This document shows, piece after piece, positions 1-41,481 of a stretch of DNA of 41,481 nucleotides. Positions within the stretch are counted from its first letter, which is position 1, and each line of letters starts with the position of its first letter. Made by a program: the position numbers and the translations under genes. The stretch comes from an uncultured archaeon (GTDB lineage: Archaea > Aenigmatarchaeota > Aenigmatarchaeia > CG10238-14 > CAZWBF01): positions 1 to 41,481 of the forward strand of contig CAZWBF010000003.1 of assembly GCA_964632185.1 (NCBI GenBank), read 5' to 3'. The notes beneath the pieces are model-generated. The model saw only the letters and a program-made list of their open reading frames with translations, was not told where the DNA came from and searched no databases.

Positions 1-1015
1 CAAGTGTTGTACTATAATTTTTTTCCATGAGTTTTCTGTATTTTTCTGCTTTTTTATTAAACCAAATAGACTTAAAATCATAATTTACATCTCTTAAATT
101 ACCTATTACATATCTTTTTACATAACTTACCCAAACTTCACCATTTGACATAATATAACAAGATGCTATACCCTCGAAATTCTGAAATTTTTTTGTGAAA
201 CTATTTTTATGTAAAAGAAAATAATAATATTCCCTTCTCAATTTTTTTATCAGCTTTGAGATGCCTTTTCTCTTCATATTTTCTTTTATTAAAAAGTTAA
301 GAATTGGTTTAATTTTTTCTCTTTTTGGGACTATTCTAAGGTCTAGGTTATATAATTTAGCCCTATTTTCTGCTATTTCAACAATAAAAGAATCTGGATT
401 TAATTTTTTTACAAATTTATGAATTTCAAAAAAAGATTCTATATTATATCTCGATATGACTGTATTTATTCCAATTATCAATCTTTTATCTTTTATCTTT
501 TTAAGTAATTTAAATGTATTAATTACTGAATTAAAACATCCTTTCACTCCACGAATTTTATCATGCTGCTTGCCAATACCATCAAGAGAAAGGTTTATTA
601 TCAAATTTAATTTTGGACAACTATTTAATATTTTCTTTGTGTCGGAAACTATTTTTTTCGTCAAAATTCCGTTGGTTGCTAAAGATATAACTTTTGGCTT
701 AGTTCTTTTGTATATTATCTTTATTATTTCTGGTAGATCGCTTCGAAGGAATGGCTCACCACCAGTTATGGTCACCCAATATATCCTATCAAAATTTTCA
801 AAAATCTTTTCATATTCTTCTAATTTAAGCTCTTCTCTTCTTTTTTTAATAATATCATTTTTCCATATATTGCAAGTTTTACATCTACTATTACAATAAT
901 CATTCACACTTAACGTCAAAATGATAGGAAGTAGGTTGGGATGACCAATTTTCTTAAAAAAATTATATCCAATTATTTTAGGAATTAGTTCTATTTCACG
1001 AATAATTCTCTTCAC
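1..1015 (-). CDS. radical SAM enzyme, family-2-like paralog; 3' end cut by window edge; absent from supplied ORF track
   Basis: My own minus-strand translation is open from 1015 to 1: (V/M)KRIIREIELIPK...LTLSVNDYCNSRCKTCNIWKND (CxxxCxxC), VTITGGEPFLR (GGE motif), LATNGIL, LSLDGIGKQHDKIRGVKG. An in-frame TAA at 1034-1036 and no ATG before the cluster motif imply a GTG start at 1015. The + ORF 456..899 is its antisense shadow (GSPP = reverse of GGEP). Confidence 0.75.
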   Translation of the reverse strand, partial: MKRIIREIELIPKIIGYNFFKKIGHPNLLPIILTLSVNDYCNSRCKTCNIWKNDIIKKRREELKLEEYEKIFENFDRIYWVTITGGEPFLRSDLPEIIKIIYKRTKPKVISLATNGILTKKIVSDTKKILNSCPKLNLIINLSLDGIGKQHDKIRGVKGCFNSVINTFKLLKKIKDKRLIIGINTVISRYNIESFFEIHKFVKKLNPDSFIVEIAENRAKLYNLDLRIVPKREKIKPILNFLIKENMKRKGISKLIKKLRREYYYFLLHKNSFTKKFQNFEGIASCYIMSNGEVWVSYVKRYVIGNLRDVNYDFKSIWFNKKAEKYRKLMEKNYSTTL

Positions 1016-1076
1016 CTTATTTATGTTTCTATTTTATAAAAAGGATTTAAAACTCATATTGATTTCTAATTTGAAC

Positions 1077-2018
1077 TTAAAAAAACATTGATTTAAGTAA
1101 TTTGCGTATTAATAAGTTTTTTTCTATAGAAGAATAAAGTGGATCAAAAATCCCTAAATTTATTAATACATGTGCAATCATTTTTTGAGTATAAGATCTT
1201 AAATTAAAGTTTTTTCTTTTAAAAATTTTCTTCACATTTTTTATATCTTCTCCAACAATTTCAATTTGTCTGTTTTTTTTATCCCAAGATCTTTTTCTAT
1301 ACATACTACATACATGAAAGACTTTTTCTACATTGATACCCATTATTTCTGAAGCAACAATATCTAAAGCCACACAATCTTTACTAGCAAGAATTACACC
1401 TACTTTAACAGGATGTGGTATATTTTCATCTATTTCATTACCTATGATACCATCTATTATTCCAAAATCTGGTAAAATTATAGAAAATAGATCAAGCAAG
1501 GAGTATGGTAAAAATGCATGTAATTTTAGTCTTTGTACCTTAGGACAAACGCCCATCATATTTTTTAAACTTCCCGTTATTCCAGTTAGTGAATGAATTT
1601 TGAGTTTAGCTACGCTTATTACAAAGTCCGATCTTAAAACAGTTTTTGCTATATCAATTTCTCTAAACACAATGGGCCTATTAATTCTGACTTTAATTTT
1701 TTCATCCTTTTCGAGATTCATAAGTTGAACACCATATTCTTTTGCTAGTTTAGCATATTCATTCAATTTAAAAGTTTTTTCAACTTCGCTAGAACCATCT
1801 GCAATAATAACTTTTTTTGAACTTGGCAAAAAATCAAGGATGGCTCTAACTACATTTACATCTGTTGTGATACCTTTAGTACTATGTATAGGAAGAACAA
1901 GATTTGGTTTTATAATAATTTTTTTTCTTCCTTTTATTATTTTTCTAAATTTTGTAAGTTCCAATGCTCTTAAAGTAGCATTATACGCGTTACCTCTAAT
2001 AATTGCAACTTTTACCAT
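1077..2018 (-). CDS. DUF362-family protein (function unknown)
   Basis: 313-aa ORF. Motifs I associate with DUF362: IIIKPNLV near the N-terminus and AKLKIHSLTGITGSLKNMMG (KxH...T..lKN..G). Confidence 0.65.
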   Translation of the reverse strand: MVKVAIIRGNAYNATLRALELTKFRKIIKGRKKIIIKPNLVLPIHSTKGITTDVNVVRAILDFLPSSKKVIIADGSSEVEKTFKLNEYAKLAKEYGVQLMNLEKDEKIKVRINRPIVFREIDIAKTVLRSDFVISVAKLKIHSLTGITGSLKNMMGVCPKVQRLKLHAFLPYSLLDLFSIILPDFGIIDGIIGNEIDENIPHPVKVGVILASKDCVALDIVASEIMGINVEKVFHVCSMYRKRSWDKKNRQIEIVGEDIKNVKKIFKRKNFNLRSYTQKMIAHVLINLGIFDPLYSSIEKNLLIRKLLKSMFF

Positions 2019-2105
2019 GATTTACAATTGATTATCCATGTTTTAATTTTTTGAATTGTATAAATAATATAAGCTATTATGGAAAAATTAAAAAATAATT
2101 TTAAT

Positions 2106-3647
2106 TCAAGACGTTTGATAAATCTCAAATACAGTTTGATTATTTCTTCCAAAAATTTCATTTATCAAGTTGAATTTAATTCCTTTATTTTTAAAATATT
2201 GAAAAATTGATGGTTTCAAATTAATTTTTTTAGGAGAAATGTCACAAACAGATGAAGAAAAAACAATTAAATCTCCTTTTCTTATGTTCATTTCATCTGA
2301 TAGTTGCATAATATAAGTATTGTTTTTAAAATTAATCCAATTCAAACCAAAATACACCCCAGCATCATCTATCCAAAGTTGATTATATTTAGTTGAATTT
2401 AAAAATTGGTTTAATTGAACGATATAGTCCATACATTTCTCTCTTCCCATAGCATTAGTTGCTGATGCTTTAGCAAAATTCAAAAAATTTATATCTATGA
2501 AAAATTCAAAAAGAAGGAGGAAAAGAAAGAAGAAAATTAGCAATTTTTTTGTATATGATCTAGCATTAGTTGCTATAATATGAAATGCTCTTCCTATGAT
2601 CGTAATATAAATGGGTGTTATTAAACATAATTCTACATTTGAGAAAAAATAGAAAGTGAAAATATTCATTGGAATTATAGTAAAGAACAGTACAAATATT
2701 AAAAAATAATTTTTTGAAAAATTTTTATCCTTCTTATAAAGTATTAAGAAAATAAGAGAAAAAACAAAGAGTGAAAGATTTAAAGAAGAAAAGATTATTT
2801 GGTATACATCGTAGTATAGATTTTGATGACTGAAAAAAGACAATGTTCTAAATAAATTTTCTTTGATAGTTTGAATATCCAAGAGATTTATACCTGCTTT
2901 ATTGTATGGAAAACTGGTTTTAATAAAGTGATAAGTTGCAAAATTATTTGACAAATTATAAAAAATTATCGGATAAATTCCAAATAAAAACAAATATGAA
3001 ATTATTTTCCAGTCCTCTAATGTAAGATTACGAATTTTTTTGAAAAATCTAGGCCATAAAAAAACTCTAATTCCAATACCTATAAATAAAATCAACCATA
3101 AAATCGAGAGACGAAATAATAAAGAAAAACTTACAGTAAAAACTAACAAATAAAGATAAATTTTATTGTTTGTTTTATAAACCTTACTCACAAGATAAAA
3201 TAGAAGAGATGAAAAAAATGAAAGAATGGCTGCAGGATATATTCCAAGGTAATATATATCTGTAAATGAAAATGTAAAAAGTGCCGCAGTCAGTAGTGCA
3301 AAATTACAATCGTTGTAAAACTCTTTATAAAAAAGGTATATGAACAAAATAGAAAGAGTATTTAGTACCAAAAAAGGAATCTTCAATGCAAGTGCAGTTT
3401 TTCCAAATAGAAAAATGGAGATTAGCACTAAGTATACCATACCTGGCCCTGTATAATCGTTTATCATAAATTTAGGTATTAAGATATATCGAAAAATTCC
3501 GTAGTCAACTACTTTTAAGGCTGTTGCTCCAATTCTTATCTCATCTAAAAAAATGGGTTGATTCAATCCTCCATCAGCTCTAATTACAAATCCACTAACT
3601 AAAAGTAGTATTAAAATTATCAGTTTTTTTCCCTTTTCCATTTTCAT
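2106..3647 (-). CDS. GT-C fold membrane glycosyltransferase (ArnT/PMT-like, lipid-linked sugar donor)
   Basis: 513 aa with about 10 or more hydrophobic helices. Has a DE motif in the first loop after TM1 (QPIFLDEIRIG) and a soluble ~130-aa C-terminal domain. This architecture is typical of GT39/GT83-like enzymes. Confidence 0.6.
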   Translation of the reverse strand: MKMEKGKKLIILILLLVSGFVIRADGGLNQPIFLDEIRIGATALKVVDYGIFRYILIPKFMINDYTGPGMVYLVLISIFLFGKTALALKIPFLVLNTLSILFIYLFYKEFYNDCNFALLTAALFTFSFTDIYYLGIYPAAILSFFSSLLFYLVSKVYKTNNKIYLYLLVFTVSFSLLFRLSILWLILFIGIGIRVFLWPRFFKKIRNLTLEDWKIISYLFLFGIYPIIFYNLSNNFATYHFIKTSFPYNKAGINLLDIQTIKENLFRTLSFFSHQNLYYDVYQIIFSSLNLSLFVFSLIFLILYKKDKNFSKNYFLIFVLFFTIIPMNIFTFYFFSNVELCLITPIYITIIGRAFHIIATNARSYTKKLLIFFFLFLLLFEFFIDINFLNFAKASATNAMGREKCMDYIVQLNQFLNSTKYNQLWIDDAGVYFGLNWINFKNNTYIMQLSDEMNIRKGDLIVFSSSVCDISPKKINLKPSIFQYFKNKGIKFNLINEIFGRNNQTVFEIYQTS

Positions 3648-3656
3648 ATTAATAAT

Positions 3657-4646
3657 TTAATTTGGGCCTTGAAAAAATCTTTTAAAAACTTCATCTAATT
3701 CTTTATTCTCATCATCTTCATAAAATTTATTGAAGAAAAATCCATCAACTCTTCCAACACCATTTTCTAACACAATTTCATATGCCTTTGCTCTTATTTG
3801 TTCGCTATTTTCATCATTTCCTAAAAATTTTCCATTAACAACATCAATTCCAATTTCTCCTAAAATAACACATTTTATATTGAATTTTCTCTTCAGCCTC
3901 TCTATTCTTTCGAACTCTTTTTTAACTATTTTCTCATATTCTTCTAAACTTTCGACCCCAGCATATGTTATATTTGTATTTGGGTCTTTTGCAAAAGAAG
4001 TAGAAAATGGGTAAAACGTTAAACCAATACAATCGTAACCAGAAAAATTATAATTTTCATATAATCCAAATTGAACCCCCTCCTTTGTTGTCAGAATTCC
4101 TTTATAATATTTTCTTATTTCTTCTCTTGTACTTTGAAGCCATTCGTTTGTTAAATTTATAGAGTCTGACATTTTATGAATAGCTAATCCCAATTCATTC
4201 CAATTAGCATATAGTTCAACATTATTTTCATCTGCAAATTTTGAGAGCTCAACCGAAATATTTTTTGCTTTCTTTAAAAAAACAGAATCATTGATCATTC
4301 CACCAGTATAATGACCTCCAATCAAATTAACAAAGGGGGATAAAAATACTTTCAAATTATTTTTATGAGCCAATCCTATTTTTTCCTTTATTTTTGTAAG
4401 ATTTGAAAGAAGAATAAATGTTTGATTCTCTCTATCATACTCATAATAAACGTTAATGTTTATTGCATTTCCACCTAAATTTTTAATTTTTTTTATAGTC
4501 TCTTCATTTATTTCATCATCAGCTAAATATCCGTACCACCCAAAACCTTTGTAAGTAATATCCCTTATTTCCCTTTTTATTGAAAAGAAGGTAAGAATCA
4601 TAAAAAACAGAAGAATGAAAAAGAAAACCTTTTTATAATTTTTCAC
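3657..4646 (-). CDS. membrane-anchored or secreted clan GH-A (GH5-like) glycoside hydrolase
   Basis: N-terminal hydrophobic anchor (FFFILLFFMILTFF). Candidate acid/base motif YANWNELG (N-E) and candidate nucleophile motif VILGEIGID, spaced as in (beta/alpha)8 GH-A enzymes. Confidence 0.5.
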   Translation of the reverse strand: MKNYKKVFFFILLFFMILTFFSIKREIRDITYKGFGWYGYLADDEINEETIKKIKNLGGNAININVYYEYDRENQTFILLSNLTKIKEKIGLAHKNNLKVFLSPFVNLIGGHYTGGMINDSVFLKKAKNISVELSKFADENNVELYANWNELGLAIHKMSDSINLTNEWLQSTREEIRKYYKGILTTKEGVQFGLYENYNFSGYDCIGLTFYPFSTSFAKDPNTNITYAGVESLEEYEKIVKKEFERIERLKRKFNIKCVILGEIGIDVVNGKFLGNDENSEQIRAKAYEIVLENGVGRVDGFFFNKFYEDDENKELDEVFKRFFQGPN

Positions 4647-5785
4647 TTTTTCACCTCTTCCAATATCTTATCAAATTTATTATAGATATTTTGCCAGCTG
4701 TATTTTTTTATAAATTTTTTAGAAATATTTTTTTTCTGAGGGTTTTTAATCGTTTCAACAATGTAATCAGAAAAAGTTTTCCAGTCATTAGTTATTTTAA
4801 GAAATGGTTTTGTTAAATTGTTGATTAAACCCTCAGCACCTTTATAAGTTGAAACAACTGTTTTACCACAGGCTATTGACTCTAAAATTTTTATTCTTGT
4901 TCCACTGCCTGCTAACAACGGAACTATCACTACATCAGCAGCATTTATGTAACTTTCTATATCATCTACTAGTCCAGTAAAGATCATTGAAGGATGTTTT
5001 ATACCAAAATCGAACTTTTTTCCTACAATAAAAAATTTTGCATTTGGAATTTTTTCTAAAACTTTTGGCAAGATTCTCCATCTAATGATATATACAGCTT
5101 CTTTATTTGGTGGATAATCAAGTTTTCCAAAAAATAAGACCATTGGAGCTTTCCCTATATTATATTTCTTCCTAATTCTTTCCCCCTTTCTCTTATCAGG
5201 ATAAAAAATTTCTTTGTCAAATCCATTTTCCACAACTTCTATTTTGTTTTCTTTTATTCCAAATTCCTTTTTGATTATTTTTTTATCAATATCAGATACT
5301 GTAACTATTTTCCATGAAATTTTGCATAAAATTGATTCTAAAAGCTTCATCAATTTTCCATATCTTGCTCTGATTTCATCTTTAATTTTATGTTCAATGT
5401 TGTGTTCATGAAAAATAAATGGTATTCCTGAAAACATATGAACAAAAAGCGTATTTATTCCAGACCAGGGATAATCACAAACTATAATATCAATTTCCTC
5501 TTCTAAAATTATCTCTAAACTTTTCAAGATAACTTCGGGATTTATATGTTTTGTAAATGGATGTTCTAATCTAATTAACGGATTTGGAGTGAAAATCTTT
5601 ACTCCAAGACTTTTAAGTTTTAGTCTATGAAAATTGTCTTTTTTATCTTTGAATTGTCTATAAAATGGCATGATCAAAAAAACTTCATGTTTTTTTGATA
5701 GATGTTTTACCAAGTTATATGTTCTCCTTCCACCACCCCAATAAGGTGGAAAAATGTAAAGTGGCGTCATGAACAGAATTTTCAT
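4643..5785 (-). CDS. GT4-family (GT-B fold) glycosyltransferase
   Basis: N-terminal PPYWGGGRRTYNL and C-terminal GSGTRIKILESIACGKTVVSTYKGAEGL (E-x7-E-type GT4 signature). Overlaps both neighbours by 4 nt. Confidence 0.85.
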   Translation of the reverse strand: MKILFMTPLYIFPPYWGGGRRTYNLVKHLSKKHEVFLIMPFYRQFKDKKDNFHRLKLKSLGVKIFTPNPLIRLEHPFTKHINPEVILKSLEIILEEEIDIIVCDYPWSGINTLFVHMFSGIPFIFHEHNIEHKIKDEIRARYGKLMKLLESILCKISWKIVTVSDIDKKIIKKEFGIKENKIEVVENGFDKEIFYPDKRKGERIRKKYNIGKAPMVLFFGKLDYPPNKEAVYIIRWRILPKVLEKIPNAKFFIVGKKFDFGIKHPSMIFTGLVDDIESYINAADVVIVPLLAGSGTRIKILESIACGKTVVSTYKGAEGLINNLTKPFLKITNDWKTFSDYIVETIKNPQKKNISKKFIKKYSWQNIYNKFDKILEEVKK

Positions 5786-6990
5786 TTTTTCCCTCTTTTT
5801 AAAACTAAATTTTCATAGATTTCTATGTATTTTTTTATTATTTCTTTCCACTCCCACTTTTTAATAAACGAATACGCATTTTCTTTTAATTTTTTCTGTA
5901 ATTTTTTATTTCTAACTAATTTTTCAACTTCTTTTGGAAAATTTTTTAATTCTGTAATTATCACTTCTTTCTTATTTTTAACTGGTATACCTTCTATAGC
6001 AAATGAAGTTGAAATTGTTGGAATTTTGCTTGCGAAATATTCAAGAATTTTTATTCTCATCCCACCTCCAGCTATAATTGGTACTAATGCTATATCTGCT
6101 GCTTTTAAATATAATGGTAGATTCTTAACCACACCCGTAAAAATTACATCTGGATCTTTCAAATGTAGAGGTGGATATTCTCCAATGGCCAAAATCTTTG
6201 GCTTAATTTTCTTTTTTCTGAAAAAAGGTAAAACTTTTTTTATCAAAAATTCCATAGCATCTTTATTCGGTTTGTAAGAATAAGTACCATGAAATACAAA
6301 AGTGGGATATTTTAAATTAAACTTTTTTCTGATTTTCCTCACATCTTCCTCGTTTACATCAAATATTTTTAAATCAACACCAAAGGGTATGACAACAATT
6401 TTTTCTTTTTTCACACCAATAGAAATTAATCTTTTCTTTTCTTCTTCAGTTATTACTATTACTTTATCAGAAAAATTACAAACAAACTTCTCAATATTTT
6501 TTATTAGATTTATCCCATTCTTATTTAATTTTACAATCTTGGGAATTTGAAAAGTTTCTACATTATGCTCCACGATGCAAACCGGTATACCAGTCAAAAA
6601 TTTAACAAAAATCGCTGGAATGCCAAAACAAGTAAATTCAGCTTGTATTACGTCAATTTTCTCTTTCTTTACTACATACAGAAGTCTTGCCCAAAGTCTT
6701 GTATTAAGTAAGGGATGATAAATTGGATGAATATCTGATGGTATACCTAAAAAATTAAGTAATTCCTTTTCATTTTCTGAAATTTTTGAATTTTTAAGTT
6801 GTGATGGATATTTTTTTATTCTAAACTTTCCTCTCTTTACTTCGTAGTAAAATTCGTCTTCTGCTGTTACAAAAAAAACTTTTATTCCAGTTTCTGATAA
6901 AGTTTTTAATGTATAATACAATTTATTAGATGCGCCTTGAGTAGGTGGGAATAAACTCAAGTCACCTCTACTTATTATGCAAACCCGCAT
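5782..6990 (-). CDS. GT4-family (GT-B fold) glycosyltransferase
   Basis: C-terminal GGGMRIKILEYFASKIPTISTSFAIEGI signature. 402 aa. Its stop overlaps the downstream GT4 start by 4 nt. Confidence 0.85.
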   Translation of the reverse strand: MRVCIISRGDLSLFPPTQGASNKLYYTLKTLSETGIKVFFVTAEDEFYYEVKRGKFRIKKYPSQLKNSKISENEKELLNFLGIPSDIHPIYHPLLNTRLWARLLYVVKKEKIDVIQAEFTCFGIPAIFVKFLTGIPVCIVEHNVETFQIPKIVKLNKNGINLIKNIEKFVCNFSDKVIVITEEEKKRLISIGVKKEKIVVIPFGVDLKIFDVNEEDVRKIRKKFNLKYPTFVFHGTYSYKPNKDAMEFLIKKVLPFFRKKKIKPKILAIGEYPPLHLKDPDVIFTGVVKNLPLYLKAADIALVPIIAGGGMRIKILEYFASKIPTISTSFAIEGIPVKNKKEVIITELKNFPKEVEKLVRNKKLQKKLKENAYSFIKKWEWKEIIKKYIEIYENLVLKRGKK

Positions 6991-7024
6991 AAAGAAATAT
7001 TTGTTTCAATTTCAAAATAAAAAT

Positions 7025-7231
7025 ATGCGAAGAAAAACTAGAAAAAAATTAAAAAAAATAAATATAGATAATGTGTTGTTCTATTCAATAGTTAGTGGTA
7101 TACTTTTACTTTCATTCGGCGTTTACATAATGGGTTCTGGAATAAATAGGTATATGGGAAAAACCATGCTAATATTGGGAAGTGGAATTTTTTACATCTC
7201 TGTTATAATTTTTACTTTTAGAATTAAATGA
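7025..7231 (+). CDS. possible small two-TM membrane protein (hypothetical)
   Basis: The track ORF 6977..7231 overlaps the GT4 start, so the internal ATG at 7025 (MRRKTRKKLKK...) is more plausible. It has a basic N-terminus followed by two hydrophobic helices. It lies alone on the + strand in a 241-nt gap between minus-strand genes, so it may be spurious. Confidence 0.35.
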   Translation: MRRKTRKKLKKINIDNVLFYSIVSGILLLSFGVYIMGSGINRYMGKTMLILGSGIFYISVIIFTFRIK

Positions 7232-8302
7232 TCATAAAAATTTAGAAAGTTCATCTCTTATGATTTTATTATATTGAACCAAAGTTGTACAACATTTTTG
7301 ACAATATTCTGGGATATTTTTATTCATCAAATCTTTCCTTCTTTTTTCAAAATAATCTCCAAACCAAATTTCTTTTAAGCTCTTTTTCTTAACATTTTCT
7401 GTTGTTGATTGATCTAAAAATCCACAAGGACAAACCCATCCATCTACTCTAATTCCCATTCTCCACCAAGGTTCATAACAAGGTATAGAAAGAAAATTTC
7501 TTTTTTTATTTTTTATCATCTTTCTTATTTCTTTAATCATTCTTCCAGTATTTTCTATTAATTCTGTAGAAAAAAATTGTTGTAAATTTGTTTCTAAACC
7601 ATTTGCGAAAGTAAATGCTTTTTTTGCAAGTTTCTTAAATTCCTGTACCTCTTCCTTAGAAAGTTTGAGCATCCGCCCTTTCTCTGTATAGACTGTTAAA
7701 GGCTCTATAAAAAATGCTTGAACATTAAGTTTTTTTGCAAGTTTAATCATTTGAATTATTTTTCTAAAGTTCAATTTATTTAAAACAAAACCTATTTCAA
7801 GTTTAGGTTTTTCTGTTTTTAATTTTCTCTTATATAAAACAAAATTTTTTATATTCCTAATAACTTTTTCAAAACTTTCGCCTTGAGATAAATTATTTTG
7901 TATTTTTTTGTTTGGCCCATGAAAACTAATTTTTACATGATCCCAACCAATTTTTACTAAAACTTTAATCATATCTGGTGTAAACAATGTACCATTCGTG
8001 CAAATATATCCAAACATTCTATATTTTTTAACCAATTTCATTATTTCAATTATATCTTTTCTCATCAATGGTTCTCCTCCACCAATAATTCTTATTTCTT
8101 TAACACCAAGCTGATTTGCTTCCTTCAATATCCTTTTGTAATCTTCGAGCGACAACTCTTCACCATAATTAACTTTTTTTCCATATCTCCAACAAAATAA
8201 ACAATTTAAATTGCACCTTAGGGTAGGACTTATTTCTATGCTATAGGGCATTGCCTTTTCTCCTTTTGCCCATTTTAAAATCCTTTCTATTTTTTCTTCC
8301 AT
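7232..8302 (-). CDS. radical SAM enzyme with C-terminal twitch/SPASM-like domain (family 1, paralog 1 of 21)
   Basis: MEEKIERILKWAKGEK N-terminus; CNLNCLFC; IIGGGEP; CTNGTL; CYEPWWRMGIRVDGWVCPC...CQKCC. A GGGAGG Shine-Dalgarno-like motif lies ~10 nt upstream, inside the preceding gene. Confidence 0.9.
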   Translation of the reverse strand: MEEKIERILKWAKGEKAMPYSIEISPTLRCNLNCLFCWRYGKKVNYGEELSLEDYKRILKEANQLGVKEIRIIGGGEPLMRKDIIEIMKLVKKYRMFGYICTNGTLFTPDMIKVLVKIGWDHVKISFHGPNKKIQNNLSQGESFEKVIRNIKNFVLYKRKLKTEKPKLEIGFVLNKLNFRKIIQMIKLAKKLNVQAFFIEPLTVYTEKGRMLKLSKEEVQEFKKLAKKAFTFANGLETNLQQFFSTELIENTGRMIKEIRKMIKNKKRNFLSIPCYEPWWRMGIRVDGWVCPCGFLDQSTTENVKKKSLKEIWFGDYFEKRRKDLMNKNIPEYCQKCCTTLVQYNKIIRDELSKFL

Positions 8303-9363
8303 TTCTTTAATTCCTCCCTTATTCTTCTATTCTCATATACCTGCCCAGCATTACAAATTGAACAGTACTTAGAAAATCGTTTATTTAATATTTTCTTTCT
8401 TATATTTTCGAAAAAATCTCCAAACCAAATTTCTTTTAAGCTCTTTTTCTTAACATTTTCTGTTTTTTCATCGTACAAACAACAAGGTTGGGCAGTACCA
8501 TTTGTTTTTATTACTAAATGCCACCAAGGTTCATAACAAACTAAGGAAGCAAAATTTTTTGTTTCACCTTCTTTTTTTAATATATCTTTCATTTCATTTG
8601 ATTTCTCTATAAATTCTGGAGTTAAATGGTCCACATCAGTCCAGATTCCATATTTTTGAGCTAATTTTTTTGCAATTTTTGCATTTTTTACAAATTGGTA
8701 TTCTTCTTTTTTATTTAATTTCAATTTTTCTCCAAGTTCTGAATGAACTGTCAATGTATCAAAATGAACAATAGAACATTTTACTGCTTTCGCTAATTCT
8801 ATCATTTCCTTAACTTTGTTGTAATTTTTCTTATTAAGCACTACATTAAACTTTAAAATAGGATATTCACTTTTTGTTAATTCCTTAACATGATTAATCA
8901 TTTCTATTGTCTTCATTATTTTTTCAAAACTATTGTTTCTTCGTACAAAATCATTAGTTTCTTTATCTGGACCATCAATACTAATCGTAATTCTATCCCA
9001 GCCAATTTTTACAATCTCTTTTATATCTTCTAAAGTAAAAAGAGTTCCATTAGTTGTAATATTTCCAAAATTTTTACTTTTTTTAATAATCTCCATAATT
9101 TTCAATGTCAGTTCTTTTCTCATTAAAGGCTCTCCCCCACCCGTAATTTCGAACTCTCTAATACCAAATTTTATTGCTTCTTTTACAAGACTTATCAATC
9201 TTTCATCTGAGAGTTCATAACTAGAATCAATTTTGTTAAAAGCTCTTTGCCAACAATGGATACATTTTAGATTACATCTGTCGGTTGGATTAATATCTAA
9301 AGTAAATGGTGGTGCTTTCTTTCCTCTTGCCCATTTTAAAATCCTTTCTATTTTTTCTTCCAT
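8287..9363 (-). CDS. radical SAM enzyme, family 1 paralog 2
   Basis: The track start is 9378 (MIIKF). I prefer the ATG at 9363 (MEEKIERILKWARGKK), which matches paralog N-termini and leaves a TTTAAAT box ~20 nt upstream. CNLKCIHC; ITGGGEP; TTNGTL; CYEPWWHLVIKTNGTAQPCC...CSIC. Confidence 0.9.
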   Translation of the reverse strand: MEEKIERILKWARGKKAPPFTLDINPTDRCNLKCIHCWQRAFNKIDSSYELSDERLISLVKEAIKFGIREFEITGGGEPLMRKELTLKIMEIIKKSKNFGNITTNGTLFTLEDIKEIVKIGWDRITISIDGPDKETNDFVRRNNSFEKIMKTIEMINHVKELTKSEYPILKFNVVLNKKNYNKVKEMIELAKAVKCSIVHFDTLTVHSELGEKLKLNKKEEYQFVKNAKIAKKLAQKYGIWTDVDHLTPEFIEKSNEMKDILKKEGETKNFASLVCYEPWWHLVIKTNGTAQPCCLYDEKTENVKKKSLKEIWFGDFFENIRKKILNKRFSKYCSICNAGQVYENRRIREELKKWKKK

Positions 9364-9475
9364 AAACTTTATTATCATTTAAATTTTTATCTAAATTTTC
9401 AAAATATAATTGTCTTTAAAATTAGATAACCGAGTAAAAATTCATAAAGTATAAAATAATTTTAGAGACCAAATT
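9364..9475. promoter_or_regulatory. divergent intergenic region, putative bidirectional promoter
   Basis: One of the few non-coding gaps, lying between divergent paralogs 2 and 3. TTTAAAT and TATAAAAT boxes sit roughly 20-25 nt upstream of the two ATGs. No clear Shine-Dalgarno motif, compatible with short-leader or leaderless archaeal-type transcripts. Confidence 0.3.
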
Positions 9476-10636
9476 ATGAAAGAAGAAGACGAAGTTGTGA
9501 AAAGAATTAAGAAATGGTTAAAAGGAAAAACTGCACCTCCATATATGTTAGAAATTTGGCCAACTTTTGAATGTAATTTAAACTGTGTATACTGTTGGAG
9601 ACGTGTTCACGATTTAAGAAAAATAAAACAGCGAGTGAGTGAAGAAAGATATTTAGAAATTTTAAACGAAGCGAGTAATATTGGTATTCGAAGAGTTGAG
9701 GTTGTAGGTGGTGGTGAACCAATGAAATTTCCAAGAATTATTGAAATAATTAAAAGAATAAAATTATCCGAAATGATTGGAACAATGACTACAAATGGTA
9801 CACTTTTTAATGAAAAGTCTGTAAGAACAATGGTGGAAATGAAGTGGGATTTAATCGCTATAAGTCTGGATGGACCTAATGAAGAAATTCACGATAAAAT
9901 AAGAGGGAGGGGCGCATTTAAAAAAGTAATTAACACACTGAGACTTTTTAAATATTGGAAAAGAAGATTAAAAACACATAAACCAGAAATAATTTTTGTT
10001 CCAGTTCTTTCAAAATTAAATTACGAATATATACCACAATTCTTTTATATAGCAAAAAAATTTGATGTAAAAGTAGTAGATTTTAAACCATTGATTTTAT
10101 ATGGGGGTGCATTTGAAAAATATAAAATAAAGGAAAATGAGTATGAAGATATTAGAAAAATCATATTAAAATCCTTAAGAATTGCAAGAAAATACAAAAT
10201 AGATACAAATCTTTCTGAATACTTAAACGATTTTTTTGTAATGAAAAGTCCTGAAGTTGTTCCAGTAATGAAAGAAAAGGCAAAAAAGAATTTCTTAAAA
10301 ATTCCATGTTTTATGCCATGGTATTTCTTAAAGATATATGCAGAAGAAGGTTGTGCAGGACCTTGTTTAGTTCCAGATAAGCTTCATATGATGAATATCA
10401 ATAAATATAGTCTTGAGGAGGTTTGGTATAGTGAGAAATTTGATAAATTGAGAAAAATGATGAGGAATAACATAGTCCCATCATTTTGTTCCCGATGCTG
10501 CGGCGGTTCTTTGTTTGATAATGAAAAAATTAGATTGAAACTCTCTAAAATTTTAAAAAAGAAGAAACAAAAATTTAAAAAGAAGAAACAAAAATCAAAA
10601 TCTAAAAACATAGATGTGGAATTAAATGAAAAATAA
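9476..10636 (+). CDS. radical SAM enzyme, family 1 paralog 3 (Lys-rich C-terminal tail)
   Basis: CNLNCVYC; VVGGGEP; TTNGTL; SLDGPNEEIHDKIRGRG; CFMPWYFLKIYAEEGCAGPC...CSRCC; tail KKKKQKFKKKKQKSKSK. Confidence 0.9.
   Translation: MKEEDEVVKRIKKWLKGKTAPPYMLEIWPTFECNLNCVYCWRRVHDLRKIKQRVSEERYLEILNEASNIGIRRVEVVGGGEPMKFPRIIEIIKRIKLSEMIGTMTTNGTLFNEKSVRTMVEMKWDLIAISLDGPNEEIHDKIRGRGAFKKVINTLRLFKYWKRRLKTHKPEIIFVPVLSKLNYEYIPQFFYIAKKFDVKVVDFKPLILYGGAFEKYKIKENEYEDIRKIILKSLRIARKYKIDTNLSEYLNDFFVMKSPEVVPVMKEKAKKNFLKIPCFMPWYFLKIYAEEGCAGPCLVPDKLHMMNINKYSLEEVWYSEKFDKLRKMMRNNIVPSFCSRCCGGSLFDNEKIRLKLSKILKKKKQKFKKKKQKSKSKNIDVELNEK
10556..10595. repeat. 21-nt in-frame tandem duplication in the Lys-rich tail of paralog 3
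   Basis: AAAAAGAAGAAACAAAAAT occurs at 10556..10574 and again at 10577..10595 (KKKQKFK / KKKQKSK). Confidence 0.8.
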
Positions 10637-11732
10637 AGAATATGACTCATATAGAGAGTTGATTAGAAGACTTATAAATTGGTCTAAAGGTATACCTCAA
10701 CCACCATTAAGAGTAGAGTTTTGGATATCTGGCAAATGTAATTTAAGATGTAGATTTTGCGGATCTTGGAAGGACAATAATCAAGATAAACTAAATACTA
10801 AAGATTTTATTAGAATAATAAACAAATCAAAAAAGATGGGAGTTAAAGAATTCTATATATCTGGTGGTGGTGAACCATTTTACAGAAAAGATGTTACTTT
10901 AAAAATTATGAAAAAAATTAAAAAAGTCAATGGTATAGGATTTATCATTACTAATGGTGCACTTCTAACTAAGAAAGATATAAATCAAATAATTAAGATA
11001 GAATGGGATATGCTAACAATAAGTTTAGATGGACCATCTCCAAAAGAACATGACTATTTACGTGGAGTAGATGGTACATTCGAGAAAGTGATAAACAACA
11101 TAGAATATATTTCATATTTAAAAGAAAGAAAAAAGAAATCTAAGCCATATGTATATATCAATAGTGTAATAAACAGAATAAATTATAAAAAAATACCAGA
11201 CCTTCTTGTTCTTTCTGCCAAACTTAATGTAAACGAGGTAATTTTTCAACCATTATTTGGGTCTGGAACTTTTTACAATAATTTAAGAATTAAAGAAAAA
11301 AATCTGACAGATTTTAAAAAAATAGTTCTTAAAGCAGAAAAATTAGCATCTAAATATAAAATAAAAACCAATATAAGTGAATATAAAAATCTAGACCTCT
11401 TAATCAATTCAAATTGTGCAGGGGAAATAATGTGCGAACATGTAAAGAAGGAAGAAGGATTCCTAGCTATACCTTGTTATGAACCTTGGTGGCATTTATT
11501 TATAAGCTTCAACGGAAATGCAGCACCGTGTGGCCCATGGGTTTCTAAATCATCAGAAAATGTTTTAGATTCTTCTATAGAGGAGATATGGTTTGGTGAT
11601 TTTTTTAATTCCTTTAGAGAAAAAATTAAAAGAAAAAATATGAACGGTTGTAATTGTTGTATGCCAATTTTATTTTTTAATAATAGATTAAGAGAATCTC
11701 TAAAGGCTGAATTGCAAAAACATAAAAAATAG
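10626..11732 (+). CDS. radical SAM enzyme, family 1 paralog 4
   Basis: CNLRCRFC; ISGGGEP; ITNGAL; SLDGPSPKEHDYLRG; CYEPWWHLFISFNGNAAPC...CNCC. Overlaps the upstream paralog by 11 nt. Confidence 0.9.
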   Translation: MKNKEYDSYRELIRRLINWSKGIPQPPLRVEFWISGKCNLRCRFCGSWKDNNQDKLNTKDFIRIINKSKKMGVKEFYISGGGEPFYRKDVTLKIMKKIKKVNGIGFIITNGALLTKKDINQIIKIEWDMLTISLDGPSPKEHDYLRGVDGTFEKVINNIEYISYLKERKKKSKPYVYINSVINRINYKKIPDLLVLSAKLNVNEVIFQPLFGSGTFYNNLRIKEKNLTDFKKIVLKAEKLASKYKIKTNISEYKNLDLLINSNCAGEIMCEHVKKEEGFLAIPCYEPWWHLFISFNGNAAPCGPWVSKSSENVLDSSIEEIWFGDFFNSFREKIKRKNMNGCNCCMPILFFNNRLRESLKAELQKHKK

Positions 11733-11749
11733 TTAATGGACTCGAAATA

Positions 11750-12850
11750 TTAATCAAGCTTTTTATAAATGATATTCTTTAAAAAAGTTCTGATTTTTCT
11801 ATTCTCTTGAATTTGACTAGGATTACATTTTGAACAAAAATCTGGTAATTCTCTTTTCATCATTTTCTTTCTTATATTTTCGAAAAAATCTCCAAACCAG
11901 ATTTCTTTTAAAGTTTTATTATGTATATCATCACCATCGTTATCAAACATACAACATGGACCAACAATACCCCAAGGCCTAATTATCATACGATAAAATG
12001 GTTGATAACAAGGTAATGAAATTATAGGATTTTTTTCTTCCATCCCCTCCTTTTCAATTATTTCCTTCATCTTCGAAGTTTTTTTAATAAGTTCAAACTC
12101 TAATTTGTCTACATTTGTTTGAAAATTATGCTCATGTGCTATTTGAGTAGCTTTTTTCAAGTATTTCAACAACATCTTTTTATCCTTTTTTCTGAAAAGT
12201 AATTCACTCCCAGCTTTAGTTTTTTGTGCCAATAAAACAATGGGTTCGACCAACAAATTTCTACAGTTTAAATTGTATACAAATTCAAACATCTCTGGTA
12301 AAAGATGATAATTCTTATTACACAAAACCATATGGATATGTATCAGGGGTTTATCTTTTTTTAATTTAATTTTTTTTAACTGAAAAGATTTGATAGAATT
12401 TACTACTTTTTCAAAGCCATCTCCTCTTAAAAAATCATTTATTTCTTTTCTTGGTGCATCTAAACTAAAAACAATTTCATCCCAATTTATTTTAACCATT
12501 TCATTGATCATTTTTTCGTTAAATAACGTACCGTTGGTAATAAGTCTTCCAAACATTTTATACTTTTTAATCCATTTCATCATTTCAAGTATGTCTTTTC
12601 TCATTAAAGGCTCGCCACCACCCGTAATTTCAATAGTGTGAACTTTTAATTCACTGCATTCTTTTATTATCTGCTTATATCTTCTAGTGTCAATTTCTTC
12701 TCTGTTTAAATTTTCTTTATCAAAATCCCTTAACCAACAAAATCTACATCTTAAATTGCATCTATTTGTAGGATTAAGTTGAATCTCAAATGGTCCTATT
12801 TTTCTATTTTTGAAATCCAAAATTCTTTCAGCTATTTTATCTTCAAACAT
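11750..12850 (-). CDS. radical SAM enzyme, family 1 paralog 5
   Basis: CNLRCRFC; ITGGGEP; ITNGTL; CYQPFYRMIIRPWGIVGPCC...CSKC. Confidence 0.9.
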   Translation of the reverse strand: MFEDKIAERILDFKNRKIGPFEIQLNPTNRCNLRCRFCWLRDFDKENLNREEIDTRRYKQIIKECSELKVHTIEITGGGEPLMRKDILEMMKWIKKYKMFGRLITNGTLFNEKMINEMVKINWDEIVFSLDAPRKEINDFLRGDGFEKVVNSIKSFQLKKIKLKKDKPLIHIHMVLCNKNYHLLPEMFEFVYNLNCRNLLVEPIVLLAQKTKAGSELLFRKKDKKMLLKYLKKATQIAHEHNFQTNVDKLEFELIKKTSKMKEIIEKEGMEEKNPIISLPCYQPFYRMIIRPWGIVGPCCMFDNDGDDIHNKTLKEIWFGDFFENIRKKMMKRELPDFCSKCNPSQIQENRKIRTFLKNIIYKKLD

Positions 12851-13955
12851 TGTTAATAACCTTGCTTAATTCCTCTCTTATCCTTTTTTGCTCTAACATT
12901 TCATTTGATCCGCATTTAGAACAAAATACTTGTGGTCCTTTAAGTAAAGTCTTTCTGGCATTACTAAAATAATTTCCAAACCAGATTTCTTTTAAAGTTT
13001 TATTATGTATATTATCCCCACCATCTCCAAAAAGTCTACATGAGCCAACAACTCCATTTGCTCTTATTGTAACTAAATAAAACGGTTCATAACAAAATGC
13101 TTTGAGAAACGGATTTTTTGATTTAATTTTTTTAATTTCTTTTTTTCCAAGCTCAATTATGCTATCCATTTCTGTTGTCTTTTCTATAACTTCTTTTTCT
13201 AAGTATTTATTCAAATTATTTTTTATCTTATATCTTTCACAAAGTTTTGCAGCCTTTTTTAAATATTTTATTGATTCCTTTTTTTGTTTTTTATTTAAAG
13301 ACCATACTTTTTCCAAAGTGTCATATAAAATTATAGTTTGTGTATTAAGAATTTTTCCACCTAAATCATTTAAAAGTTCAACTAACTCTGGAAAGAGAAA
13401 ATAGTTTTTACTTGTTATTACAGTATTAAAACCAAAAATCGGATTTTCACTTTTCATTTCTTTTTTAATTTTTTGAAGAAGTTTTATATTTTTTATAACT
13501 TTTTCATATGCCCCTTTAGAATCTACCATAAAATCATGTATCTCTTTATTGGGGGCATTAACGCTAAATCTTATAACGTCCCAACCTGCCTTGACTATTT
13601 TTTTAATATAAAATTCGTCTAATAAAGTTCCATTGGTTATTATATCTCCAAACATTCCATATTTTTTAATTTCGACCATTAGTTTTGTTGTTGTAGAAAG
13701 TCTTACAAATGGTTCACCACCACCAGAAATTAGCCAATCTTTTACTCCAAGCTTGGCTGCTTCTTTAACAATTTCTAATAACTTCTTTTCAGATAACTCA
13801 TTTTTTCTATCCAACCAACCAAACCTTTCGTGAGAACGCTGCCAACAAAATCTACATCTTAAATTGCATCTATTTGTAGGGTCTAAATGAATGCTCATTG
13901 GCCCTTGTGGATTTCCTTTAGACCAGTTCACAAGTCTTTTAATTAATTCTTCCAT
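12843..13955 (-). CDS. radical SAM enzyme, family 1 paralog 6
   Basis: CNLRCRFC; ISGGGEP; ITNGTL; CYEPFYLVTIRANGVVGSC...CSKC. Confidence 0.9.
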   Translation of the reverse strand: MEELIKRLVNWSKGNPQGPMSIHLDPTNRCNLRCRFCWQRSHERFGWLDRKNELSEKKLLEIVKEAAKLGVKDWLISGGGEPFVRLSTTTKLMVEIKKYGMFGDIITNGTLLDEFYIKKIVKAGWDVIRFSVNAPNKEIHDFMVDSKGAYEKVIKNIKLLQKIKKEMKSENPIFGFNTVITSKNYFLFPELVELLNDLGGKILNTQTIILYDTLEKVWSLNKKQKKESIKYLKKAAKLCERYKIKNNLNKYLEKEVIEKTTEMDSIIELGKKEIKKIKSKNPFLKAFCYEPFYLVTIRANGVVGSCRLFGDGGDNIHNKTLKEIWFGNYFSNARKTLLKGPQVFCSKCGSNEMLEQKRIREELSKVINNV

Positions 13956-14037
13956 AATTCACTCTATTCTTAATTTTTAAATAAAAAATATTATTATTTG
14001 ACTGATAAAGATTTGATAAAATCTTTTAGTTTTAAAA
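13956..14037. promoter_or_regulatory. divergent intergenic region, putative bidirectional promoter
   Basis: Lies between divergent paralogs 6 and 7. Contains TTTATTTAAAAAT on the minus-strand side and AT-rich boxes on the plus side. Confidence 0.25.
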
Positions 14038-15444
14038 ATGAATTATTTGTTAGGGGGCTATATTATGGAACTTTTAACAGATGTTACACTCTTTAAACAT
14101 AGAATCTGGGCTTTTGAATATGCAGATAGAATGGAGAAATGGTTCAATGGTTTAGGTCAAGCTCCAATAAGAATAGATGTTGAACCGCATACAAGATGTA
14201 ATTTAAATTGTAGGATTTGTGCTAGAAGAGGATCTGTATATGAAAAGCTCAGTGAAAATGAAAGAAAAAGAATGGAACTTCCACCAAAAAAATGGATCCA
14301 AATAGCAGAAGAATCTGGAAAAATGGGGGTAAAAGCATGGAATATTTCTGGATTATGCGAACCTTTGGCAAGGCCAGATATATTAATTCCTTTAATGAAA
14401 ATGATAAAAGCTTATGATATGTTTGGTGAGTTAACAACAAATGGAACATTATGGAATGAAAAATATATTAAAGAGACTATAGAAATGGGTTGGGATAGTA
14501 TTTGTATTAGTATAGACTCGCATAAAGCAAAAATTCATGATTACTTAAGAGGAGTTAAAGGAACATTCAAAAAATCTACAAATACATTCAGAAAATTTAG
14601 TCAAATGAAGAAAAGATATAAAACTAATTTACCTGTACTTACATTGAATGTAGTCCTTAACAAACTCAATTATTTAAATTTACCAGAAATTATAAAAATG
14701 GCTGATAATTTAGGAGCTGATTCTATATTCGTTGAGCCAATTGTTGTTTTCAATGAAGAATGTAAAAAATTAAAAATGAATGAAAATGATATTGAAAAAT
14801 TTCAAGAAATTGTGGTAGAATCAAAAAAGATGGCAAATGAATATGGAATAGTATTAGATGTTACTGCCATTGCTCCAGGAAAGGCATTTTCTGGAGAAAA
14901 AAAGTTTGATGAGGATTTGATTAAAAAAACAGGCAATATAAAGGAAATATTAATTAATGAATCAAAAAAATTTTCTGATGAAATTCTTTCAATTCCATGT
15001 TATTATCCTTGGTTTTTTATGATGATAAGAGCTGATGGAAGTGTTACTCACTGTGGTGAATGGAAAGAAGGAGAAGACAACATCAGAAATAAAAGTTTAA
15101 AAGAAGTTTGGTTTGGTAAAACATTTTCAGAAATAAGAAAAAAATTTAGGAATGGTGAACTTTCGAGTTATTGTGAAAAATGCAGGCCAAACGTCATAGA
15201 AGATGCACGTAACGTTAGGAAAAGCATATTGGAATTTAGAGATTTGAACTTTTTAAGAAGAAAATATCTTGAACTTTTACAAGAAAATAAAGAGCTTAAA
15301 CAAGAATTACTATTATTTAAAAGAATGGGACTTAAAGATGAAAGATGCATACAATGCAAATATAAAAAAGAAATTGAAAAATTCAAAAATTCTCTAACAT
15401 ATAAAGTTTTTTCAATTTTTTGGAATATGAAATTTAAAAAATAA
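14038..15444 (+). CDS. radical SAM enzyme, family 1 paralog 7, with fused coiled-coil C-terminal tail
   Basis: CNLNCRIC; variant SGLCEP in place of GGGEP; TTNGTL; CYYPWFFMMIRADGSVTHC...CEKC; then an extra tail of ~70 aa (YLELLQENKELKQELL...EIEKFKNSLTYKV). An alternative start is the ATG at 14065, preceded by AGGGGG. Confidence 0.88.
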   Translation: MNYLLGGYIMELLTDVTLFKHRIWAFEYADRMEKWFNGLGQAPIRIDVEPHTRCNLNCRICARRGSVYEKLSENERKRMELPPKKWIQIAEESGKMGVKAWNISGLCEPLARPDILIPLMKMIKAYDMFGELTTNGTLWNEKYIKETIEMGWDSICISIDSHKAKIHDYLRGVKGTFKKSTNTFRKFSQMKKRYKTNLPVLTLNVVLNKLNYLNLPEIIKMADNLGADSIFVEPIVVFNEECKKLKMNENDIEKFQEIVVESKKMANEYGIVLDVTAIAPGKAFSGEKKFDEDLIKKTGNIKEILINESKKFSDEILSIPCYYPWFFMMIRADGSVTHCGEWKEGEDNIRNKSLKEVWFGKTFSEIRKKFRNGELSSYCEKCRPNVIEDARNVRKSILEFRDLNFLRRKYLELLQENKELKQELLLFKRMGLKDERCIQCKYKKEIEKFKNSLTYKVFSIFWNMKFKK

Positions 15445-15469
15445 TATTTAAAAAGGTAAATAATAAAAT

Positions 15470-16042
15470 ATGAAGAAAATGAAGAAAACAAACATCTTAA
15501 TAATTGCAGGCATTATTTCGCTCATCGTTGGCGTAGTATTTGATTTGTTTTTTCATATCCCTCTGAACCAAAGTAAAAATTTCTGCAATATGCTTTCAGG
15601 AGAAATTAGATTGGTTTGTAGGAATTCTTATGTAGACTGTTCTAAAATCTCAGATAAGATTGGTCTATGGAGTTGTATGGCGATACAACTTATAAATTAT
15701 GATGTTGATGCCGCACAAAAAGCCTGTAAACAACTTGATATTCCCAATGACCAAAAATTTTGTTTTGCTGATGCTCTCGATGAAATTGATATAAAAACAG
15801 CAGAAGAGCAATGTGAATTAATTGATGCTTCAGAGACTAAGATAATGTGCAAGGCAAATATCTATAAAAAAATAAATTTAACACGATCTTTAAATTTTTG
15901 TGAAGAATTTAATGAATCAGATAAAGTTTATCTATGCAAAGCAATTGTTACAACTCCTACTAATGCAAATGAAGCATATGAATGGTGTAAAAAAATAAAT
16001 GATGTAGTTATGAAAAATAAATGCATTAATTCGGTCAGATGA
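15470..16042 (+). CDS. membrane-anchored Cys-rich repeat protein (six CX10-11C units), function unknown
   Basis: N-terminal basic segment plus hydrophobic helix (NILIIAGIISLIVGVVFDLFF), then 12 Cys arranged as six pairs (C-x10-C once, C-x11-C five times) with a period of ~28-30 aa. Confidence 0.75.
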   Translation: MKKMKKTNILIIAGIISLIVGVVFDLFFHIPLNQSKNFCNMLSGEIRLVCRNSYVDCSKISDKIGLWSCMAIQLINYDVDAAQKACKQLDIPNDQKFCFADALDEIDIKTAEEQCELIDASETKIMCKANIYKKINLTRSLNFCEEFNESDKVYLCKAIVTTPTNANEAYEWCKKINDVVMKNKCINSVR

Positions 16043-16079
16043 TTCTTGAAATTTAAATTTTAAAGTAAAATTTAAAAAT

Positions 16080-17093
16080 ATGAACTTAATTCCTGATCTT
16101 CAAAGAGTTCAATTTCATTTAACAAACAAATGTAACTTAAGATGTCTATTTTGTCGTGCAAGAAACGTTAAAATTAGAAAAGAACTTTCTGATAAAAAAT
16201 GGCTTGACATTACTAGAGAATTATGTGAACTTAAACCAAAACAATTGACCATTTCTGGAGGAGGTGAACCCCTAATCCGAAAAAATCTAGCTACTAAAGT
16301 AATGGAAATGGTAAAAGCTTGTGATATAGAAGGTGCATTAATAACTAACGGAACTTTGGTCACATCAGATTTTGCTAAAAAGTTAGTTGAAATAGGCTGG
16401 AATGAATATAGAATTAGTTTACATTGTTCTTCTAGTAAAATGGATAAATATTTAAGAGGAAAGGAAAATGCCTTTTCTTTAACTTTAGACGGAATAAAAA
16501 AAATCAACTATTTTAAAAAGATGAGCAGAAGTGTTTTACCAAAAACTGAAATATGGATGGTATTGACTCGATATAATTATATGGAAATTGAAAAAATGAT
16601 AAAATTAGCCAAAAGATTTGGAATAGATGCCATTTCTTTAAAGATGGTTAATGAGCCAAGTAATGAAGAAAAAAAGTTTTCTTTATCGATAAAACAATTA
16701 AAATGGTTAAAAAATAGTTTTCCCAAATTTCTTGAATTAGCAAATAAATATGAGGTCCAACTGAAAACTTTATTTTCTTTTAATGATCTTTTTCCAAAAA
16801 AGAAAGTTAAAGTTAATAAAAAAAATAAGAAAAAAATTAAAAAAATTAAGTGTTTAATTCCGTTTAGAGAATTAGTCATTTTTGCAGATGGGAGAGTAAG
16901 TCCTTGTTGTAATTTTTTCTATTTTAAAAAAGATGAATTTCCAATCGAAAATATAGTTAATAAATCTTTAAAAGAAGTATGGTTTGGTGAAACATTTAAC
17001 AAATTAAGAAACTCTATATTAGAGGGAAATTTAATTAAAAATTGTAGAGAATGTCCAGTCGATTTAAAATATACAGAAAGGGATTATAGATGA
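16080..17093 (+). CDS. radical SAM enzyme, family 1 paralog 8 (short N-terminus, poly-Lys linker)
   Basis: CNLRCLFC begins at residue ~18, so the KW.kG helix is absent. ISGGGEP; ITNGTL; KKKVKVNKKNKKKIKKIK linker; CLIPFRELVIFADGRVSPCC...CREC. Confidence 0.88.
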   Translation: MNLIPDLQRVQFHLTNKCNLRCLFCRARNVKIRKELSDKKWLDITRELCELKPKQLTISGGGEPLIRKNLATKVMEMVKACDIEGALITNGTLVTSDFAKKLVEIGWNEYRISLHCSSSKMDKYLRGKENAFSLTLDGIKKINYFKKMSRSVLPKTEIWMVLTRYNYMEIEKMIKLAKRFGIDAISLKMVNEPSNEEKKFSLSIKQLKWLKNSFPKFLELANKYEVQLKTLFSFNDLFPKKKVKVNKKNKKKIKKIKCLIPFRELVIFADGRVSPCCNFFYFKKDEFPIENIVNKSLKEVWFGETFNKLRNSILEGNLIKNCRECPVDLKYTERDYR

Positions 17094-18202
17094 ATGATAC
17101 ACGCATAAATAGAATTAAAAAATTGTTAAATGGTAAGAAAGTAGGTCCATGGCACATGCAATTACAACCAACATCAAGGTGCAATTTAAATTGTAGATTT
17201 TGTTGGAGACAAACTTACTCACGGTATAAAGAGTTGAGTGACAAAAGGTGGAAAGAAATTACAAGAGAAGCTTGTCTTCTTAATCCCCATGAAATAACGA
17301 TTGTAGGTGGGGGAGAACCTTTATTCCGAAATAGATTATATGAAAAAATGAGTGAATTGATAAAGAAAAATGGAATAAAAGGTTGTACAATAACTAATGG
17401 AACTTTATATCATAAAAAGTTGGCAGAAAAAGTAGTTAAAATAGGGTGGGACACTATTGGAATAAGTATTCATGGTGCTAATGCATCAACTGACAATTTT
17501 CTTAGAGGACATCCTCACGCTTTTCAAATGACTATGAAATCTATTAAAAACATTAATTATTTCAAAAGGAAGTTTTCTTCCGATGTTCCTATTCTTCTAT
17601 TTCACAGCTTAATAACACGATTCAACATTAAAGAAATTCCTGATATGATAAAATTAGGAGGAAATTTAGGAATCAAAGTCATAGTCTTTAGAATGGTAAA
17701 CGATACTCCTAAAAAACCTAAATTCTTTATTAAAAAAAGTCAAATTAAACTTCTAGAAAAAAAATTAGAAGAAGCTAAAAAAATTTCTAGAGAATTGAGA
17801 ATTGATTTACAACTTCAATTTTCCTTAGAAGAAATTAAAAAAAGATTTGGGATTAAAATACAGCAAAAGAAAATTGATAAATCTGTAAAGAAAGGGAGGG
17901 AAAAAGGCATAAATATAGCATGTGCCAGACCTTTTTCAGAAATTGTAGTAATTCCAGATGGAACTACTAGCCCCTGCTGTCTTTTTTGTGAAGGAAAATA
18001 TAGTTCTACAGGTAAAAAAACTAATATTTCTAATTTTTTGGAAAATGCAAATGAAAAATCACTTGTTGATATATGGTTTGGAGAAAAAATGGAGAAATTT
18101 AGAGATTTGTCAAAAAATGGTAAATTGCCAGAATATTGCAAAATTGCATGCACTTTAGATTATAGATACTTAGAAGAAAGCGGAGAAATTTATAATAAAT
18201 AA
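17090..18202 (+). CDS. radical SAM enzyme, family 1 paralog 9
   Basis: CNLNCRFC; IVGGGEP; ITNGTL; CARPFSEIVVIPDGTTSPCCLFC...CKIAC. ATGA start/stop overlap with paralog 8. Confidence 0.9.
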   Translation: MNDTRINRIKKLLNGKKVGPWHMQLQPTSRCNLNCRFCWRQTYSRYKELSDKRWKEITREACLLNPHEITIVGGGEPLFRNRLYEKMSELIKKNGIKGCTITNGTLYHKKLAEKVVKIGWDTIGISIHGANASTDNFLRGHPHAFQMTMKSIKNINYFKRKFSSDVPILLFHSLITRFNIKEIPDMIKLGGNLGIKVIVFRMVNDTPKKPKFFIKKSQIKLLEKKLEEAKKISRELRIDLQLQFSLEEIKKRFGIKIQQKKIDKSVKKGREKGINIACARPFSEIVVIPDGTTSPCCLFCEGKYSSTGKKTNISNFLENANEKSLVDIWFGEKMEKFRDLSKNGKLPEYCKIACTLDYRYLEESGEIYNK

Positions 18203-18203
18203 T

Positions 18204-19463
18204 TCATTTTGACGACCATTCTTTAAGAAAACTTTCTATTTCTTTTATTTTGTTAATATCGTTTTTAATGTAAGAATCGACAAAATTTTTTAATTCTCTT
18301 CGTAAAACAATAGTATTACTTTGAAGGGCGCATGGATCACATCCTTTCATAATTATATTCTTTTTCACATTTTCCCTAACGCCATTCATAAAATCTCCAA
18401 ACCATATTTCTCTTAAAGATTCATTTTTTACATTTATTGGTTCCTCTCTTGTAACGAAAGATGCACATCTACCTACTCTGCCATCCGGGTTTATTAACAT
18501 ACTATACCATGGTTCATAGCATCTGTAATTAAAAAAAGCATATTTTTTGTATTTATTCTCTTCTTTTTTAAGACTAGTCTTTATCTTTTCATCGATTTTA
18601 TCTTTAAAAGTCGAATCTAATTGTTGTAAATATGACGTTAAAGAAATTACATCTACTCTCGAATTTTTAATTTTGGGGATTAATTCTTCTACATCACTTA
18701 ATAAAGATTTGTATTCTTGCGGTGTAGGTAAGATTTTCTCTACTATTTCTTTCGTTTCTTCGTATATATGAAGAGCGTGTAAAGCTATTTGGTTTACTTT
18801 TATGTTTGATAATTTCAAAATCAAATCCTTTATTTCATTCAGATTTTTTTTGTTAACAACTATATTTATTTGGATTATCGGATTTGATAATTTAGCTTTT
18901 TCTCTAAGTGAAGTTATTAGACTAATATTCTTTATCACATTTTCTGACAGGTCAAAACCGGTAATTTCTTGGTAAGTTTTGCCCAAGCCGTGTAAACTTG
19001 TTGTGATTTGAATTGCAGCATGCTCATGACCTGCTTTATCAACTTTTTCTTTACAGGTTTTTATCAACCCATTAATTATTTCCTCCGTAAGAAGAGTCCC
19101 GTTTGTAATTATTTCCAAATCTATAACTTTAAACCCATTTTTAATTTTCTCAAGAATGGGCAAAATTAATTCTCTTCTTAATAATGGTTCCCCACCACCT
19201 AAAATACACCATTGCCTAACTCCCATTTTCACACCTTCTTCAACTACCCTTAACCACTCTTCATCAGAAATTTCATCTTCAGGCCTATACCTTTGATTCT
19301 TTCTACCAACAAAATTTGGACAAAAAATACAATTTAGATTACATCTATCTGTCGGTGTTAATATCAATTTAAAAGGTGGTTGTGGGTCATTTAAAAAAAG
19401 ATATTTGAAGAGGCGTAACGACCTTTCTAATATTAGTGCATCCCTTGCACTTATCTCATTCAT
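18204..19463 (-). CDS. radical SAM enzyme, family 1 paralog 10 (longer, with insertions)
   Basis: CNLNCIFC; ILGGGEP; ITNGTL; CYEPWYSMLINPDGRVGRC...CDPC. Its stop codon lies 1 nt from the stop of the convergent paralog 9. Confidence 0.9.
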   Translation of the reverse strand: MNEISARDALILERSLRLFKYLFLNDPQPPFKLILTPTDRCNLNCIFCPNFVGRKNQRYRPEDEISDEEWLRVVEEGVKMGVRQWCILGGGEPLLRRELILPILEKIKNGFKVIDLEIITNGTLLTEEIINGLIKTCKEKVDKAGHEHAAIQITTSLHGLGKTYQEITGFDLSENVIKNISLITSLREKAKLSNPIIQINIVVNKKNLNEIKDLILKLSNIKVNQIALHALHIYEETKEIVEKILPTPQEYKSLLSDVEELIPKIKNSRVDVISLTSYLQQLDSTFKDKIDEKIKTSLKKEENKYKKYAFFNYRCYEPWYSMLINPDGRVGRCASFVTREEPINVKNESLREIWFGDFMNGVRENVKKNIIMKGCDPCALQSNTIVLRRELKNFVDSYIKNDINKIKEIESFLKEWSSK

Positions 19464-19513
19464 TTTTATCGCTCTTACATAAATTATTCAAAATTTTGAA
19501 ATTAAAAATATTC

Positions 19514-20575
19514 TTAAGTTAATTCATTTAATTTATTTATCATCTTACTTATAGGTAATTTATAAGGACATATTTTTTCACAATTTTCAAAATTTTTATT
19601 TTTAATTTTATCTTTAAAAACTGATAACTGCCATTTAGCAAAATTCAAATACTTGTATCTTTCAGCAATTATTAATAATTTTAAGAGGTCTGCTACAGAA
19701 ACATCTTGAACACATCCTTCACAATATCTGCACATTCTGCAAAATTTAAACCCTAAAAATTTCTCAAATTTTCTGGCTATTTTTCCCTTTTCTGATTTTT
19801 TCAGTTTCCATTTTTTACTTCCAATTTTGGTAACTTCTTCTATATGTTCTTTTTTCTTCATCCCAATTATAACTGCATCAACATATTTACATGATAAAAC
19901 AAACTTTAAAGCATTTTCAGGTGTCATAAACTCACTTCCTGGTACATGGACGTTTTCATCATATTTCGGATCAACAAGTATTCCTGTAGCAAATGGGGCA
20001 GCTGCTATAAATCCAAACTTGTATTTACTTTTTAGAGCAAATATTTTCTCAGCTTTTCTATGAACAGCATTATAAAGTGTGGAAATGACATTAAACCTAT
20101 TAGTTCTTATTGCTTTTTCCAATACTTCTATTTTATGGCTGAAGATTCCAATTAAATTAATTTTTCCATTTAATTTTGCTTCTTCCAGTATGTCTATAAC
20201 ACCATTTTTGACTATGTTCTCAAAATCTTCAACAGTTTCTATCATAACTTCATATACTACGGGTTTAACTTTTAGTTTTTTTATGCTATCTTTTATATCT
20301 CTTTCCATTTCTTTTGCAGTCTTAGATTCAGATCTAGTGATGACATAAAGTTTATTTCTTACATCTTTCATAGCTCTAGAGATAAATTCTTCATCATATT
20401 CTTTACCCATATCAATAAAATTGATACCATTTTTTACTGCAAATTTTATTGTTTCTTTTGCTTTTTTCAAAGTTATTGATGGGTCTTTATTACGATTAAA
20501 AACACCTGCCCCCAAACCTATTAAGGAAAGTTTAATTTTAGAATTTCCTAATTTCTTATAAAGCATTTTCATCAA
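19514..20575 (-). CDS. aldo/keto reductase-family oxidoreductase with C-terminal 4Fe-4S binding motif (COG1453-like architecture)
   Basis: The N-terminal ~270 aa are AKR-like (LSLIGLGAG, INFIDMGKEYDEEF). The C-terminus carries CRMCRYCEGC ... CEKICP, a ferredoxin-type CxxCxxC...CP pattern. Confidence 0.7.
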   Translation of the reverse strand: MMKMLYKKLGNSKIKLSLIGLGAGVFNRNKDPSITLKKAKETIKFAVKNGINFIDMGKEYDEEFISRAMKDVRNKLYVITRSESKTAKEMERDIKDSIKKLKVKPVVYEVMIETVEDFENIVKNGVIDILEEAKLNGKINLIGIFSHKIEVLEKAIRTNRFNVISTLYNAVHRKAEKIFALKSKYKFGFIAAAPFATGILVDPKYDENVHVPGSEFMTPENALKFVLSCKYVDAVIIGMKKKEHIEEVTKIGSKKWKLKKSEKGKIARKFEKFLGFKFCRMCRYCEGCVQDVSVADLLKLLIIAERYKYLNFAKWQLSVFKDKIKNKNFENCEKICPYKLPISKMINKLNELT

Positions 20576-20632
20576 TTATTTTTTCCAAAAATTAATTAAT
20601 ATTTATTGATTTAAAAATCAAATAAGAAGTCT
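20576..20632. promoter_or_regulatory. divergent intergenic region, putative bidirectional promoter
   Basis: 57 nt between the AKR-ferredoxin gene (-) and paralog 11 (+). TTTAAAAAT lies ~16-24 nt upstream of the ATG at 20633. Confidence 0.25.
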
Positions 20633-21745
20633 ATGAAAGAAATAATTTCTAAATTATGTAATTGGGCAAAAGGAAAGAAAGCACCACCTCACAAAGTTTT
20701 AATTTATCCAACAAATAGATGCAATCTTAGATGTCCGTTTTGTTTTCAAAGACTTAATCCCTATGATTATTCAAAAGATTTACCAAAAGAAAGATGGTTG
20801 GAATTAACAAAAGAACTATGCAAAATGAAAGTTGATATTATACAAATAAGTGGTGGGGGGGAGCCTATGATGGTTCCACAAACTACTTTAGAAATGATGA
20901 GAATAATTAAGAAAAATGATGTCACGGGAAGAATTGTGACCAATGGTACATTATGGAAAGAAGATTATGTTAAAGAGGTAGTTGAAATGGGTTGGGATAA
21001 CGTTATTTTCAGTCTTGATGGTGCCACCCCTCAAGTAAACGATAAATCTAGAGGAGTGAAGGGAGCATTTAATAAAATTGTTAAAACTATAAAACTTTTT
21101 AATTGGTACAAGAAAAAATTAGGTAAAGATATACCATTTTTAGAATTGAGCACTGTAGTTTCAAAAATAAATTATTTTCAACTTGAAGAAATAATTAAAC
21201 TCGCTTCTTCTATAGGAATAAATAACATAACATTTGAACCTGTTTTTGTAAGTAATCCACAAGTTGAAAATCTTAAAGTTACTCAAAGAGAAAGAGAGTT
21301 TATAATAAGTAAAATTTCTGAATGGAAAAAAGTTGCAGAATCTTTAGGAATTACTACAAATTTAGATGCTATTTTTCAAGTGAAAGATATTGAAAAAACT
21401 GGGAAATTGAAAGAAAAGATTTTAAATATTTCGAAAATAAAAACCCAGAATCCTTTCCTCAAAATTCCTTGCTATGAGCCATGGATTTGGCCAAAAATAG
21501 AAGCTGATGGTAGAGTTGGCCCTTGTTCAACTATTTTTTTATCTGATTTTTGTAAAAAAGAGGTTGATGTTAGAGAAAAAAGTTTTAAAGAAATATGGTA
21601 TGGTGAGGAATTTAACTCTTTCAGAAAGATGATTGCAAGTGGAAATTTATTTGATGCTTGTGCTAATTGTGTATCTACACATTTATATTGGAATTTAAAA
21701 ATAAGGGAAGGACTAAAAAAGGTTTTAGAAGATGTCTCATATTGA
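20633..21745 (+). CDS. radical SAM enzyme, family 1 paralog 11
   Basis: CNLRCPFC; ISGGGEP; VTNGTL; CYEPWIWPKIEADGRVGPC...CANC. Confidence 0.9.
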   Translation: MKEIISKLCNWAKGKKAPPHKVLIYPTNRCNLRCPFCFQRLNPYDYSKDLPKERWLELTKELCKMKVDIIQISGGGEPMMVPQTTLEMMRIIKKNDVTGRIVTNGTLWKEDYVKEVVEMGWDNVIFSLDGATPQVNDKSRGVKGAFNKIVKTIKLFNWYKKKLGKDIPFLELSTVVSKINYFQLEEIIKLASSIGINNITFEPVFVSNPQVENLKVTQREREFIISKISEWKKVAESLGITTNLDAIFQVKDIEKTGKLKEKILNISKIKTQNPFLKIPCYEPWIWPKIEADGRVGPCSTIFLSDFCKKEVDVREKSFKEIWYGEEFNSFRKMIASGNLFDACANCVSTHLYWNLKIREGLKKVLEDVSY

Positions 21746-22823
21746 AGAAACAACAGAAAGAATAAAAAAATGGTTTGAAGGAAAAAAACAATATCCAACA
21801 AAGGTTGATATATTTTTTACAGAGGGTTGTAATTTAAGGTGTAAGTTCTGTAATTATTCCAAAATACCAGTGAATAAATTAAATTATGAGATGAATGAGA
21901 ATAGAATTCTAAAACTAATTAATGAAATTTGCGAAATGGATACAAAAGTATTTGGTGTTTTAGGAGGAGAACCCTTCTTGAGAAAAGACGTTTTGATGAA
22001 AAGTATGGAAAAAATTAAAGAACATGGAATAGCTGGCTCACTCGTCACTAATGGAACTTTACTTAATGAAAAAGATGTGAAAAAAATAATAGAAATGAAA
22101 TGGGATTTGATAAGATTTAGCGTAGACGGTATGGAAAAAACACATGATTATTTAAGGGGGGTGAAAGGTAGTTTTAAAAAGGTGATGAATTCTATTCAAA
22201 AATTTTATTTTTTAAAAAAGAAAATGAAGTCCAATTTTCCAACTGTAGAAGTAAATTTTGTTTTGACAAACAGAAATTATAAAGACCTACCTTTATTGAT
22301 TAAGGAACTTTCTAAATACAAAATAAATTTTATTTACATTTTACCCTTAATTGAATTAACTGAAGAAAGTAAAGAATTGAAAATTAAAGAAAAGGAAATA
22401 GAAGAAGCTAAAGCTTTTTTAGAAGAAGCGAAAAAATTAAGTGAAGAATATGAAATCAAAAGTAATTTAGAGGAAGTAATAAATAAAAATTTATTTTTGT
22501 TTTCTAATCAAATGAAAAAGATAATCTTTAAGAAAGAAAATAAGCTACCACCTTGCTTTCTTCCTTGGTATTCATTAAACATAACTTCAGATGGTTATGT
22601 TACACCTTGTGCTCAATGGCCAAAAGAGGAAGGAATAAAATTGGATGGGAATTCTTTGAAAAAAATATGGTTTGATGATTTTGAAAAAATGAGAAAAGTC
22701 ATTAAAACAAATTTACCATATTGGTGTTCGAGATGTTGTGTTCCTTTGGTCGATGAAAATAGAGAAATAAGAAAGAGGTTGGGAAATGGAGGAAAAAATA
22801 AAGAGATTAAAAAAATGGGCTGA
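21732..22823 (+). CDS. radical SAM enzyme, family 1 paralog 12
   Basis: CNLRCKFC; VLGGEP; VTNGTL; CFLPWYSLNITSDGYVTPC...CSRCC. Confidence 0.9.
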   Translation: MSHIEETTERIKKWFEGKKQYPTKVDIFFTEGCNLRCKFCNYSKIPVNKLNYEMNENRILKLINEICEMDTKVFGVLGGEPFLRKDVLMKSMEKIKEHGIAGSLVTNGTLLNEKDVKKIIEMKWDLIRFSVDGMEKTHDYLRGVKGSFKKVMNSIQKFYFLKKKMKSNFPTVEVNFVLTNRNYKDLPLLIKELSKYKINFIYILPLIELTEESKELKIKEKEIEEAKAFLEEAKKLSEEYEIKSNLEEVINKNLFLFSNQMKKIIFKKENKLPPCFLPWYSLNITSDGYVTPCAQWPKEEGIKLDGNSLKKIWFDDFEKMRKVIKTNLPYWCSRCCVPLVDENREIRKRLGNGGKNKEIKKMG

Positions 22824-23907
22824 AGGAGAGAAAACTGGCCCTCTTTCACTTGAAATATGGCCAACAAATAGATGTAATTTACATTGCATAATGTGCGGGA
22901 CATGGGCATCAAGGAGAAAGGCAGAAGAAAAGGGAATAATTTATGACCCTAAAGAAGAAATGAAAAGAGAACTTCCTGATGAAGTATGGTTAAAGATAGT
23001 AAATGAGGCCTTTAAATTGGACATAAAAGAATTTCTCATCACGGGTGGAGGAGAGCCTCTAATGAGAAAAGAATTAACATTAAAAATTATGGAAAAAATT
23101 AAAGAAAATGAAGGATATGGCACTCTAAATACAAATGGAACTCTTATAACATCTCAAGATATCCAAAAAATAATTTCTATTGGCTGGGATATGGTCATTT
23201 TCAGTATAGATGGTCCGGACAAAAATACACATGACTTTATACGTGGAGTTAATGGCACTTTTGAAAAGGTAAAGAAAGTTCTTTTTGAATTCAAAAAACA
23301 GAAAGAAAAATTAAAAACAGAAAAACCTAAGGTTGTTTTCAATACTGTTGTCCTAAGCAAAAATTTTGAAAAACTTTGCAAATTAGTGGAATTTGCTTCT
23401 TCAGTTGATTGTGAAAGTATAACTTTTATTCCACTTATAGCTTTTGATAATACAGTAAAAAAATATAAACTCAATTTAATACAAAGACTTAGATTTAATC
23501 GAAAAATTAATGAAATAGAAAATCTAGCATCAAAATTAGGAGTTCATACAAATATTCGAGAATTAAAAGAAAAACAAATTAGAGATACAGAAAAAATGGA
23601 TAAATTGGTTATGGAAAAAATTAAATCTTTTTCACGCGGCTTTAAATCTCTTCCTTGTTTTGAACCTTTCCTCCATTTATTAATAACACCAGAAGGAAGA
23701 GCGACATGTTGTTGTATGTTAGCTGGCAAAGGTATAAAAGGAAATTTTGCAGTTAGAAATTTAAAAGATGTATGGTTTGGTGAATGGTTTAGTAAATTGC
23801 GCGAACAGTTTCTCAATAGAAAAATACCGAAAGATTGCGGCACTTGTGTTTTTTCTCAATTTGTTAGAAATGAAAAATTGAGAGAAGAATTAAATAAAAT
23901 TTTATAG
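22786..23907 (+). CDS. radical SAM enzyme, family 1 paralog 13
   Basis: MEEKIKRLKKWAEGEK; CNLHCIMC; ITGGGEP; NTNGTL; CFEPFLHLLITPEGRATCCC...CGTC. GAGGT lies 7 nt upstream of the ATG. Confidence 0.9.
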   Translation: MEEKIKRLKKWAEGEKTGPLSLEIWPTNRCNLHCIMCGTWASRRKAEEKGIIYDPKEEMKRELPDEVWLKIVNEAFKLDIKEFLITGGGEPLMRKELTLKIMEKIKENEGYGTLNTNGTLITSQDIQKIISIGWDMVIFSIDGPDKNTHDFIRGVNGTFEKVKKVLFEFKKQKEKLKTEKPKVVFNTVVLSKNFEKLCKLVEFASSVDCESITFIPLIAFDNTVKKYKLNLIQRLRFNRKINEIENLASKLGVHTNIRELKEKQIRDTEKMDKLVMEKIKSFSRGFKSLPCFEPFLHLLITPEGRATCCCMLAGKGIKGNFAVRNLKDVWFGEWFSKLREQFLNRKIPKDCGTCVFSQFVRNEKLREELNKIL

Positions 23908-23916
23908 AAACTATTT

Positions 23917-24996
23917 CTATTTTTTAGAACTTAAAATGTTTCTTATTTCTTCCATCTTAGGTAAATTCCATGGATTACATTTTGCACAATCTTCTTTTAG
24001 TCTATTTTCAAGAAAACTTCTTCTAATCTTATTAAAATACTCTCCAAACCAAATTTCCTTAAGAGATTTTTGCTTAACATTCTCTCCTTTATCCTTTAAT
24101 ATAAAACATGGCAAAGTATTCCCATCAGCAAAAATTGAAATATTATACCAAGGATAATAGCAAGCTATAGAAGTAAAATCATTTTTCTTTTTTACTTTTT
24201 CAGTCATTGCGACATTCATTATATTCGCTTTTTCAACATATAAGAAATTGAGAAAATCGTCAAAATTTGTTGATAAATTTAATTTCTTGGCTAATTCTTT
24301 TGCTTCTTTTAACTTGTTTTTTAATATTACTTTTTCTTTTTTATTTAATTGCAACTTTTTGATTTCTGGCTTCCAAATATTTAAAGCTTGCAAATTAATT
24401 CCTTGAATTTCTAATTTATAGGCCAATTTGATCATCGAAGTTAATTGGTCATAGTTTTTATTACAAATGACAGAATGAAAGAAAATTTCTGGTTTGTTTA
24501 TCTTTAATTTCTTTTTCCATTTTACTAAATTATTAACTCCCTTTATAATTTTGTCATAACAATTAGCACCTCTCAAAAAATTTTGAGTTTTTTTATTGGG
24601 AGAATCTAAACTAATATAAATTTTATCCCATTCAATTTCGACTATTTTTTTTGCTATCTTGTTCGAAAAAAAAGTTCCATTAGTTATTAATTCACCATAT
24701 TTTCCAGAAATTTTAATATATTCCATTATCTCAATAGCATCATTTATAAAGAATAATGGTTCTCCACCCCCACAAATATGCCATTCTTTAGTACCAAGTC
24801 TATTTCCTTCTTCAATAACTCTTAACCACTCTTCTTTTGTCAATTCTTGATTTCTATCAAGTTTTTTAATTAAAGCTCTAGTGGGACAAAAAAAGCATTT
24901 TAAGTTGCAAAAATTCGTTAAATGAATTTGAATTTGTGTAGGATATCCTTTCTTTTTTTCTTTCCATTTTTTTAAACTTTTAATTATCTCTTCCAT
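23917..24996 (-). CDS. radical SAM enzyme, family 1 paralog 14
   Basis: CNLKCFFC; ICGGGEP; ITNGTF; CYYPWYNISIFADGNTLPC...CAKC. Confidence 0.9.
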   Translation of the reverse strand: MEEIIKSLKKWKEKKKGYPTQIQIHLTNFCNLKCFFCPTRALIKKLDRNQELTKEEWLRVIEEGNRLGTKEWHICGGGEPLFFINDAIEIMEYIKISGKYGELITNGTFFSNKIAKKIVEIEWDKIYISLDSPNKKTQNFLRGANCYDKIIKGVNNLVKWKKKLKINKPEIFFHSVICNKNYDQLTSMIKLAYKLEIQGINLQALNIWKPEIKKLQLNKKEKVILKNKLKEAKELAKKLNLSTNFDDFLNFLYVEKANIMNVAMTEKVKKKNDFTSIACYYPWYNISIFADGNTLPCFILKDKGENVKQKSLKEIWFGEYFNKIRRSFLENRLKEDCAKCNPWNLPKMEEIRNILSSKK

Positions 24997-26135
24997 TTTT
25001 TCCCTTCTAAAAATTCTTTTAATTCTTTTCTAAATCTTCTTCTTTGCGTAAAATCACTCGGCACACATTTATGACAATGACTAAAAAGTTCTTTGTTAAG
25101 CATTTTCTTTCTTGCTTCTTGAAATAATTTTCCATACCAAATTTCTTTTAAACTTTTCTTCTTTACATTTTCGCCATTCTCTACATAGCCACAATACCCA
25201 GTTTTCCCATCATACCTTATAGCAATCCTCTCCCACGGTTTAAAACATGGTGCTGAAATCAATCCATCTTCCAAATCTTCTACTTCTTTCAGAAGTAAAG
25301 GTTTCATTTCACTTGTCTTTTTTACAATTTCATCTTCTAGATTTTTATCTTGAGTTGCAAAATTGTTATCTATTTCATATTTTTCTGCTAATCTCTTAGC
25401 TTTTTCAATAATCACATGTAGCTTCTTTATTTCTTCATTATTTAACTTTAATTCTTTTCCAACTTCTGAATAAACCATTAACGGTTCGGTAAAAATGTAA
25501 GCAGCATTTAAAGAATAAGAAAGCTTTACAATTTCTGGCAAATCACGAAAATTCAGTCTGTTTATACATACATTTATATTTAGCATCGGCCTTTCAGATT
25601 TCAATTTTTTCTTCCATTTATTTAAAATTTTTATATTTTCTATCGCTTTTTTAAAACTTCCTTTTGTTTGAGTTAAATAATCGTGGATTTCTGGTTTTGA
25701 AGAATGAATGCTAAAATGTATTCTATCCCAACTCATTTCAACTAAATTTTTAAGTTGTTTTTCATTCCAAAGAGTACCATTAGTAGTCACTATGCCATAT
25801 AACCCAACTTCTTTAACTTTTTCTATTATAGGGAAAAAAAGTTTTGGGACGGCAGGAGGCTCATTTATTCCTTCTATGTTAAAAATTAATGCATTAAGCT
25901 CTTTTGCTTCTTCAACTATTTCTAACCATTTTTCTGTTGACATTTCCTTTTCTTTAGATTTTCTATTTAAAACTTCATGCTCGTTATATCTAACACAAAA
26001 AATACATTTCAAATTACATCTTTTATGTAATTCGACATCTATCTGTATCGGACCTTCTTTTTTTCCTCGATGCCATGAAGCTAGTCTTCTTATGATTTCT
26101 TTATTAATTTTTTCTTCTCTATCAAAATTGAACAT
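24984..26135 (-). CDS. radical SAM enzyme, family 1 paralog 15 (divergent SAM-binding motif)
   Basis: CNLKCIFC; IEGINEP replaces GGGEP; TTNGTL; CFKPWERIAIRYDGKTGYC...CHKC. Confidence 0.88.
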   Translation of the reverse strand: MFNFDREEKINKEIIRRLASWHRGKKEGPIQIDVELHKRCNLKCIFCVRYNEHEVLNRKSKEKEMSTEKWLEIVEEAKELNALIFNIEGINEPPAVPKLFFPIIEKVKEVGLYGIVTTNGTLWNEKQLKNLVEMSWDRIHFSIHSSKPEIHDYLTQTKGSFKKAIENIKILNKWKKKLKSERPMLNINVCINRLNFRDLPEIVKLSYSLNAAYIFTEPLMVYSEVGKELKLNNEEIKKLHVIIEKAKRLAEKYEIDNNFATQDKNLEDEIVKKTSEMKPLLLKEVEDLEDGLISAPCFKPWERIAIRYDGKTGYCGYVENGENVKKKSLKEIWYGKLFQEARKKMLNKELFSHCHKCVPSDFTQRRRFRKELKEFLEGKKWKR

Positions 26136-26142
26136 GTTATTT

Positions 26143-26409
26143 CTAAATATATTTTCTTAAAAATTTCTTAAGCTTTCCTCCAACTTTAGTTTCTGCAATC
26201 CATCTTCCGACCCTATAACTTATTGAGTTATGGATATCTTCTAATTCTTTTTTGCATTCTTCTAATTCTTTTTCTCTCGCTGCTAATTGAAGTTTTAATA
26301 AATCACTTTCTTCTTTTACACTTTCAAGAAGTTGGTCGAGAAGCTTTAACATAGATCTACGGTTTTTATTTTTCTTAATTTTTGATATTAATTTTTCTAT
26401 TTCATCCAC
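26143..26409 (-). CDS. small coiled-coil protein, homologous to the C-terminal tail of paralog 7
   Basis: 88 aa, GTG start, overlapping the stop of paralog 16 by 8 nt in a different frame. Heptad-like Leu/Glu/Lys-rich sequence ending in ELEDIHNSISYRVGRW (compare EIEKFKNSLTYKVFSIFW in paralog 7). Confidence 0.6.
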   Translation of the reverse strand: MDEIEKLISKIKKNKNRRSMLKLLDQLLESVKEESDLLKLQLAAREKELEECKKELEDIHNSISYRVGRWIAETKVGGKLKKFLRKYI

Positions 26410-27562
26410 TTATCTCACCTGTTTTTAAATAAGTCTTAAGCCCCTCTCGAATTTTTCTATTATTGAAAACTTCCCAAACACAACATTTTTTGCAATTTTC
26501 TGGAAGTTTTCTTTTTAATATTATTTTTCTAAATTTATTAAAATAATTACCGTACCACAATTCCTTTAAGGAATGATTTTTTATTGAGATATTAGTATTC
26601 CATACCCAAGGACTAAAACAAGGAGCAATATTTCCATTTGGAAGAATTGTGACATGGATCCACGGAGCATAACATGGTAAAAATTCGAAATTAGTTATCG
26701 GATTTTTTGATCTAGGATATTCTTTTTTTATGAATTTCTCCATTTCTTCCATCATTACTTCATCCATTTTTTCAGTAAAATTGATATATTTTTCATTTAA
26801 AAACTCATTATAGTTAGTCTCTATACCAAACTTCTTAGCTAGTTCAATAGACTTTTTTAATATTGGTTTAAACTCCTCAACCTCTTTTTTTGTTAATTTT
26901 AAATTTTTCATTGATTCATCAAATACAGTTAGAGGCAATAATGTCATTCCATTAATTCCAATTTTATATGCTAATCTCACTAGTTCAGGAAATTTTTTAT
27001 AATTTTCTTTTGATAAAACAGATTGTAAAATTAGTTTTGGTTTATCCGTATTTAATTTTTTCTTTATTTTTGAAAAAAGTTTTATATTTTCAATGGTAGC
27101 CTTAAAAGCTCCTTTTGTTTGTCTCACATAGTCATGGGTCTTCTCATCAGGGCCATCTATACTAAATTTTATTCTATCCCACCCTATTCTTACCATAACT
27201 TCTATATCCTTTTTTGTGAACAAGGTCCCATTAGTCACTAAATCTCCTATCATGCCATATCTTTTCATTTTTTTAAAAAGTTCTATTGTTATTTTTCTTG
27301 CAAGTGGCTCTCCACCACCAACAAAAGCAATTTCTTTAACACCAATATTTGCTGCCTCATCAATTAACTTTAAAAGTCTTTTATCTGACATTTCCTGTTT
27401 ATACCTTCTTTCCAAATCTTCTTTTTTCCATCCCCTTCTCCAACAGCTAAGACAATTCAGATTACATCTATCTGTTGGTACCAATTCTATAGTGACTGGT
27501 GCTGCTTTTTCTCCTCTTGCCCACTTAACTAATCTTTCTATTCTAGCTCTAAACAATTCCAT
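26402..27562 (-). CDS. radical SAM enzyme, family 1 paralog 16
   Basis: CNLNCLSC; FVGGGEP; VTNGTL; CYAPWIHVTILPNGNIAPC...CKKCC. Confidence 0.9.
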   Translation of the reverse strand: MELFRARIERLVKWARGEKAAPVTIELVPTDRCNLNCLSCWRRGWKKEDLERRYKQEMSDKRLLKLIDEAANIGVKEIAFVGGGEPLARKITIELFKKMKRYGMIGDLVTNGTLFTKKDIEVMVRIGWDRIKFSIDGPDEKTHDYVRQTKGAFKATIENIKLFSKIKKKLNTDKPKLILQSVLSKENYKKFPELVRLAYKIGINGMTLLPLTVFDESMKNLKLTKKEVEEFKPILKKSIELAKKFGIETNYNEFLNEKYINFTEKMDEVMMEEMEKFIKKEYPRSKNPITNFEFLPCYAPWIHVTILPNGNIAPCFSPWVWNTNISIKNHSLKELWYGNYFNKFRKIILKRKLPENCKKCCVWEVFNNRKIREGLKTYLKTGEISG

Positions 27563-28739
27563 AGACTTTAGAAACCTCCTTAAAAATTTTTGGTTCCATA
27601 ATTTTTATTATATTCAATCTATATCTTCTTCTTTGACTAGTATGACTTGGGTTACATTGAGCACAAAAAGTAGGTATTTGCTTCGAAGACATTTTTGTTC
27701 TTAACCATTCAAAATATTTTCCAAACCAAACTTCTTTTAAAGATTTATTCCTAATATTATCTCCACCACTTACTGGAACGTCACATGAAGTTACCCGTCC
27801 ATCACATTTTATTGTCATATGAAACCAAGGTTTATAGCAAGGTACACTCAGAAATTTTTTAAGAAATTTATTTATCTTGATTTTTTCGATTTTTTTTATG
27901 TCAGATTTCACAACCTCATTCATTTTACTACTTTTTTCTATTAATTCTAACTGTAAATTATTTTCAATACCATCAAAATTATTGTTAATATTGAATTTTC
28001 TAGCAAGGGTTCTTGCCTTTTCTAAATATTTAGGAAACTCTTTTATTTCACTTTTACCTAACTTTAGTTTTTTTCCTATTTCTGAATAAACAATTAATGG
28101 GTCGACAAATAAAAACTCTATTTTGTATTTCTTTGCAAGCATAACCATCTTTGGAAGAAGATTATAATTTTTCTTTGAAAGAACCATATTTATGTTTAAT
28201 GTTGGCTTATCTGTTTTATACTTTCTTTTCAATTCATTAAACTTTCTTATAGTGTTTATAACTTTTTTAAATGCTCCTTTTACCCCTCTCAAATAATCAT
28301 GAATCTTTGCGTTTGGCCCATCTATACTAAAATGTATCCTATCCCATCCAATTTTAACAACAGTCTCTATATGCTCTTTTCTCCAGAGTGTACCATTAGT
28401 TGTTATTATTCCAAGCATATCATAGCTTTTTATTTTTTTCATTACAGGAATCGTGTATTGAGGTAAAAACATTGGTTCTCCTCCACCAGCTATGTGCCAT
28501 TCTCTTACATCCATTTCAGCAGCTTCTTCAATTATTTTAAGCCATTTTTCTAATGGCATTTCCAGGTATTTCGAAATCTCATTTAATCTCTCATAATCTG
28601 GAGATGCTCTTCTTGAACAAGAAAGGCATTTGAGATTACATCTTCTATGTAATTCTATATCAATTTTAAATGGATTTTGCTTCTTTCCTTTAAACCAATT
28701 CAAAATTCTTTTATACATTTCATATTCATGTGAATCCAT
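27549..28739 (-). CDS. radical SAM enzyme, family 1 paralog 17
   Basis: CNLKCLSC; AAEMDVREWHIAGGGEP; TTNGTL; CYKPWFHMTIKCDGRVTSC...CAQC. Confidence 0.9.
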   Translation of the reverse strand: MDSHEYEMYKRILNWFKGKKQNPFKIDIELHRRCNLKCLSCSRRASPDYERLNEISKYLEMPLEKWLKIIEEAAEMDVREWHIAGGGEPMFLPQYTIPVMKKIKSYDMLGIITTNGTLWRKEHIETVVKIGWDRIHFSIDGPNAKIHDYLRGVKGAFKKVINTIRKFNELKRKYKTDKPTLNINMVLSKKNYNLLPKMVMLAKKYKIEFLFVDPLIVYSEIGKKLKLGKSEIKEFPKYLEKARTLARKFNINNNFDGIENNLQLELIEKSSKMNEVVKSDIKKIEKIKINKFLKKFLSVPCYKPWFHMTIKCDGRVTSCDVPVSGGDNIRNKSLKEVWFGKYFEWLRTKMSSKQIPTFCAQCNPSHTSQRRRYRLNIIKIMEPKIFKEVSKVYGIV

Positions 28740-29848
28740 TATTTTCTCCTCAAAAATTCTATTAACTTTTCTCTTGTTTTTAATGTTTCAACTAATATAC
28801 CACTTGCACATTTAGAACAAAAACTCGCAAGCTTCCAATTAACCATCTCTTTTCTAAACTTTTCTAAATATCCATTGTACCATATTTCTCTTAGCGAATT
28901 TTCGAAGATAGAATTACATAAGTCTTCATTATCACAAAGCCTACAAGGAGTTACTTTTCCGCTCACTCTTATCTCCATTCCTAACCAAGGATAAAAGCAT
29001 GGGACATTGAGAAATCCTCCTCCCCTTTTCATTTTCTTCATTATTTTTGTCATATCTTTTTTTTCTACAAGAGCTTCGTTTAACCACCAATTAAGATTTG
29101 TTGGAACATTAAGTTTTCTTGAAATCATCAATGCTTTCTTAATTTCTTTTTTCAATTTTGGAATTTCAGATTTTTTTATTTTAATTTTTTCAGTCTCTTT
29201 ATTCCAGACTATTAAAGGCTCGAAATTAACCCCTTCACATCCTACATTTTTCCCAAAAATTACCATTTCGCTAAGTTTAGAAAAATTAACATTAGTCAAT
29301 ACGGCGTGAATTGAATATTTTGGTTTTGATGTTTTATAAACTTTTTTCCAATAATTCAATAGTTCCAAGTTCTTTTTGACTTTTTTGAATGCACCTCTAC
29401 TACCAACCAAATAATCATGAACCTTTGCATTTGGTCCCTCAACAGAAAAAAGAATTTGGTCCCAACCAATTTCAACAATTTTTTTGATCATCTTCGGTGT
29501 AAGTAAAGTACCGTTTGTGGTTACACAGCCATACATATTCAATTCTTTTATCATTCTCATCATTTTCATAACAGTTTTAGGCTTAACAAATGGCTCCCAT
29601 CCGCCAGCTATTTGCCATTCTCTTACATCCATTTCAGCAGCTTCTTCAATTATACGAAAAAGTGTTTTTGAATCTAAAGTTTTTTTATAATTACATGCCT
29701 TAACTCTATTTGCATCTCTTGTCCAGCAAAATTTACATCTCAAGTTACAGCCCGAAGTCGGTTCTATATCAATTTTATAAGGTGGAGCACTTCCATATTT
29801 ATACCACTTATACAATCTTACGATTCTTTCATCTACCATAAATTTCAC
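28739..29848 (-). CDS. radical SAM enzyme, family 1 paralog 18 (GGWEP variant)
   Basis: CNLRCKFC; AAEMDVREWQIAGGWEP; TTNGTL; CFYPWLGMEIRVSGKVTPC...CSKC. Confidence 0.9.
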   Translation of the reverse strand: MKFMVDERIVRLYKWYKYGSAPPYKIDIEPTSGCNLRCKFCWTRDANRVKACNYKKTLDSKTLFRIIEEAAEMDVREWQIAGGWEPFVKPKTVMKMMRMIKELNMYGCVTTNGTLLTPKMIKKIVEIGWDQILFSVEGPNAKVHDYLVGSRGAFKKVKKNLELLNYWKKVYKTSKPKYSIHAVLTNVNFSKLSEMVIFGKNVGCEGVNFEPLIVWNKETEKIKIKKSEIPKLKKEIKKALMISRKLNVPTNLNWWLNEALVEKKDMTKIMKKMKRGGGFLNVPCFYPWLGMEIRVSGKVTPCRLCDNEDLCNSIFENSLREIWYNGYLEKFRKEMVNWKLASFCSKCASGILVETLKTREKLIEFLRRK

Positions 29849-30896
29849 TTCTTAAAATTCCTCTTATTCTTTCATTTTCCAAAAATATTGGTACACAACA
29901 ATTTTTACAGAATTTAAACATTTCCCCCTTTTTTAAAGAATTCCTATATTTCTCAAACTCTTTATACCAAATCTCTTTCAATTTCATAACTTTTACATTC
30001 AATTCACTACTTCCAAAAACAGCACAAGGACCAACTTCTCCATAAGGATTTATTACGATATTGTAAAATGGTTCGTAGCATGGTATTTTCAAAAAATCTT
30101 TATTTGTTTTAAATATTTTTTTCCAAAGTTTCTGGAGGTCTTTTGCTTTGATAGACTGTTTTTTCAGTAAAATTTTAGCATTGGTGAAAATATTTAAGTT
30201 ATTTGCTTTTAACAAAGCCTTTCTAAGATTTCTTTTTACTAAATTTTCTTTGGGTAATAATTTTTTGCCTTCATCTGAGAATATGGTAATTGGTTGAAAA
30301 AGAACTTCAGAAAACCCTAAAGAAGACCCAAGTTCTATCATTTTCTCCAACACTTCAACATTTTTATTTGTTATAACTGTGTTCATCCTTAAGCGGGGGG
30401 AATCTTTTCCATATTTTTCTTTCATAATATTTATCTTTTCGATTCCTTTTAATGTTTTTTCAAAGGCACCATCAACTCCACGTATAAAATCATGTGTATT
30501 CTTGTCTGGACCATCTATACTTATTGTAAGTATGTCCCATTCAAATTTAACAAGTGTTCTAGCAACTTTTTCATCTATTAGAGTTCCGTTTGAAATTAAC
30601 AAACCTTTCCTCTTATTTTTTTTAATTACTTTAATAATTGAAAGAAGTAATTCTTTTCTAATAAATGGTTCTCCACTTCCAGGTATTCTAAATTCTTCTA
30701 TTCCTAGTTTGCAAGCTTCTTTTATCACTCTAATCCAAGTTTTGTCTTCTATTTCCTTTTTATTACTCGAAAAATTCCTTAACCAACACATTTTACATTT
30801 CAAATTACATCTATTTGTTATATTCATTTCTATTGTGTAAGGTGCTGGTTTTTCTGTTTTGGCCCATTTTAAAATCCTCTCTATTTTCTCTTCCAT
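29829..30896 (-). CDS. radical SAM enzyme, family 1 paralog 19
   Basis: MEEKIERILKWAKTEK; CNLKCKMC; IPGSGEP; ISNGTL; CYEPFYNIVINPYGEVGPC...CKNCC. Confidence 0.9.
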   Translation of the reverse strand: MEEKIERILKWAKTEKPAPYTIEMNITNRCNLKCKMCWLRNFSSNKKEIEDKTWIRVIKEACKLGIEEFRIPGSGEPFIRKELLLSIIKVIKKNKRKGLLISNGTLIDEKVARTLVKFEWDILTISIDGPDKNTHDFIRGVDGAFEKTLKGIEKINIMKEKYGKDSPRLRMNTVITNKNVEVLEKMIELGSSLGFSEVLFQPITIFSDEGKKLLPKENLVKRNLRKALLKANNLNIFTNAKILLKKQSIKAKDLQKLWKKIFKTNKDFLKIPCYEPFYNIVINPYGEVGPCAVFGSSELNVKVMKLKEIWYKEFEKYRNSLKKGEMFKFCKNCCVPIFLENERIRGILRSEIYGR

Positions 30897-31963
30897 TATA
30901 ATCCCATCAGCATTTTTCTTAAAGTCCTATTCTCCATTAAAACGACTATACTACATTTGTCACAATAATAAGGAGGGTTTTTTTCTAACATTTTCTTTCT
31001 TAATTTATTAAATAATTTTCCATACCAAACTTCTTTTAAACTTTTATTTTGGATAAATTCTCCTATTTCAAAAGTTGAACAACAACCAGAGAATCCAGAT
31101 GCTTTAATTCCCATTAAATACCAAGGCCTAAAACAAGAAGCCCCAAGAAACCCATTTATCTTTTCAACTTCTTTTAAAAATTTTTTTCTTAGGTTTGTCT
31201 TATCCATTAGTTGAATCTCCAAAAAATCTCTTATATTAGTATCAATTTTAAGTTTTTTTGCAACTCTTTCTCCTTTTCTTACAATTTTTTTAAGTCCTCT
31301 CTTATCTTTTTTTGGTATTTTTAAATCTATCTTAGAATAACCTGGATAGATTGGCTCAAAAAATACTAAATCACTTCCAACTTCATAAGCTAATTCTATC
31401 ATTTCTGGTATAAGTTTATAATTCATTTTATTAATAACCGTATTAAACCCGATATATGGCTTTGATGATTTGCTTTTTTCTCTCAATTCTCTTAAAATGC
31501 TAACATTTTTTGTTATTCTTTTAAAAGAATTTGGGGGGCGAAGAAAGTCATTGATTTTTTCATTAGGCCCATCTATGCTAAATTGAACTTGGTCCCAACC
31601 TATCTTAATTAAAAATTTAGCATCGCTTTCGTTCAATAAAGTACCATTTGTTGTGAGCAATCCCCACATTCCAAACTTTTTAATTTCTTTTAGAATTTTT
31701 AGAGTTGTACTTTTTCTTACAAGTGGCTCTCCACCACCAGAAACTATCCATTCTCTTACATCCATTTCAGCGGCTTCTTTCACTATCTTTAGTAGTCTTT
31801 TTTCTGATAATTCTCTTTTTGTTGGTTTTCGATTCCCCTTTCTCCAACAAAAAATACAATTGAGATTACAGGAGTCTGTTGGATGTAGTTCTATCCTTAC
31901 AGGTCCTACTTTACCCCCATCACTCCAAATTTTCAATCTTTTAGCTATTTCTTCAAGTTCCAT
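30896..31963 (-). CDS. radical SAM enzyme, family 1 paralog 20
   Basis: CNLNCIFC; AAEMDVREWIVSGGGEP; TTNGTL; CFRPWYLMGIKASGFSGCC...CDKC. Confidence 0.9.
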   Translation of the reverse strand: MELEEIAKRLKIWSDGGKVGPVRIELHPTDSCNLNCIFCWRKGNRKPTKRELSEKRLLKIVKEAAEMDVREWIVSGGGEPLVRKSTTLKILKEIKKFGMWGLLTTNGTLLNESDAKFLIKIGWDQVQFSIDGPNEKINDFLRPPNSFKRITKNVSILRELREKSKSSKPYIGFNTVINKMNYKLIPEMIELAYEVGSDLVFFEPIYPGYSKIDLKIPKKDKRGLKKIVRKGERVAKKLKIDTNIRDFLEIQLMDKTNLRKKFLKEVEKINGFLGASCFRPWYLMGIKASGFSGCCSTFEIGEFIQNKSLKEVWYGKLFNKLRKKMLEKNPPYYCDKCSIVVLMENRTLRKMLMGL

Positions 31964-32964
31964 TTCATCATCTCTTCGTACATTTTATTAAACATTTGAG
32001 TGAATTCTGGTAAACAATTTTTACATTCTGGAAAAAACTCTCTTTTTTTCATTCTTTCTCTCATCTTTTCCATTTTTTTACCAAACCATATTTTTTCTAG
32101 ATTTTCAACTTTTCCTAACAAATTATGGTAAAGCGTCGCTAAAGTACAGCAGGCCATTGCTTCTTTACTTGCATTAATAAATAGCATATACCATGGTGCA
32201 AAACAAAACTTAGGTGGTTCATGTTCGTCTAGTCCAAATTCAATTATAGAACTCAGATTTGTTTTGATGTCTAATCCTTCAGATAATTTCAAACTCTTTC
32301 TCAAAATACTGTCAACTACTTTTTTATCTCTTTCTCCTATCCAAAATTCTTTATTTGTTTCCCATTTAAAAAGTCTGGAAAAATTTATATTTTTTATGTT
32401 TAGTTTTTTCGCCAACAAGATGAAATTAGGTATATCTGTAAAATTCTTTCTAGTTATTGTAAAGGTGAGTCTCAATAACGGTTTTTTAGTTTTCATTTCC
32501 TTTTTTATTTTATTGAATTCTTTAATAGTCTTTATACATTTTTCATAAACACCATGACCCCTTATGTAATCATTGATTTCTGGTGAAGAGCCATCTAACG
32601 AAAAATTTATTTCATCCCATCCCATTTCAACAATTTCTTTTACATAATCTTTTTTTACTAATGTACAATTAGTTGTGATCAATCCTTTCATACCCAGAAT
32701 TTTGACTAGTTTCATTATTTTAAGAATATCCTTTCTCATAAAACCCTCACCACCACCAGTAAGGTCAATTATCTCCGTACCCAATTCTTTTGCTTCTCTT
32801 ATTATTTTTTCGAGAAATTCATAGGAGGGTTGATTAAATGTGGCATCTTTCCTCAATCGCCAACAGGTCTTACATTTAAGATTACAATAATCTGTTGGCG
32901 AAATCATAATAATTTTTGGCCCACATTTTTTCTTAGATCTAATTACTTCAAAAATATTTTCCAT
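31945..32964 (-). CDS. radical SAM enzyme, family 1 paralog 21 (most divergent; short N-terminus)
   Basis: CNLKCKTC; LTGGGEG; TTNCTL; SLDGSSPEINDYIRGHG; CFAPWYMLFINASKEAMACC...CKNC. Confidence 0.88.
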   Translation of the reverse strand: MENIFEVIRSKKKCGPKIIMISPTDYCNLKCKTCWRLRKDATFNQPSYEFLEKIIREAKELGTEIIDLTGGGEGFMRKDILKIMKLVKILGMKGLITTNCTLVKKDYVKEIVEMGWDEINFSLDGSSPEINDYIRGHGVYEKCIKTIKEFNKIKKEMKTKKPLLRLTFTITRKNFTDIPNFILLAKKLNIKNINFSRLFKWETNKEFWIGERDKKVVDSILRKSLKLSEGLDIKTNLSSIIEFGLDEHEPPKFCFAPWYMLFINASKEAMACCTLATLYHNLLGKVENLEKIWFGKKMEKMRERMKKREFFPECKNCLPEFTQMFNKMYEEMMKWNLKK

Positions 32965-34041
32965 CTAAACACCATGAAAGAAAATTTTTAACAATTCAGT
33001 TATACTAAATCTTTGATAACAAAGCATCATACAAGGCATCTTACAATTTTTTATCAGATATCTTGTCCTTTTGAACTCTTCACTTTTCCATATCTTCGAA
33101 AGGTTTTTTCCAATTACATTTATATTTGGACCATAATTACAAATGCTAATATTTCCATAGGGGTCTATATTAAGATTAAAATAACCTGCCATGCATTTTC
33201 CCAAATTAAATTTTTCTTTCATTTCAAAGTATTTGGGGATTGCTTTAAGATAATAAACAGAATTGTATATAAAATTAGTATCTTTTCTTTTCAGTACAAC
33301 TAATTCATCTATAATTTTTTTCAACTCTTCTAAATCTTCCTTTTTTACCCAAAGAGGTGAATTATAATCAAATTTTTTAAAAGTGTTATCTAATACGAGA
33401 GATTGGAGAAACCATTGATCTATCCCTATTTTTTTGCCTAGCCAATAAATATCGACTAATTCTCTAAAATTATAAGACATGACAACTGTTGAAAAATCAA
33501 TTTTTAATTCATACCGATTTTTAAATTTTTTCAAAATTTTTGCTGCTTTTATTACTTGATTAAAGTTGCCTTTACCTCGTATGAAATCATGTGTTTCTTT
33601 TTTAGCTCCATCTAGAGATAGAGCGATTCTCTTTAATCCAGCTTCAAGCAATTTTTTACAAACTTTTTTGTTTAAAAGAGTTGCATTTGAAACAATGTTT
33701 GTATAAAAACCAAGAGAATTTGCATATTTAATTAATTCTAATGTATCATTCAACCTCAAAAGAGATTCTCCCCCCACGAAGGATACATATTTAGTATTTT
33801 TCCAGCTTTTTACTTCATTTAAGATTCTTTTCATTTCATTTACGCTTATCTCCTTTCCTTTCTTTGTTAATTTCCAAATATTGCACATTTTGCATTGTAA
33901 TGTACATCTATTTGTCATTTGAAAGTTGATCTCTTTTGGGTAAATTAATGGATAGTTAAGTAAATACGAAAAATAGTATTTGAAATAAGTTTTTGCATTT
34001 TCTAATTTTTTTCTTAAATCCATCCTCTCACTTCTAGCCAA
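32965..34041 (-). CDS. radical SAM enzyme, family 2 paralog (CxxxCxxCNIWK type) with C-terminal auxiliary Cys module
   Basis: NYPLIYPKEINFQMTNRCTLQCKMCNIWK; FVGGESL; VSNATL; LSLDGAKKETHDFIRGKG; CMAGYFNLNIDPYGNISIC...CKMPCMMLC. Confidence 0.9.
   Translation of the reverse strand: MARSERMDLRKKLENAKTYFKYYFSYLLNYPLIYPKEINFQMTNRCTLQCKMCNIWKLTKKGKEISVNEMKRILNEVKSWKNTKYVSFVGGESLLRLNDTLELIKYANSLGFYTNIVSNATLLNKKVCKKLLEAGLKRIALSLDGAKKETHDFIRGKGNFNQVIKAAKILKKFKNRYELKIDFSTVVMSYNFRELVDIYWLGKKIGIDQWFLQSLVLDNTFKKFDYNSPLWVKKEDLEELKKIIDELVVLKRKDTNFIYNSVYYLKAIPKYFEMKEKFNLGKCMAGYFNLNIDPYGNISICNYGPNINVIGKNLSKIWKSEEFKRTRYLIKNCKMPCMMLCYQRFSITELLKIFFHGV
33455..33628. repeat. identical-sequence tracts shared with 34525..34704 (copy A, inside family-2 paralog 32965..34041)
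   Basis: 33455..33495 equals 34525..34565 (41 nt) and 33523..33628 equals 34599..34704 (106 nt), checked base by base. The ~27-33 nt between the two tracts differ. Confidence 0.9.
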
Positions 34042-35117
34042 GCTTCTAAAAGTTCTTTAAAATTAAGTTTTTCATAACAAAGCATTAAACAAGGTTTTTT
34101 ACATTTTTTAATCAAAATTCTTGTCATCTTATATTTTTTACTTTTCCATATCTTTCTCAAACTCTCATTCTTAACATTTAAATTCGGTCCAAGACCACAA
34201 ATGTTAATATTTCCATATGGGTCTATGTTGATATAGCTATATCCAACGATGCATTTTCCAGTCTTAAATTTTTCTTTTTCTTTAAAATATTTGGGTAAAG
34301 ATAATAAATACCTTCTAGTATTTCTTATTTGTCCTGTAATTTTTTTCAATAAAACTAATTTTAAAACTATTTTTTCAAGTTCAGGAATATCTTCTTCTTT
34401 TATCCAGATATCGCTTTCATACGATTTTAAAATTTCTGATTTCCATGTAAATGTATTATCAAGAACAACTGCTTGGTAATTAATAAAATCGAAACCAATC
34501 TTTCTCATTAAATTAAAGATGTCAACTAATTCTCTAAAATTATAAGACATGACAACTGTTGAAAATTCCAATTCTACTTTTTTATTAAGTTTTCTTCGAA
34601 ATTTTTTCAAAATTTTTGCTGCTTTTATTACTTGATTAAAGTTGCCTTTACCTCGTATGAAATCATGTGTTTCTTTTTTAGCTCCATCTAGAGATAGAGC
34701 GATTTTCGAAACATTTGACTCTAAAAGTTTTTTACATAAAGATTTGTTAAGATAAACTCCATTTGTAATAAGATCTACTCTCATATTAGGTTTGTTAGAG
34801 GCATATTTTATAAGCTCTATTACATCTTTAGCTCTTACTAAGGTTTCTCCACCTGCAAAAGAGATATGATCAATACCCCATTCATAAATTTCATCAATAA
34901 GCTTCTTCAATTCTTCTAAAGAAAGTTCTTTATTTACTTCCACTTTCTTTTTCCAGACATTGCACATTATACACCTAAGTGGGCACCTATGTGTGATATC
35001 GAAATTTACTCTCCAAGGCTTACTTAAGGGATAGTTTAAATTATAGGATAACCAATTGAAGGAGTAATCTATTAAAAATTTAAAAATTCCTTCATAGATA
35101 CTCTTCAACTCCATCAC
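34014..35117 (-). CDS. radical SAM enzyme, family 2 paralog
   Basis: NYPLSKPWRVNFDITHRCPLRCIMCNVWK; FAGGETL; ITNGVY; LSLDGAKKETHDFIRGKG; CIVGYSYINIDPYGNINIC...CKKPCLMLC. Confidence 0.9.
   Translation of the reverse strand: MMELKSIYEGIFKFLIDYSFNWLSYNLNYPLSKPWRVNFDITHRCPLRCIMCNVWKKKVEVNKELSLEELKKLIDEIYEWGIDHISFAGGETLVRAKDVIELIKYASNKPNMRVDLITNGVYLNKSLCKKLLESNVSKIALSLDGAKKETHDFIRGKGNFNQVIKAAKILKKFRRKLNKKVELEFSTVVMSYNFRELVDIFNLMRKIGFDFINYQAVVLDNTFTWKSEILKSYESDIWIKEEDIPELEKIVLKLVLLKKITGQIRNTRRYLLSLPKYFKEKEKFKTGKCIVGYSYINIDPYGNINICGLGPNLNVKNESLRKIWKSKKYKMTRILIKKCKKPCLMLCYEKLNFKELLEAWLEVRGWI
34525..34704. repeat. identical-sequence tracts shared with 33455..33628 (copy B, inside family-2 paralog 34014..35117)
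   Basis: Same comparison as copy A. The tracts encode STVVMSYNFRELVDI and LSLDGAKKETHDFIRGKGNFNQVIKAAKILKKF in both proteins. Confidence 0.9.
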
Positions 35118-36145
35118 CTAATTCCAATTTTAATTCTTGGAAAACAAAGCATTAAACAGGGTTTTTTACACCTAAATATTTTTAGTCTTGTTTTTTCAAA
35201 TCTCAGACTATACCATATACTTTTTATCGAATACTCTCTCACATTTAAAGAAGGCCCTTTGCCACAAACATCCACTTCACCATTGGGTTTTATATACATA
35301 TAACTATATCCTGCCATACAGATCCCCTCTCTAAATTTTTCTTTTTTTTCAAAATATTCTGGCATCATTTTTAACATGAAAAGTGGAGTACCTATAATTC
35401 TCTTTTCCCTTTTTATTTTAATCAATTCTTCACATATTTTTCTTAATTTTGAAATGTTTTTCTTTTTGACCCAAAATTCATCGTCTTCATATCTTTTATT
35501 CTTTGTATAAGAAGTATCCAGATTATATGGGTTAAATGAAACCTCATATAATTCTAACTTTTCAACAAGCTCTACAATATCCAGTAATTCATCAATATTT
35601 TTATCATTAACCACAGTAGTTAACGATAATTTTAAATCAGAATTAAATTTTTCTTTTGCTCTTTTTATTTTTTTAATCGAATTCATCACTTTTTTATAAC
35701 ATCCTTTTCCCCTTATATAATCGTTTGTTTTTTCTGTTGCTCCATCAAGAGAAAATTGTAAGTAATCTAACCCAGATAAAACCAAATCTTCAGCAATAGT
35801 TTTATTCACAAGTAAACCATTAGATGTTACATGAGTTATTAAATTCCATTTTTTTGCTAATTTAATACATTCTATAAGATCATCTTTTCTTAGTAATGGT
35901 TCTCCACCTGCAAAACTAACATTTATACCTCCCCATCTTCCAATTTGATTTATAACATTTTTAAGCTCTTCAAGATTCAATTCATTCTCTTCCTTTAATC
36001 CATATTTCCATGTCTCACAAATTTTACATCTTAGATTACATTTATGTGTTAAGCCAAAGTTTATAAAAAGTGGTTTTGTAAAAGGAAAAAAAGTAAGATA
36101 GGAAATAATAAATTTCCATTTTTGAAATTTTGTGAGTTCTTCCAT
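35114..36145 (-). CDS. radical SAM enzyme, family 2 paralog
   Basis: FINFGLTHKCNLRCKICETWK; FAGGEPL; TSNGLL; SLDGATEKTNDYIRGKG; CMAGYSYMYIKPNGEVDVC...CKKPCLMLC. Confidence 0.9.
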   Translation of the reverse strand: MEELTKFQKWKFIISYLTFFPFTKPLFINFGLTHKCNLRCKICETWKYGLKEENELNLEELKNVINQIGRWGGINVSFAGGEPLLRKDDLIECIKLAKKWNLITHVTSNGLLVNKTIAEDLVLSGLDYLQFSLDGATEKTNDYIRGKGCYKKVMNSIKKIKRAKEKFNSDLKLSLTTVVNDKNIDELLDIVELVEKLELYEVSFNPYNLDTSYTKNKRYEDDEFWVKKKNISKLRKICEELIKIKREKRIIGTPLFMLKMMPEYFEKKEKFREGICMAGYSYMYIKPNGEVDVCGKGPSLNVREYSIKSIWYSLRFEKTRLKIFRCKKPCLMLCFPRIKIGIR

Positions 36146-37035
36146 TATTTTTCACCTTTTATCAACTCTAAAAAACCAATTCCTCTGCCTATCTTTTGAT
36201 ATTTATTTATTTTTTCTTTCAAATCTTCTATAATTAGCAATCTAAAAATTTCTTCAAAAACTTTTTCTTTAAGTAAAAAGTTATGAATTTCTATTTTTGA
36301 AATTTCCATTATTCTTTTCATATTTTCTTCTCTCCTCTTAGCTAATACATCACTATATCCTTGCCAAAAAGCTCTTTCTAAGAAAAACTCTTTTGTAAGT
36401 TTCTCTGGAAAAACTCTATGCCAAATTAGAGCCTTGGGGTCGTAAATAATTTTAAATCCTTTTTTTAAAATCCTTTCTTGAATTTCTATATCTTCATTAC
36501 ATAAAGGTTCTGTTAATGTTCTTCCTATCTTTTCATCAAAGTAACCAACTTTATCAAATATTTCTTTTCTGAAACAAATGTTAGAACCCCACAACAAAGG
36601 TTTTTTTAATTCCATTTTTTTATTTCCTAGAATTGTCGCACCAAGAAAGCCTTTAAAAATATTGCGTGGTATATTATCTAATTCTTTTGGAACTTTACCC
36701 TCAAACATCAAATTTATTTTACCCCCAACACAAACTATTTTATCATCAACAAAATTCTTAATAAGATTTTTTATCCAAAATTTATCGGCTATCGCATCAT
36801 CATCTATAAAACAAACAAATTCTCCTTTGCTATTTTGTATACCCAAATTTCTTTGATAAGAAACATTTGCTTTAGAAGAATACACAAATTTTACTCCATC
36901 AATTTTGTTTTTTATGGAGATATCACAACTAACAACTACAATTTCAAAATCTTCAAATTTTTGATTTTTGAGGGATTCTATACAATCAAAAATTGTTTCT
37001 CTGCCAATTGTACATACAATAATTGAAACTTTCAT
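36145..37035 (-). CDS. GT2-family (GT-A fold) glycosyltransferase
   Basis: MKVSIIVCTIGRE...FEIVVVS...CFIDDDAI (DxD). 296 aa. Its stop shares 1 nt with the downstream rSAM start. Confidence 0.88.
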   Translation of the reverse strand: MKVSIIVCTIGRETIFDCIESLKNQKFEDFEIVVVSCDISIKNKIDGVKFVYSSKANVSYQRNLGIQNSKGEFVCFIDDDAIADKFWIKNLIKNFVDDKIVCVGGKINLMFEGKVPKELDNIPRNIFKGFLGATILGNKKMELKKPLLWGSNICFRKEIFDKVGYFDEKIGRTLTEPLCNEDIEIQERILKKGFKIIYDPKALIWHRVFPEKLTKEFFLERAFWQGYSDVLAKRREENMKRIMEISKIEIHNFLLKEKVFEEIFRLLIIEDLKEKINKYQKIGRGIGFLELIKGEK

Positions 37036-38030
37036 TTACTTCCCTTTTTAATTCTTTTCAACATTCTTATCTCTTCTTCTTTTTCTTCAATTTTTATTCC
37101 CATCTCTACTACAAGTTTTTGAAGTTCATTTTTATACTTCTCTTCTATATTTTTTCTTTCTATTTCCTTTTTTTTCAGTTCATTTTCAAATTCTTTCCTT
37201 AATTTCTGAAATTCTTTATCTTTTTTTCTTAGTTCATTTTCAAATTCCTTTCTTATTTTTTGAAGTTCTCCTTCTTTCCTATTAAATTCCTCTTTTAATC
37301 TTTCAATATCTTTTAAGAGTTTTACTATTTCCTTTTTGTATCCTTTTGAAATTTCCTTTATCCTCTTCTTATGTTTTTTCCATATATCATTTATTTCCTT
37401 GTCTCTTTGATTTCTTAATTTTTTTAATTTATCTAATAATTTTAGATTTTCACTTTTTGCCTCCTTTAATTCTCCTTTTATCCTTTCCAAATCTTCTTTT
37501 TCTCTTTTAATTCTCTCTAATTCTGCTTTCATTTCTTCTTTTTCTCTTTTAATTCTCTCTAATTCTGCTTTTAGATATTCAACTATACTTAAGGTCAATA
37601 AAAATGAAGAAAAGGGCTTTGTTTTAACATTTATTGGTTTTTCTTTTTTCGGTATTATTAGAGCAACTTCAGGAAGGTCGAAATTTGCAACCAAAATATT
37701 TTGTGAAATTTTTTTCAAATCTTCTATTTTATTATTAACATCTGTTTTAAATTCTTTCTCACTTAACATTTTTTCAACTGTGGAATCGGCCTCTTCAATA
37801 ATTTGTTGAAGTGGAAGAATTATCCACAATCTATCTGATAGATTATACAACCTTTTAATTTCTTCTATATCCAACGAATTTAGACTTTCAATTATTATAT
37901 TTTTATATTTCTTTTTGTGCAACTCTACTTCATCTAGTTTTATCGTTGGTATTCCTTCTTCTTTTTTTCCAATAAAAATAAACTCTTCATTTCCTATAAC
38001 TTTTAAAATTTTTTTTATTATTTCTTTCAT
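37032..38030 (-). CDS. coiled-coil protein with internal tandem repeats and an N-terminal ~150-aa domain of unknown function
   Basis: The C-terminal ~180 aa are almost pure E/K/R/L heptad-like sequence. They contain the repeats KAELERIKREKEE(M/D) x2 and (I/L)RKEFENEL(R/K)KK x2. ATGA-type overlaps link it to both neighbours. Confidence 0.8.
   Translation of the reverse strand: MKEIIKKILKVIGNEEFIFIGKKEEGIPTIKLDEVELHKKKYKNIIIESLNSLDIEEIKRLYNLSDRLWIILPLQQIIEEADSTVEKMLSEKEFKTDVNNKIEDLKKISQNILVANFDLPEVALIIPKKEKPINVKTKPFSSFLLTLSIVEYLKAELERIKREKEEMKAELERIKREKEDLERIKGELKEAKSENLKLLDKLKKLRNQRDKEINDIWKKHKKRIKEISKGYKKEIVKLLKDIERLKEEFNRKEGELQKIRKEFENELRKKDKEFQKLRKEFENELKKKEIERKNIEEKYKNELQKLVVEMGIKIEEKEEEIRMLKRIKKGSK
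37492..37571. repeat. 42-nt in-frame tandem duplication inside the coiled-coil gene
   Basis: 37492..37529 is identical to 37534..37571 (38 nt, period 42 nt = 14 codons). It encodes KAELERIKREKEE twice. Confidence 0.9.
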
Positions 38031-39406
38031 TTAATCCCCATCGCTTTTTTTCCTAAATCAGTTCTCACTAAAATATCATAAAAATATTTGGTTGCAAATT
38101 CTAACCAAATTCTTTTTTTAAATTCGTTTACGACATTTTCGTTATTACTTGAAGTGATTAATTCCCCCTTTTCAAACAAGCAAAGTTGCTTATTCATTTT
38201 ATCTAAATCTTTGTAAACAAAAATTGTTTTTCCTTCTTTGAATTTATCAAATTCTTTTTTACCATCTTCTCCAGAAACAATTGTTAAATCATAAAAAGGA
38301 TTGTTTTTTCCAGGCAACATAAACAACTTATTTTCATTACTTTCTTTAAAATATTTTACAACTACTTTAAAAGGACTTTTATTCAACAATTTATCATCAC
38401 ATTTGACCCAAACATCATACTGCCCTTCTTCAATTGGCAAAGAGTTTGTACTAAAAATTACATTATTTTTAACAATCTTATTTGAAAATACCCTCACAAT
38501 TGAATTTCCTGTAAACAACAGTTCATTAATTTTCCCTACATCTTTAGTTTTTATTGTTATTCTACATTTTCCTCCGGTCTTCAAAATGAAAGGATAGGCA
38601 CCAACAACATTAAATTTAATATTATTCTCCTTTTCAACAATTCTATTCAATCTTTTCAATCTTTTACTTTCCATCATTTCGTCGTATTTTTCACAAACTT
38701 TTTCAGAAGGTCCTAAAGAAATTATTCTTCCTCTTTTAAGAATTAAAGCTCTATCGCAAAATTTTTTTATATCAGTTGATGAATGCATAACCAAAACAAT
38801 AGTTTTTCCTTCTTCTTTTATTCTTCTTATCATTTCTAAACATTTTGTCTGAAAATCTGCATCACCAACACTTAAAAGTTCATCGATAAGTATTATGTCC
38901 GCATCTGTATGGAAAGCTATAGAAAAAGATAATCTCATTATCATTCCGTCAGAAAAATCTCTAAGTTTTACGTCCATCATATTTTTAAGTTCTGCAAACT
39001 TTACTATTTGGTCATATTTCTCTTCTATTTCTTTTTTCTTCATCCCTAAAATTGAGCCGTAAATATATACATTTTCTTTTGCTGTCAATTCTTTTTTAAA
39101 ACCTATTCCAAGACTAAGAATTGGAAGTATTTTTCCATTCGTTATTACATCCCCCTTATCAGGTTGAATTATCCCTGCAATTACTTTGAGAAGTGTTGTT
39201 TTACCAGAACCGTTTTCTCCTAAAATTCCAAAACATTCTCCACTTTTTATTGACAAATTTATGTTCTTTAATGCAATGATTTTTTCATTTTTCCTTTTCT
39301 TTCTCAAATTTTTACTGAAATTTATAAACCTTTCTTTAAGTGTTAACTCTTTTTTTCTTTCTAAATTGAATTCCTTACACACGTTTTCTAATTTTATAGC
39401 TATCAT
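38027..39406 (-). CDS. ABC transporter ATP-binding protein, Wzt/TagH-like, with a ~200-aa C-terminal extension
   Basis: Walker A GENGSGKTT; signature-like FSDGMIMRLSF; Walker B IILIDE; H-loop VLVMHS. Residues ~250-459 form an extra, apparently beta-rich domain. Confidence 0.9.
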   Translation of the reverse strand: MIAIKLENVCKEFNLERKKELTLKERFINFSKNLRKKRKNEKIIALKNINLSIKSGECFGILGENGSGKTTLLKVIAGIIQPDKGDVITNGKILPILSLGIGFKKELTAKENVYIYGSILGMKKKEIEEKYDQIVKFAELKNMMDVKLRDFSDGMIMRLSFSIAFHTDADIILIDELLSVGDADFQTKCLEMIRRIKEEGKTIVLVMHSSTDIKKFCDRALILKRGRIISLGPSEKVCEKYDEMMESKRLKRLNRIVEKENNIKFNVVGAYPFILKTGGKCRITIKTKDVGKINELLFTGNSIVRVFSNKIVKNNVIFSTNSLPIEEGQYDVWVKCDDKLLNKSPFKVVVKYFKESNENKLFMLPGKNNPFYDLTIVSGEDGKKEFDKFKEGKTIFVYKDLDKMNKQLCLFEKGELITSSNNENVVNEFKKRIWLEFATKYFYDILVRTDLGKKAMGIK

Positions 39407-40197
39407 TATATCAACTCTCTGACAATTCTTTTTTCTTTTTTAAATTTTTTATAACCTATTATACAAAGAACAAAGGAAAATAATAGAAGAATTATTAAAC
39501 CTTTAACTATCGATATATGCTCAATAAATTTTGGTGACGAATAAAGAAGAATTCCCTGATACAAATAAATTAAAATTGTGATAGGATTAAGCATATAAAC
39601 TCCTCTGTAAAGAGATGGTATATCTTCAATTCTATAAACGATTGGAGTAAGAAACAAAAGAATTTCAAAAATTATTGTAAGAATGTAATTCAAATCTCTC
39701 ATTTGGAGATAAAGAACAGAAAAATATAAACCAAAACCAATGATTATTAAAAAACTTATGAAAATTATGATTGGTAATAAAAGAATGTAAATTGAAAATG
39801 AAACAAAAAAGCTTATGAGTAGAAGAATTATACTTAACTCGATAAAAAAAGAGAGTGTTGTTGAAATGGCTTTAACTAGAATAATAGTTTCAAGGTTTAT
39901 ATCAGATTTTACAAGAATGTGAGAATAGTCTGTGAAACATCTTGTTAATTCTAATATTCCTTTTCTTAGATATCTATAGGGTATTAGGCCACAAACAAAA
40001 AATAAAAACCAATCCACAAAATTTACTTTGAGAATTAGAGGAAAAATGACCGAATACGAAATAATTAATATCAGAGGTTCTATTAATGACCATAATAAGC
40101 CCAGATAAGAACCAGCATATCTTATTTTAAAGTCAACAATCGCCAGCGTCCAAACTTTATCCTTTATTTCTATAACTTTTTTTAGAAGTTTTTTCAT
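39406..40197 (-). CDS. ABC-2 type (Wzm/TagG-like) polysaccharide exporter permease
   Basis: 263 aa with ~6 TM helices. The N-terminal VDFKIRYAGSYLGLLWSLIEPL is typical of ABC-2 permeases. Its stop shares 1 nt with the ATPase start. Confidence 0.85.
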   Translation of the reverse strand: MKKLLKKVIEIKDKVWTLAIVDFKIRYAGSYLGLLWSLIEPLILIISYSVIFPLILKVNFVDWFLFFVCGLIPYRYLRKGILELTRCFTDYSHILVKSDINLETIILVKAISTTLSFFIELSIILLLISFFVSFSIYILLLPIIIFISFLIIIGFGLYFSVLYLQMRDLNYILTIIFEILLFLTPIVYRIEDIPSLYRGVYMLNPITILIYLYQGILLYSSPKFIEHISIVKGLIILLLFSFVLCIIGYKKFKKEKRIVRELI

Positions 40198-40250
40198 AAG
40201 GAAATTTATAATTTAAAATAATAAATTTCTAGATTCATTAACAAACAATT
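40198..40250. promoter_or_regulatory. divergent intergenic region, putative promoter of the ~16 kb exporter-GT-rSAM operon and of the AP-family gene
   Basis: 53 nt with TTTAAAATAATAAAT / TTTAAATTATAAAT boxes about 14-35 nt from the two ATGs. No Shine-Dalgarno motif. Confidence 0.3.
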
Positions 40251-41481
40251 ATGAAGAAAAAAATTATTTTTCTACTAAGCGTTTTTTTAATAATAATTTT
40301 TCTTTATTTCCTTTATCCCCTTTTCTATACCTTTATTTTCAAAGTAGAAGGTAATGAAATTGTAGTAATTGGATTAGATGGTGGAGATTATGAATTAATT
40401 GAACAATTAATAAGGGAAGGTAAACTCCCAAATCTTGAAAAAATTATTGAAAATGGAACGATTTCAACTTTCCGTTCGACATCAAAAAGCCTTGATTCTT
40501 ATTCAGCTTGGAATTCTCTTACAAAATGTGGAAATTCTTCTCTTTGGATTAAACTTAAAGAAAGCAATATAAGTTATGGAACTCTTAATTGGCCAAATGT
40601 TTCTGAATTTGGAGTATTTACTATTATCAATGAAAACGATAATGAAAAATGGCCCGAAGAAGTTTATGACTCAAAGGCTTTAATAATATTTTTAAATCCA
40701 GTAACTGAATTTTTCAGGAAACTATATTGGTTTAAAATAATCATCCCTCAAGACAAAATCGAAAAAGATTTGATTTATGACTTCTATCTACTTGATAGGA
40801 ATGCTAGAGAATTTTATTATCTACGGGAAAAATTTAAACCAAATATCTCATTTCTTGTTTTATCTTCTCCTTTAAGAATAGAACGATATTTTTGGATGTA
40901 CATGTTTCCTTCAAAATATGAAAGTTATGTAACAAATGAAGAAAAGGAAAAATATGGTAAAGTTATTGAAAACTATTATATCGAACTTGATAATTTTATA
41001 GGGAAGTTGTGTGAAAGAAATAAAACATTAGTAATAATTTCAAATAGAGGTGTGAAAGAAAGATATCCACCCAAAATAGTAGACAAAATTGATATAAATA
41101 AAATTTTAAAGGAAGCTAACCTACTTGAATTTGATTATAGAGGGGAAATAAACTTCTTGAATTCAAAGGCATTTACTTTTGAAGAAGGTTTAGATGAGAA
41201 CTTAATAATAAATATTAAAGATAACAATATTTCGGGCATAAAAGAAAAATTGAAAAAACTGTTTGAAGAAACAAAAATACTTCCTTCTAACCAAAAAGTT
41301 GCCAATGTTAGTGAATATGAAGATAAAATTATTTTAAGAAGGAATGTACCTTTTATTTTAACTGATAAAACTCTTTTAATCGGGAACAAAAGCTTTTCAT
41401 TGAACGATTTTCTTTTGAGGAGAATTATTTCAGTAGAAGAGGATGATGAAGGATTTATTATTATAAATAAAAAGATTAAAT
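40251..41481 (+). CDS. membrane-anchored alkaline-phosphatase-superfamily (type I phosphodiesterase/nucleotide pyrophosphatase-like) protein; 3' end cut by window edge; absent from ORF track
   Basis: My own translation from the ATG at 40251 is open to the window end (410 codons). N-terminal TM (IIFLLSVFLIIIFLYFLY), then VVIGLDGGDYELIEQLIREGKLPNL and FRSTSKSLDSYSAWNSL, resembling the metal-site and nucleophile regions of the AP superfamily. The - ORF 41135..41389 is its antisense shadow. Confidence 0.6.
   Translation, partial: MKKKIIFLLSVFLIIIFLYFLYPLFYTFIFKVEGNEIVVIGLDGGDYELIEQLIREGKLPNLEKIIENGTISTFRSTSKSLDSYSAWNSLTKCGNSSLWIKLKESNISYGTLNWPNVSEFGVFTIINENDNEKWPEEVYDSKALIIFLNPVTEFFRKLYWFKIIIPQDKIEKDLIYDFYLLDRNAREFYYLREKFKPNISFLVLSSPLRIERYFWMYMFPSKYESYVTNEEKEKYGKVIENYYIELDNFIGKLCERNKTLVIISNRGVKERYPPKIVDKIDINKILKEANLLEFDYRGEINFLNSKAFTFEEGLDENLIINIKDNNISGIKEKLKKLFEETKILPSNQKVANVSEYEDKIILRRNVPFILTDKTLLIGNKSFSLNDFLLRRIISVEEDDEGFIIINKKIK

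Follow-up and report, generated by a model that had tools for sequence, protein, structure and literature searches.

Twenty-five diverged radical SAM genes in a predicted glycan-assembly locus of an uncultured Aenigmatarchaeota archaeon

The twitch domain of BtrN is the sole strong PDB match (E 3.3e-9) to a profile of the C-terminal auxiliary-cluster domain of the larger of the two radical SAM families described here, with all four cysteines aligned in register. Structural neighbors of the AF2 model include SuiB, SkfB, BlsE, PqqE, DesII, CteB and anSME. Full-text literature searches found no described pathway with as many radical SAM genes as the present locus, and none of the NCBIfam models reaches its cutoff on the array proteins; no curated family claims them. 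Both negatives agree with the first-pass annotation, which knew of no pathway using about two dozen such enzymes in one locus. The host is a tiny symbiotic archaeon of Candidatus Aenigmatarchaeota (DPANN), and the whole stretch of 41,481 nucleotides that was analyzed is referred to as the window.

Composition of the array

ORF listing and translation identify 25 radical SAM ORFs that together span 27.8 kb or 67% of the 41-kb window (Table 1). Family 1 consists of 21 consecutive intact ORFs of 337-468 aa encoded on both strands between positions 7232 and 32964. Directly past this run, three complete ORFs of family 2 occupy positions 32965-36145 and a truncated relative is found at 1-1015. The family 1 run is broken only by a Cys-rich ORF (190 aa), an aldo-keto reductase (353 aa) with a C-terminal Cys cluster and an 88-aa ORF, the same interruptions named previously. 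All 21 family 1 copies match Pfam Radical_SAM and SPASM while all four family 2 members match Radical_SAM with weaker SPASM matches. ORF listing and Pfam searches on each ORF agree with the initial count of 25 genes (21 + 4, two families) covering about two-thirds of the window. At the DNA level, repeats are confined to motif-coding segments that are 60-75% identical and spaced ca. 1.06-1.1 kb apart. Base 36145 serves both as the start of family 2 gene 1 and as the end of the adjacent GT2 gene.

Table 1. Genes of the window with coordinates, strand and basis of assignment.
Feature	Coordinates	Strand	Basis
Family 2-like radical SAM, N-terminus at 1015, C-terminus cut by window edge	1..1015	-	Radical_SAM 1.3e-15, weak SPASM; 29% identity to family 2 in alignment
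DUF362 protein	1077..2018	-	Pfam PF04015, 2.7e-43
PMT_2-like polytopic membrane protein, 513 aa, GT-C type glycosyltransferase candidate	2106..3647	-	PMT_2 3.9e-4, below Pfam cutoff
Membrane-anchored GH113-like (clan GH-A) glycoside hydrolase	3657..4646	-	Weak Pfam GH113; NE and GE(I)G Glu motifs
GT4 glycosyltransferase	4643..5785	-	Pfam Glyco_transf_4, Glyco_trans_1_4; orthologs adjoin array in L001, L004, L006
GT4 glycosyltransferase	5782..6990	-	Pfam; conserved neighbor of array
Conserved 84-aa protein, two hydrophobic segments, probably transmembrane	6977..7231	+	Same-position orthologs in L001, L004
Family 1 radical SAM/twitch paralog 1, 356 aa	7232..8302	-	Alignment, Pfam, Cys map; AF2 pLDDT 94.9
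Paralog 2, 363 aa	8287..9378	-	Alignment, Pfam, ortholog comparison
Paralog 3, 386 aa	9476..10636	+	Alignment, Pfam, Cys map
Paralog 4, 368 aa	10626..11732	+	Alignment, Pfam, Cys map
Paralog 5, 366 aa	11750..12850	-	Alignment, Pfam, archaeal and bacterial ortholog comparison
Paralog 6, 370 aa	12843..13955	-	Alignment, Pfam, ortholog comparison
Paralog 7, 468 aa, C-terminal coiled-coil tail ending SLTYKVFSIFW	14038..15444	+	Translation, alignment, Pfam
Cys-rich protein, 190 aa, 12 Cys, N-terminal hydrophobic anchor	15470..16042	+	Sequence; orthologs in L001, L006
Paralog 8, 337 aa, without N-terminal helix	16080..17093	+	Alignment, Pfam, Cys map
Paralog 9, 370 aa, last Cys pair CxxxC	17090..18202	+	Alignment, Pfam, Cys map
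Paralog 10, 419 aa, most divergent copy, insertion past TNGTL	18204..19463	-	Alignment, Pfam, Cys map
Aldo-keto reductase, 353 aa, C-terminal Cys-rich (Fe-S-type) tail	19514..20575	-	Pfam Aldo_ket_red 8.2e-24
Paralog 11, 370 aa	20633..21745	+	Alignment, Pfam, ortholog comparison
Paralog 12, 363 aa	21732..22823	+	Alignment, Pfam, archaeal and bacterial ortholog comparison
Paralog 13, 373 aa	22786..23907	+	Alignment, Pfam, ortholog comparison
Paralog 14, 359 aa	23917..24996	-	Alignment, Pfam, archaeal and bacterial ortholog comparison
Paralog 15, 383 aa	24984..26135	-	Alignment, Pfam, ortholog comparison
Coiled-coil protein, 88 aa, ending SISYRVGRWI	26143..26409	-	Sequence; 91-aa ortholog, same place in L012
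Paralog 16, 386 aa	26402..27562	-	Alignment, Pfam, ortholog comparison
Paralog 17, 396 aa	27549..28739	-	Alignment, Pfam, ortholog comparison
Paralog 18, 369 aa	28739..29848	-	Alignment, Pfam, archaeal and bacterial ortholog comparison
Paralog 19, 355 aa	29829..30896	-	Alignment, Pfam, ortholog comparison
Paralog 20, 355 aa	30896..31963	-	Alignment, Pfam, archaeal and bacterial ortholog comparison
Paralog 21, 339 aa	31945..32964	-	Alignment, Pfam, archaeal and bacterial ortholog comparison
Family 2 radical SAM gene 3, 358 aa	32965..34041	-	Alignment, Pfam, ortholog comparison, Cys map
Family 2 gene 2, 367 aa	34014..35117	-	Alignment, Pfam, ortholog comparison, Cys map
Family 2 gene 1, 343 aa	35114..36145	-	ORF listing, alignment, Pfam, ortholog comparison
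GT2 glycosyltransferase	36145..37035	-	Pfam Glycos_transf_2 7.1e-16; orthologs in L012, L008
Lys/Glu-rich repetitive protein, 332 aa, probably coiled coil	37032..38030	-	Only coiled-coil-type Pfam and PADLOC matches; weak L012 ortholog
Wzt/TagH-type ABC ATPase, C-terminal extension ~200 aa	38027..39406	-	Pfam ABC_tran; NCBIfam TagH/Wzt-like matches
ABC-2 (Wzm-type) permease	39406..40197	-	Pfam ABC2_membrane 7.4e-8
Phosphodiesterase/alkaline-phosphatase-superfamily-like partial ORF leaving window end, N-terminal hydrophobic segment	40251..41481	+	Weak Pfam Phosphodiest 3.8e-5

Cysteine ligands and auxiliary-cluster domain

The CX3CX2C motif of the SAM-cleaving [4Fe-4S] site is kept by all copies of both families and a per-gene Cys map shows loss in none, as originally claimed. 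CNLxCxxC and three downstream cysteines are invariant in the family 1 alignment with a fourth downstream cysteine present in at least 90% of copies. The broader motif set ascribed to family 1 needs minor amendment at the final CxxC, GGGEP and HDxxRG, which are not uniform. In the copy at 17090-18202 the last pair reads CxxxC, a number of copies carry degenerate versions of GGGEP (SGLCEP, EGINEP, GGWEP, GSGEP, GGGEG) that always retain the glutamate, and HDxxRG is absent from some. An N-terminal helix is predicted at residues 2-12 in the AlphaFold model of paralog 1 (mean pLDDT 94.9). The 21 aligned copies lack the second-cluster motif known from full SPASM domains, and this absence combined with the BtrN twitch match supports the proposed single twitch/partial-SPASM auxiliary cluster. 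The tail of family 2 gene 3 reads C-x17-C-x31-CX3CX3C.

Old and maintained copies

The array is not a recent amplification but consists of old, maintained and diverged copies, because the 21 family 1 paralogs are only 22-46% identical to each other (mean 33%) while colinear reciprocal-best orthologs of 15 of them, and of all three complete family 2 genes, are 48-78% identical in another Aenigmatarchaeota MAG. Second-best identity for those genes does not exceed 43% (family 1) and 50% (family 2). For paralogs 3 and 4, no 1:1 ortholog was found in GCA_038997405.1. As dS is saturated between ortholog pairs and dN is 0.16-0.47, dN/dS is at most 0.26.

Syntenic arrays, which the first-pass annotation had proposed searching for, recur in dozens of archaeal and bacterial metagenome contigs, all carriers being metagenome-assembled genomes or metagenome contigs. 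Nine to ten orthogroups are recognizable in a bacterial contig of 57% GC. Reciprocal-best orthologs occur in bacteria, where the first gene pair also remains adjacent; the paralog 2 orthogroup includes members from bacterial loci L009 and L011, and family 2 gene 1 has a reciprocal-best ortholog in L009. The four best-sampled orthogroups contribute one member each per locus across 21-31 loci. In a comparison of four orthogroups, 17 alignment columns are fixed within each but differ between them, and these columns are located in or just after barrel strands and beside the twitch cysteines according to the secondary structure of the model. Overall, most copies represent their own orthogroup under purifying selection and about ten orthogroups are also present in high-GC bacterial contigs, in line with the initial view of maintained, diverged genes. 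That the residues lining the active site vary from one orthogroup to another suggests a different target position or residue for each enzyme.

Glycan-locus context and possible function

Judged by its neighbors, the array is embedded in a predicted Wzm/Wzt ABC-transporter glycan-assembly locus. The Wzt nucleotide-binding domain (residues 19-251) matches 8dku, the Wzt O-antigen transporter of Aquifex (6.8e-61), and partners in the window include two GT4 and one GT2 glycosyltransferases, a PMT-like membrane glycosyltransferase candidate, a GH113-like hydrolase and coiled-coil proteins. On their own, the proteins of the window give weak GH113-like and PMT_2 matches. A profile of the hydrolase at 3657..4646, built with its orthologs and the L009 GH113 protein, matches GH113 beta-mannanase structures over its full length (3.6e-18), and PMT/PMT_2 proteins of similar size occur in related archaeal and bacterial arrays. 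The same glycan-type partner genes are found in archaeal loci L001, L004 and L012, and bacterial arrays L009, L040 and L041 carry PMT/PMT_2, GT4 and GH113. Orthologs of paralog 1 (72-75% identical) adjoin the GT4 pair in other MAGs. In L001, a weakly Phosphodiest-like gene likewise lies at the locus edge.

Fusion proteins link radical SAM domains to glycosyltransferases. In other organisms, family 2-type domains are attached to a GT2 glycosyltransferase by a long coiled coil. One L040 ORF (P0121, on 7 contigs) joins a Zn ribbon to GT2, a coiled coil and a family 2-like radical SAM domain, and at least 20 further protein clusters pair GT2 with Radical_SAM, in some cases with SPASM as well. When 12 GT2 fusions were scored with our own HMMs, their radical SAM domains were assigned to family 2, the lone domain of P0226 at only 41 bits. 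A motif behind a coiled coil is common to the paralog 7 tail, the 88-aa ORF and fusions of both GT2-radical SAM and family 1 type, the latter exemplified by an L034 enzyme with the same end motif. The GT2 fusion evidence concerns family 2-type domains, which counts against extending a glycan role to the whole array; family 1 is tied to glycans by adjacency, the shared coiled-coil motif and the intermediate first radical SAM domain of double fusions. Among the interrupting genes, the 190-aa Cys-rich protein has no family match in Pfam or NCBIfam and its 12 cysteines are matched by the L001 ortholog, while the L012 ortholog of the aldo-keto reductase is annotated Aldo_ket_red and Fer4_17.

Based on these genes, we consider it an even chance that the array is a site-specific radical SAM battery tailoring a lipid-linked surface glycan before export. 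The enzymes would act at the cytoplasmic membrane face, kept near the GT2/GT4 machinery through tethering by coiled-coil proteins and the short motif behind the coiled coil. In each, a 5'-deoxyadenosyl radical would abstract a single specific hydrogen of a sugar in a polyprenyl-linked, possibly mannose-rich glycan or, with lower likelihood, of the nucleotide-sugar precursors of that glycan, with the fully ligated twitch cluster serving as an electron conduit by analogy with BtrN. Outcomes could be keto-sugars by oxidation, epimerization, deoxygenation or C-C/C-O cross-links, and keto intermediates could be reduced again by the Fe-S aldo-keto reductase. Wzm/Wzt would export the modified polymer, and the GT-C-like and GH113-like proteins may process it outside the cell. 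Several observations weigh against a glycan substrate. The lowest-E sequence and structure neighbors are the peptide-modifying SkfB, PqqE and SuiB with no sugar enzymes among them; as to a peptide substrate, intergenic gaps of at most 98 bp leave no space for its gene within the array. In addition, the 25 radical SAM enzymes have no more than 3-4 glycosyltransferases alongside them, the window contains no initiating phosphoglycosyltransferase, and we know of no glycan requiring so many C-H functionalizations. Whatever the substrate, two-thirds of this 41-kb stretch is spent on 25 distinct, conserved radical-chemistry enzymes, a layout also found in some bacteria.

Layout and integrity of the radical SAM array

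Radical SAM (rSAM) genes fill most of the window, which measures 41,481 bp and has a GC content of about 27%. ORF listing and translation give 21 consecutive paralogous ORFs of 337-468 aa (family 1), distributed over the two strands in groups of two to six genes and followed by three ORFs of a second rSAM family (family 2) that also has a truncated relative at the opposite edge. Only three non-rSAM genes interrupt the family 1 run, encoding a 190-aa Cys-rich protein, a 353-aa aldo-keto reductase and an 88-aa coiled-coil protein, and the gaps between array genes are 98 bp or less. The 25 rSAM genes total 27.8 kb or 67% of the window, in line with the first-pass annotation, which had counted 21 consecutive ORFs plus four of a second family and placed them at about two-thirds of the sequence. 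No tRNA genes were found in the window.

Pfam HMMs call Radical_SAM (PF04055) in 25 of 25 ORFs. Family 1 matches both Radical_SAM (best E-value 1.6e-29; 96.8 bits for member 1, ORF 7232-8302, against a cutoff of 29.5) and SPASM in all 21 copies, and family 2 matches Radical_SAM in four of four at 58-97 bits against the same cutoff, with weaker SPASM matches. The SAM-cluster motif CX3CX2C is present in every one of the 25, and a per-gene map of cysteines reveals no lost SAM-cluster Cys and no interrupted ORF, bearing out the earlier claim that all copies keep these ligands and none is pseudogenised. CNLxCxxC, the Glu of GGGEP, the Asn of TNGTL and three C-terminal Cys are invariant in the alignment of the 21 family 1 sequences, and a fourth C-terminal Cys is kept in at least 90% of copies. 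The common architecture described at first pass stands in part: CNLxCxxC is indeed invariant, but the Gly residues of GGGEP vary in five copies around a constant Glu; the C-terminal CxxC is found in most copies but reads CxxxC in one; and the N-terminal helix is predicted in member 1 but absent from the copy at 16080-17093.

Family 1 paralogues are 22-46% identical (mean 33%), and DNA repeats among them comprise only motif-coding segments, 60-75% identical and about 1.06-1.1 kb apart. Near-identical DNA was observed at two places, between 7352-7404 and 8413-8465 (53 nt at 96%, 34 nt of them identical) and between 9113-9150 and 12594-12631 (38 nt at 95%), in paralogues otherwise 37-46% identical in protein. 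These stretches may be micro gene-conversion tracts or may reflect strong constraint acting on the codons of the KSLKEIWFG and GGGEPLMRK motifs.

Features of the window, with coordinates and strands where assigned
Feature	Coordinates	Strand	Remarks
Family 2, truncated relative	1-1015		at window edge
DUF362			opposite end of array from the Wzt-type ATPase
PMT_2-like membrane protein, 513 aa			beyond GT4 end
GH113-like hydrolase	3657-4646		membrane-anchored; GT4 end
GT4, two genes			GT4 end
84-aa protein	6977-7231	+	GT4 end; two hydrophobic segments
Family 1, 21 ORFs	7232-32964	both	
Cys-rich protein	15470-16042	+	interrupts family 1
Aldo-keto reductase	19514-20575		interrupts family 1; Cys-rich tail
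Coiled-coil ORF, 88 aa	26143-26409	-	interrupts family 1
Family 2, three ORFs	32965-36145		after family 1
GT2		-	last base, 36145, is first base of first family 2 gene
Coiled-coil protein, 332 aa		-	upstream of rSAM genes
Wzt-type ATPase	38027-39406	-	C-terminal extension of about 200 aa
ABC-2 permease (ABC2_membrane)		-	upstream of rSAM genes
Phosphodiesterase-like ORF	40251-41481	+	runs past window end

Relation to known radical SAM enzymes

The AlphaFold model of member 1 (pLDDT 94.9, pTM 0.93) has a helix at its N-terminus (residues 2-12), then the strand-helix alternation of an rSAM barrel and a C-terminal hairpin-plus-helices domain; about 25 residues forming one helix lie ahead of the barrel. 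Its fold matches are solved rSAM enzymes, and the Foldseek comparison called for at first pass yielded TM scores of 0.46-0.69 to many of them at 21% identity or less, with SuiB, SkfB, anSME, BlsE and DesII among the neighbours, none prominent, and gave no specific functional neighbour. Mutual structural coverage is best with BlsE (TMq 0.69, TMt 0.74), and DesII is also among the top matches; both act on sugar moieties, as the family 1 enzymes would in the role proposed below, but they are 14-16% identical to family 1, and each occurs as a lone gene in an antibiotic cluster. By sequence, a profile built from 76 members of the family matched SkfB (2.3e-25), SuiB (9e-24), PqqE, MoaA, BtrN, BlsE and DesII in the PDB; in the fold comparison SkfB and SuiB each gave a TM score of 0.64 and anSME one of 0.61.

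For the family 1 C-terminal domain profile the only strong PDB match is BtrN (E = 3.3e-9, four of four Cys aligned), the next being SuiB at 6.8e-4. The Cys of this domain follow the pattern C-x(~17)-C...CxxC, with C275, C293 and C334 invariant and C337 present in at least 90% of copies. In all 21 copies the Pfam SPASM match runs over the domain's first half, and the CX2CX5CX3C block of the second SPASM cluster is absent from family 1, which has only CxxC, or CxxCC in some copies; a full SPASM domain with two auxiliary clusters (TIGR04085/PF13186) was rejected on this ground. Because the BtrN twitch match includes all Cys and the second SPASM cluster is missing, family 1 is predicted to consist of BtrN-type twitch enzymes with one fully Cys-ligated auxiliary cluster, which agrees with the single twitch or partial-SPASM cluster proposed earlier. 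The tail of family 2 differs, reading C-x17-C-x31-CX3CX3C.

BtrN, the butirosin 2-deoxy-scyllo-inosamine dehydrogenase, is the founding twitch rSAM enzyme. It shares with family 1 the CX3CX2C SAM cluster, one C-terminal auxiliary cluster domain and the lack of a peptide-recognition domain, and its carbohydrate-type substrate fits the glycan context of the window. The likeness does not, however, extend beyond the twitch domain and the generic core: compared with BtrN, family 1 possesses an additional helix at the N-terminus, and its bridging region is longer. BtrN is encoded by one gene of an aminoglycoside cluster, whereas family 1, whose activity is predicted, forms an array of 21.

Curated NCBIfam models gave only matches below cutoff for the 21 family 1 and the family 2 proteins. 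The top matches were the MoaA and tungsten-maturase models (best E-value among the 21 copies 4.1e-38), and both assignments were rejected, member 1 scoring 115 bits against 325 for archaeal MoaA (TIGR02668) and 121 against 380 for the tungsten-cofactor maturase (TIGR04317, W_rSAM_matur). The same holds for RiPP maturase families (PqqE, 87 bits against 381; WgkB, 102 against 650), for prokaryotic viperin (pVip; 57-84 bits against 180 in NCBIfam and 50-93 bits in PADLOC, core region only) and for tetraether/lipid rSAM enzymes (Tes/GDGT-MAS; 45-70 bits against 450). The BlsE model scored 68-69 bits with family 2 copies against a cutoff of 400. At the protein level, families 1 and 2 are new subfamilies within a well-known superfamily. 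Searchable full-text literature, outside which most subscription-journal papers lie, yielded no description of rSAM arrays of this kind or of GT2-rSAM fusions, and to that extent the statement that no described pathway has so many rSAM genes is sustained.

The best overall sequence and fold matches, SPASM maturases and anSME (SkfB, SuiB, PqqE, CteB and anSMEcpe), are peptide-modifying enzymes that share with family 1 a barrel and a C-terminal Fe-S domain. By analogy, each paralogue could be a maturase of RiPP or anSME type that installs a thioether, epimerised residue, formylglycine or cross-link at its own site in a secreted or surface protein, for example the anchored Cys-rich protein of the array or an S-layer protein or adhesin encoded elsewhere. 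One enzyme per site would account for many distinct conserved paralogues, and the 190-aa protein with its 12 Cys is conserved inside this and related arrays. We nevertheless consider peptide substrates improbable. Identity to these enzymes is at most 21%, and family 1 lacks CX2CX5CX3C as well as any RRE/PqqD-like domain; only about 25 residues lie ahead of its barrel, and no PqqD/RRE match was found among neighbouring genes. Neither a short precursor gene nor a peptidase or RiPP-type exporter was found in the window, whose only small conserved ORFs, the 84-aa and 88-aa proteins, are not RiPP-precursor-like. In addition, the Cys-rich protein is membrane-anchored at its N-terminus and was not detected in bacterial arrays, the twitch domain is closer to the carbohydrate dehydrogenase BtrN than to SuiB, and the fusions of rSAM domains described below are to GT2 and not to peptide-binding domains.

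Soluble products have also been weighed, either viperin-like chain terminators as part of a defence arsenal or rare NDP-sugars made by a precursor factory. The core similarity to pVip/viperin in PADLOC and NCBIfam (50-93 bits) and the presence among the neighbours of MoaA, with GTP as substrate, and of BlsE and DesII, with nucleoside- or NDP-sugar substrates, point in this direction, yet the viperin scores lie far under the NCBIfam cutoff and viperins, to our knowledge, have no twitch cluster. Kinase, nucleotidyltransferase and other defence genes are missing from the window, a set of 21 distinct NDP-sugars would call for far more glycosyltransferases than the three to four present, and carriage by mobile elements was not found, with no plasmid match at 1e-20 and no relative on viral contigs except one partial match of 22%. 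Modified nucleotides or NDP-sugars are thus an unlikely output of the array.

Orthology, selection and distribution of the array

The closest database proteins to member 1 are 72-75% identical; they are encoded in Candidatus Aenigmatarchaeota MAGs and on metagenome contigs as long as 690 kb, and window proteins recur at 99-100% identity on short JGI contigs. Loci L001 and L012 belong to a single contig of MAG GCA_038997405.1 (46 kb covered, with a 3.8-kb gap) and together hold at least 19 family 1 and three family 2 genes in the order of the window, along with the GT2, the aldo-keto reductase, the 88/91-aa ORF, the Cys-rich protein and the GT4 pair. Reciprocal best matches to this genome were obtained for 15 of 21 family 1 and all three complete family 2 genes at 48-78% identity, compared with at most 43% (family 1) and 50% (family 2) for the second-best match. 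Orthologue pairs have dN values of 0.16-0.47 and saturated dS (at least 1.7 or undefined), so dN/dS is given only as an upper bound of 0.26. Six family 1 copies (9476-11732, 14038-15444 and 16080-19463) have no clear counterpart in GCA_038997405.1 or other sampled loci and may represent a variable part of the array beside a conserved core, or their counterparts may lie in unsampled sequence.

The head-to-tail arrangement of paralogues of about 1.06-1.1 kb suggests an origin by tandem duplication, and the copies lacking an orthologue in GCA_038997405.1 could be taken as signs of a decaying or neutral amplification, or of an assembly artefact, in which most copies serve no specific function. This is hardly credible given that all ORFs are intact with their cluster ligands, paralogues are no more than 46% identical, orthologues are colinear and 1:1 under a low dN/dS bound, and the gene order is repeated in independent assemblies from NCBI, JGI, ENA and Logan. 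These observations uphold the first-pass view of diverged, maintained copies without recent amplification, and contradict the alternative it had raised of copies losing their cluster ligands.

A metagenome scan with one orthogroup, the set of orthologues of one particular window family 1 paralogue, identified 39 loci, as opposed to only four with a single protein, and the syntenic arrays it had been suggested to look for recur in both archaeal and bacterial loci. Almost all loci of at least 10 kb hold 4-11 family 1 genes. The GC content is mostly 27-40%, with five loci at 57-61% (L009-L011, L040 and L041), of which L009-L011 were found through database protein matches; proteins of L009 and L011 have close homologues named Thermodesulfobacteriota and CSSED10-310 bacteria. 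L009 contains at least ten family 1 and three family 2 genes within 21 kb. Nine to ten of these are reciprocal best matches of particular window paralogues, at 39-46% identity for most and 35% for one, with margins over the next paralogue of 24-118 bits (below 30 bits for two), and the adjacency of window paralogues 1 and 2 is conserved in L009 and L011. A 508-aa protein without Pfam match is encoded in the middle of the L009 array (12273-13799).

At an assignment threshold of a 50-bit margin or more, 142 of 188 unique non-window family 1 sequences were assigned to a window paralogue, in a sampling biased to the four copies adjoining the GT4 genes. Each orthogroup has one member per locus with a single exception (6 members in 5 loci). 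Since bacterial orthologues exist as well, orthogroup diversification is, as judged from these assignments, older than the spread between archaea and bacteria; the NJ tree of the family is without bootstrap support. Comparison of the four best-sampled orthogroups (21-31 sequences each) revealed 17 columns fixed within and different between them. Placed by the secondary structure of the model and not in 3D, positions 23, 25, 28, 39, 73, 101, 124, 128, 171 and 203 lie within or just past predicted barrel strands, positions 283, 294, 295, 338, 340 and 341 flank twitch Cys and position 243 falls in the bridging region. On the model, this pattern is as would be expected for a common mechanism with different substrates or sites.

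Glycan-assembly context and proposed function

The Wzt-type ATPase, the ABC-2 permease, one GT2 and two GT4 genes occur together in the window, which by gene content is a predicted ABC-transporter-dependent (Wzm/Wzt) glycan assembly locus. The NBD of the ATPase matches the Aquifex Wzt O-antigen transporter at 6.8e-61. Its C-terminal extension (residues ~255-459) gives only a faint Filamin-like (beta-sandwich) match; in O-antigen systems, the same position of Wzt is a carbohydrate-binding domain reading the chain-end cap. No initiating polyprenyl-phosphate glycosyl-1-phosphate transferase or ligase was found in the window. ORF 3657-4646 alone scores 18 bits with GH113 against a cutoff of 27; a profile of its orthologues and the genuine L009 GH113 identifies structures of beta-mannanases (3.6e-18), and E144/E151 and E264, the candidate catalytic residues, are invariant in the alignment.

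Several smaller features of the locus were also observed. The 84-aa protein has two probable membrane spans and is encoded on the opposite strand, with the GT4 pair on one side and the first rSAM gene on the other; it has orthologues at the same spot in L001 and in a further archaeal locus, L004, and might act as a small subunit of flippase-like or scaffold type. The Cys-rich protein starts with a hydrophobic anchor and contains 12 regularly spaced Cys, all of which are shared by its orthologue in L001; another orthologue is present in locus L006, and there was no family match. The ORF that runs past the window end begins with a hydrophobic segment and weakly matches the type I phosphodiesterase/alkaline-phosphatase superfamily, and a weakly Phosphodiest-like gene is found at the edge of L001 too.

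Archaeal relatives carry the same partner families together with carbamoyltransferase, GDSL and phosphodiesterase-like tailoring genes. The related array is broken at L001 3405-6590 and L012 13746-14810 by a carbamoyltransferase, a GDSL/SGNH-like protein, two small membrane ORFs and a second GH113-like gene; these are absent from the array of the window, and non-rSAM tailoring content therefore differs between genomes. Beyond the GT4 and GH113-like genes, L001 16413-20874 encodes a Zn-ribbon rSAM protein, a B12-binding rSAM protein, a UbiE-type methyltransferase and a UbiA prenyltransferase, where the window has the DUF362 gene and the truncated family 2-like gene. Bacterial arrays contain PMT/PMT_2, GT4, GH113, B12-rSAM and SAM methyltransferase genes. 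As phmmer searches with the non-rSAM proteins of the window gave no matches in the bacterial loci, the partner link between window and bacteria is at the level of Pfam families only (GH113, PMT/PMT_2 and GT4).

The L001 flank, with its prenyltransferase, methyltransferase and two rSAM genes in this one relative, raises the question of lipid substrates, whether the polyprenyl/dolichyl carrier or membrane lipids (ether or tetraether lipids acquired from a host). Published work on Tes, Gms and Grs provides the precedent of rSAM remodelling of archaeal lipids, tethering of the enzymes near the membrane through coiled coils would fit such substrates, and the best PDB match of family 2 is the tetraether synthase GDGT-MAS (7tol, 5.4e-20). 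That match is limited to profile positions 31-165, the generic SAM-binding core, however, and Tes scores fall well short of cutoff. Furthermore, the same orthogroups occur in high-GC bacteria, and the array is constantly accompanied by glycosyltransferases, a polysaccharide ABC exporter and a glycoside hydrolase instead of lipid synthases. We judge lipid modification to have little chance of being correct.

A direct connection to glycosyltransferases is suggested by fusion proteins. In the high-GC array L040, one ORF combines a Zn ribbon, a GT2 domain, a roughly 230-aa coiled coil and a family 2-like rSAM domain; this fusion forms a cluster (P0121) present on 7 contigs. When it was used as a query, the database yielded 20 or more additional clusters (900-1,500 aa) that pair GT2 with Radical_SAM/SPASM domains, including one from an Omnitrophota MAG. 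Twelve of the fusions were scored with family 1 and family 2 HMMs and have a terminal rSAM domain of family 2 (130-273 bits), except P0226, whose lone rSAM domain scores 41 bits against family 2 and which lacks the coiled-coil motif. In double fusions, the first rSAM domain is intermediate between the families with a family 1-like CxxC tail. The coiled coil ends in IYxSTG[FY]RYxL[KR]PLW in eight scored fusions, most clearly in seven and in degenerate form in P0139. Related motifs close the 88-aa ORF of the window (SISYRVGRWI), the C-terminal tail (15250-15444) of the 468-aa family 1 copy (SLTYKVFSIFW) and a 170-aa coiled coil fused to a family 1 enzyme in a further related locus (L034 4785-6500; SISYRMGSSLG). 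A recurring motif, [ST]-x-[ST]-[YF]-[RK] plus hydrophobics, is thus seen right after coiled coils (IYxSTGFRYLLRPLW in the bacterial fusions P0125-P0140), and it may be a membrane- or partner-docking element. The order of coiled-coil protein, GT2 and family 2 in the window presents the same modules as the fusion, in which GT2 precedes the coiled coil. This correspondence of predicted modules is the strongest evidence that the rSAM enzymes would work physically with a glycosyltransferase.

The reading we prefer, and to which we give about an even chance, is that the array is an rSAM battery tailoring the sugars of a lipid-linked glycan before Wzm/Wzt export. We infer location, chemistry, twitch role and export from evidence that is computational throughout. 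The rSAM enzymes would sit at the cytoplasmic membrane face, complexed with the GT2/GT4 machinery on a coiled-coil scaffold, where the 5'-deoxyadenosyl radical would abstract specific hydrogens from sugars of a polyprenyl-linked glycan that may be mannose-rich, as perhaps suggested by the GT4, PMT-like and GH113-like partners. By analogy with BtrN, the twitch cluster would act as electron conduit. Products might be keto, epimerised, deoxy or cross-linked residues, the Fe-S aldo-keto reductase being a candidate partner for re-reduction, and the polymer would then be exported via Wzm/Wzt. A more far-reaching proposal, which we put forward tentatively and as doubtful, is that more than 20 distinct twitch rSAM enzymes, tethered by coiled coils to GT2/GT4-Wzm/Wzt, each carry out a different site-specific C-H functionalisation on a lipid-linked polysaccharide, which would constitute a cross-domain, previously unrecognised editing line and a new kind of glycan chemistry.

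E. coli O9a employs the GT4 mannosyltransferases WbdA/B/C, the coiled-coil protein WbdD (WbbB in the Klebsiella type) and Wzm/Wzt. Known Wzm/Wzt systems cap or tailor with kinases, methyltransferases or Kdo transferases and are not known to use rSAM enzymes for this, still less dozens of them. O-polysaccharide assembly of the O9a/Klebsiella type is the closest analogue of the locus; it resembles the window in its Wzt with C-terminal extension, Wzm, GT4, GT2 and coiled-coil proteins, and the relatives of the window in its coiled-coil-linked multi-domain enzymes; the comparison draws on articles on WbdD (PMC3482155) and on Klebsiella catalytic modules (PMC11231755). The window differs in its archaeal host, which has no outer membrane. 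Overall, the frame of the locus is a familiar ABC-transporter-dependent glycan pathway, and its new part is the predicted rSAM tailoring by more than 20 enzymes. A conceptual analogue of a paralogue family acting on one polymer is found in Azotobacter, where the mannuronan C5-epimerases AlgE1-7 each introduce their own modification pattern into one finished polysaccharide. The AlgE enzymes are, in contrast, secreted, Ca-dependent and non-radical, number seven copies compared with twenty-one and have no sequence or fold kinship with the array.

rSAM chemistry on sugars has so far been a matter of single enzymes in antibiotic pathways. If the proposed function is correct, a conserved set of 20 or more enzymes joined to polysaccharide assembly and export would represent a new route to cell-surface polymers and an extensive, as yet untapped supply of C-H-functionalising enzymes, for which the orthogroups offer a ready comparative set for specificity and the GT2-coiled-coil-rSAM fusions a single polypeptide open to direct expression and assay. 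The 1:1 orthogroups common to archaea and bacteria indicate, by their sequence matches, that a large part of the system has probably been transferred between the domains. The DPANN, which include the Aenigmatarchaeota, are generally described as small-genomed and host-dependent. For such an organism, a 28-kb rSAM block would be a large cell-surface investment and is a concrete target for the study of host recognition: the surface polymer, if made as proposed, would have a chemistry unlike that of any characterised glycan and in DPANN could mediate host attachment.

Follow-up and report, generated by a model that had tools for sequence, protein, structure and literature searches.

Among described radical SAM (rSAM) enzymes, BtrN, NeoN, HygY and the avilamycin epimerase are precedents for twitch or other rSAM enzymes acting on oligosaccharide-type substrates, as cited in PMC10991966. 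BtrN is a carbohydrate-type (aminocyclitol) dehydrogenase whose twitch domain resembles that of the enzymes termed family 1 below, and AglG, to which the GT2 glycosyltransferase of the present locus is nearest, acts on a dolichyl-phosphate-linked sugar. A protein substrate also has a precedent, in QhpD/QhpC with an ABC exporter. No paper describing such an rSAM array in a glycan operon was found in the literature.

The locus lies in a 41,481-nt stretch of DNA, here called the window, from Candidatus Aenigmatarchaeota (DPANN archaea), a tiny symbiotic-type archaeon. The 41-kb window contains 25 rSAM genes, 11 of which belong to one operon-like unit of 16 minus-strand genes that runs from 40197 to 23917. 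The unit begins with genes for the Wzm permease, the Wzt ATPase, a coiled-coil protein and the GT2; three family-2 and then six family-1 rSAMs follow, and after an 88-aa protein come two more family-1 rSAMs. A previous sequence-only reading had proposed 16 overlapping or abutting genes and no gap above 7 nt, and all of the open reading frames were found at the minus-strand coordinates given there; Pfam searches and clustering agree with its gene identities, with the 11 rSAMs and with their division into two families. From the permease end, the junctions are overlaps of 1, 4, 4, 1, 4, 28, 0 (abutting), 19, 1, 20, 1, 14 and 8 nt, followed by the sole gap (7 nt, 26136-26142) and an overlap of 13 nt, and the overlaps persist when GTG/TTG starts are swapped for the nearest downstream ATG. 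Co-transcription and translational coupling of the unit are suggested by this spacing. However, further same-strand gene pairs overlap in the window, and since overlapping genes are common throughout the compact genome, coupling is not specific to the unit. What goes beyond chance, as judged from the sequence comparisons, is not the overlap itself but the gene order, which is kept in 11 independent related contigs.

The first gene (39406..40197) encodes a Wzm-type ABC-2 permease with about 6-7 hydrophobic segments, which matches Pfam ABC2_membrane above the cutoff and has TarG, A. aeolicus Wzm and KpsM as its best PDB sequence matches. The second (38027..39406) encodes a Wzt-type ATPase, identified by Pfam ABC_tran and by PDB and Foldseek matches, in which an NBD is followed by a long helix, a beta-sandwich (residues about 264-363) and an alpha/beta C-terminal subdomain. 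Its best PDB match was A. aeolicus Wzt (E 7e-61), with TagH/TarH next. Foldseek comparison of the AF2 model (pLDDT 86) ranked full-length Wzt (7k2t, 8dne, 8dku) at the top, with 390-416 aligned columns as compared to about 240 for NBD-only entries. The structural alignment spans the NBD and the beta-sandwich, which occupies the position of the Wzt carbohydrate-binding domain; a Pfam search did not detect Wzt_C in the ATPase tail. The exporter is of the glycan/teichoic-acid type, similar to Wzm/Wzt and TagGH.

The third gene (37032..38030) encodes a soluble coiled-coil protein of 332 aa with an N-terminal domain of about 130 aa followed by a long coiled coil. It matched no family at the cutoff, and the N-terminal domain had no relative in the PDB. 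The protein is fast-evolving and length-variable (ortholog identity is 34-48%, over aligned or total lengths of 204-377 aa), and the gene contains a 54-nt tandem repeat. The fourth gene (36145..37035) encodes a soluble GT2 (Pfam Glycos_transf_2, 59 bits) with no predicted TM segment, whose best NCBIfam match is AglG (glucosyl-dolichyl phosphate glucuronosyltransferase), with 135 bits under a cutoff of 440.

All 11 rSAM proteins of the unit match Pfam Radical_SAM and SPASM. Clustering placed the three genes after the GT2 (35114-36145, 34014-35117 and 32965-34041) in family 2 and the remaining eight in family 1. The family-2 proteins are 39-54% identical among themselves, 22-33% identical to the rest and 54-76% identical to their orthologs in related contigs, and carry the C-terminal Cys pattern C-x17-C-x31-C-x3-C-x3-C. 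The first six family-1 genes (31945-32964, 30896-31963, 29829-30896, 28739-29848, 27549-28739 and 26402-27562) all encode CX3CX2C, here within residues 27-34, together with the conserved pattern C-x17/18-C ... C-x2-C; the last two are at 24984-26135 and 23917-24996. The BtrN twitch domain was the only meaningful PDB sequence match to the C-terminal domain of family 1. For the protein encoded at 23917-24996 (AF2 model, pLDDT 95), the C-terminal 83 aa align to this domain with all four Cys in register. Family 1 is thus classified from its sequence as a twitch enzyme, with one auxiliary cluster and four C-terminal Cys, so that of the earlier SPASM/twitch-type label for family 1 the twitch part is retained and the SPASM part is not. 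One-to-one orthologs in this family are 45-79% identical, as compared to 24-46% between paralogs. Alignment positions conserved among orthologs but not between paralogs map to the barrel strands and the twitch hairpin, which is what enzymes with different substrate pockets should show. Neither TM nor signal segments were predicted in the rSAMs, GT2 or coiled-coil proteins, whereas the GT-C, GH and alkaline-phosphatase-family proteins of the flanks are membrane or anchored proteins, which fits cytoplasmic tailoring before export.

The rSAMs could instead be RRE-less maturases of peptides or proteins, like anSME and QhpD, which cross-link or epimerise a cytoplasmically made protein while the ABC-2 system exports the product or has a separate function. 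Candidate substrates would then be the coiled-coil and 88-aa proteins of the unit, or a surface protein such as an S-layer protein or pilin encoded elsewhere. SkfB, PqqE, SuiB, CteB and anSME are indeed among the best sequence and fold matches, with SkfB, PqqE, SuiB and CteB scoring equal to or above the sugar and nucleotide enzymes, and SuiB, SkfB and PqqE being as near as BlsE, MoaA, viperin and DesII; no NCBIfam model reaches its cutoff for the rSAMs of the window. We nevertheless consider such maturases unlikely. Pfam searches identified no RRE, PqqD-like gene or leader peptidase among the window proteins, and the 7-Cys SPASM signature that thioether-forming maturases typically have is missing from family 1. 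Across the window, CX3CX2C begins between residues 18 and 54 (27-46 within the unit), not always at the previously suggested residue 30 or earlier, but still so near the N-terminus that there is no room for an N-terminal RRE, as had been argued. The transporter, moreover, is not a peptide exporter.

The prior claim that no space is left for short genes holds inside the unit but fails elsewhere. A two-TM protein of 84 aa (6977..7231, plus strand) is encoded in the only sizeable intergenic gap (242 nt), and is 70% identical over 73 aa to a protein at the equivalent place in contig L010. An anchored Cys-rich protein of 190 aa (15470-16042, plus strand) is co-oriented with four rSAM genes, as a maturase substrate might be, but its only homolog is in a sister strain. 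The 88-aa gene (26143..26409) has a fixed place in the rSAM run of all relatives, with the equivalent position confirmed in nine related contigs, and is clade-restricted (1.84 billion proteins include just 7 representative relatives, each 72-135 aa in length), which could likewise indicate a substrate. However, its product is a coiled coil that lacks Cys and ends in a basic amphipathic stretch (SISYRVGRWIAETxIGGxLKKxLRKY), and its similarity to the C-terminal tail of a 468-aa rSAM suggests a module rather than a substrate, although formally it stays a candidate. No conserved precursor-like gene was found.

Divergent from the permease, and incomplete at the window end, is a gene (40251..41480, plus strand) for a membrane-anchored alkaline-phosphatase-superfamily protein with a weak Phosphodiest match and one N-terminal TM segment, kept at the equivalent position in seven related contigs. 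The C/S-x-P-x-R motif is absent from this protein. The alkaline-phosphatase/sulfatase-family neighbours have Thr-type sites and lack this motif, so they are not anSME clients, which counts against a maturase function. The AT-rich 53-nt intergenic region (40198..40250), which contains TTTATAAT and TTTAAAAT, is a presumed bidirectional promoter.

At the other end, three family-1 rSAM genes (20633..23907, plus strand) converge on the unit with a stop 9 nt from the unit stop; their orthologs in L001 and L002 are 44-75% identical and in the same relative position. An aldo/keto reductase with an Fe-S tail (CxxCxxCxxC...CP; Pfam Aldo_ket_red; 19514-20575, minus strand) has orthologs with Fer4_17/Fer4_9 matches inside the arrays of L001, L002 and L023, and is adjacent to an rSAM gene (18204-19463, minus strand) within 18204..20575. 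The 468-aa rSAM with the coiled-coil tail, the 190-aa Cys-rich protein and two other rSAMs are encoded at 14038..18202 (plus strand). Six further family-1 genes are located at 7232..13955 (7232-8302, 8287-9378, 11750-12850 and 12843-13955 on the minus strand; 9476-10636 and 10626-11732 on the plus strand), four of which have L010 orthologs that are 69-73% identical, in the same order and beside the same GT4 pair. This pair (5782-6990 and 4643-5785; Pfam Glyco_transf_4 / Glyco_trans_1_4), conserved at 55-56% in L010, is followed on the same minus strand by an anchored GH-A-like protein (3657-4646), a multi-TM GT-C (2106-3647), a DUF362 protein (1077-2018; Pfam DUF362, 149 bits) and the incomplete 25th rSAM, which is of a third type (2-1033; Radical_SAM match) and has PTO1314, MoaA and HpnH as best NCBIfam matches, all under cutoff. 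The left flank is as previously described, with the GH113 match of the GH-A-like protein and the PMT_2 match of the GT-C being weak. L001 has a GH113-like gene directly after the unit.

Co-occurrence of the rSAM genes with Wzm/Wzt and glycosyltransferase genes, proposed earlier as a check, was confirmed. All 11 related contigs that reach far enough to reveal the unit order preserve it (40-79% protein identity), with Wzm-Wzt-coiled coil-GT2 immediately ahead of the rSAM genes. In L009, rSAM orthologs directly follow a 39%-identical Wzt paralog. In four further arrangements, in more distant arrays, the same rSAM family is interleaved with genes for GT4, GT-C (PMT-like), beta-helix, SGNH, deacetylase and Thr-type alkaline-phosphatase-family proteins, so that glycan genes are present in 5/5 different arrangements, which again speaks against maturases. 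L010 shares four rSAMs, a small TM protein, two GT4s and a GT-C with the left flank of the window; the L011 array has PMT GT-Cs, SGNH, deacetylase and a B12-rSAM; L025 has six rSAMs, GT4, a Sulfatase-family protein and PMT_2. Partner genes in the relatives' arrays encode a DegT-type aminotransferase (within the array in L002), class-B rSAMs and an Asn-synthase-like amidotransferase.

This neighbourhood also bears on a lipid substrate, which the wording "or its carrier" in the sequence-only reading already permits. Like Tes, GrsA/B or Gms, the rSAMs would then modify lipids, either the polyprenyl carrier or archaeal membrane lipids acquired by scavenging, and the ABC-2 system and glycosyltransferases would handle the resulting (glyco)lipids. 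The Tes model NF045702 matches 23 of 24 rSAM proteins and Tes was also found through PDB 7tol, the left-end rSAM has a weak HpnH match, the Wzt NBD is similar to ABCA lipid transporters in the PDB search, and DPANN archaea are discussed in papers on rSAM lipid modification. However, the Tes similarity is generic, and the Tes and HpnH matches (40-65 bits against cutoffs of 225-450) are far weaker than those to PqqE, NirJ and AhbD. The proteins are soluble with no predicted membrane-binding segment, and the neighbours are GT2, GT4, GT-C and GH genes rather than isoprenoid or lipid genes. To our knowledge, lipid-modifying rSAMs act singly or pairwise, not by the dozen. We thus regard a lipid substrate as very unlikely.

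It is highly improbable that the array is unrelated to the exporter and serves cofactor or metallocluster maturation, nucleotide modification or viperin-like defence, with the adjacency due to compact packing. Gene overlaps are usual across the window, cofactor enzymes (tungsten-cofactor maturase, MoaA, AhbD, NirJ) top the NCBIfam matches, and PADLOC pVip models match 24/24 rSAMs, but these matches cover the generic core only and are far below the cutoffs. The Wzm/Wzt/GT2 adjacency is held down to 40% identity, glycan genes are interleaved in several independent arrangements, and 25 paralogs are hard to square with a single cofactor pathway.

The best reading, to which we assign a probability of roughly 0.5, is that a lipid-linked surface glycan is tailored by radical chemistry in the cytoplasm and then exported by the ABC transporter. 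The previous preference for a glycan over a ribosomal peptide is partly supported, by the context, the exporter type and the lack of an RRE; in sequence and fold the enzymes are equally near to peptide maturases and to sugar or nucleotide enzymes. Observations that count against a glycan are the peptide-maturase scores, the NCBIfam matches below cutoff, the absence of nucleotide-sugar pathway genes from the window, the 88-aa gene amid the rSAM run, the undetected Wzt_C and the genome-wide overlaps. We also have no explanation for why one glycan would need 11-25 distinct radical enzymes.

In the tailoring model, the AglG-like GT2 and the GT4s would start and extend a glycan on polyprenyl (dolichyl) phosphate at the cytoplasmic face. 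In each cytoplasmic rSAM, a 5'-deoxyadenosyl radical would take H from one specific C-H bond of the sugar, which would be lipid-linked or activated in another way, with the auxiliary cluster handling the electron as in BtrN. The outcomes could be keto sugars by oxidation, epimerisation, deoxygenation, or C-C/C-O cross-links. Some conversions may be finished by array partners: the Fe-S aldo/keto reductase here, and the aminotransferase, class-B rSAMs and amidotransferase in relatives. The enzymes may be scaffolded, or held at the membrane, by the 332-aa coiled-coil protein and the 88-aa coiled coil with its amphipathic tail. The beta-sandwich of Wzt would recognise the finished polymer for export by Wzm/Wzt, and outside the cell the GT-C, GH-A-like and Thr-type alkaline-phosphatase-family enzymes would transfer and trim it.

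The substrate and chemistry suggested for the rSAM array are those of this model. There is about an even chance that this DNA is a conserved locus for a cell-surface glycan, in which anciently diverged twitch-type rSAMs are expressed with an ABC-transporter-dependent glycan pathway. The array suggests, without proving it, that a cell-surface sugar polymer of this archaeon is tailored by radical chemistry.

In a six-frame ORF list of the window, the 16 open reading frames from 40197 to 23917 follow one another on the minus strand without a break. Thirteen of the junctions are overlaps of 1–28 nt, one pair of genes abuts (32964/32965) and a single gap of 7 nt remains (26136–26142). Each junction computed from the sequence thus has operon-type spacing, that is, an overlap or a gap of no more than 7 nt; the overlap between wzm and wzt is 1 nt. 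The overlap with the upstream stop persists when a GTG or TTG start of the longest ORF is replaced by the nearest ATG in frame, and purine-rich GGAGG- or GGTG-like motifs were observed just upstream at several junctions. The corresponding units on L007, L008 and L021, three of the related contigs compared with the window (L001–L025), are likewise compact, with gaps of at most 46 nt. Since same-strand overlaps occur throughout the window, outside the unit too, the overlaps are as much a sign of a compact genome as of a special unit. Promoter-like (78 versus 85.8 ± 9.1) and terminator-like sites (6 versus 4.3 ± 2.6) were not enriched, but the scan uses bacterial consensus sequences and is uninformative for an archaeal host. 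Two convergent rSAM units stop 9 nt apart, on the plus strand at 23907 and on the minus strand at 23917, leaving hardly any space for separate terminators.

Pfam identified an ABC2_membrane permease (39406–40197), an ABC_tran ATPase with about 200 further residues (38027–39406) and a Glycos_transf_2 glycosyltransferase (GT2; 36145–37035), all on the minus strand, whereas the coiled-coil protein (37032–38030, minus strand) gave sub-threshold matches of coiled-coil type only. Within the coiled-coil gene, two tandem 54-nt units (37158–37265) are 81% identical, which agrees with the varying length of this gene in relatives (204–377 aa aligned or long). Radical_SAM and SPASM domains were detected in the sampled ORFs of 340–396 aa (35114–36145, 31945–32964 and 23917–24996, minus strand), and all eleven radical SAM (rSAM) proteins of the unit matched rSAM/SPASM-type NCBIfam models, each below cutoff. 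The three rSAM genes after GT2 (family 2) are 39–54% identical to each other in pairwise comparison; the remaining eight belong to family 1, with 21 members across the window that are 24–46% identical. The left flank, in the left part of the window, carries two GT4 genes, weak matches to GH113 and to a PMT_2 GT-C, and a DUF362 gene. The sequence-only reading had described an unbroken 16-gene chain with a largest gap of 7 nt, a permease, an ATPase, a coiled-coil protein, a GT2 and eleven rSAM enzymes, three of family 2 followed by eight of family 1, with GT4, GT4, GH-A-like, GT-C and DUF362 genes on the left flank. The ORF list and junctions, the Pfam and NCBIfam matches and the pairwise identities bear this description out, with the GH113 and PMT_2 matches being weak.

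In all, 24 complete rSAM genes lie in the window, and a 25th of a third type runs off its left end (2–1033, minus strand); the best sub-threshold matches of the latter are PTO1314, MoaA and HpnH. A 147-aa ORF lying antisense inside it (456–899, plus strand) matches no family and is probably spurious. The sole sizeable intergenic gap, from GT4 to rSAM, is occupied by an 84-aa ORF (6977–7231, plus strand) with two hydrophobic segments. Its 71-aa counterpart at the equivalent position in L010 is 70% identical over 73 aa, and we consider it probable from these sequences that the ORF encodes a genuine small membrane protein.

The closest proteins are annotated as MAG proteins of Candidatus Aenigmatarchaeota (DPANN archaea). 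The GC content of the window is 25–30% throughout, and its right-hand portion recurs without differences in a JGI contig (L012). All related contigs long enough to show the unit keep its order, namely a divergent alkaline-phosphatase-superfamily (AP-family) gene, Wzm, Wzt, the coiled-coil protein, GT2, three family-2 rSAM, family-1 rSAM, a small ORF and the last family-1 rSAM (L004, L006, L007, L008, L013, L014, L015, L017, L019, L020 and L021). Protein identities in these contigs range from 40% (Wzt, L021) to 79%, and the genes divergent from wzm in relatives encode an AP-family protein, a multi-TM protein of 531 aa and a PMT_2 GT-C. Every paralog of the unit has a one-to-one ortholog with an identity of 45–79%, as compared to at most 46% between paralogs (family 1), which indicates that the rSAM duplications are old and that each copy has been retained. 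The metagenome search was made with a single-protein query, the family-1 alignment being too divergent for a pattern scan. The 16-gene unit with its exporter and rSAM genes is real, conserved and unusual.

The best solved relatives of the ATPase in a PDB search were Wzt of A. aeolicus (E 7e-61), followed by TagH/TarH and mycobacterial Wzt, and the permease was nearest to TarG, Wzm and KpsM. A Wzm/TarG/KpsM-like ABC-2 permease thus adjoins a nucleotide-binding domain (NBD) of the Wzt/TagH clade, the composition of a Wzm/Wzt-type exporter; the nearest NCBIfam models were TagH and galactan Wzt/Wzm, with scores under the equivalog cutoffs. Most homologs that are 42–50% identical over the NBD carry Pfam Wzt_C, whereas the window ATPase showed only a weak Filamin match and no detectable Wzt_C. 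The AF2 model of the ATPase (pLDDT 86) consists of the NBD, a long helix, a beta-sandwich (residues ~264–363) and a small alpha/beta domain. Full-length Wzt structures (A. aeolicus) were the top Foldseek matches of this model, with 390–416 aligned columns versus about 240 for NBD-only entries, suggesting that some domain unrecognised by Pfam fills the position of the carbohydrate-binding domain. As in Wzt, this would be the beta-sandwich that follows the NBD in the model; among Wzt proteins, a C-terminal domain of this kind is confined to the cap-dependent subclass. The additional alpha/beta subdomain sets the protein apart from A. aeolicus Wzt.

The closest known ABC-dependent pathways are A. 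aeolicus Wzm/Wzt, the wzm-wzt-wbdD-GT cluster of E. coli O9a and TarGH. The ABC-2 permease and the Wzt-type NBD are common to the unit and to the O-antigen and teichoic-acid pathways, and we take the order permease, ATPase, coiled-coil protein, glycosyltransferase to resemble wzm-wzt-wbdD-wbdA. As in ABC-dependent O-antigen pathways, the polymer would be finished in the cytoplasm and then exported. The unit differs in its archaeal host, with dolichyl phosphate as the presumed carrier, and its coiled-coil protein lacks any kinase, methyltransferase or Kdo-transferase terminator domain. For eleven rSAM genes in a Wzm/Wzt pathway, no precedent was found in the literature searched, nor was any description of such a locus; Xanthomonas papers mentioning both Wzt and radical SAM proved irrelevant. 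The GT2 is nearest to the NCBIfam model AglG (score under cutoff) and, together with the GT4s, the lipid-linked logic and extracytoplasmic GT-C transfer, it recalls archaeal Agl N-glycosylation. However, the GT-C of the window is PMT_2-like rather than AglB/STT3, and export would proceed via Wzm/Wzt. The term "radical SAM" is absent from a 2024 review of archaeal N-glycosylation.

All 24 complete rSAM genes belong to the radical SAM superfamily, as judged from a CX3CX2C motif starting at residues 18–54, PF04055 scores of 59–97 bits (cutoff 29.5) and an invariant Glu in the GGGEP motif. None could be assigned to an NCBIfam model, the best scores being 105–113 bits as compared to cutoffs of at least 380, and they fall outside Tes/Grs/Gms (best E 1.1e-19 among the 24; individually reported scores of 40.8–58.4 bits versus a Tes cutoff of 450). 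Family 1 has only four C-terminal cysteines, C-x17/18-C followed after about 40 residues by C-x2-C, of which C279, C297 and C337 are invariant and C340 is conserved at 90% or more. Family 2 has five (C-x17-C-x31-C-x3-C-x3-C). Neither family shows the full seven-Cys SPASM pattern (CX9-15GX4C ... CX2CX5CX3C ... C); Pfam SPASM nonetheless scores above cutoff because the model also covers twitch domains. The four-Cys pattern of family 1 predicts one auxiliary cluster, and hence a twitch domain and not a full SPASM domain. In agreement with this, a C-terminal 83-aa fragment of family 1 aligned to residues 169–252 of BtrN (E 0.005), the only meaningful match among all PDB sequences, with all four cysteines and the IW..F..R motif in register with the auxiliary-cluster ligands of BtrN.

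Like BtrN, family 1 has one predicted auxiliary [4Fe-4S] site, the C-x18-C ... C-x2-C spacing and the W/F/R motif, and is free of the PqqD-like peptide-recognition domain (RRE). By analogy with twitch carbohydrate-tailoring enzymes, its substrate would be a sugar C–H. Precedents for sugar tailoring by rSAM enzymes are the dehydrogenase BtrN and the epimerases HygY, NeoN and that of avilamycin, as cited in PMC10991966. They are the closest precedents, yet they are single enzymes of antibiotic pathways and not arrays in a polymer-export operon: family 1 comprises 21 paralogs in this one locus as compared to one enzyme per antibiotic pathway, and it is set in a polymer-export operon and not in an antibiotic cluster. 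The proteins are also less than 20% identical overall to BtrN-type enzymes and measure 340–396 aa with an extra helical segment, as compared to ~250–270 aa for BtrN.

A whole-protein model of family 1 (pLDDT 95) was about equally similar in Foldseek to SuiB, SkfB and PqqE (peptide), to BlsE, MoaA, viperin and DesII (sugar/nucleotide) and to anSME (TM 0.55–0.68). This near-equal similarity means that the fold does not settle the substrate; neither the PDB profile search nor Foldseek with this high-confidence model separated peptide-type from sugar/nucleotide-type relatives. Columns that are constant within an orthogroup but differ between paralogs mapped mainly to the twitch hairpin and to strands of the predicted barrel, the region where rSAM substrate pockets lie, which suggests that the paralogs have different specificities. 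Two adjacent family-2 paralogs share a 109-nt tract (33523–33631 and 34599–34707) that is 99% identical as compared to ~75% elsewhere at the DNA level, and this looks like recent local gene conversion.

The RiPP SPASM maturases (SuiB, CteB, SkfB, PqqE) and anSME belong to the same superfamily branch as the window rSAM, and the best sequence and fold scores came from RiPP maturases (SkfB, E 7e-28; SuiB, Foldseek E 4e-15, TM 0.64–0.66), as would fit enzymes that act on a protein or peptide. However, the locus has no RRE, precursor or peptidase, and the second-cluster motif of these maturases, CX2CX5CX3C, is missing from family 1. It had been argued from the sequence that the cluster motif begins at about residue 30 or earlier and leaves no room for an RRE. 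The motif is preceded by 17–53 residues and thus does not always start that early, but the lack of room for an N-terminal RRE holds, and PqqD had no match in any window protein scanned. An RRE, fused or stand-alone, with an adjacent precursor was not found, and the sole conserved small ORF encodes a Cys-free coiled coil. We therefore regard a protein or peptide substrate as unlikely; it would imply an unusual, RRE-independent multi-enzyme maturation system.

The conserved small ORF encodes 88 aa with a basic amphipathic end and keeps its position in relatives. An exhaustive search of 1.84 billion proteins gave seven representatives, all small and clade-specific, and the idea that its motif is a C-terminal glycosyltransferase module was not borne out by this result. 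One rSAM of 468 aa (14038–15444, plus strand) has an additional C-terminal coiled-coil tail (residues ~400–468, ending NSLTYKV) that aligns weakly with the 88-aa protein (36% over 53 aa), and its L001 and L002 orthologs are of similar length (465–470 aa). From these sequences, we read the 88-aa protein as a putative tether or scaffold module and, less probably, as a substrate of the rSAM enzymes. Downstream, a 190-aa N-terminally anchored protein (15470–16042, plus strand) contains 12 cysteines with a period of ~28 residues (C-x10/11-C-x16 repeats), and its gene shares its orientation with four rSAM genes. Its sole homolog is from a sister strain with identical synteny, and the protein was therefore rejected as a general substrate.

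Like the window rSAM, anSME has no RRE. An anSME identity was rejected, since the SPASM domain is incomplete and the neighbouring partner proteins lack the FGly motif: both the AP-family protein (40251–41480, plus strand) and a Sulfatase-family protein in L025 are without C/S-x-P-x-R and look like the Thr-nucleophile type. The latter (12435–13853, plus strand), whose gene adjoins an rSAM array, starts with a lipobox-like segment, carries HTTLSK in place of this motif and looks like a phosphotransferase of the LtaS/EptA kind and not a sulfatase. A defence island was also rejected, as the PADLOC matches represent only the generic viperin (pVip) core.

Co-occurrence of family-1 rSAM with Wzm/Wzt and GT genes in relatives, proposed as a check on the sequence-only reading, was found in the 11 contigs, and five further contexts likewise join rSAM to glycan genes (L009, L010, L011, L025 and L002/L001). 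In L009, a Wzt paralog (39% identical) is directly followed by orthologs of window rSAM. L010 mirrors the left block of the window with four rSAM orthologs (69–73%), a small membrane protein of the 84-aa type, a GT4 pair and a GT-C, and additionally carries a beta-helix protein, a B12-rSAM and an Asn-synthase-like gene. L011 has rSAM interleaved with three PMT-type GT-Cs, SGNH/GDSL proteins, a polysaccharide deacetylase and B12-rSAMs; in L025, six rSAM precede a GT4, the Sulfatase-family protein and a PMT_2 GT-C. L001 has a GH113-like gene directly after the unit. In L002, a 769-kb contig, a DegT/DnrJ/EryC1-type aminotransferase gene of the other orientation (6016–7218, minus strand) interrupts the orthologous rSAM array midway, which we take to be reminiscent of the pairing of BtrN with an aminotransferase in butirosin biosynthesis. 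Thus, the link between rSAM and glycan genes is more than one fixed arrangement. An aldo/keto reductase fused to a ferredoxin-like CxxCxxCxxC...CP tail (19514–20575, minus strand) is a candidate redox partner or keto-sugar reductase, since L001, L002 and L023 have its orthologs within their rSAM arrays.

The most economical reading of this context, to which we assign a probability of roughly 0.5, is that the rSAM enzymes tailor a lipid-linked glycan in the cytoplasm before its export by Wzm/Wzt. GT2 and the GT4s would make the lipid-linked glycan, and the rSAM enzymes would modify it by radical chemistry on the cytoplasmic side, with the Fe-S aldo/keto reductase and the aminotransferase as partners that finish oxidation, epimerisation or amination sequences. 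The tailored glycan would then be exported by Wzm/Wzt and transferred outside the cytoplasm by GT-C enzymes. Action on a lipid, against which the recurrent glycan genes among the neighbours speak, appears slightly less likely still than action on a peptide. That the rSAM enzymes have a function unrelated to the exporter would fit close packing as a general property of the genome; with the order kept in 11 contigs, we consider it improbable.

The sugar-acting rSAM known so far are single tailoring steps in antibiotic pathways. The 20 or more related enzymes, presumably differing in regio- and stereo-specificity, would be a resource for enzymology and glyco-engineering. More tentatively, Aenigmatarchaeota may use two dozen substrate-specific twitch rSAM to diversify or cross-link an assembled lipid-linked surface polysaccharide, with a radical route (epimerisation, oxidation/amination, deoxygenation, C–C or ether cross-links) replacing nucleotide-sugar tailoring pathways absent from these reduced genomes. 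In that case, rSAM enzymes would for the first time be seen to act at the polymer level in a Wzm/Wzt pathway. The block occupies a few percent of a genome of ~1 Mb and is therefore probably important to the organism. A conserved block of 11–25 such enzymes, associated with a glycan exporter, would hint at archaeal cell-envelope chemistry that is still unexplored, and could account for the distinctive host-attachment surfaces of genome-reduced DPANN archaea.
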